The notes under the pieces were generated by a model. The model worked only from the letters and a program-made list of their open reading frames with translations. It ran no database searches and was not told where the DNA came from. DNA of 64,000 nt. It comes from Candidatus Marinacidobacterales bacterium (GTDB lineage: Bacteria; Acidobacteriota; Vicinamibacteria; Marinacidobacterales; SMYC01). This document shows positions 1 to 64,000 of the stretch, piece by piece; positions within the stretch are counted from its first letter, which is position 1; every line of letters starts with the position of its first letter. The position numbers and the translations under genes were made by a program. The stretch spans positions 6,592,001 to 6,656,000 of the forward strand of contig OZ250169.1 in assembly GCA_965237955.1 (NCBI GenBank), in the 5' to 3' direction.

Positions 1-1258
1 CCGCGCGTACTACGACGAGAACCAGGAAGAGTTCGAGCGCCCCGTCCAGCGCAAAGCAAGACTCATTACTCTCACCCCCCAGCTGTTTAGCGGGGAAGTC
101 ACCGTTAACCAACGCGAGATCGCGCGCTACTACGACGAGAACCAACCGCAGTATTCGACCGGCGAGCAAGTCCGAGCAAGCCATATCCTCTTCATGACGG
201 GTCCCGACAAGAACGAGGAAGCGGTACGCCAGCAGGCCGAAGCGGTGCTGGTCCAAGTGAAGGCGGGAGCCGATTTCGCCGAGCTCGCCCGCGAGCACTC
301 CGAGGATACCTCCGCCGATAGCGGCGGCGACCTCGGGCTGTTCGGAAGGGGCGCCATGGTTCCGGCGTTCGAACAAGCGGCGTTCTCGCTTCCCGTGGGC
401 GGCACGAGCGAGCTCGTCCGCTCGACCTACGGCTATCACATCATCAAAGTCACCGACAGACAGGCTGCGTTCACGCAACCGCTCGAGACCGTTCAAGAGC
501 AGATCCAGGGCGTGCTCTCTCAGAAAAAAGCGACCGCGAGAATGGAAGCAGCCATCCAGAGCGCAGCGGAGAAGCTCCGCGCCGCCGGCGCCATCGACGC
601 GCTCACCGCCGAGTACCCGCTGCTGGTTCCCCAGGACACGCCGTTTTTCGGCGCCGAAGACCCACTCCCACAACTCGGGAGCTCGGCTGAGGCGACGCGC
701 CTCGCATTCGAGATCGACATCATGGATATCACACCCGCGATCCCGTTAGGGCCGGGTGGCGGCTACGTGTTCCTGCAGGTGCTCGAAGAACGCAAGGCCG
801 CCGTGGCACCGTTCGAGGAAGCCCAGAACCAAGCGCGGCAGCTGCTTCGAGACCAACGAGCGATGGAGCTCGCCCGCAACCGGGCTGACGAGGTGCACCA
901 GCGGCTGGTCGGCGAAGGCGGTGAAGGTGCCGACATCGAGCTCCTGACGAGCGAGAGCTATTTCCGGGGATCCCAACTTCCCGAGGCGGGTCGCTCGGTC
1001 GGGGTGCAGGCGCGCGCGTTCGAGATGCCGGTTGGCGAGCTCTCGCAACCACTCGCCTCCGACATCGGATATGTCATCATCCGCGTGCTCGAAAAATCAG
1101 GATTCGACGCGGAAGATTTCACCGAGCAAAGAGCGAGCTTCGAAGAACAGATCCTTACCGAGCAGCGCTCCCGTATGTGGGGCGCTTTCGTCCAGAACCT
1201 GCAGTCCCGCTACAGCGTCAAAATCGACTGGCAAGCGATCCGAGGCATCACCGGCTGA
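1..1258 (+). CDS. ppiD: PpiD/SurA-type parvulin peptidyl-prolyl isomerase, 5' partial (reading frame open from position 2)
   Basis: Frame reads RAYYDENQEEF...EQVRASHILF...DFAELAREHSED...GGDLG.F.RG.MVPAFEQAAF...YGYHIIKV, which is a rotamase motif; two YYDEN repeats are typical of PpiD. Confidence 0.88.
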   Translation, partial: RAYYDENQEEFERPVQRKARLITLTPQLFSGEVTVNQREIARYYDENQPQYSTGEQVRASHILFMTGPDKNEEAVRQQAEAVLVQVKAGADFAELAREHSEDTSADSGGDLGLFGRGAMVPAFEQAAFSLPVGGTSELVRSTYGYHIIKVTDRQAAFTQPLETVQEQIQGVLSQKKATARMEAAIQSAAEKLRAAGAIDALTAEYPLLVPQDTPFFGAEDPLPQLGSSAEATRLAFEIDIMDITPAIPLGPGGGYVFLQVLEERKAAVAPFEEAQNQARQLLRDQRAMELARNRADEVHQRLVGEGGEGADIELLTSESYFRGSQLPEAGRSVGVQARAFEMPVGELSQPLASDIGYVIIRVLEKSGFDAEDFTEQRASFEEQILTEQRSRMWGAFVQNLQSRYSVKIDWQAIRGITG

Positions 1259-1274
1259 TTACCGGGGGGGGACC

Positions 1275-1625
1275 ATGAACCTAGACCTTCGCGAAAAAGA
1301 CGGCGTCAATATTTTGGTCCTCGGTGGACAGCTTACCGGCGGGGGCGGTGACGAACAGTTTCGAGAAGCCATCGACACCCTCCTCGCCGCCGGACGCGCG
1401 CAGATCCTCGTGGACTTCACCGAGATCACGTTCATGGACAGCGCCGGCATGGGCGAGCTCGTCTCCGGCCACCGCACCGTGGGGCGCTTCGGTGGCGCGC
1501 TCAAGATCCTCAACCCGAACAAACGCGTCCACAACTCCCTCACCATGGCGAAGCTACTGCCGATCTTCGAGGTCTTCGACGACGAGGAGAAGGCGTTGGG
1601 AAGCTACGCCAAGTCGGACGCGTAG
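1275..1625 (+). CDS. STAS-domain anti-sigma factor antagonist
   Basis: MNLDLREKDGV...VDFTEITFMDSAGMGELVSG with the phosphorylatable Ser motif; G-rich RBS before ATG 1275. Confidence 0.9.
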   Translation: MNLDLREKDGVNILVLGGQLTGGGGDEQFREAIDTLLAAGRAQILVDFTEITFMDSAGMGELVSGHRTVGRFGGALKILNPNKRVHNSLTMAKLLPIFEVFDDEEKALGSYAKSDA

Positions 1626-1641
1626 TTTAACTAAACTAGTT

Positions 1642-1971
1642 CTAGACTCGAATGTCGAGCGCGGAAATCAACGCAGCGTCGAGCGCACCCAGTTTCGTCG
1701 TGGTCAATGTGCCGACGAATTGACTCAGCATGGACTTCGGCAAACTGATGAGTTCATCACAATGAATGCTGCTTTCGTGCTTTAGTCCATCGTCGACGCC
1801 AACCGGCACCTGCGTCGACAAGCCGAGGCGCTGGGAATAGACGGGAGCGCAGACGAGTGTCGAGAACTTGGAGTCAATAAGCACTTGGCGGCTCACCACT
1901 ACGAACACTCGATACTTCTTGGGATCACGAGAGGACGGTCGCCGCACACGATAGAGATCTCCCCTGGTCAA
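1642..1971 (-). CDS. PemK/MazF-family endoribonuclease toxin
   Basis: MTRGDLYRV...R.FVVVSRQ..I.S....CAPV...[11 protein letters not shown]; overlaps the antitoxin stop by 4 nt. Confidence 0.88.
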
Positions 1972-2198
1972 AGCTCTACCTGATACGACAGGACGTCTTC
2001 AGCTTCTTCGTTTAACTTGTCGGCGTTGCGATTGATGAGCTCTAGTTCGCGCCGGTCGCGCTCGCGTTTGTCCAGCTCAGCGAACCCCTCACGAAGCATT
2101 CGCTCGATGACCTCCGAGCGACTCTCCCCCGTCTCGGCCACTGTATTGACTCGCTTCACAATGTCTTCTGAGAGTGTGATTGATGTCTTCACTTTCAT
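1968..2198 (-). CDS. Ribbon-helix-helix antitoxin (MazE-like)
   Basis: [14 protein letters not shown]...[15 protein letters not shown] pattern; directly upstream of the toxin. Confidence 0.85.
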
Positions 2199-2248
2199 AC
2201 TACTATTATACCCCCGTAATCCGGCGGAGGCGGTGCAACAACCAGTCT

Positions 2249-3463
2249 TTATTCGTGCCGCAGAGCTTCCACCGGATTCTGATGGGCAGCCTGAATCGCG
2301 GGGTAGACACCGAAACCCACGCCGGTGCCGACGGCCAGGGTCATCGCTCCTATGACTGCGCGGACACTCAGCGCGGTCGGCCAGCCGGCGTAGCTCGACA
2401 CGGCGACGGACGCCGCCGCGCCAAGAACGATCCCGACGAGGCCTCCGACCCCGGTCAAAAGGAGTGCTTCCATCAGGAACTGATGGACGATGTCGTGCCT
2501 GCTTGCACCGAGTGAACGCCGGACGCCGATTTCACGGATGCGCTCGGTGACGTTCGCGAGCATGATGTTCATGATGCCGATGCCACCCACGAGGAGCGAG
2601 ATCGCGGCGACGGCGCCGACGACGACGTTGAACTGAAACCGCGCGCGCTCGTAGCCGGCGATGAGCTCCTGTGGCACGACGAGCTCGAAGTCCTTCGCGC
2701 CGCGATGACGCCGGGCGACGACGGTCTCGATGAGCCGCGCCGAGTCGCGTACCGCGTCGGCTTCGACGATGCGGATGGCGATCTCGTCGATGCGTCCCGT
2801 CGGCTCGGGCACGACCGATAGCGGAATGAAGGCGACCCGGTTCACGTTTCTTCCCGAAAGCCGCGAGCCCCGTCGCGACAGCTCGCGCGGCTCGAGCGCG
2901 CCCACGACCGCGTACCAGTCCGTTTGGATACGGACACGGGAGCCGACAGCGTTTTCGTACGGAAAGAGCGACTCGGAAAGATCGTGACCGAGCACGATGA
3001 TGCGCTTGGCCTCGCGCACATCGGTATCGGTGAGAAACCGGCCTTCCTTCAAAACCAGCTCTTCGGTACCAACGAACGACGGCGTGGTCGCGACGATGCT
3101 CGCCTCGGTGCGGTGTCCGTCACGTGTGATCTGCTCCGAGCGTTCCCGCAATGGCGCGAGGCTCGCCACCGTGGGACAGACTTCGGTGATGGCACGGGCA
3201 TCGGCCACGGTGAGTCCCGGCGATTGCAACGTGCGCGCGTCGAGCTCGGTCTCTGCCGACAGCGCGCCTGCTCGAACCGACACGCGGGTGATACCGAGTC
3301 GTCCGACTTCGGCGAGGATCTCACGCCGCGCCCCCTCGCTGACCGAGAGCATCGCGATGACGGCACTGACGCCGAAGACGATTCCGAGCGCGGAGAGAAT
3401 CGACCGCAGCCTGTGCTGCGTCAACCCTTGCCAGGCGAGACGCGTCAAAGCACGAGGTTTCAT
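2249..3463 (-). CDS. MacB/FtsX-family ABC transporter permease
   Basis: RSILSALGIVFGVSAVIAM; GGIGIMNIMLANVTERIREIGVRRSLGA; PVEALRHE end. Confidence 0.95.
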   Translation of the reverse strand: MKPRALTRLAWQGLTQHRLRSILSALGIVFGVSAVIAMLSVSEGARREILAEVGRLGITRVSVRAGALSAETELDARTLQSPGLTVADARAITEVCPTVASLAPLRERSEQITRDGHRTEASIVATTPSFVGTEELVLKEGRFLTDTDVREAKRIIVLGHDLSESLFPYENAVGSRVRIQTDWYAVVGALEPRELSRRGSRLSGRNVNRVAFIPLSVVPEPTGRIDEIAIRIVEADAVRDSARLIETVVARRHRGAKDFELVVPQELIAGYERARFQFNVVVGAVAAISLLVGGIGIMNIMLANVTERIREIGVRRSLGASRHDIVHQFLMEALLLTGVGGLVGIVLGAAASVAVSSYAGWPTALSVRAVIGAMTLAVGTGVGFGVYPAIQAAHQNPVEALRHE

Positions 3464-4143
3464 GTCGAGCGGTCCTGAACGAGCTTACCGTCCGAGAGCT
3501 CGACGACGCGATGCGCGCGCTCGGCGAGGCTCTGGTCGTGGGTCACGAGCACCAACGTACGCCCTTCGGAGACGAGCTCCTCGAGAAGCTTCAATACCTC
3601 TTCGCCGGTGCGCGAGTCCAAGTTGCCGGTCGGCTCGTCAGCGAGAAGAAGCTCGGGCTCGGTCACGAGTGCCCGTGCGAGTGCGGCGCGTTGCGCTTCT
3701 CCGCCCGAAAGCTCCGCCGGCCGGTGGGAGCTTCGATCGAGAATGCCGAGCCGATCGAGCAGTCGCTCGGAGCGCTCGCGCCAAACGCTTTCCGGCTGCT
3801 CGCTGTAGAGAAGGGCGGTCTCGACATTCTCGAGGACCGTCATCTGCGGGATGAGGTTGAACGACTGGAACAAGAAGCCGACGAGTCGATTCCGCAATCG
3901 ACTGGCCGCCTTGTCGTCGAGCGTATTCGTGTCGGTACCTTGAAGGAGCACTCGACCTCTCGTCGGTTGATCGAGACACCCGAAAAGATTGAGGAGCGTC
4001 GACTTCCCCGAGCCCGAGCGGCCAACGATGGCGATGAAACTGCCTTTCTCGATATCGAGGCTGACCCCGTCGAGGGCGGAGAGAACGCTGTCGGCGCGGG
4101 GATACACCCGGTGAACGTCGACGGCTTGGGCGATCAGGTTCAA
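3460..4143 (-). CDS. ABC transporter ATP-binding protein (LolD/MacB type)
   Basis: Walker A GRSGSGKS, LSGGE signature, LLADEPTGNLD, VTHD. Confidence 0.95.
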   Translation of the reverse strand: MNLIAQAVDVHRVYPRADSVLSALDGVSLDIEKGSFIAIVGRSGSGKSTLLNLFGCLDQPTRGRVLLQGTDTNTLDDKAASRLRNRLVGFLFQSFNLIPQMTVLENVETALLYSEQPESVWRERSERLLDRLGILDRSSHRPAELSGGEAQRAALARALVTEPELLLADEPTGNLDSRTGEEVLKLLEELVSEGRTLVLVTHDQSLAERAHRVVELSDGKLVQDRST

Positions 4144-4155
4144 GAGGTCAAAAGT

Positions 4156-5745
4156 TTAGGGAGACGGCGCGACGACGTCGAGGAAACCCGGAAGCGCTTG
4201 GCCTCCGAGAGGACTCGCCGCGTCGTTCGGATCCCGCAGTAAAACGCGCTCGCCTGCCTCGAGTCCTTGCTCGACGACGATGTGGTTCTCGTTGCTGGGA
4301 CCGACGAGCACTTCTTGAACTTCCGGCGAGCGCCCTCGCATCACGTAGGCATAGTGCTTGCCGCCCCGCTCGAAGATCGCCTCGAGAGGAACGTAGAGCG
4401 CACTCGCGAGACGATCCACGAGGAGCTCGACCCTGGCCGACATGCCGGGACGGAGCCTCGGGTCCGCTTGCTTCACGAGAATCGTCACCGTGAAGTACTT
4501 CCCGCCTCGTCTGGCTTCGTCCGCTTGCGCGAGCGTTCCGATGAAGCTCACTTCGCCCTCGAGGGTGAGCTCGGGATAAGCATCGACCGCAATCAGCACT
4601 TGCTGATTCTTTTCGACTTTGTAGATGTCGGTCTCGCGCACTTGGGTCTCGACTGTCATTCGCGACAAGTCCGGCAACCTGATCAACGGCTGGTTGGGCC
4701 AAACCTGATCGCCGACCTGCACTTTGCGCTTCTCGCTACCAAAGAACACCTGTTTGTAGATGACGAGGCCGGAGACCGTCGCCTTGATCTCGCACCGCTC
4801 CAGGTTCTGACTCTGGAGCTCCACACGCGAGACGAGCTCGGCGTGCTTGCTCTGAGCGAGCCCGAGCGTTGCGGTCGCTTGCGATAGCCGGAACGTGTTC
4901 GCCCGCTGCGATTGCCTCATCGATTCTTTGCTGTTCGCAAGCGCCGCACGAGAGCCTTCCATCTCGGCAGGCCGCGTGTAGTTCATATAAGTCGCGTGCT
5001 TGATCTCGAGAAGCTCGAGATCCTCGCGCGCTTTGTCGACGGCTTGTCTGGCTCGATCGAGCTCGAGCTTGGTAATGAACCCCTCGGCGAGAAGCGGTTT
5101 CAAGTCTTCGTAGCCGGCTTCGGCTTTTGCGAGCTCGCGCTTGACCTGCGATAGCTGCGTTTTCGATTCCGCTTCCGCGAGCTTTCCCTTCCCGTCGACG
5201 ACGCTTTCGAGCTCGAGCTCCGCGAGACGCACCTTGTCCCGCGTTTCGGTGAGCTCTTCTTTGGCGGCGATTTGAAGGAGCTTGTACTCCTCGCGCGCCT
5301 TCACGAGCTCCGCCTCCGCTTGCGCGAGCTGCGCTTGCGATTGCTCCAGCTCGTCCGCGAACGGCTGAGCGTCGAATTCGACGAGCACGTCGCCGACGCT
5401 CACTTGCGTGCCCTCGGGCACGATCTCCAAAATCTTTGCCTGGCTTCCCGGTATCGCCGAGGAGTAGGTCACCGAGCGGAGCGCCTGGAGCGTGCCGCTT
5501 TCGACGATCTCGACTTCGAACAGACCTTCCTCGACCGCCGCGAGAAGCATCGCGTCGCTCGTCCGCGAGCGCAACAGCGACCCGGCCGCAAACACGACGA
5601 TCGCAACTCCCGCGCCTGTCAGGAGCGTGCGTTTCGGGTTTCCCCTCATCCACCGCGCGGTATCCGTCAGGCGCGAGGCCAGGCGTGAAGTTAGACTCGA
5701 CGGCTCGCGGACCCACTCCGGAAGTGCTCTCGTTGTCTCGCTCAT
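4156..5745 (-). CDS. Efflux periplasmic adaptor (MacA/HlyD-like)
   Basis: N-terminal TM, lipoyl half-motifs, long coiled coil, LRPGMSARV, GLEAGERV. Confidence 0.9.
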   Translation of the reverse strand: MSETTRALPEWVREPSSLTSRLASRLTDTARWMRGNPKRTLLTGAGVAIVVFAAGSLLRSRTSDAMLLAAVEEGLFEVEIVESGTLQALRSVTYSSAIPGSQAKILEIVPEGTQVSVGDVLVEFDAQPFADELEQSQAQLAQAEAELVKAREEYKLLQIAAKEELTETRDKVRLAELELESVVDGKGKLAEAESKTQLSQVKRELAKAEAGYEDLKPLLAEGFITKLELDRARQAVDKAREDLELLEIKHATYMNYTRPAEMEGSRAALANSKESMRQSQRANTFRLSQATATLGLAQSKHAELVSRVELQSQNLERCEIKATVSGLVIYKQVFFGSEKRKVQVGDQVWPNQPLIRLPDLSRMTVETQVRETDIYKVEKNQQVLIAVDAYPELTLEGEVSFIGTLAQADEARRGGKYFTVTILVKQADPRLRPGMSARVELLVDRLASALYVPLEAIFERGGKHYAYVMRGRSPEVQEVLVGPSNENHIVVEQGLEAGERVLLRDPNDAASPLGGQALPGFLDVVAPSP

Positions 5746-7187
5746 GGATGATGTCTCGCGCTCGGCAGAAAATTGCCCGGGGCGAATTCCTTGTCGATGT
5801 CGAGGGTTCCGCTCACACGCTTCAACTGTATCTGAGCGACGTGATAGTCCGTCACCAACGACACGTAGTTACTGCGCGCCCGAATGAGGTTGTTCTCCGC
5901 GTCGATGATGTCGAAGTTGCTGGCAAGCCCGCGCTGGTAGCGAAGGGTCGCGAGTCGCATCTGCTTTTCGGCGAAGTCGATGTTCCGCTCTTGCAACACG
6001 ATGCTCTTGCCGACCCGCTGCACGTTCCGTGCGGCCGCTCGAACTTCGTTGGCGACATTGTACCCGGTGAGCCTCAACGACCGCCGGCGGGCATCGACGT
6101 CGATCTGCGACAGCGCAAAGGATGCGCGCTCGCTGGTGCGGTCGAGTGTATAGCTCGTCGACAAGAAGACGTTGAACGCGCTGTCCTGGAAATTGAAGCT
6201 GCTCCCGAGGGAATCACCGATGCCGCGTTGCTCGTAGCGCATGTTCAGATCCAGCTGCGGCAGAAGGTTTTGTTTGGACACCGCCTGGCCGCGCAACGCG
6301 TCGTCGATGCGATCGTGCTCTTCTCTGACCTCGATCCGGTTTCGAAGCGCGAGCTCGGTCAGAGCATCGACGTCGACGTCGACCGGCTGATACTCCGGTT
6401 CCACGATTTCGAGCGAGACGCGCTCAAACGGGTTGAGGCCGAGGTTGAACTTGAACGCGTCGAACGCGAGCTCGAGCGCTTCGTGCCTCAATATCAAAGC
6501 CTCTTCCGCCTGAGACAGCTGAAGCTCAGCTCGAAACACATCGAGCTTCGAGGCGAGTCCCACGAGAAGTCGGGCCTCCGAGGCGCGGAGGAGCTCGCGA
6601 TTGCGCACGAGTGAACCCTCGGCGACCTCGACCAAGCCCTGCTGTCTCACGATGTTGTAGTAGCTCGCGACCACATCCACCACTAGACGTTGCCGGGATA
6701 GATCGAGGTTGCGCTCGGCTCCCTGGAGACCTCTCCGGGAGTTCTCGAGCTCGAACTCGGTCGCTTTCGTTCCGAAGCCGCGCAACAGGGGCTGCGTCAC
6801 TCCAAAGCCGAGGATCGAGTTATTGAAGTTGCCGAGCTGGTTGGTTGCGGAATCGGAGCGATAAGTACCGCTCACCGTGGTACCGAAGGGCAGGAGTTTG
6901 GAGACCTCCAGGCCGAATCTTTGGTCGACGACCGACTGCTCGCCGATGCCTCGCGCGTAGGACGGAGTCACTTTGAAGTTGAAACGCGACTCAGCGACCT
7001 GCTCCGAGATCTGGGCGCCATGGACGACATCGACGGTCGACAGCAGGTTCAGATTGTTGGCGAGAGCAAGCCGGACGGCGTCCTCGAGGCTCAGAACCTG
7101 CTCCGGCGCGTTCGGGTCCGGCTGAGAGGCGCCAATCGGGCCCGCGCCCAACACGAGCGCGCACAAAACGCCGGAAACTATGCGCAT
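5742..7187 (-). CDS. TolC-family outer membrane efflux protein
   Basis: Signal peptide, LSLEDAVRLALANN, TQPLLRGFG, two OEP repeats; start placed at the second ATG (7187), 6 nt after TGnTAGAAT. Confidence 0.9.
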   Translation of the reverse strand: MRIVSGVLCALVLGAGPIGASQPDPNAPEQVLSLEDAVRLALANNLNLLSTVDVVHGAQISEQVAESRFNFKVTPSYARGIGEQSVVDQRFGLEVSKLLPFGTTVSGTYRSDSATNQLGNFNNSILGFGVTQPLLRGFGTKATEFELENSRRGLQGAERNLDLSRQRLVVDVVASYYNIVRQQGLVEVAEGSLVRNRELLRASEARLLVGLASKLDVFRAELQLSQAEEALILRHEALELAFDAFKFNLGLNPFERVSLEIVEPEYQPVDVDVDALTELALRNRIEVREEHDRIDDALRGQAVSKQNLLPQLDLNMRYEQRGIGDSLGSSFNFQDSAFNVFLSTSYTLDRTSERASFALSQIDVDARRRSLRLTGYNVANEVRAAARNVQRVGKSIVLQERNIDFAEKQMRLATLRYQRGLASNFDIIDAENNLIRARSNYVSLVTDYHVAQIQLKRVSGTLDIDKEFAPGNFLPSARHHP

Positions 7188-7244
7188 AAGCATATTCTAT
7201 CACCGGCCACGCTGGCGAGGCCGCTCCCACGGGGTGGGGGCCTG

Positions 7245-7268
7245 GTGCCCCTGCCCGTGCCCGTGCCC
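7245..7268 (+). repeat. Hexamer tandem array (G/C)TGCCC x4; inverted partner GGGCAC-GGGCAT at 7383-7394
   Basis: gtgccc ctgccc gtgccc gtgccc read directly. Confidence 0.85.
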
Positions 7269-7274
7269 GGTAGA

Positions 7275-7362
7275 AACCCTCTCGAACGATCTCACTAGCC
7301 AGGCTCACGAAGTCGACGGCACCCTGGTATACGTCGAGTTTCCCTCGGGCGAATTGGTTCAT
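7275..7362 (-). pseudogene. N-terminal remnant of a four-helix-bundle (23S rRNA IVS / bAvd-like) protein
   Basis: MNQFARGKLDVYQGAVDFVSLASEIVRE resembles the F..EKLDVYQ.A..F start of the family; runs straight into the hexamer repeat. Confidence 0.6.
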
Positions 7363-7412
7363 AGGCTCATTTGTTTTTGATCGGGCACGGGCATCGCTGT
7401 TCGCCAGGCTCA

Positions 7413-9077
7413 CTAACGCGCTAGCTGGTACTCGATGCGAACGCGTTCGCCAGGCCGGCCGGTCACTCGGACGACGATCGAGCGGCCGTCGCTCGACACT
7501 GCCGTTCCGGAGACGAGCCGCAAGCTTCCAAGAACGAAGTGCGCACTCTGAGAGAAATCGAAGCGCCACATGGCGGGCTCGTCGAGCGATGCCATGAGTA
7601 CACCTTCGACGGTGTTGCGCCCGAGTGTTCCGCGATACCGGTGCATCGAGGGGGCGCCCGACGACACGGGTTGCGTCCGTCCACCGGTCAAAATAACTTG
7701 GGCAGCCGCCCGATCCGAAGCCATGAGGTGCGTCGTCAGCGAAGTCTCCACCGTCGGGACGGTCGTCGTTTCGAGCCTAAGGCCGCGGAAGATGTTCACC
7801 TGTTTCGTGACCGTTTTCGTGGCGCCGTCCGGGCCGACGACAGTGAGGCGAGTCGTCATGATGCCTTCTCTTCGAAAGCATTCATCCGTATCCCATTGGT
7901 GCCGGACGATCTTGCCGCTCTTGCGGATGACACCGAGTCCCAGTTCCCCGCCAAGATCCAACTCCCAACGGTAGTTGGTGATGTCACCCAAGGAGGTCAA
8001 CGCGTTGAACTCCCCGTGGCAGGAGCCGGGCTCGACGACGTTGTAGGCCTCGAAATCGGCGACCAGATCCTGTCGCACCCGCACGGTCCGCGTGATCGTG
8101 TCTTCGTCCGGTCGCCGAGCTCCGATGAAAGTTGTCGCGGCATGTGCCACGGTGAGCGTCAACTTATAAGTGCCCGGGGTCAAGTACACGACGGTAATGA
8201 ACGCCTGACCTTCTTTGACCCGACCGTCCCCCAAGTCATAGCGGTACGTGAGCCCGTCTCCTCCCTCGGAGCAACGTCCGTCGATCTTGAGCAGCTCGTT
8301 CACGTCGACGATGGCATCGATCGGCTCGAACCGCACGCACGCCTTGACTTCCTGCGCGGGCGGGCTCGGCGGGGCCACGGTCACCGTCGGCGGCGGAGGC
8401 GGCGCCGGCGGAGGCGGCGCTACCGTGATCGCCGCCGGTTGGGAAGTGGTGGAATCGGAGCTTCCGCCGGCAACGAGCACTCCGACACCAGCTGCCCCGC
8501 CCCCTGCGGCCACGCCCGCGATCACGGCGGCCGACGAGCCACCCGACGAGCCCGCCGCGGTGATGGAACCGGTCGCTGACATGAACGCGCCGACTCCTAA
8601 GTTCTTGAATCCAGGTGCGAGCTCGGGACCGGCGGCGGTCGAGCCGAGGAGGATCTGCGGGTCCTCGCCGGGAAAATACGCTGCTGCCGGGTGTCTTCGT
8701 CGACACTCGGTATGGCTCGTCACTTCGGCAACGCGCTCCGGCGTCCGCGCCGACGTGAAATCCCTGGTGACGGCTTCGACGTAGTAGTGCACCCGCGGGC
8801 AGCTTTCCTCCGCTTGCGGTGCGACGGCGGTAAAAGCGCCGCCGTCAATTTTCAGGTCGACGAAATAGTAGTCCTGTTACAGGCTGCATCGGAAGTACAA
8901 ACGGGAGTTGACGATCTCCTCGCTGGGATCCACGAGTGCCGTGAGCATCGGAAACTCCGAGTGGTACCAGCACTCGATGGCCGGATCGAGGTTGATCTCC
9001 GGTATCGGCTGGGCTAGAGCCCCCGCCGGAATCAAAGCCAATAGCAAAAACGTCTGTACCGACGCGCGTTGCATCAC
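7413..9077 (-). CDS. Secreted protein: Cys-containing N-domain, Gly-rich hydrophobic segment, Pro/Thr linker, PKD domains; one in-frame TAA at 8877-8879
   Basis: ORFs 8877-9077 and 7413-8792 share a frame: RLYFRCSL*QDYYFVDLKIDGGAFTAVAP...VHYYVEAV; PKD motif Y..PGTYKLTLTV. Confidence 0.75.
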
Positions 9078-9199
9078 CGCCTACCCCCGCTGCACTAATA
9101 AATCCGTAATGCCAAATTTCCCTCTTGGCGTTCTCCAATCCTGGAGAGGTTACTTCCTGTGTGGGGCAGCCTAGGGATATCGCGTTTGGCGGGCGCGTG

Positions 9200-10897
9200 T
9201 CAACCCGGAGGGGCCGGCGGGGGCGGCTCGCTTCGCGGCAACAGACGGTGCAACACGTAGCGGTAGAATCCTGCACTCTCTTCCATGAGGACTTGTGTTT
9301 GATAGCGGCCGAGAACGTCGGCGCAAAATTGGTTCTGGACCTCGTCCTCGACGTTGCACCAGAAGTTATAGTGAAAGTAGACACCGCCGGGAAACCGATC
9401 GAAGAAGTGATCGACGCGGGCGGGTTGGTGCGAGACGAGCGACGCTTGGGCCGCGCTCTGCCCCATCACCTGAATCATCCCCGGGTTGTGGGTCAGCAGA
9501 ATGGAATCTTCGGGAAGTTGCTCCACCATGGCTCGTGCGGCGTCGTGATCGGCGCGTGCTTGCCACCCCTCCATCCCGACAGCCTTCACCAGCGGCAGGT
9601 AGTGCGTGAACGCGTACACGGCGAGACCATAGGGTACAACGCGCAACCACCGAGAGCGACCGAACCGGCGCGCGAGCCAATCGGACACCATTCCCAATCC
9701 GGCACCGGCGAGAATCGCGAGCGGCGCAGCGCTCAATGCGGCGAAACGGACGTCGGCACCGTAGCGGTAGCTACCGGCGTAAAACGGAACAAAGATGCCG
9801 AACAGGAGCGCAAACCAAACGAACGAGACAGCTACTTGTCGTTTGCGGCGTGGGTAGAAAAGACCGAGGAGTGCTGCCAGCGTGAAAAAAGCGGGAAAAT
9901 CGCGTCCCTCGACGTAGTACCTCGCGCTCGGCTTCCAGTTTTGCTTTGCGTGCTTCGTCGAGAACTTCGCTTCGGTACTTCCCCACTTCTCGTGGCGTAC
10001 CGCCCGAAGATGCGCGAAGTGTGGCGTAAGGAGCAGGAAGAGAAGGAGCGCGCAGCCGTACGCGACCCGACGCCGCAACAGGCCGGGCGCCAACAAGAGC
10101 ATCGCGATGGCCGCAACGGCCAAAACGAGTCCCGACTCGGGTCGAAACTGACTCGCAAACGCGAGCGCGGTCGCCCCGAAAATCCCCGCAGCCCACGATG
10201 GCTTCTTGCAGAAGTAGATCCAAGCTCCGATCCCGACAGCACCGAACGCCGCCGCCCCCGGCTCTACCGCGACGGTGGCGCCCCAGAGCAAGCTCTGCGG
10301 CGTCAAGATGTACACGAGCGCGGCGCCGAGTGCGACGCTGGTCTTCTCGAAGAGCACACCGGCGATCCAATAGACCGCTATCGCACCCAGAGCGAACACC
10401 CAGTGATTGAGTCGATGGGCAGCGGCCTCGTCGACCCCGCTCACGCGGAATACCGTCGACAACAAAAAGGGAAACGCGTTCGGCTCTTTGTTGTATTCCC
10501 ACGCCTCGCACGTGAACAATCCGGCCTGGATCATGCCCTCGTTGCACATCTGCGAGCGGCCTTCCCACAGGATGTTCTGGGCGACGTTTTGGTAAATGTC
10601 CTCATCGAAATAGATGCGGTGCGTGCGCGGCGGAAGGAAGCTCACGGTCACGAGCGCAACGACGAACACAACTAGAGGAACGAAACGCCGAGGTGGCAAC
10701 AACTCGCGAATCCCTCGAAAGTTCACAGCAAAGCCGGCCACCATCAACAAAAACGTCCATTCGAGAGAGCGTGGCATGATGAACCGAAGATCATCCTTTA
10801 GCGAAATCGAGTCTCCGGTCGCGAGCCAATAGACGAGCCCGCCCACACCGACAGCCCCGACAGAGATAGCACCGAGCGTGAACGTGAAATGTTTCAT
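9200..10897 (-). CDS. GT-C fold (ArnT/PMT, family 39-like) polyprenol-phosphate-sugar glycosyltransferase
   Basis: Multi-TM protein with IYFDEDIYQNVAQN (DE motif after the first helices) and RPES motif. Confidence 0.8.
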   Translation of the reverse strand: MKHFTFTLGAISVGAVGVGGLVYWLATGDSISLKDDLRFIMPRSLEWTFLLMVAGFAVNFRGIRELLPPRRFVPLVVFVVALVTVSFLPPRTHRIYFDEDIYQNVAQNILWEGRSQMCNEGMIQAGLFTCEAWEYNKEPNAFPFLLSTVFRVSGVDEAAAHRLNHWVFALGAIAVYWIAGVLFEKTSVALGAALVYILTPQSLLWGATVAVEPGAAAFGAVGIGAWIYFCKKPSWAAGIFGATALAFASQFRPESGLVLAVAAIAMLLLAPGLLRRRVAYGCALLLFLLLTPHFAHLRAVRHEKWGSTEAKFSTKHAKQNWKPSARYYVEGRDFPAFFTLAALLGLFYPRRKRQVAVSFVWFALLFGIFVPFYAGSYRYGADVRFAALSAAPLAILAGAGLGMVSDWLARRFGRSRWLRVVPYGLAVYAFTHYLPLVKAVGMEGWQARADHDAARAMVEQLPEDSILLTHNPGMIQVMGQSAAQASLVSHQPARVDHFFDRFPGGVYFHYNFWCNVEDEVQNQFCADVLGRYQTQVLMEESAGFYRYVLHRLLPRSEPPPPAPPG

Positions 10898-12579
10898 GAC
10901 TTCGGCGGCTCCACGAGGAAATCACCGATGATGAGCGCATCGGCGCCGCACCGTGTAAACGTCGAGAGCGCATCATCCGGCGACGCCACCATCGGCTCGC
11001 CGTGTAGGTTGAAGCTCGTGTTCAACACCGCACCGACGCCGACGCTCTCGCGCAGCGTCTTCAGGAGCTCGTAGTACTTCCCATAGCTCCTGTCGACCAT
11101 TTGCGGTCGGCAGGTGCCGTCGCTCCCGGTAACTCCGGAGAGAACCTCCCGTGCCTCGGGCCGCACGCGATAGGCCATCGTCATGAAGCGATTCGGCATG
11201 TCCCCGTTCTCCAACAGGCGCTCGGCTTCCTCGTCGAGCATGGAAGGGCAAAACGGCTGATACCAGACGCGTCGTTTCAGAGTCGAGTTCAAACGATCGC
11301 GCAGCTCGGGACGGTCGGGCCGCGCCAAGATACTACGCCCGCCGAGCGCACGGGGGCCATACTCCATGCGTCCTTGAAACCACAAGACGATCTCGCCTCG
11401 AGCCAATCGAGACGCGGCTTCGGTGACAACACACTCGGGCTTGCGGCGGCTGAGTCCCGACGCGTCTAACGAACGCTCCACCGACTTCGCCGACACTTCC
11501 GGTCCGAGGCGAAGATCACCTAGTGAGAACGAGGCCCGAGCCCCCCTATTAACCGCGCGTGCGAGCGCGGCCCCGAGCGCTAAGCCGCCGTCTCCCATAT
11601 GCGGGAACACGAAGAGCTCGTCGACGTCCGGAAGCTCCATCAGCTTCAAGTTCGCTTGGATATTGCTCGCGACGCCCCCGGCGTACACGACACGTGTCAT
11701 GCCGGTCTCACGAAGCGCACCGGCCACGAGCTCGGTGACTTTCGTCTCGACAACGCGTTGTGCCATCCACGCGAACTGCTCCGTCGGCACCATCGCGAGC
11801 TCTCGTGCGAGAAAGCGTTTCAGCCGCATGGGTCCGAATCGACACCGTAGCGTCGAGCCGTCGACATCGAACAAGTCCATCAAAGGATTCTTATCCGGAT
11901 CGGTAGGATGGCCGTAGGCAGCGAGGGCCATGACTTTGCCCTCGTCTTCCAACTCACGCATGTTCATGAGCTGAGTGACATGCTCGTAGAAGATGCCTAG
12001 TGAGTGACGCGCGGGAATGTAGCTCTTGGGCGATAGCTTCCCGTCGCGAAGAACCGACAAGCTTCCCGACAATCCGTCACCGACACCGTCGAGGGTGACG
12101 ACGAGTGCATCCGAGTAGCCCGACGTATACGCAGCCGAGGCGGCATGCGCGAGGTGGTGCGGTACCCATCGCAGCTTCGCTGCACCCAAACCAACGCGAG
12201 AGAGCCCCTTCCCGAGCGCGTGTGCGCTCAGCGCGCGCGACACCGCGTTGGGCCGCCACGTCGTCAGGTTGTACTTGAACGCACGCTTGAGGGGATCGAG
12301 CGCTTTTGGCCGGACCTTGCGGCGACGGAGAAGGTAGTACTTCTCTTTCATGCTCGGGAATAGCCGCGTCAGCGTCTTGGCGGGATCGGTCGTCGTCGCC
12401 GCGACCTCGCTCACGTCGCTCGAGAGCTCCAAGCAAGTCTCGATCGCCCGTGTCGGGAACCCAACCTCAAGCTTACGCCGCGTGAGCCGCTCTTCGTTCA
12501 CCGCACAAAGAATGCGCCCCGCCTCGGGATCGACCAAACAAGCACCCGCATCGTGTCCATCCCAAATCCCAAGAATCAT
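10894..12579 (-). CDS. Carbamoyltransferase (CmcH/NodU/TobZ family)
   Basis: MILGIWDGHDAGAC, EERLTRRK, HHLAHAASA, DGVGD, EGKVMALAAYG, EYGPRALGGRSIL, NTSFNLHGEP. Confidence 0.93.
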   Translation of the reverse strand: MILGIWDGHDAGACLVDPEAGRILCAVNEERLTRRKLEVGFPTRAIETCLELSSDVSEVAATTTDPAKTLTRLFPSMKEKYYLLRRRKVRPKALDPLKRAFKYNLTTWRPNAVSRALSAHALGKGLSRVGLGAAKLRWVPHHLAHAASAAYTSGYSDALVVTLDGVGDGLSGSLSVLRDGKLSPKSYIPARHSLGIFYEHVTQLMNMRELEDEGKVMALAAYGHPTDPDKNPLMDLFDVDGSTLRCRFGPMRLKRFLARELAMVPTEQFAWMAQRVVETKVTELVAGALRETGMTRVVYAGGVASNIQANLKLMELPDVDELFVFPHMGDGGLALGAALARAVNRGARASFSLGDLRLGPEVSAKSVERSLDASGLSRRKPECVVTEAASRLARGEIVLWFQGRMEYGPRALGGRSILARPDRPELRDRLNSTLKRRVWYQPFCPSMLDEEAERLLENGDMPNRFMTMAYRVRPEAREVLSGVTGSDGTCRPQMVDRSYGKYYELLKTLRESVGVGAVLNTSFNLHGEPMVASPDDALSTFTRCGADALIIGDFLVEPPKS

Positions 12580-12582
12580 CGC

Positions 12583-12610
12583 GATACTGGATGCTGGATG
12601 CTGAATGCTG
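12583..12610 (+). repeat. Heptamer tandem array GATGCTG-like x4
   Basis: gatactg gatgctg gatgctg aatgctg fills the gap between the radical SAM and carbamoyltransferase genes. Confidence 0.75.
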
Positions 12611-12611
12611 A

Positions 12612-14023
12612 CTAAGCGTGCGTCCAGCCGAGGAAGCGCTTGAGCGCTGAGCCGACGTGCCGGAGGTTTCTTGGCGAGAGCATCGACAAAGCTCCGAAAG
12701 CAACCGAAGGCCGCGAATAAAAACGACGGTAGGCCCTTTGCCGGTAGGCCATGACCTCTTCCGGTGTGAGACCGGGAAGCTCGAGGAGCGCTTCGTCTTG
12801 CCGGAACCGGTCGAACGCGGCGTCTTTGAGCCATCCCTTCTCTCTCGCCTCGGTGTACAACCTCGAGCCTGGAAAAGGAACCGCGCAATAGAACTGCTCG
12901 AAGTCGAGCGGCAAGCGCTCGGCGAGAGCGAGCGTCTTGTCCAGACTTTCTTTCGTCTCCCCGGGAATGCCCAGGACGAAGTGTCCGGCGACTTTGATTC
13001 CGGCCTCTTTGGCAATGCGCACCGCCCGCTCGGCGTCCTCGACGGTTGCCCCTTTGCCGGCTCTATCGAGCGTCGCCTGATCGCCACTTTCGATCCCGAA
13101 CGAGATCATCCAGCAGCCGGCTCGTTTCATCGCCGCCGCGAGCTCGGGATCGATCGTATCGACCCGGCTATTCGATGCCCACGCCACTCCGAGCGGCTCG
13201 ATAGCATCGCAAAGATCGATCACGTAGCGCTTGTCGATGGTAAAGGTGTCGGACCAGAAGAACAGCTCGCGCACGCCGTGTACTTCGATGTTTCTTCGAA
13301 TCTCGTCACGGACGCGCTCGACCGACCGGCGCCTGAGCTTGGCGCCGTAGTACGTCTGCGCGGTGCAATAGCTGCACGGATAGGGGCAGCCGCGATGAGG
13401 CGTCACCATCAAGAACCGGCTGCCTTTGAGGGGCAAACGGTAAACGTCGAGGTCGAACAGATGCCATGCGGGATCGGGAAGCGCGTCGAGTCCGTCAAGA
13501 AACGGTCGGTCCGCCGTCCGCTCGAGCTCGTCTCCGCTTCGATAGCTGAGCCCAGCCACGGCGCTCCACGAGGATCCGTCGTCGAGTCGGGCCACCCATT
13601 CCGACGCGGTCGCTTCAGGCTCGTTGCGAAAAATAGCGTCGAGGCCCGGCGTTTGCTCGAGACAAGACGTGTCGAGTGTGGTCACGTGCGTACCGAAGAC
13701 CGCGGTGCGCGTCGACGGCGCTACCGCGCGGATCTCGTTGGCAGCGACAAATCCGACGCGATCGACGGGGTCCCGGTGCTCCAAATGACGGCGTCCGGCG
13801 GGTCGCTTTCGATGTCACCCAGGAGCTTGTCCCGCGGGTAGCCGAGCGCTGAGCCATCGAGCGCCTTCACATCGTGACCGTCACGCTCGAGAATCGCTCC
13901 TATTGTCGCGAGAGAGATGGGCGGCCACAGCGTCGTCCACACGCCGCCTTCCTGAGTGCAGCGGCCCTCGCGAATGAACCCTTTGCCTTCTCGCGTCGGC
14001 GGATTCAGAAGTAAGACTTTCAA
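12612..14023 (-). CDS. Cobalamin-binding radical SAM protein (class B methyltransferase-like); 1-nt frameshift near 13741
   Basis: MKVLLLNPP...WPPISLATIGA B12 domain joins RGCPYPCSYC radical SAM domain; adding one G restores SDLSLANEIRAV. Confidence 0.88.
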
Positions 14024-14044
14024 TCGAGTGGCTCCCCTTGAAGT

Positions 14045-14719
14045 CTAGAGCATCAACCGCGCAAGAGAAAGCACGTAGCCCGGGCCGTCTCGCCACACCG
14101 AGATATGCGAGCTTCCCGCTTTGCGCGCGTGCTCGTGCGTGGGCACCTCGGCAAGTGTCTTGCCCGCTCTGAGGGTCGCCACGATCATCTCTTGCTCGAT
14201 CGTCGTGTGGCGCGAACGAAGCTTCAGGGATTTCAACAAGTCGGTTCGGATCGCACGGAAGCCGTTTTGGCTATCCGAAAGCCGGACGCCGTAACGCCAA
14301 TTGATACATGCGGTGATGAACGAGCTCCCCGCGAGCCGCGCCCACTCATCGAAGCCGCCGTGCAACTCGCTCGAGCCACCGAGAAGCCGCGAACCGGAAA
14401 CGTGATCCGCCCGCCCTTCGAGAATCGGTGCGGCCAGCTTCGGGATATCGTCGGGATCGTGTGAGCAGTCGGCGTCCATGAGCACACACACCTCGCTTTC
14501 GAGATGCTGGATGGCATTGCGAATCGCGCGGCCCTTACCTCCACCGGTATCCGTGACAACGCGTGCGCCCGCTGCGGCAGCTCGCTCGGCAGTGCCGTCT
14601 CTCGACGCGCCATCGGTCACGAGCACATCGCCGACGTGCACGAGAGCCCCTTCCACGACTTCAGCGATCGTCGGCGCTTCGTTTTTGGCCGGGATAAGAA
14701 CCGAGAGCCGGTCGGAGAT
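14045..14719 (-). CDS. GT2 glycosyltransferase (DPM1/polyprenol-phosphate glycosyltransferase-like)
   Basis: LSVLIPAKNEAPTI, DGASRDGT, GKGRAI, MDADCSHDPDDI, GSR, DSQNGFRA; the conserved N-terminus starts at ATC 14719. Confidence 0.9.
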   Translation of the reverse strand: MSDRLSVLIPAKNEAPTIAEVVEGALVHVGDVLVTDGASRDGTAERAAAAGARVVTDTGGGKGRAIRNAIQHLESEVCVLMDADCSHDPDDIPKLAAPILEGRADHVSGSRLLGGSSELHGGFDEWARLAGSSFITACINWRYGVRLSDSQNGFRAIRTDLLKSLKLRSRHTTIEQEMIVATLRAGKTLAEVPTHEHARKAGSSHISVWRDGPGYVLSLARLML

Positions 14720-14722
14720 GGG

Positions 14723-15223
14723 CTACCTCTTCTTGGTAGGAACGAACTGGTTGACGCTATCGCGTTCGAAGTCTTTGATTTTGTCGCCCTGTTTGGCAGA
14801 CGTCGCGTTCACGACGAGATTTGCGATGCGCTCAGGATCTTCATCGATGACCGGGTAAGAGCACGACGCGGTCTTGCGCAGCGAGATCTCATAGGGCCGG
14901 GTGCGGGTAATCTAAAACTCGTTGTCGACCGCCCACACATAGTAGTCGATCGCGTTCACGCCGCCTTTGGCCACCGGCAAGGTCGCACAGAACTGAATCC
15001 CATCGAACGCCATTTTGCTCCAGTAATAAGCGTCTTGCCGATCGGAGCGAAAGTAGACGCGTACGCGCTTGATCTCCCCGTCGTCGAGGACGTAAGCGCA
15101 GATACGCGGGTTTTTCTCAGGAACGGAGCACTCGACCGGCTGATGGTCGAGGATGGGCTCATCGGCAAGAGCGTAAGCTCCGAACGCCACGAGAGCGGCG
15201 CCGAAAAGAACTCTTATTGCCAT
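14723..15223 (-). CDS. Small secreted Cys-containing domain protein; one in-frame TAG at 14912-14914
   Basis: Signal peptide + HQPVEC...RVYFRS..YYW..M....FCATLP....IDYYVWAVDNEF*ITRTRPY...; same domain as the N-terminus of 7413-9077. Confidence 0.7.
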
Positions 15224-17200
15224 TGGATTGTTTTGAGCAGCTTTGCGTCGCCGATGAGGGTGACGACGGCTTGAATGCTTCCCTCGTTCTGTTCCTCGCT
15301 CCACGTTCCCGGCACTTCCCAAATCAAGCTCGTGTCGCGCGGGTTGATGCGCTGCACCATGGGTTGGAGCTGTTGGCCTTTGCCGGTGGTTTTGGGGCCG
15401 AAGGTCGAGATGAGCTCGATGGATTTTATGCCGATCGGGCGGTTGCTCGGGTTGTGGATACGAACCCGCAAGTAATAAGGATCTCCCGTCTGGACAGTTG
15501 CCGGGTAGATCTGAACGATGAGCTCGGCGGGATTGTCGGGCGCGCTGGTGGCACGATTCACTTGGACGCCGCCTCCGGCCTCGAACCCTTTCGGCGCGTC
15601 GCTCTCACCGGGCCCCACGAATTGCGTCTTCGTCTCTCGAATCACGAGCGCGGCGACCCTCACCGTCGCGGCCGCTTGCTGCATCGCGTTTTGCGCGGTG
15701 TTCCTCGCGGTGATGAGCTGCGCGTTGTTCGGGTCGATCTCGAGTGCCTTGTCGAAGCTAGCGATGGCACCCTCGTAGTTCTGTGCTTTCAAGTGTGCGG
15801 TCGCCTCGGTTACGAACGCATCGATCCGTTGTTGCTGTACGGCCGCGATCGCCGCGTGTTGTGATTGATTGCGCGAGCGCTCGAGCTGGCGGTCGAGCTG
15901 ATGCCAGCGCGGGCTTGTCGGATCGAGCTGCCGCCCTTGTCGGATGAGCTGCGCGGCGCGAGAGAGATCGCCGGCATTGATCGCGAGAGACGCGTCGGCC
16001 GCAAGTGCTGTCGCTCTCTCCGAGCTCGAGGGGCCCCTATCGACGTTGGGCGTCGGCGTCGCCTGAACTTGTTGAACGGGGGTCGGCACCGGGGCAGCCT
16101 CGATTTCCTCGATGGCCTGGTTCACGCGCTCCTGGAGAGCGAGAGCTGCGGCGTTTTTTGGCTCGGCCAACAGAACAGTGTCGACGGCCTGCAACGCCTG
16201 TGAAAGCTGTCCCACCTCGAGCGATCTTTGGGCGAGTGCGAGCTGTCCGGCAAACGTCCGTCGTCGGCCTCGGTGGAGCACTCGCACCTGCCGTTCCCCC
16301 GTTCCCCGTGCTTTGTTGCGTGAACCAGAAGACACCGCCACCCACGGCGATGAGCAGAGCGATGACGGCAACATATTTACCCCATCCACTCGATTCCTGC
16401 ATCGGGATACCGACGCCGGCGCGCGTACCCGTCTCCGTACCGACTTGCGTTCCGCGCATCATGCGCGTGGGTTCGGAGACGGTGGTGCGACCGGTCGCGG
16501 TCCTCCCGGCGCGCGTCATTTGGCCCGTACGGCCCGCCCCGGTTGTCGGGTACGACGTCCCCGGGCGGTGCGTGCGCGATCCCGAGCTCGTCGCGCCGAG
16601 CACCCGTCCGGTGCTGCTGCTGCTCGTGCGGCGCCGGCCACTTCCATCGGAGCCCGTGCCCGAATCCATATCGGGTGTCGCGGCAGGATCGAACATGGTG
16701 TCGAAGACCGTGTCTTCGTTCAAAACCTCGTGATAGAGGTGGATGAGATCGGAAAGGTCATCCGCGAGATCGTCGGCCGAGGCGTAGCGTTCGTCCGCCG
16801 TCTTCGAGAGCGCCTTGTCGACGATGGCCTGGAGCTCGGGCATCTCATTGCCGTCGGGAAGCACGAGCTCGGGCGGCTCCTGATTGAGCACTTTGAAGAA
16901 CACCGCTTGGATGTTCTCGCCGGAGAACGGTTTCTTGTTCGTCAACAGGCGATAGAGGATGACGCCGGCACTGAAGATGTCCGAACGGCCGTCGACTTTC
17001 GCACTACGAATCTGCTCGGGCGACATGTAGTCGGCGGTTCCGAGAACCGTGCCCGTTTGCGTCTGTGACGACTGCTGGAGGTGGGCGACACCGAAGTCCA
17101 TGATCTTCGCTTCCCCGCCGTCGACGATGTAGATATTCGCAGGCTTGATGTCGCGGTGGACGACATCGTTTCTGTGGGCGTGTGCGAGTCCACGGCAAGT
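15214..17200 (-). pseudogene. Hanks-type Ser/Thr kinase-TM-TPR protein; 5' truncated, with a 1-nt frameshift near 16255
   Basis: HRDIKPAN, IMDFG, GTADYMSPEQ, DGRSDIFS; subdomains I-V missing (TGA at 17201-17203); removing one T links the TM part to the TPR part. Confidence 0.8.
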
Positions 17201-17292
17201 TCAAACGGAGCGGGGTCGGTCACCTGGCCACCGGGGCCTTCAGGGCCTGAGGGCTCAACCATTTGGCACTGAACCACTTCTGCCGTATTCTT

Positions 17293-18375
17293 ATGGAACG
17301 TCCTATCGCCGAAGGTTTTTCCTCCTTGAGCCCTGAACGTTGTCTCCGTGTCGACAAGCTCGCAGTCGAGCTCCACGGAGAGCTAATAGGAGACGGTTCC
17401 GTCGAGCTCAGCGGAGTCTCGTCCCTCGCGGACGCTGGTCCGTCCGACATTACGTTTTTCTCCGATCTCCGATACCGGAAGATGCTCGAAAGCACGCGAG
17501 CGGGAGCGCTCATTACGAAGGAGCCCTTTTCCAGGCTCGATATTCCTCAGATTGTACACCCGGATCCCTTTCTTGCGTTCATGGAACTTGTCAACGTGTT
17601 TTTCCCCGAGCCGCAGGTGCAGCGGGGGATCCACCCGCTCGCCCACGTCTCCGATTCCGCCCGTCTCGAGGAAAACGTGGCTGTGTTGCCGTTTGCGTAT
17701 ATCGGCGATGAGGCTGTCGTCGGCGCCGGGACGGTAATCCACACCGGAGTCTATGTGGGGGCGAAGGCTGAGCTCGGCGAGCACTGCACGCTTTGGCCCC
17801 ATGCCATCGTGCGCGAAGGTTGCCGTCTCGGCCGACGCGTCACCCTCCATCCCGGGTGCGTTATCGGTGGGGACGGCTTCGGCTTCGCCCGGCGCGATGG
17901 CAAGTTCATCAAAGTGCGCCACGTCGGGACGGTCCATATCGAGGATGACGTCGAGATCGGCACGAACGCCACCATCGACCGCGCCACGTTCGGTAAAACC
18001 GTGATCCGCCGCGGGGTCAAGCTCGATAACCTCGTTCATGTCGCCCACAACGTCGAGATCGGCGAAGATTCAGCGATGGCAGCTCAAGCCGGTGTCTCTG
18101 GCAGCACTGTGATCGGCAAGCGCGTGCTGATGGGCGGCCAGGTGGGGATGGTCGATCACCTCACCATCGGCGACGACGCGGTTCTCATCGCTCAATCGGG
18201 TGTCATCGGTAATATCCCCGAGGGTGCGATGGTCTCGGGATATCCCGCAAGACCCCACAACGAAGTGTTGAAGTCGACGGCAGAGCTCCGCGGTCTGTCG
18301 CAGCTGCGCAAGAAAGTCCGCGAGCTGGAGGAGCAAGTCCGTGCCCTTAAAGAAAAGACTGAGGACGGTGAATAG
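17293..18375 (+). CDS. lpxD: UDP-3-O-acyl-glucosamine N-acyltransferase (start uncertain)
   Basis: Hexapeptide repeats, IGGDGFGF, VEIGTNATIDRAT, KLDNLVHVAHNV, SGYPARP. Confidence 0.95.
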   Translation: MERPIAEGFSSLSPERCLRVDKLAVELHGELIGDGSVELSGVSSLADAGPSDITFFSDLRYRKMLESTRAGALITKEPFSRLDIPQIVHPDPFLAFMELVNVFFPEPQVQRGIHPLAHVSDSARLEENVAVLPFAYIGDEAVVGAGTVIHTGVYVGAKAELGEHCTLWPHAIVREGCRLGRRVTLHPGCVIGGDGFGFARRDGKFIKVRHVGTVHIEDDVEIGTNATIDRATFGKTVIRRGVKLDNLVHVAHNVEIGEDSAMAAQAGVSGSTVIGKRVLMGGQVGMVDHLTIGDDAVLIAQSGVIGNIPEGAMVSGYPARPHNEVLKSTAELRGLSQLRKKVRELEEQVRALKEKTEDGE

Positions 18376-18382
18376 GGCCCGC

Positions 18383-18424
18383 GATCGGTCATCTGCCATC
18401 GGCCATCAGCCATCGGCCATCAGC
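18383..18424 (+). repeat. Heptamer tandem array CATC(A/G/T)GC x5 plus one degenerate copy
   Basis: gatcggt catctgc catcggc catcagc catcggc catcagc. Confidence 0.9.
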
Positions 18425-18446
18425 TTGTTGCGCTAGAGAGATTGCC

Positions 18447-19694
18447 GTGTTGTCGGTTGACGAAGCGCTTTCTATTGTTCTCGAGAACGTGAAGTCGCTG
18501 CCGTCCGAAGAAGTCGACTTCGGCGACGCAAGCGGGCGGCTTCTTCGGGAAGACGTCGCGTCGGACATCGACATGCCTCCGTTTCCACGATCGGCGGTCG
18601 ACGGGTTCGCGGTGCGCGCAGACAATCTCGCCTACGTCCCTGCCCGGTTCGCCATCGTCGGCGAGATTCCTGCCGGAAGCTTCCCTGATTTTCGCGTCGG
18701 TCGCGGCGAAGCCGCTCAAATCATGACCGGCGCGCCTATCCCCGAGGGAGCCGACGCGGTTCAGATGGTCGAGAAGTCTCGAACCGAAGGCGATCACGTC
18801 GAGATCATCGAGTCGGTCGAGAGCGGGCAAAACGTCGCAACCCGCGGCAGTGAAGTCGAAAAAGGCGACGTGGTTCTTCGGAGCGGCACCAGGCTCGACC
18901 CTGCCGCGGTCGCGGTCGCCGCCACCGTTGGCAAGACCCGCCTTCTCGTCGGACGTTGTCCGAAAGCGTCCGTGATTGCCACCGGTGACGAGCTCGTCCA
19001 CCCGTCGGGGGCGCCCGGACCGGGCCAGATCCGCAACAGCAATGGTTTTTCCCTCGTCGCTCAATGCCGGCAGGCCGGAGCTTCGGCGAGCCATCTCGGC
19101 GTCGCCAAAGACGACGAGGCGTCGCTCGAAAAGCTCATCAAAAAGGGGCTCGGTGACGACTTGTTGTTGTTGTCCGGCGGCGTCTCTATGGGACGATTCG
19201 ATCTCGTCGAAAAAGTCCTCGAAGCGCTGGGGGTGCGTCTCCTGTTCGAAGCGGTCGCGCTCAAGCCCGGAAAACCCCTCGTGTTCGGTCTTTCAGATGA
19301 TGGTACGCTGGTATTTGGACTTCCAGGAAACCCCGTCTCGACCATGGTGACTTTCGAGTTGTTCGTACGGACAGCCATGGCTCGCCTCGAAGGAGCGAGC
19401 GACCCGCGGCGAGCGCTGATCGCGGCGACGCTTGACGCCAATCTCCGAAACCGCGGCCCGCGGCGAGCGTTTCTCCCTGGTTGGGTCCGACCCGATGATG
19501 ACGGCAAGCTTGTCGCGTATCCGGTGCGCACCAAAGGCTCGGGCGACATTGTCGCCTTTTCCAAAGCGAACGCACTCCTGGTCGTTCCCGAAGATCGAGA
19601 CGCGATTCCAGCCGGAGACGTCGTGCGTTTTTATCCGCTCGACAGCTTTCTCAACAAAGAGGATCGATGGCAGGCAGGAAACAACCCGAGCTGA
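18447..19694 (+). CDS. moeA: Molybdopterin molybdotransferase
   Basis: PPFPRSAVDGFA, IMTGAPIPEGADAV, TGDEL, SGGVSMG, KPGKP, GLPGNPVS. Confidence 0.95.
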   Translation: MLSVDEALSIVLENVKSLPSEEVDFGDASGRLLREDVASDIDMPPFPRSAVDGFAVRADNLAYVPARFAIVGEIPAGSFPDFRVGRGEAAQIMTGAPIPEGADAVQMVEKSRTEGDHVEIIESVESGQNVATRGSEVEKGDVVLRSGTRLDPAAVAVAATVGKTRLLVGRCPKASVIATGDELVHPSGAPGPGQIRNSNGFSLVAQCRQAGASASHLGVAKDDEASLEKLIKKGLGDDLLLLSGGVSMGRFDLVEKVLEALGVRLLFEAVALKPGKPLVFGLSDDGTLVFGLPGNPVSTMVTFELFVRTAMARLEGASDPRRALIAATLDANLRNRGPRRAFLPGWVRPDDDGKLVAYPVRTKGSGDIVAFSKANALLVVPEDRDAIPAGDVVRFYPLDSFLNKEDRWQAGNNPS

Positions 19695-20155
19695 GTCACA
19701 TCGCTCGAGATGGTTCGGCGCGCATGGTGGACGTCGGCGACAAAGCCGACACCGAGCGCGAGGCCATCGCTGCCGGCGAAGTGCGGATCGCGCCTGATGC
19801 GTTGAAGCTCGTGCGCTCCGGTAAGACCGCGAAAGGCAATGTGGCGGAAACGGCAAAACTTGCGGGAATCCTGGCGGCGAAAAAAACATCCGAGCTCATA
19901 CCGCTTTGCCATCCGCTCGCCATCGACCATATCGATGTCGACATTAAAGATGTAGGAAACGGGCTCGCCATCGAGGCGCGCGTCCGCTCGCGAGGGCGCA
20001 CCGGCGTCGAGATGGAGGCCTTGACGGCCGTCTCGGTGGCAGCGCTCACCATTTATGACATGGTGAAAGCTGCCGATAAGACGATGGTGATCGAGAACGT
20101 GCGATTGTTGCGCAAACAGGGCGGCAAGAGCGGCCTCTACCAGAGAGACGAGTGA
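19667..20155 (+). CDS. moaC: Cyclic pyranopterin monophosphate synthase
   Basis: ARMVDVGDK, LIPLCHP, TGVEMEALTAV, YDMVKA, KQGGKSG. Confidence 0.96.
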   Translation: MAGRKQPELSHIARDGSARMVDVGDKADTEREAIAAGEVRIAPDALKLVRSGKTAKGNVAETAKLAGILAAKKTSELIPLCHPLAIDHIDVDIKDVGNGLAIEARVRSRGRTGVEMEALTAVSVAALTIYDMVKAADKTMVIENVRLLRKQGGKSGLYQRDE

Positions 20156-20164
20156 CACCGAACC

Positions 20165-22657
20165 GTGGCTAAGAAACTTCCTCGAAGGCCAGGTAGCGCG
20201 AAGGCAATGCCTCCGCCACCGAAAAAAGGACCCAAGCGACCCAGTGGAGCAAGCCGAGCAGGGGGGCCGCCCGCCAAAGCAAAGCGCGCCCAAAGACCCG
20301 CACGCAGGTTGCGACGCTCCGGCGGCTCTTCCGGATCGCTCTTCAAGATGATGTTCTATGCCTTGGCCTTCGTGACACTCATAGCCGGCGGCATCGGAGG
20401 GTATCTCTTTTATCGTGGTCAACAGTCGCTTCCGCTGACCGACGGCGCTCTCAAGCTTCAAGGCCTCACGAGCTCGGTCGAAGTCGTCCGCGACAGCTAC
20501 GGCGTTCCCCATCTAAGCGGTGCGGATGTGCGCGATTTGGCGCGCGCGACCGGCTACGTGCACGCGCAAGATCGCTATTTTCAAATGGAGCTCGCGCGCC
20601 GCGTCGGCTCCGGTCGTTTGGCAGAGTTGTTCGGTGCGGAAGCGATCGCGCACGATCGGGTGTCACGCCAACTCGGTCTCACGCAAGCAGCGCAGTCCGA
20701 GCTCGATCGAGTGTCTTCGGAAGGACGCGAGATCCTCGAAGCCTATGTCGCCGGGGTCAACGCCTACCGCGAGCAGAACCTGGAACAACTCCCTCCCGAG
20801 TTTCAACTCCTCGACCACGTGCCCGCAACCTGGCAAGCCCTCGACAGCCTGACTATCGTCAAGTGGCTCGCGTACATCCTGTCGTCGAACGGGCGCGCGG
20901 AGCTTCTTCGCGGACAGCTCGTGGACGCCGTTGGCATGCAGGCCGCCTACGTGCTCACCGGGCTGGTACCGCCACCGATACAGGAGGAAAGCGCCCTTAC
21001 GTCGACACCGTTTCGCCTCGCATCGGTTGTGACCAAACCCCAAAACGTCCACTTCGGAGCCAGTAACGCTTGGGTCGTTGCGAGTGACCGCTCGGCATCC
21101 CAGAGACCACTTCTCGCCGCCGATCCGCACCTGAGCTTACCGATGCCGTCGTTTTTCTACGAGATCCATCTCAGCGGTGGGGGGCTCGACGTTGCCGGCG
21201 CGAGCATTCCCGGGATGCCGCTCGTCATCTTCGGTCAGAACCAACGGATCGCGTGGGGTATCACGGCTTTGTTCGCGGACGTTCAGGACATCTACCTCGA
21301 GACGATGAACCCGCAGAATCCGCGCCAATACGCGTGGAACGGAGAGTGGGTCGATCTCGACGTCGTGCCCGAGTCGATTCCCGTCAAAGACGCTAAGGCG
21401 GTGACCGAAGAGGTACGGGTGACGCGACACGGTGTCGTAATAGGCGACGCCTCGGACGGGCGTCTTCTTGCGCAGCGATGGGACGCGATCTGGAACGGCG
21501 ACCATGTGACCGCGGTTCTTCGATTGAACCGCGCGGGATCTTGGGAAGAGTTCACCGAAGCCCTTCGCGGCTGGTCGTCTCCCGCACTCTCGTTCGTCTA
21601 CGCCGATGTCGAGGGGAACATCGGTTTCTTTCCTGCCGGCGACATTCCCGTTCGAATAGGGTTCGACGGTGCGGTGCCCGTCGACGGCGGCTCGGGCGAG
21701 TACGAGTGGGAAGGCATCATCCCCCATGACCTCAAGCCGATGATCTTCAACCCGGTCGAAGGCGTCATCGTCAGCGCGAACCACCAGATGTTTCCGAACG
21801 ACACTCCTTATCCGCTCGGCGTCGACACGCTTGCCGAGTTTCGCGCACGGCGCATCTCCGATCTGCTGCAAGCAAGCCGTTCGCTGAGCCTGGACGATTT
21901 CGCCCGCATCCAACAAGACCGCTACGACGTCTCGACCGAGCCGATCCTGCGCTACATCGTTCAGTTGCGACCGGATGAAAACGAGCCCATGCGCGCCATC
22001 CAGATTCTTCGCGACTGGAACGGACAGATGGATGCCGGTCCCGCGCCCGCGATCTACCACGCGGTCTATCGTGAGCTCCTCACGAACACGTTCAGCGACG
22101 AGCTCGGCGAGGAAATCTTCACCGACTTCCTCGCGTTTCTCGAGCTCGGCCGTCTCGGCGGACTGCACGCGATCATCGATGACGAAATGTCTCCCTTCTG
22201 GGATGACAAAAAAACGCCCGAAGTCGAGACGCGCGCGCACATCATCCAACGAAGCCTCGACGGTGCGCTGAATAGTTTGTCGGCGCGTCTCGGAAGCGAT
22301 ATGACCCAGTGGGATTGGGGCCAACTCCACGGAGTCCACTTCACTCACCCGATGGGTCGAGAGCAACCGCTCAGCTGGCTTTTCAGCCGCGGGCCCATTC
22401 CCTTTGGCGGCTCGACGTTCACCGTGGCGAACGCGGTCGTCTCTTTGCAGGAGCCCTACGACACGACGATTGGGACGTCTTTCCGGTTCCTGGCCGACCT
22501 TTCCGATTTGAGTCGGTCACGAACGAGCGTTCCCACCGGCGCGTCCGGCCACCCGTTGAGCCCGCACTATTTCGACCAGAACGCGGGTTGGGCATCCGGC
22601 CAAACTCATCCGCTATTGGGCGCGGCCTCCTCCGGCCGGCTGATCCTGCAGCCCTGA
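20165..22657 (+). CDS. Penicillin acylase family Ntn-hydrolase, membrane anchored
   Basis: RDSYGVPH, GYVHAQDRYFQME, GASNAWVV (beta-chain Ser), DPHL; basic Pro-rich N-tail then a TM helix. Confidence 0.92.
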   Translation: MAKKLPRRPGSAKAMPPPPKKGPKRPSGASRAGGPPAKAKRAQRPARRLRRSGGSSGSLFKMMFYALAFVTLIAGGIGGYLFYRGQQSLPLTDGALKLQGLTSSVEVVRDSYGVPHLSGADVRDLARATGYVHAQDRYFQMELARRVGSGRLAELFGAEAIAHDRVSRQLGLTQAAQSELDRVSSEGREILEAYVAGVNAYREQNLEQLPPEFQLLDHVPATWQALDSLTIVKWLAYILSSNGRAELLRGQLVDAVGMQAAYVLTGLVPPPIQEESALTSTPFRLASVVTKPQNVHFGASNAWVVASDRSASQRPLLAADPHLSLPMPSFFYEIHLSGGGLDVAGASIPGMPLVIFGQNQRIAWGITALFADVQDIYLETMNPQNPRQYAWNGEWVDLDVVPESIPVKDAKAVTEEVRVTRHGVVIGDASDGRLLAQRWDAIWNGDHVTAVLRLNRAGSWEEFTEALRGWSSPALSFVYADVEGNIGFFPAGDIPVRIGFDGAVPVDGGSGEYEWEGIIPHDLKPMIFNPVEGVIVSANHQMFPNDTPYPLGVDTLAEFRARRISDLLQASRSLSLDDFARIQQDRYDVSTEPILRYIVQLRPDENEPMRAIQILRDWNGQMDAGPAPAIYHAVYRELLTNTFSDELGEEIFTDFLAFLELGRLGGLHAIIDDEMSPFWDDKKTPEVETRAHIIQRSLDGALNSLSARLGSDMTQWDWGQLHGVHFTHPMGREQPLSWLFSRGPIPFGGSTFTVANAVVSLQEPYDTTIGTSFRFLADLSDLSRSRTSVPTGASGHPLSPHYFDQNAGWASGQTHPLLGAASSGRLILQP

Positions 22658-22682
22658 TAGCGTTATAATCCTCCCCGGAGCG

Positions 22683-22865
22683 ATGGTTGCGCAACTCCCG
22701 ATCTGTCCCGCGTGTGAGGCCGAGATCGAGATCGACGATCTCGACGTCGATCGCGGCGAGACAATAGGCTGCCCGGAGTGTGGAGTGACGCTGAGCGTCG
22801 TTCGCGTGTCGCCCATCGAGCTCGATATCGCTGATGAAGAAGTGCGCGAGTGGCGCGATAACTAG
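22683..22865 (+). CDS. LysW-like acidic zinc-ribbon small protein
   Basis: CPAC...CPECG..L.V....PIEL pattern; own TATAAT and GGAG; C-terminus EWRDN, not EDWGE. Confidence 0.7.
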   Translation: MVAQLPICPACEAEIEIDDLDVDRGETIGCPECGVTLSVVRVSPIELDIADEEVREWRDN

Positions 22866-22869
22866 GCCG

Positions 22870-23682
22870 ATGACTAGCAAGAACGTGCAGGCGAAACAAG
22901 CGCGGCTCCAATCGCTTCTAGAAGACATGGGCTCCGTGCTCGTGGCCTTCAGCGGAGGTGTCGACAGCTCGTACCTCGCCGTCGAAGCCCATCGCACGTT
23001 GGGCGATCGCGTGTTGGCGGTGACGGGCGAGAGCCCGAGCTACCCTGAGTACCAACGCACGCTCGCGCTCCAAGTGGTCCACCAATTCGAAATCCGCCAT
23101 CGTTTCATCGAAACCGAGGAGATCCACAACGCGTCGTACTTGGCGAACAGCCCCGACCGCTGTTTCCATTGCAAGAACGAGCTGTACACCCGGCTCAAAA
23201 CACTTGCACAAAAGGAGCGCTTTCAAGTGATCGTCGACGGCGCGAACGCTGACGATCTCGGCGACTATCGCCCGGGTCGAAACGCCGCGAAGCTCGCGGG
23301 CGTTCGAAGCCCGCTCGAAGAAGCCGAGCTCACCAAAGCGGAGATCCGCACGTTGTCTCGAGGCCTCGGTCTTCCGACAGCCGACGAGCCGGCGTCCGCT
23401 TGTCTGTCGTCGAGAATCCCCTACCACACGCCCATCACGATCGAGAATCTCTCCACGGTGGAGAAAGGCGAAGCGGTTCTCCGCCGTCTCGGCTTTCGTC
23501 ACATGCGCGTTCGACACCACGACGCGCTCGTGCGCCTGGAGTTCTCGGTAGACGAGCTCCCGCGCGCGTTGTCGGAAGAGATGCGAGCCGAGCTCACGCG
23601 AGAGCTCAAAGCACTCGGCTACAAGTTCGTGACCATCGATTTGGAAGGGTATAGGACTGGTTCACTGAACGAGCTGCTCTAG
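22870..23682 (+). CDS. larE: LarE-family ATP-dependent sulfur transferase
   Basis: PP-loop SGGVDS, RCFHCK, DYRPG, SACLSSRIPY, GYRTGSLN. Confidence 0.9.
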   Translation: MTSKNVQAKQARLQSLLEDMGSVLVAFSGGVDSSYLAVEAHRTLGDRVLAVTGESPSYPEYQRTLALQVVHQFEIRHRFIETEEIHNASYLANSPDRCFHCKNELYTRLKTLAQKERFQVIVDGANADDLGDYRPGRNAAKLAGVRSPLEEAELTKAEIRTLSRGLGLPTADEPASACLSSRIPYHTPITIENLSTVEKGEAVLRRLGFRHMRVRHHDALVRLEFSVDELPRALSEEMRAELTRELKALGYKFVTIDLEGYRTGSLNELL

Positions 23683-23815
23683 ATCAGCCATCAGCCATCA
23701 GCTAGGACGGAGCTGCCCGAGTTTTAGCGAAGGGCTTTCGCCGCTTGCGACACAACCGCACCGACGGAGCGCGAGCGACTCGAGCCGGCTGATGGCCGAT
23801 GGCCGACGGCTGATG
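23682..23815. repeat. Inverted heptamer arrays (CATCAGC)x3 ... (GCYGAYG)x4 bracketing an 85-bp spacer
   Basis: 23682-23702 gatcagc catcagc catcagc; 23788-23815 gctgatg gccgatg gccgacg gctgatg (reverse-complement orientation). Confidence 0.85.
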
Positions 23816-23852
23816 GCCGGACCCGAGCTACAATAAGAATTCATCAAGACCA

Positions 23853-24578
23853 ATGCGCGTTACTTTTTTGGGAACTGGCAACGCTTTCGCTAGTGGGGGG
23901 CGGAATGCCATGGCGATCCTGTTGCGTGGGGACGACTTGGGGGTCTTGCTCGACTGCGGGCCGACGACGCTCGTCGCGCTCAAGAAGCTCGGGCTGTCGC
24001 CGGCGGATGTCGACGTGATTCTTCTATCGCACCACCACGGGGATCACTTCGGTGGTGTTCCTTTCCTGGCGCTTCACGAATGCTACCAAGGATCGAGAAA
24101 AAAGGCATTGCGCGTTCTCGGGCCCGAGGGGACTGGGACCAAAGTAGCGGAGTTGGTGAGTTTGTTTTTTCCCGGCATCGAGGCTTCCTTCCCTCTCGAA
24201 TATCGGGATCTGGCGTCGGACGAACCGTTCACGCTCGGCGCCTTGCGGGCCATGCCTTTCGAAGTCGACCACTACTCGCGTGGCATCGCGTTCGGATATC
24301 GCGTCGAGCTTTCTGGAAAGACGGTCGTTTTTTCCGGCGATACCGCGTGGACCGACGAGCTCGCTCGCCAAAGCTCGGATGCGGACCTCTTCGTGTGCGA
24401 ATGCTCGAGCTTCGACACGCCGATCGACAAACACATGTCGCACCGCGATCTCGAAGACAATCGCGCGCGCCTCACTGCCAAGCGGACGTTGCTCGTGCAC
24501 GCCGGCGACGATGTCCTGGCTCACGAACCAGAGCTTGTGTTCGAGCTCGCCCACGACGGGATGGAGGTGCACCTATGA
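23853..24578 (+). CDS. MBL-fold metallo-hydrolase (RNase Z/BN-like)
   Basis: FLGTGNAF, LLDCG, SHHHGDHFGG, FSGDT. Confidence 0.9.
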   Translation: MRVTFLGTGNAFASGGRNAMAILLRGDDLGVLLDCGPTTLVALKKLGLSPADVDVILLSHHHGDHFGGVPFLALHECYQGSRKKALRVLGPEGTGTKVAELVSLFFPGIEASFPLEYRDLASDEPFTLGALRAMPFEVDHYSRGIAFGYRVELSGKTVVFSGDTAWTDELARQSSDADLFVCECSSFDTPIDKHMSHRDLEDNRARLTAKRTLLVHAGDDVLAHEPELVFELAHDGMEVHL

Positions 24579-25063
24579 TGGGAACGTTGTTGTTGGCTTT
24601 AGCGCTTCTTCAAACACCACCGGCAAACGACGAGACCGTGATCGATATCGACATAAAAGACGCGGATGTTCTCGACGTGCTCCGTCTTCTCGCCGAAGTC
24701 GGCGAGTTCAACCTCATCGCGGATCCCGACGTCTCGTGCAGCTTTACGCTGAAGCTCGAGGCCGTGCCTTGGCCTCAGGTTCTCGACATCGTGTTGCGCA
24801 CCTGTCGCCTCGCTGAAGATCGCATCGGCGACAACGTCGTTCGTGTCGCCACCTCCGAGCAGCTTCGGCGCGAATTAGAGGAGCGGAGAAAATACAACGA
24901 AGAAAAACGGCTAGCGGGTCCGCTGCGGACAACCTATCAGAAGCTCGCCTACGGCCGCGCACGCGATATCGCGCCGATATTGGAGAAGTTTCTATCGCCG
25001 AGGGGCTCCGTCGTCTTCGACGAGCGTACCAACACGCTCATCATTACCGACGTGGCGCGATAG
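24575..25063 (+). CDS. Stand-alone secretin N-terminal (STN/N0-N1, PilQ-like) domain protein
   Basis: Signal peptide; IDIDIKDADVLDVLRLLAE, LKLEAVPWPQVLDIVL, LSPRGSVVFDERTNTLIITD, then stop; no barrel domain. Confidence 0.8.
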   Translation: MMGTLLLALALLQTPPANDETVIDIDIKDADVLDVLRLLAEVGEFNLIADPDVSCSFTLKLEAVPWPQVLDIVLRTCRLAEDRIGDNVVRVATSEQLRRELEERRKYNEEKRLAGPLRTTYQKLAYGRARDIAPILEKFLSPRGSVVFDERTNTLIITDVAR

Positions 25064-25067
25064 AGAA

Positions 25068-25289
25068 TCAGGCCTTCGATTCTTCGTTACCCGCGTTTGC
25101 CTTGTCTTCCGGGAGCTTGTCACTTTCAGTCGAGCCTTTGATGGACTTCTTGAAGTTCTTGATCCCCTCACCGAGCCCGGCACCGAGCTGCGGGAGTTTT
25201 TTGCCCCCGACGATCAGGACGATGATGAACAAGATGATCAGAAGCTCGGTCATTCCCAGCGACCCGATGAAGAGCGGGTGAATCGACAT
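25068..25289 (-). CDS. tatA: Twin-arginine translocase TatA
   Basis: LGMTELLIILFIIVLIVGGKKLPQLGAGLGEGIKNFKK; GAAGGAG RBS. Confidence 0.92.
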   Translation of the reverse strand: MSIHPLFIGSLGMTELLIILFIIVLIVGGKKLPQLGAGLGEGIKNFKKSIKGSTESDKLPEDKANAGNEESKA

Positions 25290-25442
25290 GGCGTTCTCCT
25301 TCGAGCGCACAGGCGCTCGACTCACCCGGTACTATACCACGACCCCAAAACCCCGCCAACGCGGCCGTCGGTCGGGCCGCCGTTAGTAAACGAGACGGGG
25401 AGGCTCGAACACACAAGTGTCGTTAGGGCTCGAATCGTGGTT

Positions 25443-25800
25443 CTAGCCGTCGCGCGACTTTTTGCGGCCGCTCGCCTCGACCTGGCCCGCTTTCGAGGTC
25501 TTTTTTTCTTCCCTACCGGTTTGAAGCGCAGGGATGGACTCAATGAGGCGCCGGATGTCGACGCCCGAAAGACTCTACCACCGCCGGTATCTCAGCCATG
25601 ATCTTGGCGACGTCGCCCGTGAGCTTTGAGGCGCCGGTACCTTCGCTACCGGTGGAAACGAGTGTGATCCGATCCGTCTTGGAAAGTGGCTCGGAGATTG
25701 CCTTGGCGATTTCCGGAAGCGCGGCAAGCAGGATCTGAAGCACCGCTGCCTGGTTGTATTCCTTGAAGGCGTCGGCCCTTTTCCTCATCGCCTCCGCTTC
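25443..25800 (-). pseudogene. C-terminal remnant of a flotillin/SPFH protein
   Basis: EAEAMRKRADAFKEYNQAAVL...LPEIAKAISEPLSKTDRIT...GASKLTGDV; no N-terminal SPFH domain; frameshift near 25565. Confidence 0.8.
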
Positions 25801-25924
25801 CAACCTCGAAGAAACGAAAAAGGGTGGCACTCTATCAAATTCGTTTCGAACTGTCTTCGTCGGTCGGTGGTCAGGTAGTCGTCCGCTTGACGCCTTGCAC
25901 CGCCAAGACCAATGATTTGAGCAG

Positions 25925-26320
25925 ATGTCGCTCTCCGACGACCTTCTGATCCACCCCCGTCGACTTTCGGCGGTGAGGCAGGAGGTCGCTAGCCTCGTCG
26001 CCGAGTTGGCGGCGACCGCCGGCTTTCTCGTCGATGAAGAAGGGACGCCGTTCGCAACCGTGGGTCACATAGAGTTCCGTTTTCCCCACCCGCTGACCAA
26101 CCTCCGCGGGGGCGACGCCCTGCTTAAGACACTCGTCGGTGAGAGCCCCGGTGGACCCGGTGGAAACGAAGAGGGTGAAGGGTCGCGCTACATCGTGGAG
26201 CGCGTTGGCAAGAGAGCGCTTCTTGCTCTGTTGTTGGAATCACCGCTCCGCTCGACCGGACATCGCACGATGCGCCGCCGCATACGGGTAACCGCGAAAG
26301 CGATAGCTCGTCTACTTTGA
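25925..26320 (+). CDS. Divergent roadblock/LC7 (MglB-like) protein
   Basis: GFLVDEEGTPFATVG ... VGKRALLALL ... RRRIR..A..I..LL parallels the MglB pattern FLVDKNGQLI...VGSRVVLVV...RLRIKKA. Confidence 0.55.
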   Translation: MSLSDDLLIHPRRLSAVRQEVASLVAELAATAGFLVDEEGTPFATVGHIEFRFPHPLTNLRGGDALLKTLVGESPGGPGGNEEGEGSRYIVERVGKRALLALLLESPLRSTGHRTMRRRIRVTAKAIARLL

Positions 26321-26356
26321 TCCCTGCATCGAGGCATCGTAGGATGGCCGCGGACG

Positions 26357-26830
26357 ATGGCGAAACCGAAACACGCGATAACACGTATCGAGGAACGCGT
26401 TCGCACGAGCCGGTCACCGAGCGACGTGTTTGCTTTCTTGGATCGTCCCTCCAACGTGAAGCGGGTCACGCCGACGGCAATGGCAGTGTCACTCGTATCC
26501 CACCCGGATGATCTGCGCCTGGGAACGGTTTTCGCTTACCGCTTGAAGCGTTGGCCGCTCGACCTCGTGTGGGACGTCGTGGTGTCCGAATACAGCCCTC
26601 CCGACGGTTTCACCAACGTGAAGGCGCGAGGATTTTTTCCAAAGTGGGCGCACCAGCATGCCATCATCGCGGCCGACAACGGCACCGAGCTACGCGTGTC
26701 GCTCGAGTACGAAGTCCCGCCCGGCATCTACAACACGCTCACGAACAGCTACGTCATACGAGACGCGATGACCGAGCTCGTGCGCGAGCAAACCCGCGCC
26801 ATCGCGGACGCCCTCGAGAGGGGCCAGTGA
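26357..26830 (+). CDS. SRPBCC family protein
   Basis: VFAFLDRPSNVKRVTP, F..W.HQH, LEYEVP. Confidence 0.8.
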   Translation: MAKPKHAITRIEERVRTSRSPSDVFAFLDRPSNVKRVTPTAMAVSLVSHPDDLRLGTVFAYRLKRWPLDLVWDVVVSEYSPPDGFTNVKARGFFPKWAHQHAIIAADNGTELRVSLEYEVPPGIYNTLTNSYVIRDAMTELVREQTRAIADALERGQ

Positions 26831-26836
26831 AGTCCC

Positions 26837-27641
26837 TTAAGCGGCGCTTCCAGTAAACACTCCATCCAAATCAATCTCGCACGCGGACGCGCTGACGAGC
26901 GTCATCGCCTGTTCGCCTCCGAGACCGGCACGCTCCAGGCGCGCACGGACGCGCTGAAGCAGCCGACGGATACGCGCGTACAGCGGGCTTCGCGTCCAAG
27001 CCGAGCGTCTGCGCAATCTGCGGCACCGTTTGCCGATCTCGGTAGCGCATCTCTAGAACGAGCCGATCGTCTCCATCGAGAGAAGCCACCGCTCGCACCA
27101 GCTCGTCCTGAAGTTTGTGCACGAACACGTCACGCTCTCGCCGCTCTATCGGATCGAGCGGGGCGTTCGTCGCCACGCTGCGAAGCTGGTCTTCCGCGAC
27201 AAGCCGCGCACGGTGCCTCACAGGAAGCGTGTACGCCAGCGACAAGAGCTCTTCACGCGAGCAAGTGGAATCGCCGCGCATCGCGATGTGCTCGACCGCT
27301 TCCCCGATCTCGTAGCCGTCGCGATAGACGAGCCGCTCGAGCGCGACCGCGGTGTCGCCGCGGCGCTGAGCTTCCGCCGACGGATGCCACTTGCCCCAAC
27401 GCCCGATTTGATGGTCCAGGTACAACCGGTGGACGACCACGCTCAGGTAAGCAGCGAGCGAACCATGGGACTGATGCTTGCGGAGCCTACCGAAATCGTT
27501 TTCGACCAGCTTCAGCATGACGAACGACCTGAGCTCCTGAAACTCGGTCGGCCCCAATCGCCGGCGAAACGCCACGAATCGCAACGCTCTCTCGATAGCG
27601 TCTTTCGCCTCTTCGAACAGTTTTTCGCCCGACACACCCAT
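26837..27641 (-). CDS. Sigma-70 family RNA polymerase sigma factor; 1-nt frameshift near 26985
   Basis: GGAGG RBS; LKLVENDF..LRK, YLSVVVHRLYLD, DRLVLEMRY, IAQTLG; removing one C restores KPLYARIRRLL. Confidence 0.8.
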
Positions 27642-28024
27642 GACAGCCTCCAGATCTCCCGTCTGTCCCCCTAATAAAGACACGCGCAGAAAGAGGCCGA
27701 AAAAGCTCAAACGGGGAAAGGAAAAGACGCGGAGGGAACTCGGCTCTAAGCTATTGATGTTTAAGCGCTTGTTGGCCTGACAGGGCGTAGAAGCCGTGGT
27801 TGGTGAACAGCCAAATGATATTGCGCTTTTTCCTCGGCTCGTTCGGTTTGGAAAAAGGTACCTGTCCCGTAGGGTCGAGAAACTCATGCGGCTTCCCGAT
27901 AGTAGTGTCGGAGGGGTCCGCCGAGCCGTTCCCGACAGCGAACGTGCCCTTACCTTGGTGATTTCGTTCGTGGTGAAAATAAAAGATATCAGGGGGAACG
28001 AAATGCTGCTGGAAGATAAAGCCC

Positions 28025-28213
28025 ATGCCTGAGACGATCCGATTACTCCCTGAAGACGAACACAATCGCAGGCTCATCGACAACGTCCACCCGTCGAGCT
28101 GGGTCCATCCGGAGCCCGCGCCTATCGAAAACCTCGTGGTCGTCGGAGCGGGCACGGCCGGGCTCGTATCTGCTTTGGGCGCAGCGTCGCTTGGAGCAGT
28201 GCACGTCGAGTGA
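28025..28213 (+). pseudogene. N-terminal remnant of a pyridine nucleotide-disulfide oxidoreductase (mercuric reductase-like)
   Basis: VHPSSWVHPEP...NLVVVGAGTAGLVSALGAASLGA (FAD Rossmann start), then stop. Confidence 0.75.
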
Positions 28214-29885
28214 GCTCTGCCGAGACGCGGACGCGGCTTCTGTGGCCACTCGTCTCTTTGTTCGCCGTCATTGCCTACGTCTACTCCGTAGATGGACTCT
28301 ATATCCCTCACATCGGGGACGAGGCGCCCTACATCGAGATCGCGCGGCTCACAGCCGAAAGCGGCGAATGGCTTCCGCTCCGCACCGCACCCGGGCTCGA
28401 GAACACGAAACCTCCGGCGCTCTTCTGGCTCGGTATCGTCACCACCCGATGGGCCGAGAGCTTTACGCTGTTTCGTCTACGATTTCCGATCGTAGTGTGC
28501 ACCTTTCTCACCGCGGGCCTTACGTTCGTCGTCGCGCGACGGCTCACGCGCGATCTCGAGTGCGGGTATATCGGCGGACTCACGTTTCTTGGGTTTTACT
28601 CGAGCTTTCAGTACGGCCGGCCGTTTCTGACGAACCTTCCTGAAACACTCTTCGTTTTTCTCGCGTTTGCGCTCGTGCTCGTGAGGGGTAAGCATCGTGG
28701 ACGCTACTGGCTTTGGGTGCTCGTCGGACTCTCGCTGGGTGTCGCGTGTCTCTTCAAATCGTTTGCCCTCGTCGCGCCCGTGGGTGTCGCGCTCACCGGG
28801 TATGCGCTCGTCGCCCAGCGTTTCCAATGGCGTACATTCCTGCGTTTCGATGTTCCCAGGATTCTGGTGGCATCTCTCGTCGCGCTCGCGTGCTTCGCGA
28901 TGTGGCCGGCGCTCGATCCGGAACCGGCCGAGATTCTCCGTCACTTCGTGCTCGAGGAGAACGTGGGAAAGCTCGGGGGCGACGGCTACCTGCGGGGTCT
29001 TTTCACCGGGCCGTACCCGCTGCATCGTTTGTGGTTTGGGCATCTGGCGAATGCCGGCTTGTTCGCGCTCCCACTCGTCTACCTCGTCGTCGTCAGCGTG
29101 CGAGATCGCGCGCGCATGAGCGTCGACGAAAAAAGTCTCTGGATTCTCGTGTTGTCCTTTCTCGTTGTCTACAGCGTCCCTGCCCAGCGACAGGAGAACT
29201 ACCTCCTTCCCTCTGTACCGGCGCTCGCGGTTTTGATGGCGATGCGGTGGCGTCATATTGGTAACCGATGGTTTCGCTTGTTCAATCTCCCAGCCATTGC
29301 CGCGCTCGCGGTTTTGATCCCTCTTCTGGTCGCCATGGGTGACGATGTGTTGCCGCCGGGAAGCTACGCCGCCTGGCAGCTGGCCTTACCCGTGCTCGCG
29401 CTCGCCGGCTGGATCGCCGTGACCGTCCGCCCCTCGATGGCGCGCTACGGCTTCCATGCGCTCGTATTCGTGACGTTTCTTGCCGTATCGGGTGCGATCG
29501 CTCCGTTCGAAAGCTCGGCTGGTCGCTTCGAGCCGGCACGGGTCGAGCACTAAGAGGACGGCGAGTCTTCGTGCCCGAGAGCTTCATCCGTCGGCACGAG
29601 CGCCATCGGTTCCTTCTGCCGGGTGCGCGCATAGAAGGTTATGATCCGCTGGATACGAACGCGGCGACCAAACTTCTGGAGGCCGGCCGCATCGTCGTCG
29701 TGCACCGTGGCCTCGGGGAGACCCGCACCGGACCGTTTCGCGTCATGGCACGGCGCCTCGATTTGACGTCGCGACACACGCGTGAGGAAATATGGCGTAT
29801 CGCCTTTCATCGAGAGCTCGACTTGCTCGTTCGCCAGGAGTTGGTGGTGAGGCGGTTTCGACCCGAGCGTGAGCGACAACCGTGA
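28210..29885 (+). CDS. ArnT-like lipid-carrier-dependent glycosyltransferase; 1-nt frameshift near 29547
   Basis: GDEAPYIEIAR, TKPPALFW, multi-TM; adding one G gives VEALRGRRVFVPESF, joining the 29571-29885 ORF. Confidence 0.82.
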
Positions 29886-30046
29886 CTGGTCTTTCTGGGC
29901 GCCTGCCTATGGGGCTACCTGCTCGCCGATGCCGACTCATCAGTGACAACCGCTCGACGTCGGGCTCGAAATCACACGCCAAGGGATCGTCGATGACCCC
30001 ACCGGCAATCTTCGAAATTGACACTCGGCCCAAAGGACAATAAGGG

Positions 30047-30209
30047 CTAGTCCCCTGTATCAGAACAAACTAGATAAAGCAGAGCTTGCCGAAACCATTC
30101 TAAGTGCATGAATCTTATGAATCTTATGGGCTGGCGAAAAGCCTAACTTTGTGTAGTAATCAAAGATCCAGGGGACGCTGCTCGGCACGGCAAAGATCCA
30201 GGGGACTAG
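30047..30209. mobile_element. MITE-like non-autonomous element with CTAG-ended terminal inverted repeats
   Basis: Left ctagtcccctgtatc versus reverse complement of right ctagtcccctggatc (14/15); AT-rich non-coding interior; second copy of the right end at 30161-30175. Confidence 0.6.
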
Positions 30210-30220
30210 GAGAATGTTAA

Positions 30221-30401
30221 ATGAAGGTTAACCGAAGGGCTTTCCTCGGAACGCTGGGCACGGCCACCGCGGTCGGCGCCATGTCGCACGAGGCCCGCGC
30301 GGAAGCGCTAGGGCATACATGATCGAACAGCTTCCGTTCAGCGGAACCCACTTCGGACACCCCAGGCTTTTCAGCGTCCGCGTGCGCCTGTCGTTCCCTA
30401 A
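30221..30401 (+). pseudogene. Chimeric remnant: Tat signal peptide joined to a TonB-receptor-like C-terminus
   Basis: MKVNRRAFLGTLGTATAVGAMSHEARAEAL followed by PFSGTHFGHPRLFSVRVRLSFP*. Confidence 0.45.
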
Positions 30402-30404
30402 GCA

Positions 30405-30920
30405 TCAGGTTTCCACTTGGTGAAGGACGGGCTCACGTTTCGTGAGAACGGCACGCACGAACAAGTAGATGAGACTCAAGAGGCCGAGCGCCAAGCCGAC
30501 GACGACGCCGGCATCGATGATGCCTCGCCATGGTTGTGCGAGTTGGCGGATGGTGACGACGACCAAGACGATCCCAATCACCAGGCTCCGGCTCACGATG
30601 AGGACTTTTCGGGGCGCGTGGAACAGCCCCATACAAAAGGCCGGGGCGAGCAACACCCGTCCCCAGCTCGGGTTCCGCCCAAGATAGAGCGCTCGGTCCA
30701 CGGTTCGCGGCGAGAACTTCCGATGGAAACCAACGAGCCCCTCGGCATACGCGTTCGTCGCAACCCAGGCGACGAGCACGACCCAGTGCCACAGTCCAAG
30801 CTGGCCCGCGCGGATTGGCTCGAGCGCAATCGGCGTGAGCGAGATCAGGGCGCGGGCAACGAGAGCCATGACTCCAGCGATTCCCCAGCTCGCGATGATG
30901 AGTCCTCTCCCGGTGCGCAC
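30405..30920 (-). CDS. Hypothetical membrane protein
   Basis: About 4 hydrophobic helices; NAYAEG..GF.RKFSPR; QPWRGIIDAGVVVGL. Confidence 0.7.
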   Translation of the reverse strand: MRTGRGLIIASWGIAGVMALVARALISLTPIALEPIRAGQLGLWHWVVLVAWVATNAYAEGLVGFHRKFSPRTVDRALYLGRNPSWGRVLLAPAFCMGLFHAPRKVLIVSRSLVIGIVLVVVTIRQLAQPWRGIIDAGVVVGLALGLLSLIYLFVRAVLTKREPVLHQVET

Positions 30921-30975
30921 GCGCAGCTATTCTAGCCGCAATCCGGTGCATTGCGGTGCTCAGGGCTTCTGGTTG

Positions 30976-32724
30976 TCACTCAGCCGCGTTCACGGTCGTT
31001 TCGGCCGTCAACCACGACCAGACGTCGTCGGCCGGCATCGGGCGTGCGTACAGAAAACCTTGCACGAGGTGGCAGCCTTGACGTTTCAGGATTTCGACTT
31101 GGCTATCTTCCTCGACACCTTCTGCCAAGACGTGAAGTCTCAACGCCCGGCCCAACGCAACGATGGCGGAGCAGATGCTGCGATCGTCTTCGTCTTCCGC
31201 GATGTCGCGAATGAAGGCGCGATCAATCTTGAGGGTATCGACGGGGAACGCCTTCAACACCGCGAGCGAGGAGTGACCGGTGCCGAAATCGTCGAGAGCC
31301 ACGAGCGCGCCCAAATCCTTGAGCTCCGTCAGCACCCGACGCGCGTAGTTCTGGTCGTCCATGAGGACGGACTCGGTGAGCTCGAGCTCGAGTGTTTCGG
31401 GTGAAAGGCCAGTTTCGTCGAGGATGTCCGCGACTTTCTGGACGAGCTCACGCTGTCGAAACTGTTTGGCCGACAGGTTGACAGCGACCCGCAGATTGGA
31501 AAGTCCCGCGTATTGCCACGCCCGAGCTTGCGTACACGCCTTGCGGAGGACCCACTCGCCCACGGGAACGATCAGGCCAGTCTCCTCCAAGATCGGGATG
31601 AACTCTGCGGGTGAGCGCATGCCTTCCTCGGGGTCGTTCCAGCGCAGGAGCGCCTCGAGCCCGATCACTTTCCCGTCTTGCATGTCGAGATGAGGTTGGT
31701 AGTGCAGCACGAACTCCTTGCGCTTGAGTGCGCTCCTCAAGCGGTTCCCCATGGCGAGCCGATCGGGGAGGTTCTCGTTCAGCTGCGCGGAGTAGACACG
31801 GTAGTTGCTACCACCGTTGTTCTTGACACCAAGCATCGCAGCGTCGGCGTTTCGTAATAGCGTTTCGCTATCGCTCCCATCCGTGGGGTGAACCGCGATA
31901 CCAACGCTCGCGGTGACGTAGAGATCTTGACCCTTGAAGGCGAACGGCCGCGAAAGAGCGTACATGATGCGCTGGGCAACGATGACGGCGTCCTGCGGAC
32001 GAGACATCTCTTCGAGAAGCGCAGCAAACTCATCTCCGCCCCAGCGCGCCACCAGGTCGACGTTGCGCACGCAGTATCGAAGCCGGCCCGCGACCATGCG
32101 CAGAAGCTCGTCGCCGACCCCATGCCCGAAAGCGCTGTTGATCGCTTTGAAGCCGTCGAGTCCGATGAGCATCACTCCGGTGGTCTTGCCGTCACCCGCC
32201 CGAGACAGCGCTCGCGCAAGCTTCGAATGCAAGAGATGTCGTGTGGGAATCTCCGTTACCGAATCGAGCGTCGGTGGCTCGTCCGTTCCTTGTTCGAGCG
32301 CTTGCCGCTGGCGCTCGATGGCGCGCCGCATGCGCATGGTCTCGAGTGCATTCCTGATCGCACGATACGGCTCGGTGCTACCGGAGCGAGTCGAAAAGAC
32401 AATGTCTTGTGCACCCGCGTCCAGCGCCGCTTGCGCGATGTCGTCGTCGTCATCATCAGAGGCGAGCATCAGGACCACCGGAACCGCAACTGCGTTCTCA
32501 CGGTGGCCCAACTTCTCCAGAGCGTCCAAGCCGAAGTCACGGACGCGGTGACTCACCAGGACACAATCGAGCTCACCCGCATCCTCGATGGCGAGCCCCT
32601 TGCCGACATCACTCGCCTCCAAGAACCGAACGCCAGTATCGAGGTGCTGCTCGAGACGCCGCTTCCAGCGCTCACGGTCGCGCCGAAGCCTGTCGATGAT
32701 GAGAATGGTCGCTTCGCTCGTCAT
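30976..32724 (-). CDS. Degenerate REC-GGDEF-EAL c-di-GMP protein
   Basis: RWGGDEF, LEALLRW, ELELTES, DDFGTG, KIDRAF, AEGVE; the REC domain lacks the phospho-Asp. Confidence 0.93.
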
Positions 32725-32816
32725 GATGGATTGTCGGGAAAAAGCCGGAAAATGTGGCCTTCTACCTACGCTCACGGCGAGAAGCGCCGCAGCACAAACC
32801 GCTCGGGCACCATCTA

Positions 32817-32832
32817 AGCAAGGATTGTGCCC
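32817..32832 (-). promoter_or_regulatory. Putative sigma-54 -24/-12 promoter of the GGDEF-EAL gene
   Basis: Minus strand GGGCAC-AATCC-TTGCT matches TGGCAC-N5-TTGC(A/T). Confidence 0.55.
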
Positions 32833-32985
32833 GGCCTTGCTCAATCGTCCAACTCGTTTCTTTTCATCACTGGAGTACCCCACGGTAAGTTGTAGGAATG
32901 CAGGGGGATTTATTTTTGCAACCTCGGCGAGCTGTTAACGGGTGGAAAAACCCTCGGCCCGAGCTCTCAACCCGCGCCCAGCGGC

Positions 32986-33001
32986 GGGCACAGAACTTGC
33001 A
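32986..33001 (+). promoter_or_regulatory. Putative sigma-54 -24/-12 promoter of the FHA gene
   Basis: GGGCAC-AGAAC-TTGCA. Confidence 0.55.
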
Positions 33002-33016
33002 TCCCCGATCGTTATC

Positions 33017-34042
33017 GTGTCGGAGGAACGGTCAGACAACACCACCGAGCTTCTTCTGCTCGCCACCGAACGCCAGGTGTATGCATTCGACCTGTCCCAC
33101 CGCGCCCGCGTGACCATCGGCCGCCACGAGTCGAACGACTTAGAGCTCGCTTCGCGGACAGTCTCCAATTTTCACGCCGAGATCGTGAGCGAGAACGGCC
33201 GGCTCCACGTCCGGGATCTGGGCAGTACCAACGGAACACACGTAAACGAAGTTCAGATCGACTCCGAACGAGTGGACACCGGAGACCAGATCCGCGTCGG
33301 CAACCACGTGATGACGTTACAGCTCAAGTCGGTGGACGGCCCCGAAGCTGCATTCCTGCAATATCAGAAAAGCCCACAGGTCTTGGGCCCCGGAACCCGT
33401 GGACGCATCATTTCGATGAGCGGGCGCTCGGCCGACGCGATGAAGACGATTCGCGGTGTAGACCCGAACGACTTCACGTTTCCCGACCTGCTCAAGCTCC
33501 TGACCTCGAATACCCAATCGGTGCGAGCTGTCGTCACACGAGGCGCCGAGGTTGCCCGGGTCGTCATCCACAAACAAAACATCATCCACGCCGAATACGG
33601 CGATGCTGTCGGCGAGAAGGCACTCTACCGCCTGTTTGGATGGCGGGACGCCAGCTACGAAATCGAAGCGCTGCAACCCGCCGACGGAATTTCTCGATCG
33701 ATTTCGCTACCGGTCGACACGCTCATCATGGAGGGAATGGAGCATGCGGTCGAGCTCGGCAGGCTCGTCGCCACGCTACCGCCTCTAGGAGCACCGCTTC
33801 GAATCAAAGAAGATTGCCCGCTTCCCATGACAGCGCATTCGCCCGAAGAGATTGAGGTGTTCCAGTTCATCGTTCGCCACGAAACGATCGGCACCGTGCT
33901 TGCGAAGTCTGCCCTCGCGGACGTGCGTGTTCTTCGTCTTATCGACTCGTTACTCCGTAAAGGTGTTTTCGAGACCGCAAGAGACACCGACGCTACGCTC
34001 GACGGAACGGCGCTTCCGGAATCTCTTCGAACCGGCAGCTGA
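33017..34042 (+). CDS. FHA domain + DUF4388/PATAN domain protein (start at GTG 33017 inferred)
   Basis: IGRHESND, VSNFHAEI, DLGSTNGT; FPDLLKLL...IIHAEYGDAVGEKALYRLFGW. Confidence 0.85.
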   Translation: MSEERSDNTTELLLLATERQVYAFDLSHRARVTIGRHESNDLELASRTVSNFHAEIVSENGRLHVRDLGSTNGTHVNEVQIDSERVDTGDQIRVGNHVMTLQLKSVDGPEAAFLQYQKSPQVLGPGTRGRIISMSGRSADAMKTIRGVDPNDFTFPDLLKLLTSNTQSVRAVVTRGAEVARVVIHKQNIIHAEYGDAVGEKALYRLFGWRDASYEIEALQPADGISRSISLPVDTLIMEGMEHAVELGRLVATLPPLGAPLRIKEDCPLPMTAHSPEEIEVFQFIVRHETIGTVLAKSALADVRVLRLIDSLLRKGVFETARDTDATLDGTALPESLRTGS

Positions 34043-34054
34043 GGCTCGCCAGCG

Positions 34055-35446
34055 CTACGTCGAGCTCCACGCGGTGAGACCGCGCTCTTCGTCGGTTCCC
34101 GGTATCGTATTGTCCAGGACGAGCGCGATGAAAGCGCCCACTGCCATCCCGGTACGACCGAGCGTATTGCTGACGTCCGCGAGGAGACTCCAAGCTGGTC
34201 CGAAGTCGACAGGGTTCGCGGTGAAGTATTGCGGAACCGAAAGCCCCATGAAGAACGCGAACCCGAGGATGAACAAATTGCGCGCTGAGTTCAGGTTCAC
34301 GAACTGCAAGTTCGACAGTCCGACCGCGGCGATCATCCCGAACATCGCGCAGTACATGCCACCCACGATAGGTTGAGGGATCGTCGTAAAGAGCGCGCCG
34401 AACTTTCCGAACGCGCCGAGAACCAACATGAACGCGGCGCCGGTCTGAACGACGCGGCGGCTTCCGACCCGGGTCAGACCGATCGCTCCGATGTTCTCGC
34501 TGTAGGATGTCGTCCCGTTTCCGGTCCCGAAAATTCCGGCGATGAGACAGCCAACGCCCTCCATGCCGATGCCCCGGTTCACGACCGAAGAGCTCGGTAC
34601 CGGTGCGCCCGCAAGCCGAGCGCACGCGTAGTAGTCTCCGACCGACTCCACCATCGAGGCGAGGTAGCCCGCGAGCATGCCGACGGTCGCGGCCAACCCG
34701 AAAACGGGCAGGCCCCATTGAAACGGATACGGGACTCGGACCCAGGGAGCTGCGCGCACGTTGTCCATCGAAACGTACGCTGGGTGACCTTCCGCAAACA
34801 CGCCGAGCGCCGTGAGAAGGCTCGCCACACCCCAGGACAACAAGATCGCGAGCATGATGGGAAACAGCTCGAACGCCCGATGAGTGCGCCGCATGTATTG
34901 GCTGAACAAGATGATGAGGACGATCGTCAGCCCGCCGATCCCCCAATGCTTGCCCGCTTCGGGCGCACCCAAGTTGAAAAGCGCCAGTCCGATGAGCGCG
35001 ATCGTCGGCGCGATCGTGATCGGCCCGACAAAGCGAAGAAGCTTTCCCATCAGCCCGGAGTAACCGATCAGCATTTCGAAAAACGATCCCGCGATGACGG
35101 CGCCTTGAATGTGTTGAAGCCGCACTTCGAAACCCGCTTCACGCACGGCAGCCATCCCTATTATCGAAATCGCAGGAGCGAGGAACGAGAATGTTCCTCC
35201 TTGGATGAGCGGCAGACGGTTGCCCCACGTCGTTTGTAAAAGCGTCGTGATGCCGCTGACGAAGAACATCGTCCCGATGAGCCAGCCGAGCTCGATGGGC
35301 TTATCTGCAATCCCGAGAGGCTCGCTCAAGATCAACGGGATCGCGACCGTCGAGCCGAACATCGTGAGGTATTGCTGGAAGCCGAGTGGGATGACTTCGA
35401 CCCAGGGCGGGTTGTCGTCGATGGAATAGATGAGCTTTGGCTTCAA
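34055..35446 (-). CDS. NCS2 uracil/xanthine permease
   Basis: GFQQYLTMFG, RLPLIQG, SYSENIGAIGLTRVGSRRV NAT signature. Confidence 0.94.
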   Translation of the reverse strand: MKPKLIYSIDDNPPWVEVIPLGFQQYLTMFGSTVAIPLILSEPLGIADKPIELGWLIGTMFFVSGITTLLQTTWGNRLPLIQGGTFSFLAPAISIIGMAAVREAGFEVRLQHIQGAVIAGSFFEMLIGYSGLMGKLLRFVGPITIAPTIALIGLALFNLGAPEAGKHWGIGGLTIVLIILFSQYMRRTHRAFELFPIMLAILLSWGVASLLTALGVFAEGHPAYVSMDNVRAAPWVRVPYPFQWGLPVFGLAATVGMLAGYLASMVESVGDYYACARLAGAPVPSSSVVNRGIGMEGVGCLIAGIFGTGNGTTSYSENIGAIGLTRVGSRRVVQTGAAFMLVLGAFGKFGALFTTIPQPIVGGMYCAMFGMIAAVGLSNLQFVNLNSARNLFILGFAFFMGLSVPQYFTANPVDFGPAWSLLADVSNTLGRTGMAVGAFIALVLDNTIPGTDEERGLTAWSST

Positions 35447-35579
35447 GAAGCGTTAAAGGTAGGCGCGCGCCTCGACGATGTCAATTCGAACGTGCGCAGC
35501 AAGAAAAGTGAGAGAATGTGCGGCATGGAATTCGCGACTTGTCTAGCCTCTGCGGTGAGTCTTTCTTTTCCAGCTCAGC

Positions 35580-36452
35580 TCAGGGCAGCAGCCCCGTCAT
35601 GTCGCCGTAGGTCTCCGGCCGGCGGTAGCGGTAGAACTGCCACACCCGGCGGACCTCTTCGATCATGTCGAGGTCCATCTCCGCCGTCACGAGCTCGTCT
35701 TGATCTTCACTGCCTTCCGCAAGAAACTGCCCACGCGGGTCGACGAAGTAGCTGTGTCCGTAGAATTTTCCGATGTTCCACGGCGCTTCCTCTCCGACGC
35801 GGTTGAGACAACCCATGAAGTACCCGTTGGCAACGGCATGCGCGGGCTGCTCGAGCTTCCAAAGATACTGCGATAACACGGCCACCGTGGCCGATGGATT
35901 GAACACGATCTCCGCACCAGCCAGCCCGAGCAAACGCGCTCCCTCGGGAAAATGGCGGTCGTAACATATATAAAGGCCGACTTTCGCGTGCGCCGTATCG
36001 AATACCGGATAACCGAGATTGCCGGGCTTGAAGAAATACTTCTCCCAGAACCCGGACGTGTGCGGCAAGTGGTTCTTCCGGTACTTGCCCAGATACTTCC
36101 CATCCGCATCGATGATCGCCGCCGAGTTGTAGTAAACACCCGCCTGCTCCCGCTCATAGATCGGAATGATGAGAACCATTTCGTACTTCTGCGCGTAAGG
36201 CGTGAGCGCTTCCGTCGTCGGTCCCGGGATCGGCTCGGCAGCGTCGTACCAGCGCGCGTCCTGAGACGGGCAAAAGTAGGGCCCGTTGAAAATTTCCTGG
36301 AGGCACAGAATCTGAACGCCCTCCTGCCCCGCTTCCTCAACGAGCGGGATGTGCTTTTCGAGGGCCGCGTCCTGGATTTCCTTCACGGGACGAGTTTCGT
36401 CGTTGATGGGATTTTCACATTGGATGAGACCGCCTTTCACGAGCCTGGCCAT
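35580..36452 (-). CDS. Nitrilase-family beta-ureidopropionase-like carbamoylase
   Basis: LQEIFNGPYFC, YRKNHLP, FWEKYFFKPG, ICYDRHFPE (E-K-C triad); AAAGGAG RBS. Confidence 0.9.
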   Translation of the reverse strand: MARLVKGGLIQCENPINDETRPVKEIQDAALEKHIPLVEEAGQEGVQILCLQEIFNGPYFCPSQDARWYDAAEPIPGPTTEALTPYAQKYEMVLIIPIYEREQAGVYYNSAAIIDADGKYLGKYRKNHLPHTSGFWEKYFFKPGNLGYPVFDTAHAKVGLYICYDRHFPEGARLLGLAGAEIVFNPSATVAVLSQYLWKLEQPAHAVANGYFMGCLNRVGEEAPWNIGKFYGHSYFVDPRGQFLAEGSEDQDELVTAEMDLDMIEEVRRVWQFYRYRRPETYGDMTGLLP

Positions 36453-36797
36453 CGCTGAACTCCTTTTCACTTTTCAGTGTCGCGCGCTGCGCAAGGGACG
36501 CTATCAGACGCGCCCACGGACAAGCTCTCCTTATGGCCCTCGAGCTCCCCGGGCGGCTGGACGCTAGCCCGCGCCGGGAAGCCCGAGCTCGAGGGGTAGC
36601 GTTCCCAACACTCCCAATCTAAATGATTGCGAGACCACGACTCCGTCCTCGAACGCGACGGGAAGCGGCTACAGGCATCTTGCCGCGAAGCGGCACCGAA
36701 GGAGCTTCCCGCCGGGCCGCGGAGTTTAGTACATCACGGACGTTCTGGCAACGACATCAATTTCCCGGTAGTGCTGTAGTTTGATCAAACTGATGCA

Positions 36798-36972
36798 CTA
36801 CCAATTTCCGGCCAGGCGATTGAGTACGTGCTGCGACCGCTCGACGAGCTCCGCCACGAGCTCCGCCGCCCGACGGTTTCGGAAGAGACCAACACCCTGG
36901 CCCGCCCACATCGCCATGAAGCGTGAGTCTCCGCGTTCGGCCACTGCCTTGCGCAACTCTCTGGATACTGAA
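36798..36972 (-). pseudogene. C-terminal remnant of a nitronate monooxygenase-family gene
   Basis: LRKAVAERGDSRFMAMWAGQGVGL...AAELVAEL matches the NMO C-terminus; no N-terminal part. Confidence 0.65.
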
Positions 36973-36990
36973 TGAGGTAACATTTCGACC

Positions 36991-38259
36991 ATGATTGGCG
37001 ACAACGCTCGGCGGAGCCTAAGTATCGATGGGGCGCGGCTCATGCGCCGCCTCAACGAGCTCAACCAGCGGGGGGCACGGGATGACGGCGGCTGCAACCG
37101 CCTCGCGTTCACCGACGCCGACAAAGAAGGTCGTGACCTCGTCACCGGATGGATGCGCGAGCTCGGGATGAGCGTTACCGTCGACGCTATCGGTAACGCC
37201 GTCGCGGCGCGCCCGGGTGCGGAAGACGGCCCGCCGGTCATGTGCGGCTCGCACATCGACACCGTACGCACAGGTGGTCGCTACGACGGAAACCTCGGTG
37301 TGCTCGCCGGACTCGAGATCATCGAAACGCTGAACGACGCGGGGCTCACCACGCGCCGTCCCCTCGCGGTCGCGTTCTTCTCTAACGAGGAAGGTGCACG
37401 CATCGCGCCTGACATGATGGGTAGCCTGGTATACGTCGGTGGGCTCCCGCTCGCGGAAGCACACGCCGCGGTGAGTATCGATGGCAAGACCGTCGCCGAC
37501 GAGCTCGAGCGGATCGGCTATCGCGGCGACGCGCCTGTTCCCGGCGCGACACCGTACGCGTTCGTCGAGCTTCACATCGAGCAAGGTCCGATCCTGGAGG
37601 CGGAGGGCATCGGCCTCGGCGCGGTCACCGGTGTCCAGGGGATCTCGTGGACCGAAGTCACGGTGGAAGGCCAAGCGAACCACGCGGGCACGACACCGAT
37701 GTCGTACCGCCACGACGCCGGTTACGTCGCCGCGGAAACAGCAGCGTTCGTCCGGCGTTTGGTGAAAGAGATGGGAGGCGCGCAAGTCGGCACCGTCGGC
37801 GCGATCGACCTCGACCCGAACCTCGTGAATGTCGTCGCCCGGAAAGCCGTGCTCACCGTCGATCTACGCAACACCGACGAGAGTCTGCTGCAACAAGCCG
37901 AGGCGCGACTCAACCAGCACCTCGACACTATCGCCGAAGCCGAAGGCGTCGAGACCACGACGCGCAAGCTCGCACGGTTCGAGCCCGTCGATTTCGACCG
38001 GCGCGTTATCGAGCTCGTCGAAGATACGGCCAAAGCCCTCGGGAACACAGTCCGCCAACTACCCGCGGGAGCGGGACACGACGCCCAGATGCTCGCGCGC
38101 GTTTGCCCGACGGGCATGGTGTTCACGCCGAGCGTCAAAGGCATCAGCCACAATCCGAAAGAGCACACCGACCCGAAAGACCTCGAAGCCGGCGCCAACG
38201 TCTTGCTTCAACTGCTTCTCACCCTGTCCGAGTCCGACGACATCCCGGTGCGTTTATGA
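36991..38259 (+). CDS. M20 Zn-dependent N-carbamoyl-L-amino acid/allantoate amidohydrolase
   Basis: GSHIDTV, GRYDGNLGV, NEEG, ELHIEQGP, HAGTTPM, GAGHDA, SHNPKE. Confidence 0.93.
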   Translation: MIGDNARRSLSIDGARLMRRLNELNQRGARDDGGCNRLAFTDADKEGRDLVTGWMRELGMSVTVDAIGNAVAARPGAEDGPPVMCGSHIDTVRTGGRYDGNLGVLAGLEIIETLNDAGLTTRRPLAVAFFSNEEGARIAPDMMGSLVYVGGLPLAEAHAAVSIDGKTVADELERIGYRGDAPVPGATPYAFVELHIEQGPILEAEGIGLGAVTGVQGISWTEVTVEGQANHAGTTPMSYRHDAGYVAAETAAFVRRLVKEMGGAQVGTVGAIDLDPNLVNVVARKAVLTVDLRNTDESLLQQAEARLNQHLDTIAEAEGVETTTRKLARFEPVDFDRRVIELVEDTAKALGNTVRQLPAGAGHDAQMLARVCPTGMVFTPSVKGISHNPKEHTDPKDLEAGANVLLQLLLTLSESDDIPVRL

Positions 38260-39188
38260 GCCGCGAGGTCGTCATCGCAGCGGCCCAGCTCGGTCCCATC
38301 TCGAGAAGCGACAGCCGCGAGGCCGTCGTCGAACGGCTCCTCGCCCTCTTGCATCAAGCCCACGAGCAAGGCGCCGAGCTCGTGGTGTACCCGGAGCTCG
38401 CACTCACAACGTTTTTCCCGCGTTGGAGCATCGACGACCAGGACGAGATCGACAGATTTTTCGAGCGCGAGATGCCGAACGCAGCAACGCAGCCGTTGTT
38501 CGACGAAGCGAATAAACTCGGCGTCGGTTTCAGTGTCGGTTATGCCGAGCTCACACCGGACGGGCACCACTACAACACGCAGATTCTTGTCGAGCGCAAC
38601 GGCACCGTTGTCGGAAAGTTTCGCAAAGTCCACCTCCCCGGCCACGAAGAGAACGAAACGTGGCGCAAGTTCCAACATCTGGAGCGGCGTTACTTCGAGC
38701 CGGGCCCCGAAGGCTTTCAAGTGTGGCGCGCGTTCGGTGGCATAATAGGCATGGCCATTTGCAACGATCGGCGTTGGCCGGAAACGTATCGCGTGATGGG
38801 TCTTCAAGGCGCGGAGCTCATTCTCATCGGCTACAACACGCCAATTCACTACGCGCCTGATCCCAGCCAGGACGTTCTCCGAAGTTTTCACAACCATCTC
38901 GTCATGCAGGCGGGCGCGTATCAGAACGGCACGTGGGTCGTCGGTGTCGCCAAGGGCGGCTGTGAAGAAGGCGTCGATTCGCTTACAGAGAGTGCGATCA
39001 TCGCCCCTTCGGGGCAGATCGTCGCGCGATGCGACTCGGAGAGTGACGAGGTCGCCGTCGCGCGATGCGATCTCGATATGTGTAAGAACTACAAAGGCAC
39101 GCTGTTCGACTTCGAGCGCTACCGCATGCCCGAGCACTACAAGCGCATCACCGAGCAACGCGGCGCTATTGAACCGGCCCCGGACTGA
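38256..39188 (+). CDS. N-carbamoyl-D-amino acid hydrolase (nitrilase family)
   Basis: AAAQLGPI, PELALTTFFPRW, FRKVHLPGH, FQHLERRYF, ICNDRRWPE. Confidence 0.92.
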   Translation: MSREVVIAAAQLGPISRSDSREAVVERLLALLHQAHEQGAELVVYPELALTTFFPRWSIDDQDEIDRFFEREMPNAATQPLFDEANKLGVGFSVGYAELTPDGHHYNTQILVERNGTVVGKFRKVHLPGHEENETWRKFQHLERRYFEPGPEGFQVWRAFGGIIGMAICNDRRWPETYRVMGLQGAELILIGYNTPIHYAPDPSQDVLRSFHNHLVMQAGAYQNGTWVVGVAKGGCEEGVDSLTESAIIAPSGQIVARCDSESDEVAVARCDLDMCKNYKGTLFDFERYRMPEHYKRITEQRGAIEPAPD

Positions 39189-39202
39189 CCCGGAATGACC
39201 CA

Positions 39203-41752
39203 ATGACGTTTACGCTGAACGGAAACTCGACAGACATAAAGGGTCGCCACCCCCATCTTTTGTCCGCTCTGCGCGACGAGCTCGGAGTGATTTCGCCCAA
39301 AGATGGTTGCGCGCCTTCGGGTCAGTGTGGCTGCTGCGTCGTTCTCATCGACGGGCGTGCGGTCACGAGCTGCACGCAGTCGGTGGACTCGATCGAAGGG
39401 AAAGACATCGTCACCCTCGAAGGCGTGGACGACGCCGAAGTCGATCGCTACGCGCGCGCGTTTGCATCCACGGGCGCTCTCCAGTGCGGATTCTGTACCC
39501 CAGGCATCGTCATGCGCACCAAAGCGCTGCTGGACTCCAAAGGAAAAGACTTGAAGCGCGACGAGGCGGCGCGTTTCCTAGGGACGCATCTTTGTCGCTG
39601 CACGGGTTACGTCAAAATTCTCGACGCCATCGAAGCACTCGCTCGAGGGGAAAACGTCGACGTCGAGCTCCCGCGAGGCGTGGGGACGTGCGGCATCAAG
39701 TACGAAGGCTGCGATCTCGCCGTCGGGCGACGGCCCTACATCGACGATATGCGAGAGCCCGGGATGCTCCATGCCGCGTTGAAGCTCACCGATCACGCGC
39801 GCGCCGAGATCATCGCCATCAATCCATCGCACGCGCTCGAAGAGCCCGGCGTCGAGGCGGTGTACACCGCGGCCGACGTGCCGGGCGAGCTCCGTATCGG
39901 TCTCATCCACAAAGACTGGCCGGTGTTTATTCCCGAAGGCAGCATCACGTCCTATCTCGGCGACGTGCTCGCGATCGTCGTCGCGCGCGACCGTGAGACC
40001 GCCCGCCGCGCGGCAGCACTCGTCGACGTCACCTACAAGGAGCTTCGCCCGTTAACCGACCCGGTGGCGGCGATCGATGACGAAGACAACGCCGTCTGGA
40101 CTCTGGACGGCAACGTGTTGTCGCGTTCGAGCTACCTTCGGGGTAACGTCGACGACGCGCTCGCGAGCTCGGCCCACAAGGTGCACGAGGTCTTCCAGAC
40201 GCAACGCGTCGAGCACGCGTACCTCGAGCCCGAATCTACGCTCGCGGTCTCTCAGCCCGGAGGAACCCTCCAAGTGTATTCGGGCGGCCAAGGCATCTGG
40301 GACGATCGCAATCAGATCGCGTCCGTGCTCGGTGTTCCTCAAAACGCGGTGCGCGTCGAGCTCGTCTCGAACGGTGGTGCTTTCGGCGGCAAGGAAGACA
40401 TGTCGAACCAAGCGCAAACCGCGCTTGCGGCCTATCTTCTGCAAAAGCCGGTGAAGTGTACCCTCAGTCGTGAAGAGTCGCTCCTCATGCACCCGAAACG
40501 ACACCCGATCCGGATGGAGTATTGGGCGGGCTGCGACGCGGACGGCAAACTCACCGCGATCAAAGCCCGCATGATCGGCGACTCCGACCCGTACGCGTCG
40601 GTCGGGATGAAAGTGCTGGAGCGAGCCGCGGGTCACGCGACCGGTCCGTACCAAGTTCCTTCCGTCGACATCGAGTCGATCGCGGTGCGCACCAACAATC
40701 CCGTATGTGGCGCCTTCCTCGGCTTCGGTGCGAACCAGGCGCACTTCGCCGTCGACGGCGTTTTGGATCGCCTCGCGGAGAAAGTCGGCATCAGCGGTTG
40801 GGAGCTGCGCTCGCGCAATATCATCGAGCCGGGAAAGCTCTGGGGACCGGGCCAAATCATGGATGACGGTTGCCTCGGGGCACGCGTCTGTCTGGACTCC
40901 GTGAAACGTGCTTACGACCAGGCGGTCGCGGACGGAAAAGCTGTCGGCGTCTCGTTGGGACTCAAGAACTCCGGTCTCGGAAACGGGTTCAAGGAGATCG
41001 CCAAAGCCGTCGTGCGCTTCGAGGACGACGGTATCGTCGAAATCCGCCACTGCTGGACCGAGATGGGGCAAGGCGTGCATACGGTCGCGCTTCAAGTAGC
41101 GGTGGAAGAGCTCGGCGTTTCACCGGAGAAGGTCCGCGTCATCGTCGACACGTCGCGCGAGCTCGGCGCCGGGCAAACGACAGGCTCGCGCGGAACGTTG
41201 ATGACTGCGGGCTCGGTGAAGGATGCGTGCCGCGTCGCGCTCGAAGACGGCAAGAGGACCGGCGTCGATTACCACGGCGAGTACCGCGTGGATTGGACCA
41301 ACTCGCTTTCCGACGGTGTGGACAATCCCATCATCCACTCGACGTTCGGCTATGCCGCGCAGCTCGTCATCGCGGATCGCGAGAGCGGCAAGATCGAGCG
41401 CGTGGTCGCCGTACACGACGTTGGCCGCGCCGTGAATCCGATCCTCTGTGAAGGCCAAATCGAAGGCTCAGTACACATGGGGCTCGGCTTCGCGCTCAGC
41501 GAAGACTTCCCCGCCGACGAGAACGGGCGTCCGACCAACATGACCATCAAGAGCCTCGGTATCCTGCGGGCGGGAGACATGCCGGAGGTCGACGTGAAGC
41601 TCGTCGAAAGCCCGCAGCCGAACTCGCCTTACGGCATCAAAGGCGTCGGCGAAATCGGCCTGGTGCCGACCGCGGGCGCGGTGGCTGCGGCACTTCACGA
41701 CGCCGACGGGAAGTGGCGCACGACGCTTCCCATGGCACAGCGCGGCAAGTGA
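39203..41752 (+). CDS. Xanthine dehydrogenase-family Mo hydroxylase with fused 2x[2Fe-2S] domain (selenium-dependent Xdh-like architecture)
   Basis: GCAPSGQCGCC, QCGFCTPG, CRCTGY, GGAFGGKED, HPKRHP, EMGQG, KGVGEIG; no FAD domain. Confidence 0.88.
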   Translation: MTFTLNGNSTDIKGRHPHLLSALRDELGVISPKDGCAPSGQCGCCVVLIDGRAVTSCTQSVDSIEGKDIVTLEGVDDAEVDRYARAFASTGALQCGFCTPGIVMRTKALLDSKGKDLKRDEAARFLGTHLCRCTGYVKILDAIEALARGENVDVELPRGVGTCGIKYEGCDLAVGRRPYIDDMREPGMLHAALKLTDHARAEIIAINPSHALEEPGVEAVYTAADVPGELRIGLIHKDWPVFIPEGSITSYLGDVLAIVVARDRETARRAAALVDVTYKELRPLTDPVAAIDDEDNAVWTLDGNVLSRSSYLRGNVDDALASSAHKVHEVFQTQRVEHAYLEPESTLAVSQPGGTLQVYSGGQGIWDDRNQIASVLGVPQNAVRVELVSNGGAFGGKEDMSNQAQTALAAYLLQKPVKCTLSREESLLMHPKRHPIRMEYWAGCDADGKLTAIKARMIGDSDPYASVGMKVLERAAGHATGPYQVPSVDIESIAVRTNNPVCGAFLGFGANQAHFAVDGVLDRLAEKVGISGWELRSRNIIEPGKLWGPGQIMDDGCLGARVCLDSVKRAYDQAVADGKAVGVSLGLKNSGLGNGFKEIAKAVVRFEDDGIVEIRHCWTEMGQGVHTVALQVAVEELGVSPEKVRVIVDTSRELGAGQTTGSRGTLMTAGSVKDACRVALEDGKRTGVDYHGEYRVDWTNSLSDGVDNPIIHSTFGYAAQLVIADRESGKIERVVAVHDVGRAVNPILCEGQIEGSVHMGLGFALSEDFPADENGRPTNMTIKSLGILRAGDMPEVDVKLVESPQPNSPYGIKGVGEIGLVPTAGAVAAALHDADGKWRTTLPMAQRGK

Positions 41753-42762
41753 ATACCACTCCGGGACTCGTCTGCGCCCACCATCATCTTTATTCCGCCC
41801 TCGCGCGCGGGATGCCGCCGCCACCCCGAACCCCGACGACGTTTCAGGAGATCCTCGAGCTCATCTGGTGGCGTCTCGATAAGGCGCTCGATCTCGAGAT
41901 GATCGAGTGGTCGGCCAAGCTCGGCGCGCTCGAAGCGCTCGAGCGCGGGACGACCGCCATCATCGAGCACCACGCGTCACCGAGCGCCATCGAAGGATCC
42001 CTGTCTGTCATTGCAGATGCGTGCGCTGAGGTCGGCGTTCGCCTCTCGACCTGTTACGAAGTCACTGACCGAAACGGTCGCGACGAAGCCAAAGCGGGTC
42101 TTGCCGAGAACGAGCGCTACCTCAAGGCCGGAGGACGCGGCTATGTGGGCGCCCATGCGTGCTTCACGCTCTCGGACGAAACACTCGACGCCGTGTGTGC
42201 GCTCGCGGAGGAGCTCGACGTCGGCGTCCACATCCACGTGGCCGAAGGACCCGAAGACATCGACGCAGGCAAGCGACTCGAAGAACGTGCGCGCGACAAC
42301 TGGATCCTCGTCCATGCCGTCCACCTCGATCGCGAGCTTCCCGGAACGATCGCACACAATCCCCTGTCCAACATGAACAACGCCGTCGGCTACGCCGCGC
42401 CAGCCAAGCGTCCGAACCCAATCGTTCTCGGCACCGACGGCATCGGCGGCGACATGATCGAAGCGTTCCGCATGGCGTACCTGCGCGCCCGCGAGACCGA
42501 CGTTACCTTTTCGCCCGAGACCGCGTGGAGCTGGCTCGAAGCCAACTGGGAGCTCTTTCCCGAGGCCAAAGACGATCGCGTCACCTGGTCGTACGACCCC
42601 ATGGAACCGTGGCATCTAGCGTTCACCCCTGGAGTCCGGCCACTCGAAATCGTCGTCGACGGAGAGAAGGTCGTGGCGGACGGCAAGCCGACGCGCGTCG
42701 ATCCCATCGAAGTTAGAGCCAAAGCGCGGGAGCAAGCCGAGCGCCTGTTCGAGAAACTCTGA
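41749..42762 (+). CDS. ssnA: SsnA-like aminohydrolase
   Basis: PGLVCAHHHLYSALARG, ILELIWWRLDKALD, HHASP, HIHVAEG. Confidence 0.8.
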   Translation: MNTTPGLVCAHHHLYSALARGMPPPPRTPTTFQEILELIWWRLDKALDLEMIEWSAKLGALEALERGTTAIIEHHASPSAIEGSLSVIADACAEVGVRLSTCYEVTDRNGRDEAKAGLAENERYLKAGGRGYVGAHACFTLSDETLDAVCALAEELDVGVHIHVAEGPEDIDAGKRLEERARDNWILVHAVHLDRELPGTIAHNPLSNMNNAVGYAAPAKRPNPIVLGTDGIGGDMIEAFRMAYLRARETDVTFSPETAWSWLEANWELFPEAKDDRVTWSYDPMEPWHLAFTPGVRPLEIVVDGEKVVADGKPTRVDPIEVRAKAREQAERLFEKL

Positions 42763-43845
42763 TGACGACAATCATTCGCAACGAGTCGACGGTTGCGCTG
42801 CCGGACGGATTCAAAACGTCGCCGAAGCCCCTCGAGCTCCATGAAAAACTCCCGCACTACGCTCCGACCCCACTCATCGATGCACCGCCGATTGCGGAGA
42901 GGCTCAGTCTCTCTCGAGTACTCGTCAAAGACGAATCGCAACGCTTCGGCATGCCCTCGTTCAAGCTTCTCGGCGCGTCGTGGGCGACGTTCCGCGCGCT
43001 CGTCGACTACATCGGACGCGATCCCGCACCCTGGGTCGATATCGACGGGTTGCGCGAACAGGTCGCGCCACTGCGGCCGTTCGCACTCGCGGCAGCCACC
43101 GACGGAAACCACGGCCGCGCGGTTGCGCGCATGGCGAAGCTTCTAGACTTCGAGGCGAAGATCTTCGTTCCCGCGGGAACAACCCAAGCCCGCATCGATA
43201 GGATCGAGAGCGAAGGCGCGAGTTGCACCGTCGTCGACGGCGACTATGATGACACCGTGGCCCGCTCCGCCGAAGAAGCCAGCCATCGCTGTCTCGTCAT
43301 CGACGACACCTCGTGGCCCGGCTACGAAGACATCCCCCGCTGGGTCGCCGAAGGCTACGCGACCATCTTTTATGAGATCGACGAAACCCCCGACGTCGTC
43401 TTCGTTCCTCTCGGTGTCGGCGCACTTGGCGCCGCCGCCACGGACTTCTACAAACGCGCCGACGATACGACCATCGTCGGCGTCGAGCCCAAGACGTGCG
43501 CGTCGGTCCTCGCATCAATCCAAAAAGGCGAGCTCGTGACCGTGCCCGGACCTCACCCATCAATGATGGCCGGCCTCAACTGCGGCACACCGTCCGCGGT
43601 CGCGTTCCCGACGCTAAAAGCGGGCCTCGACTGGTGCGTCTCCGTGGAAGACAGCTACGCCGAACAAGCCATGCGCACCCTAGCGGTGTGCGGCATCATC
43701 TCGGGCGAAACCGGCGCGGCCGCGCTCGCGGGCCTCGTCGAACCCGCTAGAGCTGGGCAAAGAATCGACTGTCCTAGTGATTTCTACCGAAGGCGCCACC
43801 GACCCGGCCGCGTACGAACGAATCGTAGGCCGTAAGCCGACTTGA
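42762..43845 (+). CDS. dpaL: Diaminopropionate ammonia-lyase; frameshift near 43743
   Basis: VKDESQRFGMPSFKLLG, ATDGNHGRAVA, MAGLNCG, GETGAA; true C-terminus VLVISTEGATDPAAY is in a shifted frame. Confidence 0.88.
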
Positions 43846-43864
43846 AGCTCAACCTCTCGCCCGT

Positions 43865-43891
43865 CCCGCCTTCGCTACTAGCTTCGGCGGG
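43865..43891. repeat. REP-like palindrome / possible terminator after dpaL
   Basis: CCCGCC-TTC-GCTA-C-TAGC-TTC-GGCGGG. Confidence 0.5.
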
Positions 43892-44026
43892 TTAGCTCAG
43901 AAGCGACCGCGACCGCGAGGTCGTCGAAGCGCTCTTTCGTGTCGAAAGCTACGCGTCCGAGTTCGAAGACCTCGAGCGACTCGTTCCCACGGACGACAGA
44001 CGCCAGGCGAAGGAGGTCGCCGATAG

Positions 44027-44302
44027 CTAGAGGTTTTGCTCTTTCAGGCGACCCTGGATGTACTTGTGAAGTATGCTTGTGATGAGCGTCTGATACGGGA
44101 TGCCTTCAGTCAACGCGCGTTTTTGCAGGGCTTCGAGATCTTTGCTGGTTATCCGGATGTTTACGCGACGGTCTTTCCTGAACGTCGCTCGCGCATAGTC
44201 TTGATATCGCTTCAGCGCGCCTTCTTTGTCGCGGACGCTCTCCCACTCGCCGGCATCAAAGGATTCGACGAGCTCTTTCTCCTCTTTGTCGAGCTTGGGC
44301 AT
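44027..44302 (-). CDS. CopG/BrnA-type antitoxin
   Basis: KDRRVNIRI...LQKRAL.EGIPYQTLI.SILHKY; internal GGAGG RBS before the ATG. Confidence 0.85.
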   Translation of the reverse strand: MPKLDKEEKELVESFDAGEWESVRDKEGALKRYQDYARATFRKDRRVNIRITSKDLEALQKRALTEGIPYQTLITSILHKYIQGRLKEQNL

Positions 44303-44575
44303 CCATCGGCCTCCCAGGTATCGTTTCGTCGCCTTGCGACTCGGGATGATGGTCTTCAAAAACAATTCTTCTTCTGATTCCACGAACGGCACGAGATAGG
44401 CGTAGTCGTCCACGGCGACGACGAACAAGCGCTGTTCGGGGTAGCGCTCGTCGTTTGGGTGTTCCAGCACATCGAGGACGTCACCACGCTCGATGTGAAA
44501 CACGACTTCCTCGAAAGAGATTCCGCGCTCCCGTACGAGCTGCTCGTTCTTCTCGTGGTTCCAAGAGAAGTACAC
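44303..44575 (-). CDS. BrnT-family toxin (no stop; in frame with the antitoxin)
   Basis: FSWNHEKN..L.RERGISFEEV, HPN..RY..Q, LKTIIPSRKATK. Confidence 0.85.
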
Positions 44576-44749
44576 CTAGAAACTAATTGTATCATAATGT
44601 GTGCCTATTGCACTCAGACTTACTACACTCAACGTACTCTGATAGGTCAATCGCAATCGTTGTGCGCTTCATAGCTTCATAATTCCATACTTTCTGCTTT
44701 CGCGGCACACTGGCTGCAAACTAGGCGATATGGGCGTAGAATACGGCCC

Positions 44750-46003
44750 ATGACTACGACAGCCCGAGCGGTTGCATTCCTCCTATCGTGCGGCACGTTT
44801 GCGAGCGTGGCCGTCGCGCAGACCTACGACATCGTCATACAGCACGGGCACGTGATCGACCCCCGAAACGGTATCGATGCGGTGATGGACGTGGCGATTG
44901 GCGACGGCGTCATCGCGGCGGTCCAGACCGAAATCGCGGCGTCGCGGGGTGAAACCGTTATCGACGCCTCGGGGCTCTACGTGACTCCGGGCCTCGTCGA
45001 TCTCCACACGCATGCGTTCTTCGGAACCGAGCCCAACGCCGCGTACAGCAACGGGTACAACGCGCTGCCTCCGGATGGGTTCACGTTCCGCGCCGGGATA
45101 ACGACCGTCATCGATCTCGGTGACGCCGGGTGGCGGAATTTCGTTCAGTTCAAAGAGCAGGTCATCGACCGGTCTCGAACGCGCGTGCTGGCGTTTCTCA
45201 ACATCGTGGGCTCGGGGATGAAAGGCGGTCCCATCGAACAGAACCTCGTGGACATGGATCCGAAGCTCACCGCTATGCGTGCCGCGGAGTTTCCCGAGGT
45301 CGTCGTCGGCATCAAAGTCGCGCACTACCAGGGCGGGGACTGGGATCCGGTCGATCGGGCTGTCGAGGCAGGCAAAATCGCCGGCGTCCCGGTCGCCGTG
45401 GACTTCGGGGGACACATGCCGCCCCTTTCCCTCGAAGAGCTGTTCATGACGCATCTACGTCCCGGCGATATCTTGACGCACGCGTACGCGAATGTCCGCG
45501 GCCGCATTGCGATTGTCGACAACACCGGCACGCTTCGTCCGTTCGTGCCGCTGGCGAGGGAGCGCGGGATCGTTTTCGATGTCGGCCACGGCGCTGGAAG
45601 CTTTCGATTCAATCAAGCGGTGCCGGCGATGCAGCAAGGCTTTCCGCCCGACACGATCAGCACCGACTTGCATCGAGCGAGCATGAACGCGGGGATGAAG
45701 GACATGCTGAACGTGATGTCCAAGTTTCTGAACCTGGAGATGCCGCTTCCCGATGTGATCGAGGCGTCGACATGGCGTCCCGCTCGAACCATCAAGAGAG
45801 ACGACATCGGACACCTGAGCGTAGGCGCCGAAGCAGACCTCACGGTTCTCCGGTTGCGCGAAGGCGACTTCGGCTTCGTCGACGTCGCCGGCGGGAAGCT
45901 CGCCGGGAGCCAGAAGCTCGAATGCGAGCTCACCGTGCGCGCCGGTGAGGTGGTTTGGGATCTGAACGGATTATCGCGACCGGCGTGGGACGCGAGTCCT
46001 TGA
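44750..46003 (+). CDS. Secreted amidohydrolase/deacetylase (dihydroorotase-like)
   Basis: Signal peptide, PGLVDLHTH, GIKVAH, LRPGDILTH, FDVGHGAGSF, ISTDLH. Confidence 0.88.
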   Translation: MTTTARAVAFLLSCGTFASVAVAQTYDIVIQHGHVIDPRNGIDAVMDVAIGDGVIAAVQTEIAASRGETVIDASGLYVTPGLVDLHTHAFFGTEPNAAYSNGYNALPPDGFTFRAGITTVIDLGDAGWRNFVQFKEQVIDRSRTRVLAFLNIVGSGMKGGPIEQNLVDMDPKLTAMRAAEFPEVVVGIKVAHYQGGDWDPVDRAVEAGKIAGVPVAVDFGGHMPPLSLEELFMTHLRPGDILTHAYANVRGRIAIVDNTGTLRPFVPLARERGIVFDVGHGAGSFRFNQAVPAMQQGFPPDTISTDLHRASMNAGMKDMLNVMSKFLNLEMPLPDVIEASTWRPARTIKRDDIGHLSVGAEADLTVLRLREGDFGFVDVAGGKLAGSQKLECELTVRAGEVVWDLNGLSRPAWDASP

Positions 46004-46005
46004 TT

Positions 46006-46148
46006 CTAGCGACGCCGCAACGTTCTCAATAGGCGAATCAAATCTCGAAATCCTCCGATCGTAATCCAAACCAGAAACGTGGAACCTAAAGCGAACATCA
46101 CATAGATAGCGCGGCCAGGATGACCCAGTCGATGGTGTGAAGGTTCAC
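46006..46148 (-). pseudogene. Hollowed sodium:solute symporter remnant (first and last codons only)
   Basis: MNLHTIDWVILAA joined to ...LVWITIGGFRDLIRLLRTLRRR*. Confidence 0.55.
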
Positions 46149-46203
46149 GCTCTACCTTTTCTCTTGACGCTCGCGCCCGGGTTCGTTTAACTGCCTGCTA
46201 CAA

Positions 46204-46550
46204 ATGTCTATCATCGACAGCCATTGTCCCATCGGAGCCGGCATCCGCTGGGCTACACCGACTTCTGGTACGATGCCGTCCCGGCCGCGCCGCAATCGGA
46301 GAACATCTATCTCGAGACCTCGCTCATCGACATCATGAATATTCAAAACGCGATCGAGAAAGTTGGCGCGGAGCGGATCCTCTTCGGCTCCGACTGCCCG
46401 GAAAGCGATCTCTCGCTCGAGCTCGAGAAGATCGCCATGGTCGACATGAACGACGAGGCGAGGCGCCGCACCGCCAATCACTTGAAGCTTCCGGTGCTGT
46501 TCCATGACGGGACGTTGCACGAGATCGTTTCGGAGATCGATTCACGATGA
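46204..46550 (+). pseudogene. Mosaic of amidohydrolase_2 fragments
   Basis: MSIIDSHCPIG + NIYLETS...GAERILFGSD.P + LPVLFHDGT pieces, with internal deletions. Confidence 0.7.
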
Positions 46551-47917
46551 AGCTAGGACCCACTCTCTCGGAAATGCGCGAGCCGTGGACCATCGATCCC
46601 TCGACGCGCAAGCAGGCTCTCGACGCCAAAGCGTCGGACCCGCTCGACGCCGTCAACCTCTACAACATCACCTGGTACGACGCGGACGACGAGATCCAGC
46701 ACTTCGTGATCCCGCCCGCGGTGACCGGCGTCGAGGCACCCATCGTCGTCATCTACAGCCGCGATTTTCCGACGGGAAGCCACAAAGTCGGCGCCGCGTA
46801 CTCCGTTCTCGCGGAGCTCATCGTCTCCGGTGAAGTCGATCCCGAAAAGCACCGTCTCGTGTGGCCGAGCACCGGCAACTACGGAGTTGGGGGCGCCTGG
46901 GTCGGTGGCCGCGTTGGCTGCAAGAGCATCGTGGTGCTTCCGGAAGGCATGAGCCGCGAGCGTTTCGAGCTCATCGAGAGCTTCGGCGCCGAAATCATCA
47001 AGACGCCGGGAAGCGAGTCGAACGTCAAGGAGATCTACGACAAGACGTGGGAGCTTCGACAGGACCCCGAGATACGCATCCTGAATCAATTCGAGGTCAT
47101 GGGGAACTACCGCTTTCACTACGAGGTGACGGGTAACTCAGTGGTCGAGCTCGCCCAGCGGCTCGGAGCCATTGGGGTCGGGAGCGGCTCGGCGGCCGCG
47201 TTCGTCTCGTCGATGGGAAGCGCCGGTACGATCGCGGCCGGCGATCGTCTGAAACAGGTTTGGCCCGATCACAAAATCGTGGGGCTCGAGCCTATCCAAT
47301 GTCCTACGCTCTACAACAACGGCTACGGCGCTCACGAGATCCAGGGCATCGGCGACAAGCATGTGACTTGGATCCATCACGTCAACAACATGGATGCGAT
47401 GATGTGCATCGACGATCTGTCCTCGGTGCGCGGGCTGCAGCTCTTTACCGACGACACCGGGCGACGGGTGCTCGAGGAGCGGTTCGCGGTGTCATCGAGC
47501 GACGTCGCCATGCTGGCGTCGATCTTCGGGATCAGCGGTGTATGCAATTTGCTCGGTGCAATCAAAACCGCGAAATACTACGGCTTCGGCAAGGACGATC
47601 TCGTGGTGACGGTTTGCACCGATGATATCGGCCGTTACGGAAGCGTCATGGAGTGGCTGACAAAGCAAGAAGGCCCGATGGACGAAGCCGTGGCGACGGC
47701 TCGCATGACCGGCATCTTCCACGGTGCGGGACTTGATTGGATACAAGAAGGAACGGTCCATAACCGGAATACGTGGCACAACCTCAAGTACTACACCTGG
47801 GTCGAACAGCAAGGAAAGAGCGTCGACGAGCTCGATGCCCAGCGCGAGCCTGGCTGGTGGCAAGCACACCAGAGCCGCATCCCGGACGTCAACGAAAAGA
47901 TTCGTGCTTCCCGCTGA
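46547..47917 (+). CDS. Fold-type II PLP-dependent enzyme (cysteine/threonine synthase superfamily)
   Basis: FPTGSHKVGAA (PLP Lys), WPSTGNY, GSAGTIAAGD, IQGIGDKH. Confidence 0.88.
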   Translation: MKLGPTLSEMREPWTIDPSTRKQALDAKASDPLDAVNLYNITWYDADDEIQHFVIPPAVTGVEAPIVVIYSRDFPTGSHKVGAAYSVLAELIVSGEVDPEKHRLVWPSTGNYGVGGAWVGGRVGCKSIVVLPEGMSRERFELIESFGAEIIKTPGSESNVKEIYDKTWELRQDPEIRILNQFEVMGNYRFHYEVTGNSVVELAQRLGAIGVGSGSAAAFVSSMGSAGTIAAGDRLKQVWPDHKIVGLEPIQCPTLYNNGYGAHEIQGIGDKHVTWIHHVNNMDAMMCIDDLSSVRGLQLFTDDTGRRVLEERFAVSSSDVAMLASIFGISGVCNLLGAIKTAKYYGFGKDDLVVTVCTDDIGRYGSVMEWLTKQEGPMDEAVATARMTGIFHGAGLDWIQEGTVHNRNTWHNLKYYTWVEQQGKSVDELDAQREPGWWQAHQSRIPDVNEKIRASR

Positions 47918-47949
47918 AATGAGCCGCTTTTACGGTACTATGGACGCTC

Positions 47950-48360
47950 ATGAAAACAATTCGGCTCTTGTTCCTCGCATCCTGTCTGTGCATCGCGACC
48001 TTTGGTTGCCAAGCCGTTTCTGGTGTTTCGAACCTCTTCAATGACGGGGACCCCGATCTGATCCCGCTCCCCGTGGCCGGGTTTTGCCGCGACGGTAGCG
48101 TCTCAGTGACGCTACGCAATCAAGGGCCCTCCGACGCGGATTCCTCGACGACCACGGTAACGTTCGCGGGCGGCGGATCGGTGCAGTTACCGACGCCGGC
48201 GATTGAAGGCGGCCGTATCGAGTCGCTTCCGCCGCTCACGATCCCAGCGAAGTGTTTCGCGCCGAGCTGCTTTTTCCAGGTGATCGTCGATTCGAACAAC
48301 GACATCGAAGAGAGCGATGAGTCGAACAATAGCGTCGATGAAACCTGTTCAGCCCCCTGA
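47950..48360 (+). CDS. CARDB-domain lipoprotein
   Basis: Lipobox TFGC; PDLIP, VTLRNQG, IVDSNNDIEESDESNN. Confidence 0.82.
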   Translation: MKTIRLLFLASCLCIATFGCQAVSGVSNLFNDGDPDLIPLPVAGFCRDGSVSVTLRNQGPSDADSSTTTVTFAGGGSVQLPTPAIEGGRIESLPPLTIPAKCFAPSCFFQVIVDSNNDIEESDESNNSVDETCSAP

Positions 48361-48699
48361 CGGCGCTTCGTCCCGGTTCCAGATCAAACTTTTTCTCAGC
48401 TCACGCGCCATCCCGAAAGCGATGCGTATGACGGACGTCTTGACCAGGTCATAGAAAAGGTTGCCGCGGTAGCCGAAGTGACTCGTAATGATGTGGGAAT
48501 GCACGGCCCGCTCGAGCATCGTCAAGCCGTTCGGTAACGAGTGCTGCCAGTACCGGCGTCATCGCTCGTCCGCGACGTTCGCGATCGTCGGAAACACCGC
48601 CGGGCCGGATTTCGTGTTTCACCCGCATCCTCGCGATCGAGATTCCGGGCAAAACCGTCGGATTCGCTGGCACCATTGCCGGCAATTGTCCTTAGCGCC

Positions 48700-50010
48700 C
48701 TAGCTGAAGAGCCCTGCCAGCTCAACCTCTAGCGCCGCCTCGGCCTCTTGTTGAGTCTCTCCTATCGCGATCACGTCTAGCTTTCCTGATTCCTGCAAAG
48801 GGCCGACGTTGTAGAGAATGAACCGTCCTTTGCCACTCGCGGGATGGTAGAGCTCACTTCTTAGCCGACTCTGCACTTCCTCGAAGGACGTGCCAACGAG
48901 ATGCTCGGATACATAGTCTTGAGCGCGGTACGGCGGCCGGTTACTCGGGACAAGACGGTCGACGAGAGACATCGGGATGCTCGTGCCGCCCCATCGACCA
49001 TTGCACTCGGTAAACCGCGCGCGCTCATCGTCGAGCACGATGAAATCAAACGAGCATCTTCCGACGTAGCCGAGCTCTTGCAGAGCCGTGGCCACTCGAG
49101 TTGACGCCGTCGCCAGCTCGACAGCAATCGGATGCGTGAGCGGACGACTGCCGACGAAAATCTTCTCGGGTCCTTTCAGGATCTGCTCGTAGACGCCTTC
49201 GACGATCGGCCGCCCCTGTCCGCGCGGTGGAATCCACGTTTGTGTGGACGGAGAAAGATCGGTTTCTTCCCACGCGACAGCGAGCACATCTTCCGCGCCG
49301 TCCCACTCGGTACGCTCGAGGAACGCGCACACGACGTCTTCGACGTCTTGTTCGAGGAGCTCGGCCGAATCGAAAACTTCATTCCCCATGGCCGAAGCAC
49401 AGCGGGTTCGCTTGAGACCGACGCGGGTACACGTCTTGGCGATCTCGCGAAGATGGTGCGCGATCACGCGAGGCTCACGTGCAATCTCGGTACGGACGAG
49501 CCACTCCTTCCCAAGTGTTTGCTCGACTAGCTCGCTGAAGGATTTTTTATCATTCGCGATCCACGTGACCGGAGGCGGCGGCCCGATGACTTTGACGGGC
49601 GCGTTCGCATCGGCTTCCACGCGCGCCGCCAGCTCCCATACCGGCTCGATGCTCATGTAGGGATGGATCAACAAGCCTCGCGCGGCGCGGGCGCGCTCGA
49701 CAATCTGCGCGAGCGCGGTGCCGCAGCCGCAAGCCTTCGCGACCGCGAGAGGTGACGTGACGATCTCCGCAATCACCGGCTCGGGCGAGCCCATGCGCAA
49801 AGCGTCGCGACAATACTCTTCATAGCCTTCGACGGGAGGGGTTACCGCGGCATAAAGGTCGCCGACGCCGGCGCGCACGCGTGCGCGGTGCTGGTACTCC
49901 TCGATCCCGATGATTTTGCCGAGAAACGGAATTTCAGAGACGTCGTCGAGGTAGAGCGTGGGGTAGCCGCTCTCGCCCCTCCAAAGGTGCTCTTCGTAGT
50001 TCGATCCCAT
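48700..50010 (-). CDS. PreATP-grasp/ATP-grasp protein (PGM1-like peptide ligase family)
   Basis: [38 protein letters not shown]. Confidence 0.75.
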
Positions 50011-50029
50011 TGATTTACAATCCCAGATT

Positions 50030-50993
50030 ATGAGCCGTGTCGCACTCTATCTCCAGGACGCGCATCCTCTCGAGGATTGCATTCGCTTCGCGAGCTACGC
50101 CGAGGAAAAAGGATTCGAAGCCGTGTGGCAGGCGGAGAGCCGCCTCGTCCGGGACGCTATCGTTCCCATGGCCGCCTACGCGGCTGTCACGTCACGTATC
50201 AAAATCGGCTCGGGTGTCATCAATAACTGGACGCGCAATATCGGGCTTCTGGCCGCGACGTATTTGACCCTCGACGACCTCGCCCCCGACCGCATCTTGT
50301 GCGGCATCGGTGCGTGGTGGGATCCGCTCGCAAAAAACGTCGGCATCGACCGCCGGAAGCCATTGCTCGCAATGAAGGAGACCATCGAAGTCTTCCGCAA
50401 ACTGCTGCGGCTCGAGAACGTGACGTTCCACGGCGAGTTTCACCACGTGGACGGCATCGAGCTCGACGTCGTCCATGGCCGGCGCGAGCCTAGAAACGTT
50501 CCTGTGTTGATCGGTGCAACCGGAAACAAGATGCTCGAGCTCACCGGCGAGATCGCCGATGGCTGCTTACTGAACTACTGCGTCCCGCCGTCCTACAACG
50601 ACCGCGCGATGGAGCTCCTGACGGCGGGCGCCAAGAAAGCGGGCCGCAGCATCGATGACATCGACCGCCCGCAGCTCATCGTCTGTTCCGTCGACCACGA
50701 TCGCGCCCGCGCCATCGAAGGCGCCAAGGAGCTGATCACACAATACCTGGCGCAGCAACCTCACATCGCCAAAGCGTCCGGCGTCGACGACCAAAGAACA
50801 AATCCACGAAGCCATGCAATACGTCCCCGACGAGCTGATCCTGAACATCACCGCCACCGGAACCCCGGAAGAAGCGAAAGCCCGGGTCGAAGACTACAAG
50901 GCCAGAGGCTGCACCTGCCCTGTGCTTTACCCGTTGGGCGACGCAAAGCTGATGATCGACACCTTCGCCAACCGAGGCACAGCCGATGGCTGA
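50030..50993 (+). CDS. LLM-class flavin/F420-dependent oxidoreductase with an internal deletion/frameshift near 50790
   Basis: [31 protein letters not shown]; C-terminus [16 protein letters not shown]...GCTCPVLYP is in a shifted frame. Confidence 0.8.
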
Positions 50994-51009
50994 CGGCCGA
51001 TGGCCGACG
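50982..51009 (+). repeat. Heptamer tandem array GCYGAYG x4
   Basis: gccgatg gctgacg gccgatg gccgacg; supplies the LLM stop codon. Confidence 0.85.
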
Positions 51010-51022
51010 GCGGAATCCCCGA

Positions 51023-52492
51023 CTATCTAATCATCGCCCTACCGGACTCCCCAGAGTAGTTAATGAACACCGTCTTCAGCTCGGTAAAGAAATTCAAACC
51101 CTCTTCCGACATCTCACGCTCGCCCACTCCGGTCGACTTCATCCCGCCGAACGGAAGCTGCGCTTCGCCGCCAATGGTCGGCTCGTTGACGTGCACCATC
51201 CCCGTTTCCACTTCAGCGATGAACCGCATCACGTGGTTCACGTCCTGAGTGAAAATCGATGTCGTCAGTCCGAACTCCACCGAGTTCGCCATCCGTAAGG
51301 CCTCGTCGATATCGTTTGCGCTCGCCACCGATAGCACCGGCCCAAACACCTCTTCTCGGAAGATACGCATCTCCGGACGCACGCCGTCGAAGATCGTCGG
51401 CTCGACGAAAAATCCGTTTTCGAGTCCCTTCGGCCTACCGCCTCCGCTGATGAGCCGTGCGCCTTCCTTCTTCGCGATCTCGATGTAGTCGAGATCCGTC
51501 TTGAACTGGCTCTCGTCCACGGCGGGCCCAATGTCGACGCTCTCGTCGGCACCGGGGCCGACTTTCATCTTCTTGGTGAGCTCGGTAATGCGCTCGACGA
51601 GCTCTTCCTTCGTCGACTCGAGCGCGATGACACGCGACGTCGCGGTACAACGCTGCCCGGTCGAGCCGAACGCGCCATCTCGGATCGCCACCGCCGCCTT
51701 CTCGAGATCCGCATCGGGCATCACGACCACGGCGTTTTTTCCACCCATCTCGCACGTGACTTTCGCGCCGCGCGACGCCGCTTTGACGTACAAGTCGCCC
51801 CCCACGCTATTCGAGCCCGTAAAGGAAATGATCGGGATATGGGTTGAATTCACGATCGCCTCGCCGACGGTCGAGCCCGGTCCGACCACGACATTGAAAA
51901 CGCCGGGCGGAAGCCCCGCTTCTTCGTAAATCTCCGCGAGAACGGCGGCGGTCGCCGGGGTCAACGCGGCCGGTTTGAACACGACCGCGTTCCCTGCCAC
52001 GAGCGCGGGCGCGGACTTCCACACCGGGATGGCCCAGGGGAAGTTCCACGGCGAGATGAGCCCGACGACGCCCACCGGTTGACGGATGGTGTAAGTGAAG
52101 GTGTCCCGGATCTCCGAGGGGAGCGTCTTGCCGCCCATACGGAAACCGGCGCCGGCGTAGTACTCGATGAGGGAGATGCCCTTCGCGACCTCGCCGCGAG
52201 CTTCACGGAAGATCTTGCCTTCTTCACGCGTCATCAACCGCGCGATCTCGTCCGCGCGTCCGCGCGCGATCTCCGCCGCCCGCCACAGCACACGACCCCG
52301 TTTAGGTCCAGGCGTCTTCTTCCACGCCGGAAACGCCTGACGGGCCGCCTCGATCGCACGCTCCGCGTCGATGGCCGTTGCCATTGGAAATTCGGCGATC
52401 ACGTCGTTCGTGTTCGCCGGGTTCACGTTGGTGATGAGCCGGTCCGATTCCGGCTGAAACCATTTCCCATCGATATAAGAACCGGTGTGCAT
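51023..52492 (-). CDS. NAD(P)-dependent aldehyde dehydrogenase
   Basis: SPWNFP, FTGS, EMGGKN, GQRCTA, EEVFGP, PFGGMK; GGAGG RBS before ATG 52492. Confidence 0.95.
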
Positions 52493-52601
52493 CCAAACCT
52501 CCAAAAACATACGTTAACATAGCGCGGCGAACTCGGACTCTACCGGTGAGCTTTCGAAACTGAGTTGCACTGCCATAGAGAGCGCCTTTATTCTCCCTCT
52601 C

Positions 52602-53996
52602 ATGGAGATCGACAAAGTCATCAAAGGTGGAACCATCGTCACCGCCGACGACATGTATCCGGCGGACATCGGTATTACGAACGGACGCATTGTCGCGATT
52701 GGCATGGAGCTCGAAGGTGCAGAGACGATCGACGCCGCGAGCAAGTACGTCATGCCCGGCGGGATCGACGTCCATACGCATCTCGACATGCCGTTTGGAG
52801 GCACGACCACGGCCGACGATTGGGAGAGCGGGACGATTGCTGCTGCCTGCGGCGGCACCACGACGCTCATCGATTTCGCGATCCAGGATTTCGGAAACAC
52901 GCTCCACGCCGGTGTCGACGCCTGGCACAAGCGCGCCGAAGACCGTGCCGCGATCGACTACGCGTTCCACATTATCGTGCGCGAGCTCCGCGAGTCGCAC
53001 CTGAAGGAAATGGACGAGCTCGTCGACGACGGCATCACCAGCTTCAAGCTCTTCATGGCCTACCCCGGCGTCTTCATGGTCGACGACGCCACGATTTTCA
53101 AAGCGATGCTGCGCACCAAAGACAACGGCGGGCTCATCTGCATGCACGCGGAAAACGGCAGCGTCATCGACGCGCTCGTCGAGCGCGCGCTCAAAGAGGG
53201 CCACACCGAACCCAAGTGGCATGCGCTGACCCGCCCGATGAGCGCCGAGGCCGAAGCGACACACCGAACGATCGCTCTCGCCGAGATGGCCGGTGTGCCC
53301 GCCTACATCGTTCACTTGTCGGCAGGAGACGCGATGGAAGAAGTGCGGCGAGCGCGCGAGCGAGGCCTTCCGGTGTTCGCCGAGACGTGCCCGCAGTACC
53401 TGTTCCTCTCCTACGAAGATTACGAGAAGCCGGGATTCGAGGGCGCGAAATACGTGATGTCCCCTCCCCTTCGCCCCAAAGGCAACGAAGAACGGCTGTG
53501 GAACGGCCTGCAAACCGACGCGCTCCAAGCGGTGTCCACCGACCATTGCAGCTTCTGTATGAAGGAACAGAAAGAGCTCGGCAAGAACGATTTCACGAAG
53601 ATCCCGAATGGTGCGCCCGGGATCGAGAACCGCTTGATGCTACTCTACGACGGCGGTGTGAACGGCGGCCGCATCAGCCCCAACCGTTTCGTCGAGCTCG
53701 TCTCGACGCGGCCCGCCAAGATCTTCGGACTCTATCCGCGCAAAGGATCGATCACCATCGGAGCCGACGCCGATCTTCTCCTCTGGGACCCCAAGCGAAA
53801 GTGGACCATCAGCGCCGATACCCATCGTATGAAGGTCGACTACAGCGCTTACGAAGGCCGCGAAGTCACCGGTATCCCCGACAAGGTGCTGCTCCGAGGC
53901 GATATCATCGTCGACGATCAAAAATACGTCGGCAACATCAAGCAGGGCTCGTTCGTGAAGCGCGAGCCCGGCTCAGCACGAACGCCCGAAGGGTAG
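52602..53996 (+). CDS. hydA: Dihydropyrimidinase / D-hydantoinase
   Basis: PGGIDVHTH, SFKLFMAY, MHAENG, VHLS, STDHC, KIPNG.PGIE. Confidence 0.95.
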   Translation: MEIDKVIKGGTIVTADDMYPADIGITNGRIVAIGMELEGAETIDAASKYVMPGGIDVHTHLDMPFGGTTTADDWESGTIAAACGGTTTLIDFAIQDFGNTLHAGVDAWHKRAEDRAAIDYAFHIIVRELRESHLKEMDELVDDGITSFKLFMAYPGVFMVDDATIFKAMLRTKDNGGLICMHAENGSVIDALVERALKEGHTEPKWHALTRPMSAEAEATHRTIALAEMAGVPAYIVHLSAGDAMEEVRRARERGLPVFAETCPQYLFLSYEDYEKPGFEGAKYVMSPPLRPKGNEERLWNGLQTDALQAVSTDHCSFCMKEQKELGKNDFTKIPNGAPGIENRLMLLYDGGVNGGRISPNRFVELVSTRPAKIFGLYPRKGSITIGADADLLLWDPKRKWTISADTHRMKVDYSAYEGREVTGIPDKVLLRGDIIVDDQKYVGNIKQGSFVKREPGSARTPEG

Positions 53997-54116
53997 ACCA
54001 TCAGCCGTAATAGCCGAACGCCACCCAGCCAGACTCGATTTTAACGCCCGAAAGCCTCGCGACGGTTTGACACATATCTATCGACACATGATTCTCGACA
54101 GAGTATACTTCACACA

Positions 54117-54384
54117 ATGGCAAAAAACGAAGAAGGTGCAGGTGACCCTTGATGAGGCGCGATACAAAGAGCTCGCCGACATCGCCCAAAGAGAAGGAAG
54201 GAAGCTGGCAAGCATTGTAAGGGAATCGATCGAACAATACGCTCTCGCCCCCGAGGCGGATCGCAACAAGCGCGAAGCGTTAGAGGAACTTTTTGCGCTA
54301 GAGCCCACTCCTCGGCCCAAGAACTACAAAGACTGGAAGCGCGAATACGGTGGCCGTAAAACGAAGAGCGAAGAAAAAAACTGA
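54117..54384 (+). CDS. RHH/CopG antitoxin (VapB-like); extra A in an A-run just after the ATG
   Basis: Removing one A gives MAKTKKVQVTLDEARYKEL..IA.REGRK.A..VRE.I. Confidence 0.75.
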
Positions 54385-54805
54385 CAAAGACGCGTACTTC
54401 TTGGACGCAAGCGTACTCATGTACGCGGCCGGCGGACCGCATCCGCTACGAGAGCTGTGCCGAACGACGCTCGAGCTCGCCGTCACGCGCCGTGTTCGAT
54501 TAGTAAGCAGCTCCGAAGTGCTGCAGGAGATTCTCCACCGATATTTCTCGATTGGACGGCCGGACGCAGCGCGTACCGTCTATCGAGCCGCCACGACATT
54601 GTGCGCGGACATTCTTGCGATTGATATCCAACACACCAATCGAGCCCTCGAGCTACTTCTCGAATCCCCTCAGCTCTCCCCCCGAGACGCAGTTCACGTA
54701 GCGACGATGGAATCACATGGATTGCGACGAATACTCACGACCGATCGAGATTTCGATTCGATCGAAAGCGTCGATCGTATCGAGCCAGCCTATTTTGTTT
54801 CGTAG
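54350..54805 (+). CDS. VapC/PIN-domain toxin
   Basis: FLDASVLMYA, EVLQEILHR, SPRDAVHVA, TTDRDF. Confidence 0.9.
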   Translation: MAVKRRAKKKTDKDAYFLDASVLMYAAGGPHPLRELCRTTLELAVTRRVRLVSSSEVLQEILHRYFSIGRPDAARTVYRAATTLCADILAIDIQHTNRALELLLESPQLSPRDAVHVATMESHGLRRILTTDRDFDSIESVDRIEPAYFVS

Positions 54806-54826
54806 CGTGCTGCCCGGACGGAGCTC

Positions 54827-55777
54827 CTAAATGTCCAGCGCCCTACCTCGTCCCTGCTCGCGGCCCGCTTCGTACACGTGCTTGGCGGCGGCGAGGTCTT
54901 CGATGGCTAGGCCCTGGGACTCGAAGAGCGTAATGTCGTCGTCGTTCTGACGCGCTGTCGTGTTGCCGGCCACCACGTCGGCGAACTCGTGGACGTCGTC
55001 CCACGAGATGCCGCCCGATTCCACCACGTCGGCGAGATCGCCGCATTCGATCTTCGCTTGCTCGACAGAGTCAGTAGCGATGAAGCTCGAGCTCGTCACC
55101 GCGTCGGCATCGATCTCGAGGCGGCGGAGATTGTTCGATCCCGCGGCGTTTATGTGCTGGCCCGGACGGAGCCACTCCCCCCTCAACACGGGCTCACGGG
55201 AATTGGTGACGGTGACAATGATATCGACATCGGCCGTGACCGCTTCGGGGCTGTCGCACGGTGTCACCGGAAGCCCGAGCGTCTCGGACATTTCCTCGCA
55301 GAACTTCTCCCGCCGCTCTTGGTTGCGCCCGTACGCCACCACCGATTCAATCGATCTCACGACAACGATGGCCTCGAGCTGGGAGCGCGCCTGCCAACCA
55401 GTGCCGTAGATGCCGACTCGGGATGCCGCCTCGCGGGCCAGGTAGCGCGTCGCAACGCCGCTCGCGGCGCCGGTCCGGATCTGGCCCAGCCGATCGGCCT
55501 CCATCAACGAGACCAGCTCACCGCTCGCGGCATCGAACATCAGGAAGTGAAACCGCGCTCCCGACGGGCCCGTCGTGTAGGCCTTGAGCCCGACATAGCC
55601 GAGCGCACTGCTGCCCGCGGGCAGCACATGCAGCATGAGCTTGTCGGCCCGAACCCGTTGCCGGGGTTTGTTCATCGCGTCGCCACTCGCGAGGAGGCGG
55701 AAGGCTTCGTCGACGCACGCGAGAGCGTCTTTCATCGTCAACAGCTCGCCGACATCGTCTTCGCTAAAGAACTGCAC
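54827..55777 (-). CDS. Ornithine cyclodeaminase/mu-crystallin family protein
   Basis: RTGAASGVAT, GTGWQA, HINAAGS, FESQGLAIEDLA. Confidence 0.92.
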   Translation of the reverse strand: MQFFSEDDVGELLTMKDALACVDEAFRLLASGDAMNKPRQRVRADKLMLHVLPAGSSALGYVGLKAYTTGPSGARFHFLMFDAASGELVSLMEADRLGQIRTGAASGVATRYLAREAASRVGIYGTGWQARSQLEAIVVVRSIESVVAYGRNQERREKFCEEMSETLGLPVTPCDSPEAVTADVDIIVTVTNSREPVLRGEWLRPGQHINAAGSNNLRRLEIDADAVTSSSFIATDSVEQAKIECGDLADVVESGGISWDDVHEFADVVAGNTTARQNDDDITLFESQGLAIEDLAAAKHVYEAGREQGRGRALDI

Positions 55778-55832
55778 ACCATGGTGATTCTTTGACACCT
55801 CCACGACTGAATGATAGATCAAAGCTATTCAC

Positions 55833-56354
55833 ATGAGCACGCCTTTCGAGCAAACGTTGGAGTTCCGCTTCTGTCCGAAGTGCGGCGCGGGACTCGTATC
55901 GAAGCGCCTCAAAGATCACGAGCCCGAGCGTATGGTGTGCAAGAAATGCGAGTTCGTTCTGTTCCACGACCCGAAGCTCGCCGCTGGGACACTGTTTCAG
56001 CAGGACGCGAAGTTCGTTCTCCTGAGGCGCGCGATCGAGCCCGGCTACGGCAAGTGGGTATTCCCGGGCGGGTTCGTCGACCGGGGCGAAACCGTCAAGG
56101 ACGCGGCCATCCGCGAGACGCGCGAAGAAGCGAACGTCGACGTCGGCATCCGTGAGCTCATTGACGTGTACTCCTACCCGGGCTCGCCCGTCGTCGTCGT
56201 CGTTTACGCGGCCGACATTCTAGGAGGTGACTTGAAAGCAGCCGACGAGACTCTCGAAGTGAAGACGTTCGACCAAGCCGACATCCCCTGGGACGAGCTC
56301 GCGTTTCCGAGCACCCGTGACGCGTTAAAAGCTTACATCTCGAGATTCTTATGA
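55833..56354 (+). CDS. NUDIX hydrolase with N-terminal zinc ribbon
   Basis: FCPKCG...C..C; PGGFVDRGETVKDAAIRETREEA. Confidence 0.92.
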   Translation: MSTPFEQTLEFRFCPKCGAGLVSKRLKDHEPERMVCKKCEFVLFHDPKLAAGTLFQQDAKFVLLRRAIEPGYGKWVFPGGFVDRGETVKDAAIRETREEANVDVGIRELIDVYSYPGSPVVVVVYAADILGGDLKAADETLEVKTFDQADIPWDELAFPSTRDALKAYISRFL

Positions 56355-57127
56355 ACCGTTTTGCAGAAAAAGTCGCACTCGTTACCGGTGCGAGCCGTGG
56401 CATTGGCCGGGCCATTGCCGAGGCCTATCTCGAAGAGGGCGCCAAGGTGGCTCTTTGCGCCCGTACCGTTTCTGAACTCGAATCGCTTGCCGATGCGTGG
56501 AACCAGAAAGGGCGGCGCGCGCTCGCACTCGAATGCGACGTGACGTCGAAAGAATCCGTCGCGCGTGCGGTGGGCGAGCTCGAATCGAGCTGGGGCAAGC
56601 TCCACATCGTGGTGAACAACGCGGGCATCTCCGGCAGAACCCCGTTAACGGAAGACTCCGCCGAACTGTGGCAGCGGATCCTCGACGTCAATCTCACCGG
56701 GAGCTACAACGTGACCCGGGCCGCGCTCGATCTCATGAGCTCCGGGGACGGCCGCATCGTCAACATGTCGTCGGTACTCGGCCGATTCGGCGTGCCCGGC
56801 TACACAGCGTACTGCACGTCGAAACACGGCATCATCGGATTCACCCGCGCGCTCGCGCTCGAGCTCGCGCCCCGCGGCATCACCGTGAACGCCATTTGCC
56901 CCGGCTGGGTCCAGACCGACATGGCCGACAAGGGGATCCAGGAAACCGCAGATGTCCTCGGGATGAGTGCGGTCGCGTTTCGCGAGCAGGCGATCGAAGG
57001 CGTTCCTCTGAAACGCTTCATCGATCCGCCCGAGATCGCGAAGCTCGCACTGTATCTCACCTCGGAGGAGGCGTCCGCCGTCACCGGCCAGGCTTACAAT
57101 ATTTGCGGCGGGCAGGTGATGAATTGA
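56351..57127 (+). CDS. SDR family oxidoreductase
   Basis: TGASRGIG, NNAG, YCTSK, CPGWVQTDM. Confidence 0.95.
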   Translation: MNRFAEKVALVTGASRGIGRAIAEAYLEEGAKVALCARTVSELESLADAWNQKGRRALALECDVTSKESVARAVGELESSWGKLHIVVNNAGISGRTPLTEDSAELWQRILDVNLTGSYNVTRAALDLMSSGDGRIVNMSSVLGRFGVPGYTAYCTSKHGIIGFTRALALELAPRGITVNAICPGWVQTDMADKGIQETADVLGMSAVAFREQAIEGVPLKRFIDPPEIAKLALYLTSEEASAVTGQAYNICGGQVMN

Positions 57128-57199
57128 AGCGCAAAGTTCCGGTTTTCTTCTACGGCTCGTTCATCCTGGTACGCGGATCACATACGCGGCTTCGTCTGA
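57124..57199 (+). pseudogene. Hollowed gamma-glutamylcyclotransferase-like remnant
   Basis: MKRKVPVFFYGSFI joined to WYADHIRGFV*. Confidence 0.5.
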
Positions 57200-57212
57200 T
57201 ACGATCTCCCCC

Positions 57213-57422
57213 ATGGTCAAGATTTACGGCAAAGCTGGATGACCCTACACCGCCCAGGCCCGTGAGGCCTATGCGGACCAAGAAGTCGAGTATTTCGATG
57301 TGAAGGCCGACCCTGCACGCATGGAAGAAATGCTCTCGGTGAGCGGCGGCGAAAGAGCCGTACCCGTCATCGTCGACGGCGACAACGTTACCGTCGGCCA
57401 CGGCGGGACGTGAGCCGTTTGA
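57213..57422 (+). CDS. UXX-star family glutaredoxin-like selenoprotein with two Sec (UGA at 57240-42 and 57411-13)
   Basis: MVKIYGKAG-U-PYTAQARE...YFDVK...RAVPVIVDGDNVTVGHGGT-U-AV*; Grx fold with the cis-Pro VP motif; a hairpin follows each UGA. Confidence 0.85.
57250..57276 (+). promoter_or_regulatory. Candidate SECIS for the first UGA
   Basis: CCGC..AGGCC-CGTGA-GGCCT..GCGG; upper stem starts 13 nt after the UGA; GU in the loop. Confidence 0.6.
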
Positions 57423-57423
57423 C

Positions 57424-57440
57424 GCTGGCAGTTCGCCAGC
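57424..57440 (+). promoter_or_regulatory. Candidate SECIS for the C-terminal UGA (lies in the 3' UTR)
   Basis: GCTGGC-AGTTC-GCCAGC, 10 nt after the UGA; GU-containing loop; no U-tract. Confidence 0.7.
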
Positions 57441-57456
57441 CCAACCTCTCTTACCG

Positions 57457-58239
57457 ATGACCCGTCCGGAGTGGAAACACGTCATCGGCATCATCGGTGG
57501 CCTCGGCCCGCACGCGCACGTCGAGTTCGAAGTCTTGCTCCTGTTTGCGACCGAGAAAGCGCTCGGACGCCCGCCTCTCGACCAGGACTACCCGCCATGG
57601 GTGTTGTCGTCGATACCGACGACACCCGATCGAACCGGTGCATTGCTCGTGAACAGTGAGTCTCCGGTCGAAGCCCTCGTCCGAAGTGCGGAGCGTTTGA
57701 GCGAAGCGGACTTCGGCGTCATCCCGTGCAACACGGCGCATGCGTTTTTGGATGACGTTCGAGAGCGCGTCGCTCTCCCGTTTCTCGATATGGTCCGCGT
57801 CACCGCCGAGCAAGCGGTAAGCGACGTCGGCCGGCAAGGAACCATCGGTATCCTCGCAGCATCGGGCACGCTGCAATCCGGCCTGTACTCGAAATGGATC
57901 GGCAAGCTCGCGCCCGATGCGCGTGTGATCTCACCCCTCGACCTCGACAACGGAGACGAGCTGCAGGAACGTCTCGTCATGGAGCCGATCTACGGCCCGC
58001 GGGGCATCAAAGCCGGCGCTTTTCGAGATCCGGCGCGTCGAGACGAGCTAGCCGAGCCAATGAGGGAGGCCACCCTCAAATTGGCCGAGGCGGGCGCCGA
58101 GGTCGTGTTGACGGCGTGCACCGAGATACCGCTCGTCCTCGGCCGCGACGGTGTCGATGCTATCCCGCTCATCGACCCGATGGCGGTGGCTGCCGAACGT
58201 GCCATCGACGTTGCCCTCGGACGCGACGCGCTCCCTTAG
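57457..58239 (+). CDS. Aspartate/glutamate racemase family protein
   Basis: IGIIGGLGP, PDRT, IPCNTAH, ACTEIPL (two catalytic Cys). Confidence 0.92.
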   Translation: MTRPEWKHVIGIIGGLGPHAHVEFEVLLLFATEKALGRPPLDQDYPPWVLSSIPTTPDRTGALLVNSESPVEALVRSAERLSEADFGVIPCNTAHAFLDDVRERVALPFLDMVRVTAEQAVSDVGRQGTIGILAASGTLQSGLYSKWIGKLAPDARVISPLDLDNGDELQERLVMEPIYGPRGIKAGAFRDPARRDELAEPMREATLKLAEAGAEVVLTACTEIPLVLGRDGVDAIPLIDPMAVAAERAIDVALGRDALP

Positions 58240-58266
58240 GGTCCTCCCACCAGTTATACTTTTTCA

Positions 58267-59826
58267 ATGGACATACTGACCGGGGCCGAGATGCGCGAGG
58301 CGGATCGGCGCACGATCCAGGAAGTCGGCGTCCCCGGACGGGTGCTTATGGAGAGCGCGGGACGCGGCGTTGCCGGCGCCATGGAGGCGCACATCGAAGA
58401 TCTCGGCTCGAAATCGATCGTCATCGTTTGTGGCAAGGGCAACAACGGCGGTGACGGGCTGGTGCTGCTGCGGACGTTGGTCGGTCTCGACTACGAAGCG
58501 CGCGCGGTCGTTCTCGCACCGTTCGAAGATCTCGCGCCAGATGCTCTCGATAACCTTCAGTCGGCCTTGAAGCTCGATCTTCCCGTCGACGCCGTCACCA
58601 CCGACGACGAGTGGACCCTCGCTCTCGAGGAGATGTTCAGCGCCGACGTCATCGTGGATGCCATCCTCGGAACCGGTCTGACACGCGCCGCGACCGGCCT
58701 CCCTCTCAGGGTCATCGAAGACATCAACGGGTTGGAAGCAAGCCGCGTGTCCATCGATGTGCCGTCCGGGTTATCGGCCGACTCCGGAGCTCTTCCCGGT
58801 GCGAGTGTGAACGCCGACCTCACTGTCGCCCTCGCGGCGCCGAAGGTGTGCCACTTCGTGCCGCCTGCGTGCGAGCGTTGCGGAAGGGTCGAGGTCGTCG
58901 AGATCGGCATCCCTCCTCAGCTTCTCGAGAGCGACGATCCCAAGCTCATGACGATCGAGCCGGAGTATCTGGTCGGCTCGTGGCCCAAGCGGGACTCCTC
59001 AGCTCACAAGGGTAATTTCGGCCATCTGCTGATCGTCGCCGGTTCGGTCGGGAAGACGGGGGCCGCGGTCATGGCGGCAGAGGCGGCACTTCGGGCGGGA
59101 GTCGGGCTGGTGACCGTGGCTTCGGCGGCCAGCGCGATCCCGCTGATGGCCCCGCGACTCCCCGAAGCCATGTGGGAGCCGCTTCCCGAAACGGCGAGTG
59201 GGGCCATCGCATTCGATGCGACCGATCGCCTGGACGAGCTTCTCTCCGGACAACCGGCACTGGCGGCACTGGCCATCGGCCCCGGACTCGGTCTCGACGA
59301 CGAAACCGTGCGTCTCGTTCAAAAGCTCGTCGGCGAGTGCCGCGTTCCTATGGTCGTCGACGCCGATGCGCTCAACGCGCTCCAAGATCACAAGGACGTC
59401 ATCCAGCCCGGGCAGCCCATCGCGTTGACGCCGCATCCCGGCGAAGCCGCGCGCCTTTTGGGCTGCTCCACTACCACGGTGCAACGAGACCGCCTGCAAG
59501 CGGTGCGCAGCCTCGCGTCCGGCGTGACGGCACACGTCCTGCTCAAGGGCTATCACTCGCTCATCTCGGACCCCGGGGGGCACACGAGCGTGAACCTCAC
59601 CGGCAATCCCGGTCTCGCCACCGCGGGATCCGGGGACGTGCTCACCGGCATCGTCGGCGGGCTGATCGCTCAGGGCGCGTCCGTGGAAAACGCCCTCGTC
59701 GTCGGCGCGTACGTGCATGGGCTTGCCGGAGACCTCGCTGCGGCCGAGCTCGGCGAGACGTCTCTCATCGCAACCGATGTCATCGAAAAGCTCGCCGAGG
59801 CCATCCACTCGCTGGGGGCGGACTGA
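58267..59826 (+). CDS. nnr: Bifunctional NAD(P)H-hydrate epimerase/dehydratase
   Basis: LMESAG, GKGNNGGDG, DVPSG, HKGNFG, VVDADAL, TPHPGE, ATAGSGDVL. Confidence 0.95.
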   Translation: MDILTGAEMREADRRTIQEVGVPGRVLMESAGRGVAGAMEAHIEDLGSKSIVIVCGKGNNGGDGLVLLRTLVGLDYEARAVVLAPFEDLAPDALDNLQSALKLDLPVDAVTTDDEWTLALEEMFSADVIVDAILGTGLTRAATGLPLRVIEDINGLEASRVSIDVPSGLSADSGALPGASVNADLTVALAAPKVCHFVPPACERCGRVEVVEIGIPPQLLESDDPKLMTIEPEYLVGSWPKRDSSAHKGNFGHLLIVAGSVGKTGAAVMAAEAALRAGVGLVTVASAASAIPLMAPRLPEAMWEPLPETASGAIAFDATDRLDELLSGQPALAALAIGPGLGLDDETVRLVQKLVGECRVPMVVDADALNALQDHKDVIQPGQPIALTPHPGEAARLLGCSTTTVQRDRLQAVRSLASGVTAHVLLKGYHSLISDPGGHTSVNLTGNPGLATAGSGDVLTGIVGGLIAQGASVENALVVGAYVHGLAGDLAAAELGETSLIATDVIEKLAEAIHSLGAD

Positions 59827-59828
59827 GA

Positions 59829-60254
59829 TTGAGATTGTCCCGCGAGAGTGCAAGCCCGGAGGAAACGCTCGCCATCGCCCGGAAGCTCGCGAAGAGTCAG
59901 CCTGACTGTCCCGCGTATTACCTCGAAGGCGACCTCGGCGCCGGGAAGACGCTCTTCGCCAAAGGCCTCGCGGCGTTCTACGGTATCGACGCCGCTCTCG
60001 TCGTGAGCCCCACGTTCGCGCTGGTGAACCGCTACGGCGGCGGCTCTCGCGTCGTCTACCACATCGACTTGTACCGCATCGAGCACGAACGTGAGCTCAT
60101 CGAGCTCGGCATCGAGGAAATGGAGGATGAGGGTGCGTTGCTAGTGGTAGAGTGGGCGGAGAAGCTGGGTCGGCGCCGGAGAGAGGACGCGACCACCGTT
60201 CGCTTCGAAATTAACGGCGAGACGCAAAGGCGACTCCATATTGACCCCGATTGA
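59829..60254 (+). CDS. tsaE: tRNA threonylcarbamoyladenosine biosynthesis ATPase
   Basis: GDLGAGKT, SPTFALV..Y, HIDLYR, VEWA; follows nnr, a common gene order. Confidence 0.93.
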   Translation: MRLSRESASPEETLAIARKLAKSQPDCPAYYLEGDLGAGKTLFAKGLAAFYGIDAALVVSPTFALVNRYGGGSRVVYHIDLYRIEHERELIELGIEEMEDEGALLVVEWAEKLGRRRREDATTVRFEINGETQRRLHIDPD

Positions 60255-60266
60255 ACATGACTGGAC

Positions 60267-61172
60267 ATGACCGAACGTGAGCTCGGCGGCATCATTGCCG
60301 CCATACCCACTCCGTTCGACGGCAACGAAGATCTCGCGCTCGACGCGCTGACATCCGATATCCGTCGATGGAACGCCACCCGCCTCGATGGCTACACGGT
60401 TTTGGGAACGACCGGCGAGTTCGTATCGCTCACCACCGACGAGAAAAAGAGCGTCATCGAGTGCGCTCGTAATGCCATCGCCGAGGACAAGACGATGCTC
60501 GCGGGCACCGGGGAAGAGTCGACGCGGGAGGCGGCCGAGCTGTCACGATGGGCCGGTGAGATCGGATGCGACTACGCCATCGTGGTGACGCCGCACTACA
60601 CCCGGATGGCGTTTTCGGACGATTCCCTTCCGCAACATTTCAACCGTGTCGCGGACGCGAGCGGCATACCGATCGTGATTTACCACATTCCCGCGTGCAC
60701 CGGAATCGATCTCGCGCCGGAAACCGTAGCCGAGATTGCCGAGCATCCCAATATCGCCGGCATCAAAGACAGCTCGGGAAACGTCTACGCTCTGCAGCAG
60801 ATGCGTCACCTCTGCCCGGAGGAGTTTTCCGTGCTCACCGGAGCAGCGCAAGTCCTGCACGCTGCGTTGACGGTCGGGGCCGATGGCGCGATCCTCGCGG
60901 AAGCGTGCTCCGCCTACGACCTGTGCGCGGACCTCGCGGACGCGTTCGCGGCGGGAGAGATCGAGCGAAGCCGAGCGCTTCAGGAACGGCTCGCGAGCTT
61001 CAATCGCATCTTGATTGGCAAGCACGGCATCCCGGGGGTCAAGGCGCTTTTAGAGAGAACGGGCTTTTACGGCGGTCCGTGCCGCAGTCCGCTAACGTCT
61101 GTTCCAGCCGTGGCCGTGGCCGAGCTCGTCGCTGCGTTCGAAGCAGCAACCAGCGAGACACTCCCTTCGTGA
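60267..61172 (+). CDS. DapA/HOGA-family class I aldolase
   Basis: GTTGEF, IYHIP, GIKDSSG Schiff-base Lys. Confidence 0.9.
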   Translation: MTERELGGIIAAIPTPFDGNEDLALDALTSDIRRWNATRLDGYTVLGTTGEFVSLTTDEKKSVIECARNAIAEDKTMLAGTGEESTREAAELSRWAGEIGCDYAIVVTPHYTRMAFSDDSLPQHFNRVADASGIPIVIYHIPACTGIDLAPETVAEIAEHPNIAGIKDSSGNVYALQQMRHLCPEEFSVLTGAAQVLHAALTVGADGAILAEACSAYDLCADLADAFAAGEIERSRALQERLASFNRILIGKHGIPGVKALLERTGFYGGPCRSPLTSVPAVAVAELVAAFEAATSETLPS

Positions 61173-62602
61173 CGAAACGCCTCGCACCGGCCGTTCTCGT
61201 CGCGGTCATCGCCTGTATGGGCGCATGCAACGGCGATGCGCACGACGCGTCGTCCGCTCGCATCGACACCGGCAACGCGGGCGTCAACGTTTTGCTCGTC
61301 ACCGTCGATACCCTGCGAGCGGATCATCTGAGCGCGTACGGCTATCCCCGGGTAACGAGCCCGAACATCGACGAGCTCGCTACTCGCGGCGTCGTCTTCG
61401 ACGTTGCGTTCACGTACTGGCCCAAGACACGCGGGAGCTTTGCCGCGCTCTTCACCGGACTCTATGCGTCGCAGCACGGTCTGACCGTCCGTGAACGGGA
61501 TTTACCCGACTTCAACCAGACGCTCGCGGAGACACTTCGTGACAGCGGTTACCGCACCGCGGCCGCGCTCGACAACGGCAATCTCGACGCGGCTCTCGGT
61601 TTCGCACAGGGATTCGACATCTACGAACAGACCTGGCACGTGAAGGACTCCGACGAGCTATCGCGAACCGAGACGATTACACGTTGCGGCGAAAGCTTTC
61701 TTGCTTCCTCCGACGACGAGCGCCCGTTTTTCCTCTGGCTTCACTACGTCAACCCGCACACTCCCTACGAGCCAACGGACGAAGCACTGGCCCATTTTCG
61801 TGACGATGGGGTCATTCCGCGTGGACCCGAGCTCGCGCGTGTCACCGGCTACTACGGCGGCGTCAATAAAAAGCACGTGGCCGTAGACGGCGAGAACTAT
61901 TGGGGCGACTACGTCGACCGCTACGACGCCGAGATCCTCGTTTCCGACGAGCATGTGGGCCGGGTCTTGAAGGCTCTGGACGAGAGCGAGCACGCCGCTA
62001 CCACGCTCGTCGTGTTCACCTCAGACCACGGCGAAAGCCTCGGTGAGCACGATTACTACTTCGATCATGGTTTCGATCTGTTCAACCCCTCACTCCGAAT
62101 CCCGCTGATCCTGTCGTTCCCGGGAGTGCTGCCCGCCGGCGAGCGCGTCTCGGGCGCGGTCTCGAGCCTGGACGTGTTCCCCACGATCCTTGATTTGGCA
62201 CAGGTCTCCTACCCTTCGGGCCTCGAAGGAAACTCCGTCTTGCCGCTCGTGCGGGAAACGACGACCCGGCTCCACGAGCAGATGTTCTTCCAAAACGATC
62301 GTCACCAGATGGCCATAAGCAACGGCCGACTGAAGCTCGTGCATTATCCCGAGGACCGCTTCGAGCTCTATGACATGTACCGCGATCCGACGGAAGACGA
62401 CGACCGCTACCCGGGCTCGGAGTCCCGTATCACGCCGTTCAAGGCCGAGCTTACGAGCTTCCGTACGCAGACCGTCGCGTGGCAACAAGCCACCACCGCG
62501 CGCCGCGAAGAACAAGGCGTCGCGGCTGTCGACGACTCGGAGCTGTCCGAGGAGACCAGGCGAATGCTCGAGGCGCTGGGCTACCTCGACGACGAGAAGT
62601 AG
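61169..62602 (+). CDS. Sulfatase-like hydrolase/transferase, probable lipoprotein
   Basis: LVTVDTLRADHLSAYGY, FFLWLHY..PH.PY, TSDHGESLGEH, LEALGY C-terminus. Confidence 0.9.
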   Translation: MTKRLAPAVLVAVIACMGACNGDAHDASSARIDTGNAGVNVLLVTVDTLRADHLSAYGYPRVTSPNIDELATRGVVFDVAFTYWPKTRGSFAALFTGLYASQHGLTVRERDLPDFNQTLAETLRDSGYRTAAALDNGNLDAALGFAQGFDIYEQTWHVKDSDELSRTETITRCGESFLASSDDERPFFLWLHYVNPHTPYEPTDEALAHFRDDGVIPRGPELARVTGYYGGVNKKHVAVDGENYWGDYVDRYDAEILVSDEHVGRVLKALDESEHAATTLVVFTSDHGESLGEHDYYFDHGFDLFNPSLRIPLILSFPGVLPAGERVSGAVSSLDVFPTILDLAQVSYPSGLEGNSVLPLVRETTTRLHEQMFFQNDRHQMAISNGRLKLVHYPEDRFELYDMYRDPTEDDDRYPGSESRITPFKAELTSFRTQTVAWQQATTARREEQGVAAVDDSELSEETRRMLEALGYLDDEK

Positions 62603-62620
62603 TCAGTCGCCCGCTCAGCC

Positions 62621-63292
62621 CTACGCCTGTTCTTTGATGTCGGTGATGATCCAGCGCGCGATGGGGCTCATGTTGCGCGCTTTGTCCACGAGCTCGTAGC
62701 GTTCGAGCTTGAACGTGTAGCTCTTCTCAGCTGAGCCGTCGTGCACTTTGAGCTGCAACAGCTTGCCTTTCACATCACCGGCGAATTTCTCGTTTACAGC
62801 CGTATTCAACGAAAGTCCCGCCGCGGAGCGTAGCGCCTTGGCTTCCTCGTTGAGCGTTTCTACCTCCTTCTCGACCACCCCCATTTGCTGCATGCGCTCT
62901 TCCCACGCCACCTGAAACTCACCCAACTCGCCGCTGAATGTCTGCTCTGGATTCTCCGCGTGCCTTTTCTGGTACTCGTCAAAAAGGCTCTTGTTGTCAC
63001 CCGCGAAGTTCGAGTTCTTCTCGGTCTCGATACGGAGCTCGCTCCGCTTCTTCGCGAGCTTTTCGTGAAGCTCCGGCAGAGTGAACGGCGCCCGCGATTC
63101 CGCTCCGATCTCGACGAGCTCCCAGGACTCGACGTCGCCCGGAAACTTTGCCAGCGAGACACTTTGAATGACGTTGTCGTCCCCACCCTGAATTGCGGTG
63201 AAGAACACATTTAACACTTGCTCTTCCTGCCCGCCGCAGCCTGAAACGAGCAGGAACGCAACTCCGACGAATAGATGCTTGAGACTTCGCAC
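62621..63292 (-). CDS. Hypothetical lipoprotein with coiled coil
   Basis: Lipobox VSGC; GGAGG RBS. Confidence 0.75.
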   Translation of the reverse strand: MRSLKHLFVGVAFLLVSGCGGQEEQVLNVFFTAIQGGDDNVIQSVSLAKFPGDVESWELVEIGAESRAPFTLPELHEKLAKKRSELRIETEKNSNFAGDNKSLFDEYQKRHAENPEQTFSGELGEFQVAWEERMQQMGVVEKEVETLNEEAKALRSAAGLSLNTAVNEKFAGDVKGKLLQLKVHDGSAEKSYTFKLERYELVDKARNMSPIARWIITDIKEQA

Positions 63293-63469
63293 ATTTCCCT
63301 CCTTCTATCCAGCCGCCGGGCGTCGGGCCTTTACAGAAGGAAGCTGAAGCCAATCAGGACGTGCTACGAGCGAGGAGTATCATGAGACCAACGACGAGGC
63401 GACCTCGGCTGGAGACATCCTAGATCTCTCCGCCATCGAAGGCAACACTGTTCTTGATTGCCGCCGGCG

Positions 63470-63790
63470 TGAGAATCAGTAGAGCACTTCGTCTTCGCCA
63501 CGCTCGTCTATCAGGCCCGGAAGTGCTCGACGATGAGACCGCGGCGTGCCCACACACCGTCGAGCTCGTTGTCATCGAGAATATCGGACAACTCGGCTTC
63601 GAGCTCAACGCGGCTCAGCTCGGACATCGCTCGCTCGAAACAGGTTTCGATCGCAGCGCACGAGCCATTCCGGCCTTCGAATTTTCTTCCACCGACGGAA
63701 CGCGAGAGAGAAATCGATCATCCATATCTTCCAATCATTCGTGATCAGCAGGTGACTCTGATTCAGATCGGTATCAGAATACGCGAAGAG
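63470..63790 (-). pseudogene. Degraded C-terminal remnant of a kinase-like protein
   Basis: DLNQSHLLITNDWKIWMIDFSLAFR resembles a DRN.GN...IDF kinase-like motif; frameshifts and stops follow. Confidence 0.5.
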
Positions 63791-63820
63791 TTTCGATGGC
63801 CGCCCCGATTCCGATGCGCG

Positions 63821-63852
63821 CTCTTGCGTCTCCGCGCCCTTGCGTCTTTGCG
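63821..63852 (+). repeat. Octamer tandem array (..TTGCG-like) x4
   Basis: ctcttgcg tctccgcg cccttgcg tctttgcg. Confidence 0.65.
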
Positions 63853-64000
63853 CTGAAAAAATCGCCAAAAGCCGCTCTAGCGGCCACCTTTGGCTGCGGA
63901 CAGGATTCTTTGGGCCGCGGCCCAGACCTCTGCGGGCTCGATCGTTTTCAGGCACTGGTTGTCGCCGTCGCACGGCGAAAGCCGGTGGTTGTACGCCGTC

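Follow-up and report, generated by a model that had tools for sequence, protein, structure and literature searches.

A probable F420-type, hydrolytic variant of reductive urate breakdown in a Candidatus Marinacidobacterales genome

Gene content and organization of the locus

We have analyzed a window of 64,000 nucleotides from a Candidatus Marinacidobacterales genome that consists of one contig and is 98% complete. Profile and PDB comparison recovered all eleven genes that a sequence-only reading had named in its urate-type cluster, namely those for an NCS2 permease, a nitrilase, an M20 amidase, a D-carbamoylase, Xdh, SsnA, DpaL, a second PLP enzyme, an LLM oxidoreductase, an ALDH and a hydantoinase. 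On the minus strand lie the NCS2 nucleobase permease (34055..35446; PF00860, E 9e-82), for purines or pyrimidines and scoring under the pbuX and uracil-permease cut-offs, and the beta-ureidopropionase-type nitrilase (35580..36452), whose top PDB matches are beta-ureidopropionases (E 4e-57) and which has the triad motifs LQEIF, YRKNH and ICYDRH along with private changes at conserved sites (G198V and D282Y). The plus strand then carries an M20 hydantoinase/carbamoylase-family amidase (36991..38259; TIGR01879, 400 bits against a cut-off of 204), an N-carbamoyl-D-amino-acid amidohydrolase or D-carbamoylase (38256..39188; E 1.6e-124 to PDB 8i99), a FAD-less Fe-S/Mo Xdh of the Se_dep_XDH type (39203..41752), a short SsnA amidohydrolase (41749..42762) and a frameshifted dpaL/ygeX gene for diaminopropionate ammonia-lyase (42762..43845). 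The last three each score below the cut-offs of their own families: Xdh slightly so (TIGR03311, 812.6 against 830.45), SsnA with 267 bits for PRK07203 and 242 bits for TIGR03314, and DpaL with 272.5 against 276 for PRK08206. Further along come an EF_0837-type secreted amidohydrolase (44750..46003, plus strand; PRK09237 above cut-off), the second PLP enzyme, cysteine-synthase-like and of fold type II (46547..47917, plus; PF00291), a pre-ATP-grasp/ATP-grasp protein (48700..50010, minus; Atlas matches of 0.97 to PF18604 clusters), the frameshifted Mer-like LLM oxidoreductase (50030..50993, plus; a two-frame match), the aldehyde dehydrogenase (51023..52510, minus; PF00171, below every NCBIfam cut-off) and a D-hydantoinase/dihydropyrimidinase (52602..53996, plus; TIGR02033, 609 against a cut-off of 393).

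The clustering of these genes, as first described, is not a matter of chance, since relatives have these genes around ssnA too; they do not, however, form a single operon. The only tightly coupled set is M20-nitD-xdh-ssnA-dpaL, with junctions that overlap or measure 14 nt, M20 and D-carbamoylase being translationally coupled to xdh-ssnA-dpaL. Within this set xdh and ssnA overlap, so that an Xdh-type Mo hydroxylase adjoins ssnA, and the SsnA start is deduced from its overlap (GTGA) with the stop codon of xdh. Between the cluster genes are found a BrnT toxin-antitoxin pair, the EF_0837-type amidohydrolase, an amidohydrolase remnant, a CARDB ORF and the ATP-grasp gene, and a promoter and terminator scan gave results at chance level. 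We have compared the locus with three sister genomes (G301, G302, record OZ240210.1, and G303), with 80 short-ssnA loci and with 50 ssnA genomes. The ATP-grasp gene, divergent from that of the LLM enzyme, is missing between the PLP enzyme and LLM genes in G303, and its product is probably outside the pathway; the EF_0837-type amidohydrolase adjoins dpaL in 2/80 loci, those of the two closest sisters only. The position of the ALDH gene is the same in the three sisters, and its product is possibly a candidate for the semialdehyde step of pyrimidine breakdown.

Two genes of the cluster are frameshifted in this strain. In the LLM gene a 44-nt deletion at 50791 results in a frameshift, the gene being in a single frame in G301 and G302. 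The deleted form is spanned, with no difference, by a 189-nt contig of run X2, run X1 has both forms, and the intact form occurs in runs X3, X4, X5 and X12; as the X2 contig bridges the deleted form, an assembly error behind the frameshift is ruled out. In dpaL, DNA alignment with two sisters reveals a 17-nt deletion near 43740 that throws the conserved C-terminal VISTEG motif out of frame, and the gene gives a two-frame match to the sister protein; this deletion rests on the assembly and the two sisters, none of the X1 pieces listed bridging it. Neither frameshift had been mentioned in the sequence-only reading. General decay of the cluster was considered and found no support: private amino-acid changes are no commoner in the cluster genes than in a flanking cyclodeaminase-family gene, and the lesions thus look recent and local. 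With both genes out of frame, the route discussed below has probably ceased to function in this strain.

The Mo hydroxylase, the missing canonical genes and F420

The 2,8-dioxopurine (yanthine) pathway, worked out in 2025 in gut bacteria, leads from urate to pyruvate via 2,8-dioxopurine and diureidopropionate and has Xdh, SsnA and DpaL at its core (Liu et al., bioRxiv 10.1101/2025.04.24.650524; Li et al., PMC12507026). YgeW, carbamate kinase, YgfK and PreT, which had been reported missing from the window, are absent from the entire genome as well, as is YgeY. Indeed, TIGR03316 (YgeW) reached at best 62.6 bits, carbamate kinase gave no match using YqeA or YbcF, no TIGR03315 (YgfK) match exceeded 37.5 bits, PreT was not found, and YgeY gave at best 77 bits with the E. 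coli protein and nothing at E 1e-20 with the actinobacterial one; ygeW and ygfK, whose presence elsewhere in the genome had been named beforehand as evidence against a hydrolytic variant, were thus not found. A PreA-like match (28%), the sole one in the genome, reads as pyrD. The window holds no D-aminoacylase-like gene, those elsewhere in the genome matching an actinobacterial UacY-like protein at 29-34%, and the genome has no uricase, HiuH or AllB orthologue. The window hydantoinase matches E. coli HyuA at 40%, DpaL matches YgeX at 35% and the short SsnA matches E. coli SsnA at 32%. SsnA is the nearest family of this short protein (E 3e-79, under cut-off), which comes from the single SsnA-like gene in the genome and is predicted to open the six-membered ring.

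The Xdh is a predicted urate reductase that would form 2,8-dioxopurine. At the position that we take to be bovine A1078 it has Thr, as in DOPDH; as we read the motif, it has Asn at the site reported to be Val in DOPDH (F1009V), and it lacks an equivalent of Glu606 of E. coli XdhD. This strain also carries R506L in the AxRGFG motif, a position with Arg in 76/76 relatives covering the motif and in all three sisters. The active-site motifs that differ from DOPDH, an Xdh without FAD partner, the missing YqeB (see below) and the heme-copper oxidase subunit I encoded in the genome are consistent with a different entry into the same downstream chemistry, whereby the Xdh of an oxygen-respiring cell would act oxidatively, or on 8-oxo- or methyl-purines, with no reduction of urate; in agreement, 8-oxoguanine deaminase is often near in relatives. 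However, deamination of 8-oxoguanine yields urate, and a urate-reducing step is therefore needed again; in addition, Xdh proteins from the phylum's canonical ygeW/ygfK clusters have the same motifs, and no other urate route was found in the genome. We regard this other entry as very unlikely.

The sequence-only reading had also invoked a nearby selenoprotein as implying the selenium supply of a Se-dependent Xdh. A selenoprotein is a marker of the Sec trait, whereas Se-dependent Mo hydroxylases are linked with YqeB and YqeC, which together with SelD make up the selenium-cofactor trait. Three TGA read-through scans, not exhaustive in kind, and translation of 14105-15274 yielded no convincing selenoprotein in the window. 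SelD (TIGR00476), which is fused to an oxidoreductase domain, and YqeC (TIGR03172) are present above cut-off, but YqeB was not found: TIGR03309 is matched in 0 of the four genomes (this one, G000, and the sisters G301, G302 and G303), the C-terminal region of the E. coli protein had no match, and the match to E. coli YqeB covers residues 1-259 only, the XdhC-like part, and was rejected as YqeB. With YqeB missing and no selenoprotein found in the window, the selenium argument is weak.

As for the LLM enzyme, the nearest PDB structure of its intact orthologue is F420-dependent Mer (E 4e-40) and all 9 PDB matches are F420 enzymes; the protein reaches no NCBIfam cut-off and belongs elsewhere than the TIGR03842 LLM, which the genome carries at another place. 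Among the 50 genomes LLM is present in 37 and YgfK in 13, with both in 0 and neither in 0, and this mutual exclusion supports the earlier proposal that LLM stands in place of YgfK; counted as independent pairs, there are four swaps in all, two of them supported, which is not significant (p 0.5). By this homology and context the enzyme is a predicted F420-dependent 2,8-dioxopurine reductase. In the genome CofE and NpdG are above cut-offs, CofD and CofG were not found, CofH is under cut-off and CofC marginal (22 bits), so that F420 would not be makeable by the known route. A PF01933 match considered as CofD adjoins glmS, fails TIGR01819 and reads as YvcK, and tblastx with two cofD loci matched cofE and no cofD. 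CofD is present in 44/47 non-sister ssnA genomes and in 0/3 sisters.

Hydrolysis of the ureido groups

The D-carbamoylase shows full-length homology, with the Glu/Lys/Cys triad and the CNDRR motif in place when compared with the residues given in PMC11503299, and its loop, which differs from that of the solved enzyme, is conserved (Y199, D202 and Q205, each 33/35). D-carbamoylases accept N-carbamoyl-D-amino acids only (PMC11503299, PMC13011192), and the pathway intermediate had been assigned as R; the enzyme is a predicted 2-ureido hydrolase. The M20 enzyme has intact metal and substrate motifs, and its nearest PDB structures are Burkholderia amidases, an L-carbamoylase and an N-carbamoyl-beta-alanine amidohydrolase. 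Its earlier label of L-carbamoylase is not supported, as it is equally close to beta-ureidopropionases and a beta-ureido role is the better fit; its relative RrCbAA favours a beta-ureido substrate and refuses D-alpha ones (PMC10952681). We predict that it is the 3-(beta)-ureido hydrolase.

The core operon (M20, D-carbamoylase, xdh, short ssnA and dpaL) is found repeatedly among Marinacidobacterales and Acidimicrobiia, its genes flanking ssnA in relatives, which answers the call of the sequence-only reading for a test of conservation, and a quick SsnA tree suggests gene transfer from Acidimicrobiia. This Xdh type is present in 69 of the 80 loci, LLM in 50, D-carbamoylase in 31 and M20 in 20, and purine genes recur nearby (8-oxoguanine deaminase, above cut-off, and xdhABC-type). 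D-carbamoylase occurs in 30 of the 50 genomes and the carbamoyltransferase clade in 8, with both in 0 and neither in 12; this exclusivity, weaker still in independent pairs than that of LLM and YgfK, supports the original suggestion of a 2,8-dioxopurine pathway in hydrolytic form.

In Acidimicrobiia, hydantoinase, nitrilase, ALDH and a TIGR03842 LLM recur together as a module of their own (in most of loci L161-L178), and the window hydantoinase clusters with 17 pyrimidine-module enzymes (95% local support) and not with the purine-linked clade. Accordingly, the cluster might serve pyrimidines and hydantoins only, with xdh-ssnA as an unrelated neighbour. This appears highly improbable, because M20 and D-carbamoylase are coupled to xdh-ssnA-dpaL and, in relatives, stay beside ssnA and not beside the pyrimidine module, and because the window LLM swaps with YgfK and is not the TIGR03842 enzyme. 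The hydantoinase is likely common to the purine and pyrimidine routes; it and the nitrilase look to have been taken from the pyrimidine module, and so, probably, was the permease.

The sequence-only reading had all three hydrolases acting in the purine route, with both D- and L-diureidopropionate arising; D-carbamoylase and M20, the latter as L-carbamoylase, would then take off the 2-ureido group and the nitrilase the 3-ureido group. The nitrilase adjoins M20 in all three sisters, M20 relatives accept N-carbamoyl-L-amino acids too (PMC10952681), and SsnA yields two products, both opened by HyuA (PMC12507026). Moreover, in 8 of the 10 genomes that have D-carbamoylase but no M20, a nitrilase of the same family is linked to the D-carbamoylase at about 7.5 kb or less. 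Against this version, the nitrilase is linked in 7/80 loci only, most M20-plus-D-carbamoylase operons being without it, and that of the window falls outside the purine-linked nitrilase clade; in G301 it adjoins a TIGR03842-type LLM and an NCS2 gene, and in G302 it is truncated, with NCS2 missing from the adjoining DNA and the core intact. Relatives use two ureido hydrolases, either D-carbamoylase with M20 (20/50 ssnA genomes) or D-carbamoylase with a linked ureidopropionase-type nitrilase (M20 being missing in 10/50), and we consider the three-enzyme version unlikely. The nitrilase is likely mainly of the pyrimidine module and a possible back-up for the 3-ureido step.

The second PLP enzyme, present in 40/50 ssnA genomes and 15/20 ssnA loci of the phylum, has an intact Lys80 motif and a best PDB match of only E 6e-27, and is a candidate alternative terminal lyase. 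As a strict alternative to DpaL it was rejected, the data giving a trend only (both in 12 and neither in 2 of 50 genomes; independent pairs not significant).

The proposed route and its meaning

The probable explanation is that the locus combines a hydrolytic form of the reductive uric-acid (2,8-dioxopurine) pathway, of F420 type, with parts of a likely pyrimidine-breakdown module. The data show what the genes are, how the operon is built, which genes the genome lacks, which genes occur together or exclude each other, and the lesions. In this route, whose substrates we infer throughout, Xdh would convert urate to 2,8-dioxopurine, the LLM enzyme would reduce the latter with F420, SsnA would open the six-membered ring, the D-carbamoylase would remove the 2-ureido group and the M20 enzyme the 3-ureido group, and DpaL would act as diaminopropionate ammonia-lyase, all four nitrogens being freed with no ATP from carbamoyl phosphate. 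A wider and rather doubtful reading is that oxygen-respiring Acidobacteriota and Acidimicrobiia would have a urate pathway that is hydrolytic throughout, with (R)-2,3-diureidopropionate as the natural D-carbamoylase substrate; that in the Marinacidobacterales lineage the ring reduction would depend on an F420 precursor from neighbouring microbes, finished by the lone CofE; that the Mo enzyme would work without the YqeB selenium system; and that the cysteine-synthase-like PLP enzyme would be a new terminal lyase. Such a lyase might act on D-diaminopropionate or eliminate urea directly from D-albizziin.

The locus resembles those of E. coli (xdhD-ygfM, ygfK, ssnA, hyuA, ygeW, yqeA, ygeY, ygeX) and C. 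sporogenes in bringing together homologues of a Mo hydroxylase, SsnA, hydantoinase and DpaL, with an NCS2 permease close by, and shares with C. sporogenes (xdhAC/DOPDH) a FAD-less Xdh. It differs from them in having LLM, D-carbamoylase and another M20 subfamily instead of YgfK, YgeW, YqeA and YgeY; its SsnA is shorter by about 100 residues, YqeB and an ATP step are missing, and the host has a heme-copper oxidase. As would be the case here, Clostridioides difficile (UacX, UacY; PMC12507026) relies on irreversible 2-ureido hydrolysis by a D-specific amidohydrolase replacing YgeW and carbamate kinase; however, UacY is a metal-dependent D-aminoacylase (PF07969), whereas the D-carbamoylase has a nitrilase fold, and C. 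difficile retains YgeY and uses the PydA-like UacX. The LLM placement is akin to that of a PF00296 enzyme beside ssnA, with YgfK and UacX absent, in Li et al. 2025, a system that is predicted only and from another phylum, whereas our host is without CofD, CofG and CofH. The same enzyme families serve in D-hydantoinase plus D-carbamoylase biocatalysis and in the reductive pyrimidine pathway (PydA/PydB/PydC), whose members the window hydantoinase and nitrilase resemble; in contrast to the biocatalytic enzymes, the D-carbamoylase here has its gene coupled to xdh-ssnA, and its polar loop is conserved. As Li et al. 2025 (PMC12507026) show a hydrolytic YgeW replacement (UacY) and predict the F420/LLM swap, the novelty is lower than first implied. 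The hydrolase pair is not described in their main text, which has no 'carbamoylase' or 'nitrilase' and whose supplements may list further variants, and neither the D-carbamoylase version nor the F420-scavenging account was found in the literature searched.

The physiological role of carbamoylase has been called unclear in 2026 (PMC13011192), and the operon names a candidate substrate for it. The two 2025 papers disagree on the regiochemistry and stereochemistry with which the ureido groups are removed (review PMC12990295). A hydrolase predicted to be strictly D- and alpha-specific, encoded in this operon, would support the R/D assignment and serve as a clean reagent; alone it does not decide which group YgeW cleaves. 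The irreversible hydrolase pair may suit engineered urate-lowering strains, Li et al. seeking alternative enzymes. Finally, review PMC12990295 is inclined to place the origin of the pathway in the gut; a variant widespread among environmental lineages that have a respiratory oxidase and no uricase argues against this.

Gene content and relation to the published pathway

The eleven genes named by the sequence-only reading are all present in the window, as judged from family scans, and occupy three blocks with unrelated genes in between, not a single operon. The core block, on the plus strand, comprises the hydantoinase/carbamoylase-family amidase (M20, at 36991), the D-carbamoylase, xdh, ssnA and dpaL, with junctions that overlap or measure 14 nt; the nitrilase and the NCS2 permease are oriented opposite to it, and a second block holds the cysteine-synthase-like PLP enzyme (46547–47917), an ATP-grasp gene (minus), the luciferase-family oxidoreductase (LLM, at 50030), ALDH (minus) and the hydantoinase. 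SsnA matches its closest titled relatives, Candidatus Marinacidobacterales, at 87–89%, and the gene order is identical in two Marinacidobacterales sisters and nearly identical in a third acidobacterium, which points to membership of that lineage.

The cluster is real and conserved, and likely encodes a variant of the reductive urate (2,8-dioxopurine) pathway, as defined by Liu et al. (bioRxiv 10.1101/2025.04.24.650524) and likewise by Li et al. (bioRxiv 10.1101/2025.05.19.654654; PMC12507026). In the whole genome, a single contig of 8.13 Mb that is 97.96% complete with 6.2% contamination, the best profile matches reach 62.6 bits for YgeW against a cut-off of 500 and 37.5 bits for YgfK against 835; tblastn with the E. 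coli proteins gave no match to carbamate kinase or PreT and at most 77 bits for YgeY, no uricase, HiuH or AllB orthologue was found, and the genome encodes a heme-copper oxidase subunit I. The sequence-only reading, which ygeW and ygfK elsewhere in the genome would have refuted, therefore survives this test, and its main idea, a hydrolytic variant of the pathway, is supported. According to Li et al. (PMC12507026), the hydrolase UacY replaces YgeW and YqeA in C. difficile, and an F420-dependent luciferase-family reductase is predicted in Chloroflexota; the words carbamoylase and nitrilase have zero occurrences in the main text of that article. The order and stereochemistry of ureido cleavage and the origin of the pathway are considered open by Percudani (PMC12990295), and our search of main texts, largely in the open literature, found no version with a D-carbamoylase.

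Several other features lie in or near the region. A BrnT/CopG-type antitoxin pair is located inside the cluster (44027–44575, minus) and a second toxin-antitoxin pair, a PIN-domain gene preceded by a small ORF, beside it (54067–54805, plus). Directly 5' of the PLP gene is an Amidohydro_2 remnant (46224–46550), of which about 118 nt are missing in other sequencing runs; a 44-nt stretch upstream of the M20 gene (36758–36801), bounded by a short direct repeat, is skipped by contigs of runs X3, X5 and X8. A second ATP-grasp copy (62%; G000:C1:7861066-7862606, G000 being the genome carrying the window) adjoins the 69 terminal codons of another PLP-enzyme gene and is a partial duplicate of that block, and a second dihydropyrimidinase-like gene (G000:C1:6786237-6787709, 43% to the window's) is broken into several frames. 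After the hydantoinase come a cyclodeaminase/mu-crystallin-family gene, Nudix, SDR and Asp/Glu racemase (54827–58239), an order kept in two sisters; these genes may be linked to the pathway, for example from pyruvate to alanine.

Distribution among ssnA loci and genomes

Among the best 80 of 587 confirmed short-SsnA loci, mostly from Acidimicrobiia and many ending at contig edges, the genes within 10 kb of ssnA include the window's type of Xdh (69/80), LLM (50/80), D-carbamoylase (31/80), M20 (20/80), DpaL and YgfK-like (13/80 each), the second PLP enzyme (12/80), carbamate kinase (10/80), carbamoyltransferase (9/80), and nitrilase and hydantoinase (7/80 each). SsnA is matched in 53 of 301 genomes of the window's phylum; none of the 20 ssnA loci fetched from it (L023–L042) carries the D-carbamoylase, the window-type M20 or LLM, and most have ygeW, ygeY and ygfK. 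The cysteine-synthase-like PLP family is found in 15 of these 20, beside ygeY/ygeW and without DpaL, a DpaL-like match occurring in only one (weak, 25%); counting PF00291 neighbours as 'YgeX' would mask this family.

The whole-genome comparison covered the genomes behind 50 of the best 80 loci, hand-chosen for long loci and coverage of all variants. An LLM orthologue is present in 36 of them at 61% or more to the query, and in sister G303 as a frameshifted copy (84–90% to the window's); YgfK-like proteins occur in 13, four of which have only distant LLM paralogues (≤49%), and no genome has both or neither. Likewise, the D-carbamoylase (30/50) and a carbamoyltransferase clade at 78% or more (8/50), YgeW-related but below YgeW cut-offs and adjoining carbamate kinase in loci showing it, are never found together, with 12 genomes having neither; in a ninth, G334, a 42% carbamoyltransferase match accompanies the D-carbamoylase. 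The M20 orthologue (27/50) is found in none of the eight clade genomes, three of which have 36–39% matches, and YgeY in two of the 50. Ten genomes have the D-carbamoylase without M20, each with two ureidopropionase-type nitrilases; in eight of these genomes one of the two lies no more than about 7.5 kb from the D-carbamoylase. As related genomes are kin and not independent observations, independent pairs were counted: the YgfK/LLM label changes four times on a quick SsnA tree, giving two supported pairs, or four when every branch is counted; the two supported pairs run in the expected direction (p 0.5), and the other contrasts are weaker. The mutual exclusion is suggestive but falls short of proof. 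Where the carbamoyltransferase module is replaced, the two hydrolases take its place together, and therefore they cannot be assigned slot by slot to YgeW and YgeY.

Five Acidimicrobiales loci (L152–L156) represent another variant of the 2,8-dioxopurine pathway, with two carbamoyltransferases (OTCase-like and ATCase-like), carbamate kinase, hydantoinase, a D-aminoacylase-like gene in four of the five and an extra gene that we take to be a second, threonine-synthase-like one. A short YgfK (~590 aa; L047–L053, L057, L061, L065, L075, L085, L090, L120) aligns with TIGR03315 over the first 400 positions only, hence it likely lacks the FAD/NADPH part.

Predicted hydrolase roles, a likely pyrimidine module and cofactors

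The D-carbamoylase keeps its catalytic triad and substrate motif, and a polar loop unlike that of the solved enzyme is common to operon-linked members (Y199, D202 and Q205, each 33/35). Characterised D-carbamoylases are described as inactive on L substrates (PMC11503299, PMC13011192), and the window's enzyme would remove the 2-ureido group from the R intermediate. For the M20 enzyme the nearest relatives are Burkholderia amidases, an L-carbamoylase and N-carbamoyl-beta-alanine amidohydrolase, the last reported to prefer a beta-ureido substrate and reject D-alpha ones (PMC10952681); the M20 enzyme would probably remove the 3-ureido group. The three hydrolases originally proposed were probably one too many: the window's nitrilase does not belong to the clade formed by seven purine-linked nitrilases, and it appears to play a secondary part. 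In Acidimicrobiia, a separate module recurs with nitrilase, hydantoinase, usually ALDH, and a TIGR03842-type LLM (L161–L178), often accompanied by an aminotransferase and an ABC transporter, and the window's hydantoinase groups with enzymes of this module. The TIGR03842 gene lies elsewhere in G000 (G000:C1:4608116-4609114) and, in sister G301, between nitrilase and NCS2. Our reading is that a purine operon and a pyrimidine module have fused here and that both make use of the hydantoinase. The recurrence of TIGR03842 with nitrilase, dihydropyrimidinase and ALDH suggests an F420-dependent dihydropyrimidine dehydrogenase, a role for which our literature search found no paper.

Among proteins of known structure, an intact LLM orthologue is most similar to F420-dependent Mer. 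CofD is present in 44 of 47 non-sister ssnA genomes and in none of the three sisters. CofE is found in all three sisters; of the 23 other genomes examined in the class, one has it. In G000, cofE adjoins npdG (G000:C1:5685302-5686707) and no cofD, cofG or cofH was found in the genome; as G301, G302 and G303 also have cofE without cofD, this suggests that the lineage uses an imported F420 precursor, of whose uptake the literature search found no account. The evidence on selenium had been overread: SelA, SelB, tRNA-Sec, SelD and YqeC are present, but YqeB is absent from the genome, and the text of Liu et al. (bioRxiv 10.1101/2025.04.24.650524) places YqeBC in all its cluster-bearing strains. The yqeC gene adjoins a MocA-like nucleotidyltransferase (G000:C1:6300777-6299340), and SelD is fused to an oxidoreductase domain (G000:C1:4040831-4043077).

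Lesions in the window and its sisters

The sequence-only reading missed the lesions of this copy. The LLM gene lacks 44 nt at 50791, resulting in a frameshift; an X2 contig spans the deletion, both forms occur in X1, and X3, X4, X5 and X12 carry the longer one, so this is a real strain difference. In dpaL, 17 nt are missing relative to two sisters, which puts a C-terminal motif common with E. coli YgeX out of frame, and an X5 contig skips 73 nt at another dpaL site. Xdh residue 506 is Leu, a finding with which a 1533-nt X1 contig agrees, and Arg in 76/76 relatives, presumably a Mo cofactor-binding residue. Overall substitution rates are not raised. Among the sisters, G301 has two identical insertion sequences, in its M20 and TIGR03842 genes, and three frameshifts, and G302 (OZ240210.1) has an intact core and a truncated nitrilase. 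The mechanism that we favour, with fair though not full confidence, is a hydrolytic, F420-type 2,8-dioxopurine variant merged with parts of a likely pyrimidine module and probably not working in this strain; the route seems to have been lost repeatedly in this lineage.

Follow-up and report, generated by a model that had tools for sequence, protein, structure and literature searches.

An unlisted gene of 69 codons in the window, that is, in the whole 64,000-nt stretch of contig OZ250169.1 (GCA_965237955.1; Candidatus Marinacidobacterales bacterium) that was examined and whose coordinates are used throughout, encodes a glutaredoxin-like protein of UXX-star selenoprotein family 1, and its two in-frame UGA codons are very likely decoded as selenocysteine (Sec). 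We propose, with a probability of about 60%, that the product may work as a self-contained diselenide oxidoreductase whose tail would fold onto its own active site. This reading is favoured because of the modelled docking of the tail, an invariant lysine (Lys7) and the scarcity of glutathione synthetase genes. The features of the locus are collected in Table 1.

Table 1. Features of the UXX-star selenoprotein locus (window coordinates).
Feature	Position	Strand	Remarks
Remnant of gamma-glutamylcyclotransferase-like gene	57128..57199	+	Two ends joined, internal deletion of ~390 bases
Extended -10 promoter-like motif TG-n-TACGAT	57197..57205	+	7 nt before ATG
UXX-star selenoprotein family 1 gene, glutaredoxin fold, 69 aa	57213..57422	+	ATG at 57213
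TGA codon 10, Sec (very likely), active-site G-UPYT	57240..57242	+	TGA or Cys codon among 56 loci
SECIS-like hairpin 1, inside CDS	57250..57276	+	Fold; loop CGUGA, 18 nt past UGA-10
TGA codon 67, Sec (very likely), third residue from C-terminus (GGT-U-AV)	57411..57413	+	TGA in 56/56 loci
True stop codon TGA (codon 70)	57420..57422	+	TAG/TAA in some loci; too near hairpin 2
SECIS-like hairpin 2, wholly 3' UTR	57424..57440	+	Fold; loop AGUUC, 16 nt past UGA-67
Asp/Glu-type amino-acid racemase, downstream neighbour	57457..58239	+	TIGR00035 133.2 against cut-off 93.1

The gene, 210 bases in length, holds two Sec UGAs besides its UGA stop and is missing from the standard ORF listing, which holds frames of at least 80 aa. 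An earlier note on this DNA had pointed to a hidden ORF with two in-frame UGAs; the 69-aa frame was read and matched the NCBIfam model NF041114 (UXX-star selenoprotein family 1) over its full length (model positions 1-70 of 70, 110.6 bits against a cut-off of 72), confirming that the gene is real and upholding the note's assignment to the UXX-star proteins, here as the two-Sec UxxT form. UPYT at residues 10-13 and the second TGA at 67 were both present, and the third codon after site 2 was a stop in 56/56 loci, the ending here being U-A-V-stop. The score on NF041212, the Uxx-star parent or subfamily, also passed its cut-off (91.2 against 66), and Pfam Glutaredoxin matched the protein with an E value of 2.9e-09. 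Membership of UXX-star families 2 (NF041211, 56.4 against 100) and 3 (NF047338, 52.3 against 97) was ruled out by scores below both cut-offs, and the HUGP/GUXX-star fusion model (NF045501) was missed as well (54.8 against 325). A class I (dithiol) glutaredoxin was ruled out by the absent CxxC motif, UxxT standing in its place, together with a score of 35.8 against 90 on the ordinary glutaredoxin model TIGR02181. The gene occurs once in the source genome.

In the table of the 2026 review PMC13188914, NF041114 goes under the name 'Distant Grx-like protein 1', with the motif UxxT and 2 Sec; the two-Sec UxxT protein is thus the catalogued form of this family and the gene a further member of it. 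For related UXX-star families the same text cites Haft and Tolstoy 2025. In the literature search, whose scope stopped short of supplements and of Haft and Tolstoy 2025, family 1 was named in the text available of PMC13188914 alone, with no functional test or tail model. The name 'Distant Grx-like protein 1' was not found in the main text of PMC2398784 as far as it was available, and PMC13326102 and PMC12013277 gave no match to the family terms. A database search returned 3405 matches to the protein; the fusion search gave 23 longer proteins with no consistent partner domain, and the Rfam search of the locus gave no match.

Conservation of the two sites was analysed in 56 distinct intact loci, after dropping two duplicates (L029 and L033, of L007 and L008), one locus with an extra base at site 2 (L037) and one frameshifted gene (L038/L039). 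Site 1 was TGA in 48/56 loci and TGC or TGT in the other 8, and site 2 was TGA throughout. The best 120 of the 3405 database matches all ended at GG[TS], as expected for proteins cut at site 2; 118 of these 120 carried CPYT, and none had Cys at site 2. More distantly, 7 of 150 representatives ended in C-X-X at that site (the pattern flagged 9, of which 2 were false on inspection), and P0162, with a C-X-X end, scored 108 bits on NF041114. The alternation of Cys with Sec anticipated by the earlier note was thus seen at both sites, in 8/56 loci and in 7/150 representatives, respectively.

Database entries for close relatives begin past the first UGA and end at the second, leaving only the piece between the TGAs. 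Non-Cys residues such as Trp in homologues, which the earlier note had held to speak against Sec, were checked in one of the database proteins that show them: P0138 has Trp at both sites in the database, and in its matching contig each of these codons, like the stop, is TGA. Trp at the Sec sites was accordingly rejected as a code-4 gene-calling artefact in this one case traced to DNA. Public gene callers appear to read TGA as Trp in P0136-P0149 and others and in L074, which would produce false Trp-containing, extended proteins. As for the window itself, contigs of three other studies (X2, X6 and X11; X2 and X6 as single pieces across the region) span the gene with 0 indels and no listed change at the three TGAs, so the TGA codons are not assembly errors. 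Single-base frame errors were noted in L037 (genome G009), where the error lies at the second TGA, and in L038/L039 (genome G002), and may reflect assembly error or decay.

The machinery for Sec insertion, on whose presence the earlier note had made its claim depend, was found in the source genome, with selA, selB and selD at 543.9, 365.9 and 275 bits, each over its cut-off, and with tRNA-SeC(TCA) beside a normal tRNA-Trp(CCA). The gene was present in 18/18 genomes of its own family and 8/8 of a sister family, and in 0/14 of a third family, which does have selA. In a survey of the phylum, 59/401 genomes carried it over the cut-off. All 59 carriers were among the 300 selA-positive genomes and none among the 101 selA-negative ones, a cross-check of two lists that includes one unpublished genome (58/58 without it) and in which kin are not independent. 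In two genomes of one family (G365:C43 and G373:C102; loci L061 and L068), the UXX-star gene lies ~3-5 kb from selA.

A crude scan of genome G000 suggests a large selenoproteome, with candidates for example at C1:6965655, 3573144, 7475377, 7196740, 5654079, 2917453, 7826518, 6249354, 5975183, 5874459 and 2331049. By their motifs, we take these to include a formate dehydrogenase-like protein, two deiodinase-like proteins and several peroxiredoxin-like and DsbA-like proteins; a CGUG loop is common to several of them. At G000:C1:1295353-1295426, ARAGORN calls a tRNA-Cys whose anticodon, ACA, is unusual, and the call may be false.

In the text available of PMC13188914, a bacterial SECIS is described as a loop of 3-9 nt with G in one of the first two places on a stem of 4-16 bp, lying 16-37 nt from the UGA and folding at no more than -7.5 kcal/mol, and both hairpins at the locus fit this description. 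The upper stem of hairpin 1 (57256-57270) begins 13 nt after UGA-10, with the lower stem reaching out to 57250/57276; the hairpin folds at -15.5 kcal/mol, and 3/200 shuffles were equally good. The stem of hairpin 2 begins 10 nt after UGA-67 and folds at -11.2 kcal/mol, with 19/200 shuffles equally good, so that taken alone it is not striking. These positions agree with the earlier note, which had put a hairpin 10-13 nt after each recoded UGA. The geometry is also in line with its idea that spacing separates the Sec UGA from the stop UGA: the hairpin 2 loop lies 16 nt from UGA-67 and 7 nt from UGA-70, which falls outside the 16-37 nt range given in that text.

Comparison of the 56 loci provided further evidence for both hairpins. 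A crude SECIS rule, set after the family's hairpins had been seen, was passed by 52/56 loci at site 2, by 1/56 when counted from the stop codon, and by 153/1500 ordinary stop TGAs of the genome. The folding excess gave a mean z of -1.66 versus -0.24 in a downstream control window, where there was no excess, and compensatory changes were found in 2/4 consensus pairs of hairpin 2 among 15 hand-picked loci. The hairpin 1 codons GCC-CGT, which make up 3.4% of Ala-Arg pairs in the genome's long ORFs, were kept in 45/48 Sec genes versus 1/8 Cys genes, indicating from the codon comparison that they decay where Cys replaces Sec; the nominal p-value is too strong, because on a tree with weak resolution the 8 Cys genes group in some three or four places. 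Across relatives, hairpin 1 retains only a 2-bp core around its loop and shows weak covariation: 67.5% of cells were paired, 8-12/500 shuffles did equally well, and a slide by one column gave a higher score.

Recoding of the stop UGA as a third Sec was rejected, given TAG in 7/56 and TAA in 2/56 loci and the lack of conservation of the next residue. The stop is TGA in 47/56 loci versus 52% of the genome's long ORFs, which may be due to descent or GC bias. We infer a well-supported decoding scheme, in which SelB bound to each hairpin would direct Sec insertion at UGA-10 and UGA-67 and translation would end at UGA-70, where the loop, 7 nt away, would be too close to act. With one hairpin at 16 and 7 nt from two UGAs, the locus is a natural reporter that can test distance alone in recoding versus termination.

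The structure was modelled with AlphaFold using Cys in place of Sec and an alignment of 55 sequences, L017 being left out as it has no ATG start. The model is a glutaredoxin fold with a pLDDT of 97.3, remaining at 97 through the tail, and it contains two isolated two-residue bridges, at 49-50 and 67-68, whose pairing was deduced from the DSSP letters. When the last six residues were removed, the fold stayed complete (pLDDT 95.5) and the 49-50 bridge was gone, and for this reason 67-68 is taken to pair with 49-50. The U67-A68 tail is therefore predicted to pair with A49-V50 beside Pro51, and the model places the Sec-tipped tail back in the protein's own active-site groove, where it would stand in for glutathione; AlphaFold tends to dock tails in open grooves, and the docked tail is to be read with this caveat. 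Invariant in the 55 sequences were G6, K7, C/U10, T13, V50, P51, G62, G64, G65 and C/U67. As the UxxT motif has no second Cys, U67 is left as the one other chalcogen. Two residues follow Sec67 in the tail and one follows Cys in glutathione; the fixed tail length is not absolute, since some all-Cys relatives (e.g. P0198, P0241 and P0258) have longer tails. The model supports the intramolecular diselenide redox protein put forward in the earlier note, in which the Se-Se bond is a proposal.

According to the proposed mechanism, Sec10, located where helix 1 begins, would attack an oxidised thiol of a partner, such as a disulfide. Owing to the Gly-Gly hinge, U67-A68-V69 could then swing into the groove beside Val50-Pro51, the normal site of glutathione or a substrate peptide, and Sec67 would release the partner by forming a Sec10-Sec67 diselenide, which a cellular reductant would then re-reduce. 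The C-terminal carboxylate would be anchored by the invariant Lys7, a contact that would account for a Sec fixed near the C-terminus. As described in the portion available of PMC6295897, substrate peptides entering thioredoxin-fold enzymes are bound beside the active cysteine by the carbonyl that precedes the cis-Pro. In glutaredoxins, a conserved active-site Lys binds the glycyl carboxylate of glutathione, according to the available part of PMC11567954, and Lys7, three residues before Sec10, would be its equivalent. No GshB or GshF-like gene was found in the 98%-complete source genome, and a strong GshB match was obtained in only 2/27 related genomes carrying the gene; the UXX-star protein is presumably independent of glutathione. 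Going further, and at somewhat less than even odds, we tentatively suggest that family 1 consists of glutaredoxins carrying their own glutathione, in which a Lys7-anchored Sec tail would sit in the glutathione groove and cycle through a Sec10-Sec67 diselenide, in bacteria that make no glutathione.

The best placed of the alternatives, though an unlikely one, is that the groove is a metal site, with the two Sec residues as joint ligands of a soft metal or metalloid, namely Hg, As, Cu or an Fe-S cluster, making the protein a chelator or chaperone rather than a catalyst. The proximity of the two sites in the model agrees just as well with this role, and the text available of PMC13188914 names metal ligation as a possible function of Sec in the UXX-star family. 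However, no metal-resistance or Fe-S genes recurred among the 74 flanking ORFs scanned, and the gene, single-copy in the source genome and present in all genomes of the two families, is housekeeping-like. That the solved folds closest to the model (TM 0.74-0.79 over the query) belong to redox glutaredoxins and NrdH also speaks against metal binding.

Also unlikely, and ranked just behind metal binding, is a mobile tail that acts in trans, passing electrons, sulfur or selenium on from Sec10 to a second copy or a different protein. Animal thioredoxin reductase, with its C-terminal Sec arm, is the model for this reading, in which the fold-back would be a resting state. Stricter conservation of the C-terminal Sec (56/56 versus 48/56), the invariant Gly-Gly hinge and the existence of a fusion of the domain in NCBIfam (HUGP/GUXX-star) are in line with such an arm, but the docked tail was modelled with high, uniform confidence and no conserved partner gene was present in the scanned flanks. 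An ordinary glutaredoxin of the monothiol type, with a small thiol for its recycling and with the C-terminal Sec as a repair or regulatory site or often unread, is improbable. The fold is complete without the tail, and a resolving or repair role of the semi-conserved C-terminal GGC cysteine of glutaredoxins is discussed in the portion available of PMC11567954; against this, nearly all loci retain site 2 together with its hairpin, and the search for GshB and GshF-like genes found no glutathione synthetase in the genome. Hardly credible is the absence of any selenoprotein, with the TGAs as stops, Trp codons or assembly errors: although Trp stands at both sites in some database proteins and two related loci are broken, the one Trp form traced is TGA in DNA, tRNA-Trp(CCA) and tRNA-SeC(TCA) are both in the genome, TGA ends 2168/4158 of its long ORFs, contigs of other runs carry identical codons, and occurrence of the gene tracks selA.

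The start of the gene was analysed for expression signals. No Shine-Dalgarno-like motif was found upstream of the ATG. The pattern TG.TA...T, with varied letters, lay 5-9 nt before the start in 24/27 gene-carrying genomes of the order and in 4/30 phylum loci, where many others have a Shine-Dalgarno-like motif; its background was 23/20000 random ATGs and 72/4158 long ORFs. The extended -10 motif noticed in the earlier note is thus conserved in the order, and the leaderless mRNA start suggested there is likely, judged from this motif. A -35/-10 promoter scan, which requires a -35 box, returned nothing at the locus.

The gap between an SDR gene and the selenoprotein gene is occupied by the remnant gene, both ends of which align to an intact gamma-glutamylcyclotransferase-like gene located upstream in relatives (L007, L019, L025 and L026; Pfam GGACT on L019). 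Its deletion junction is present in contigs of other runs too. The TGA of the extended -10 motif doubles as the stop codon of the remnant, and the motif has been kept despite the deletion.

On the downstream side, the racemase scored 152.1 on the cysteate racemase model CuyB, below the cut-off of 190. The 34-nt gap after the stop, with no terminator-like site in it, makes the co-transcription proposed in the earlier note possible; the pairing was not found outside the gene's own family, where it occurs in 5 scanned loci in addition to the window. ThyX lies downstream in the 4 sister-family loci with a scanned same-strand ORF, and 0/25 scanned downstream ORFs from the 30 phylum loci were racemases. 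A functional link between selenoprotein and racemase was rejected in favour of local synteny, as the pairing is confined to the own family in the scanned loci. The single RNA run X17 gave a 201-base piece in the racemase and no contig on the selenoprotein gene, and is silent on expression. Among all 74 flanking ORFs scanned, no conserved neighbour pointed to a partner. Elsewhere in the window, the last third of the ORF at 50030-51298 (+) seems to lose sense and overlaps an aldehyde dehydrogenase on the other strand, possibly through a frameshift; its start presumably belongs to a luciferase-type flavin oxidoreductase.

The discovery value of the gene is small, the family and its two-Sec form being catalogued. 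The locus calls for an annotation correction, as database entries of close relatives are cut off at both UGAs, and the diselenide oxidoreductase proposed here offers a concrete mechanism for a family that is widespread and for which the literature found reports no functional test. If true, it would provide a glutaredoxin-type reductase for bacteria without glutathione synthesis.

In a comparison with known systems, no difference was found between the protein and UXX-star family 1 (NF041114), with which it shares the full-length match, UxxT, two Sec and a Sec third from the C-terminus. With NF041212, NF041211, NF047338 and NF045501 it has in common a glutaredoxin-like domain ending in (U/C)-X-X, and only the NF041212 cut-off was passed. 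The core fold is that of class I glutaredoxins and NrdH-redoxins (E. coli Grx3, 3GRX/1FOV; cGrx1, 7C10/7C12; Archaeoglobus Grx-1, 3IC4; NrdH, 1H75), which also share the active-site residue, the Val-Pro loop and, three positions ahead of the Cys, a basic residue (2KLX). In contrast to these proteins, to which it is 22-28% identical, the UXX-star protein lacks the second cysteine of CxxC, and a six-residue Sec tail replaces the C-terminal helix and the GG-x-D motif. GG-x-D is the usual glutathione motif of glutaredoxins. A precedent for a bacterial C-terminal Sec with a SECIS beyond the stop is SaoC, in which, according to the part available of Haft and Gwadz (bioRxiv 2022.07.06.499078), UGA-UAG is followed by a G-loop hairpin. 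SaoC is an unrelated protein, and in the account available its UAG stop directly follows the Sec, whereas the stop here is a UGA three codons on.
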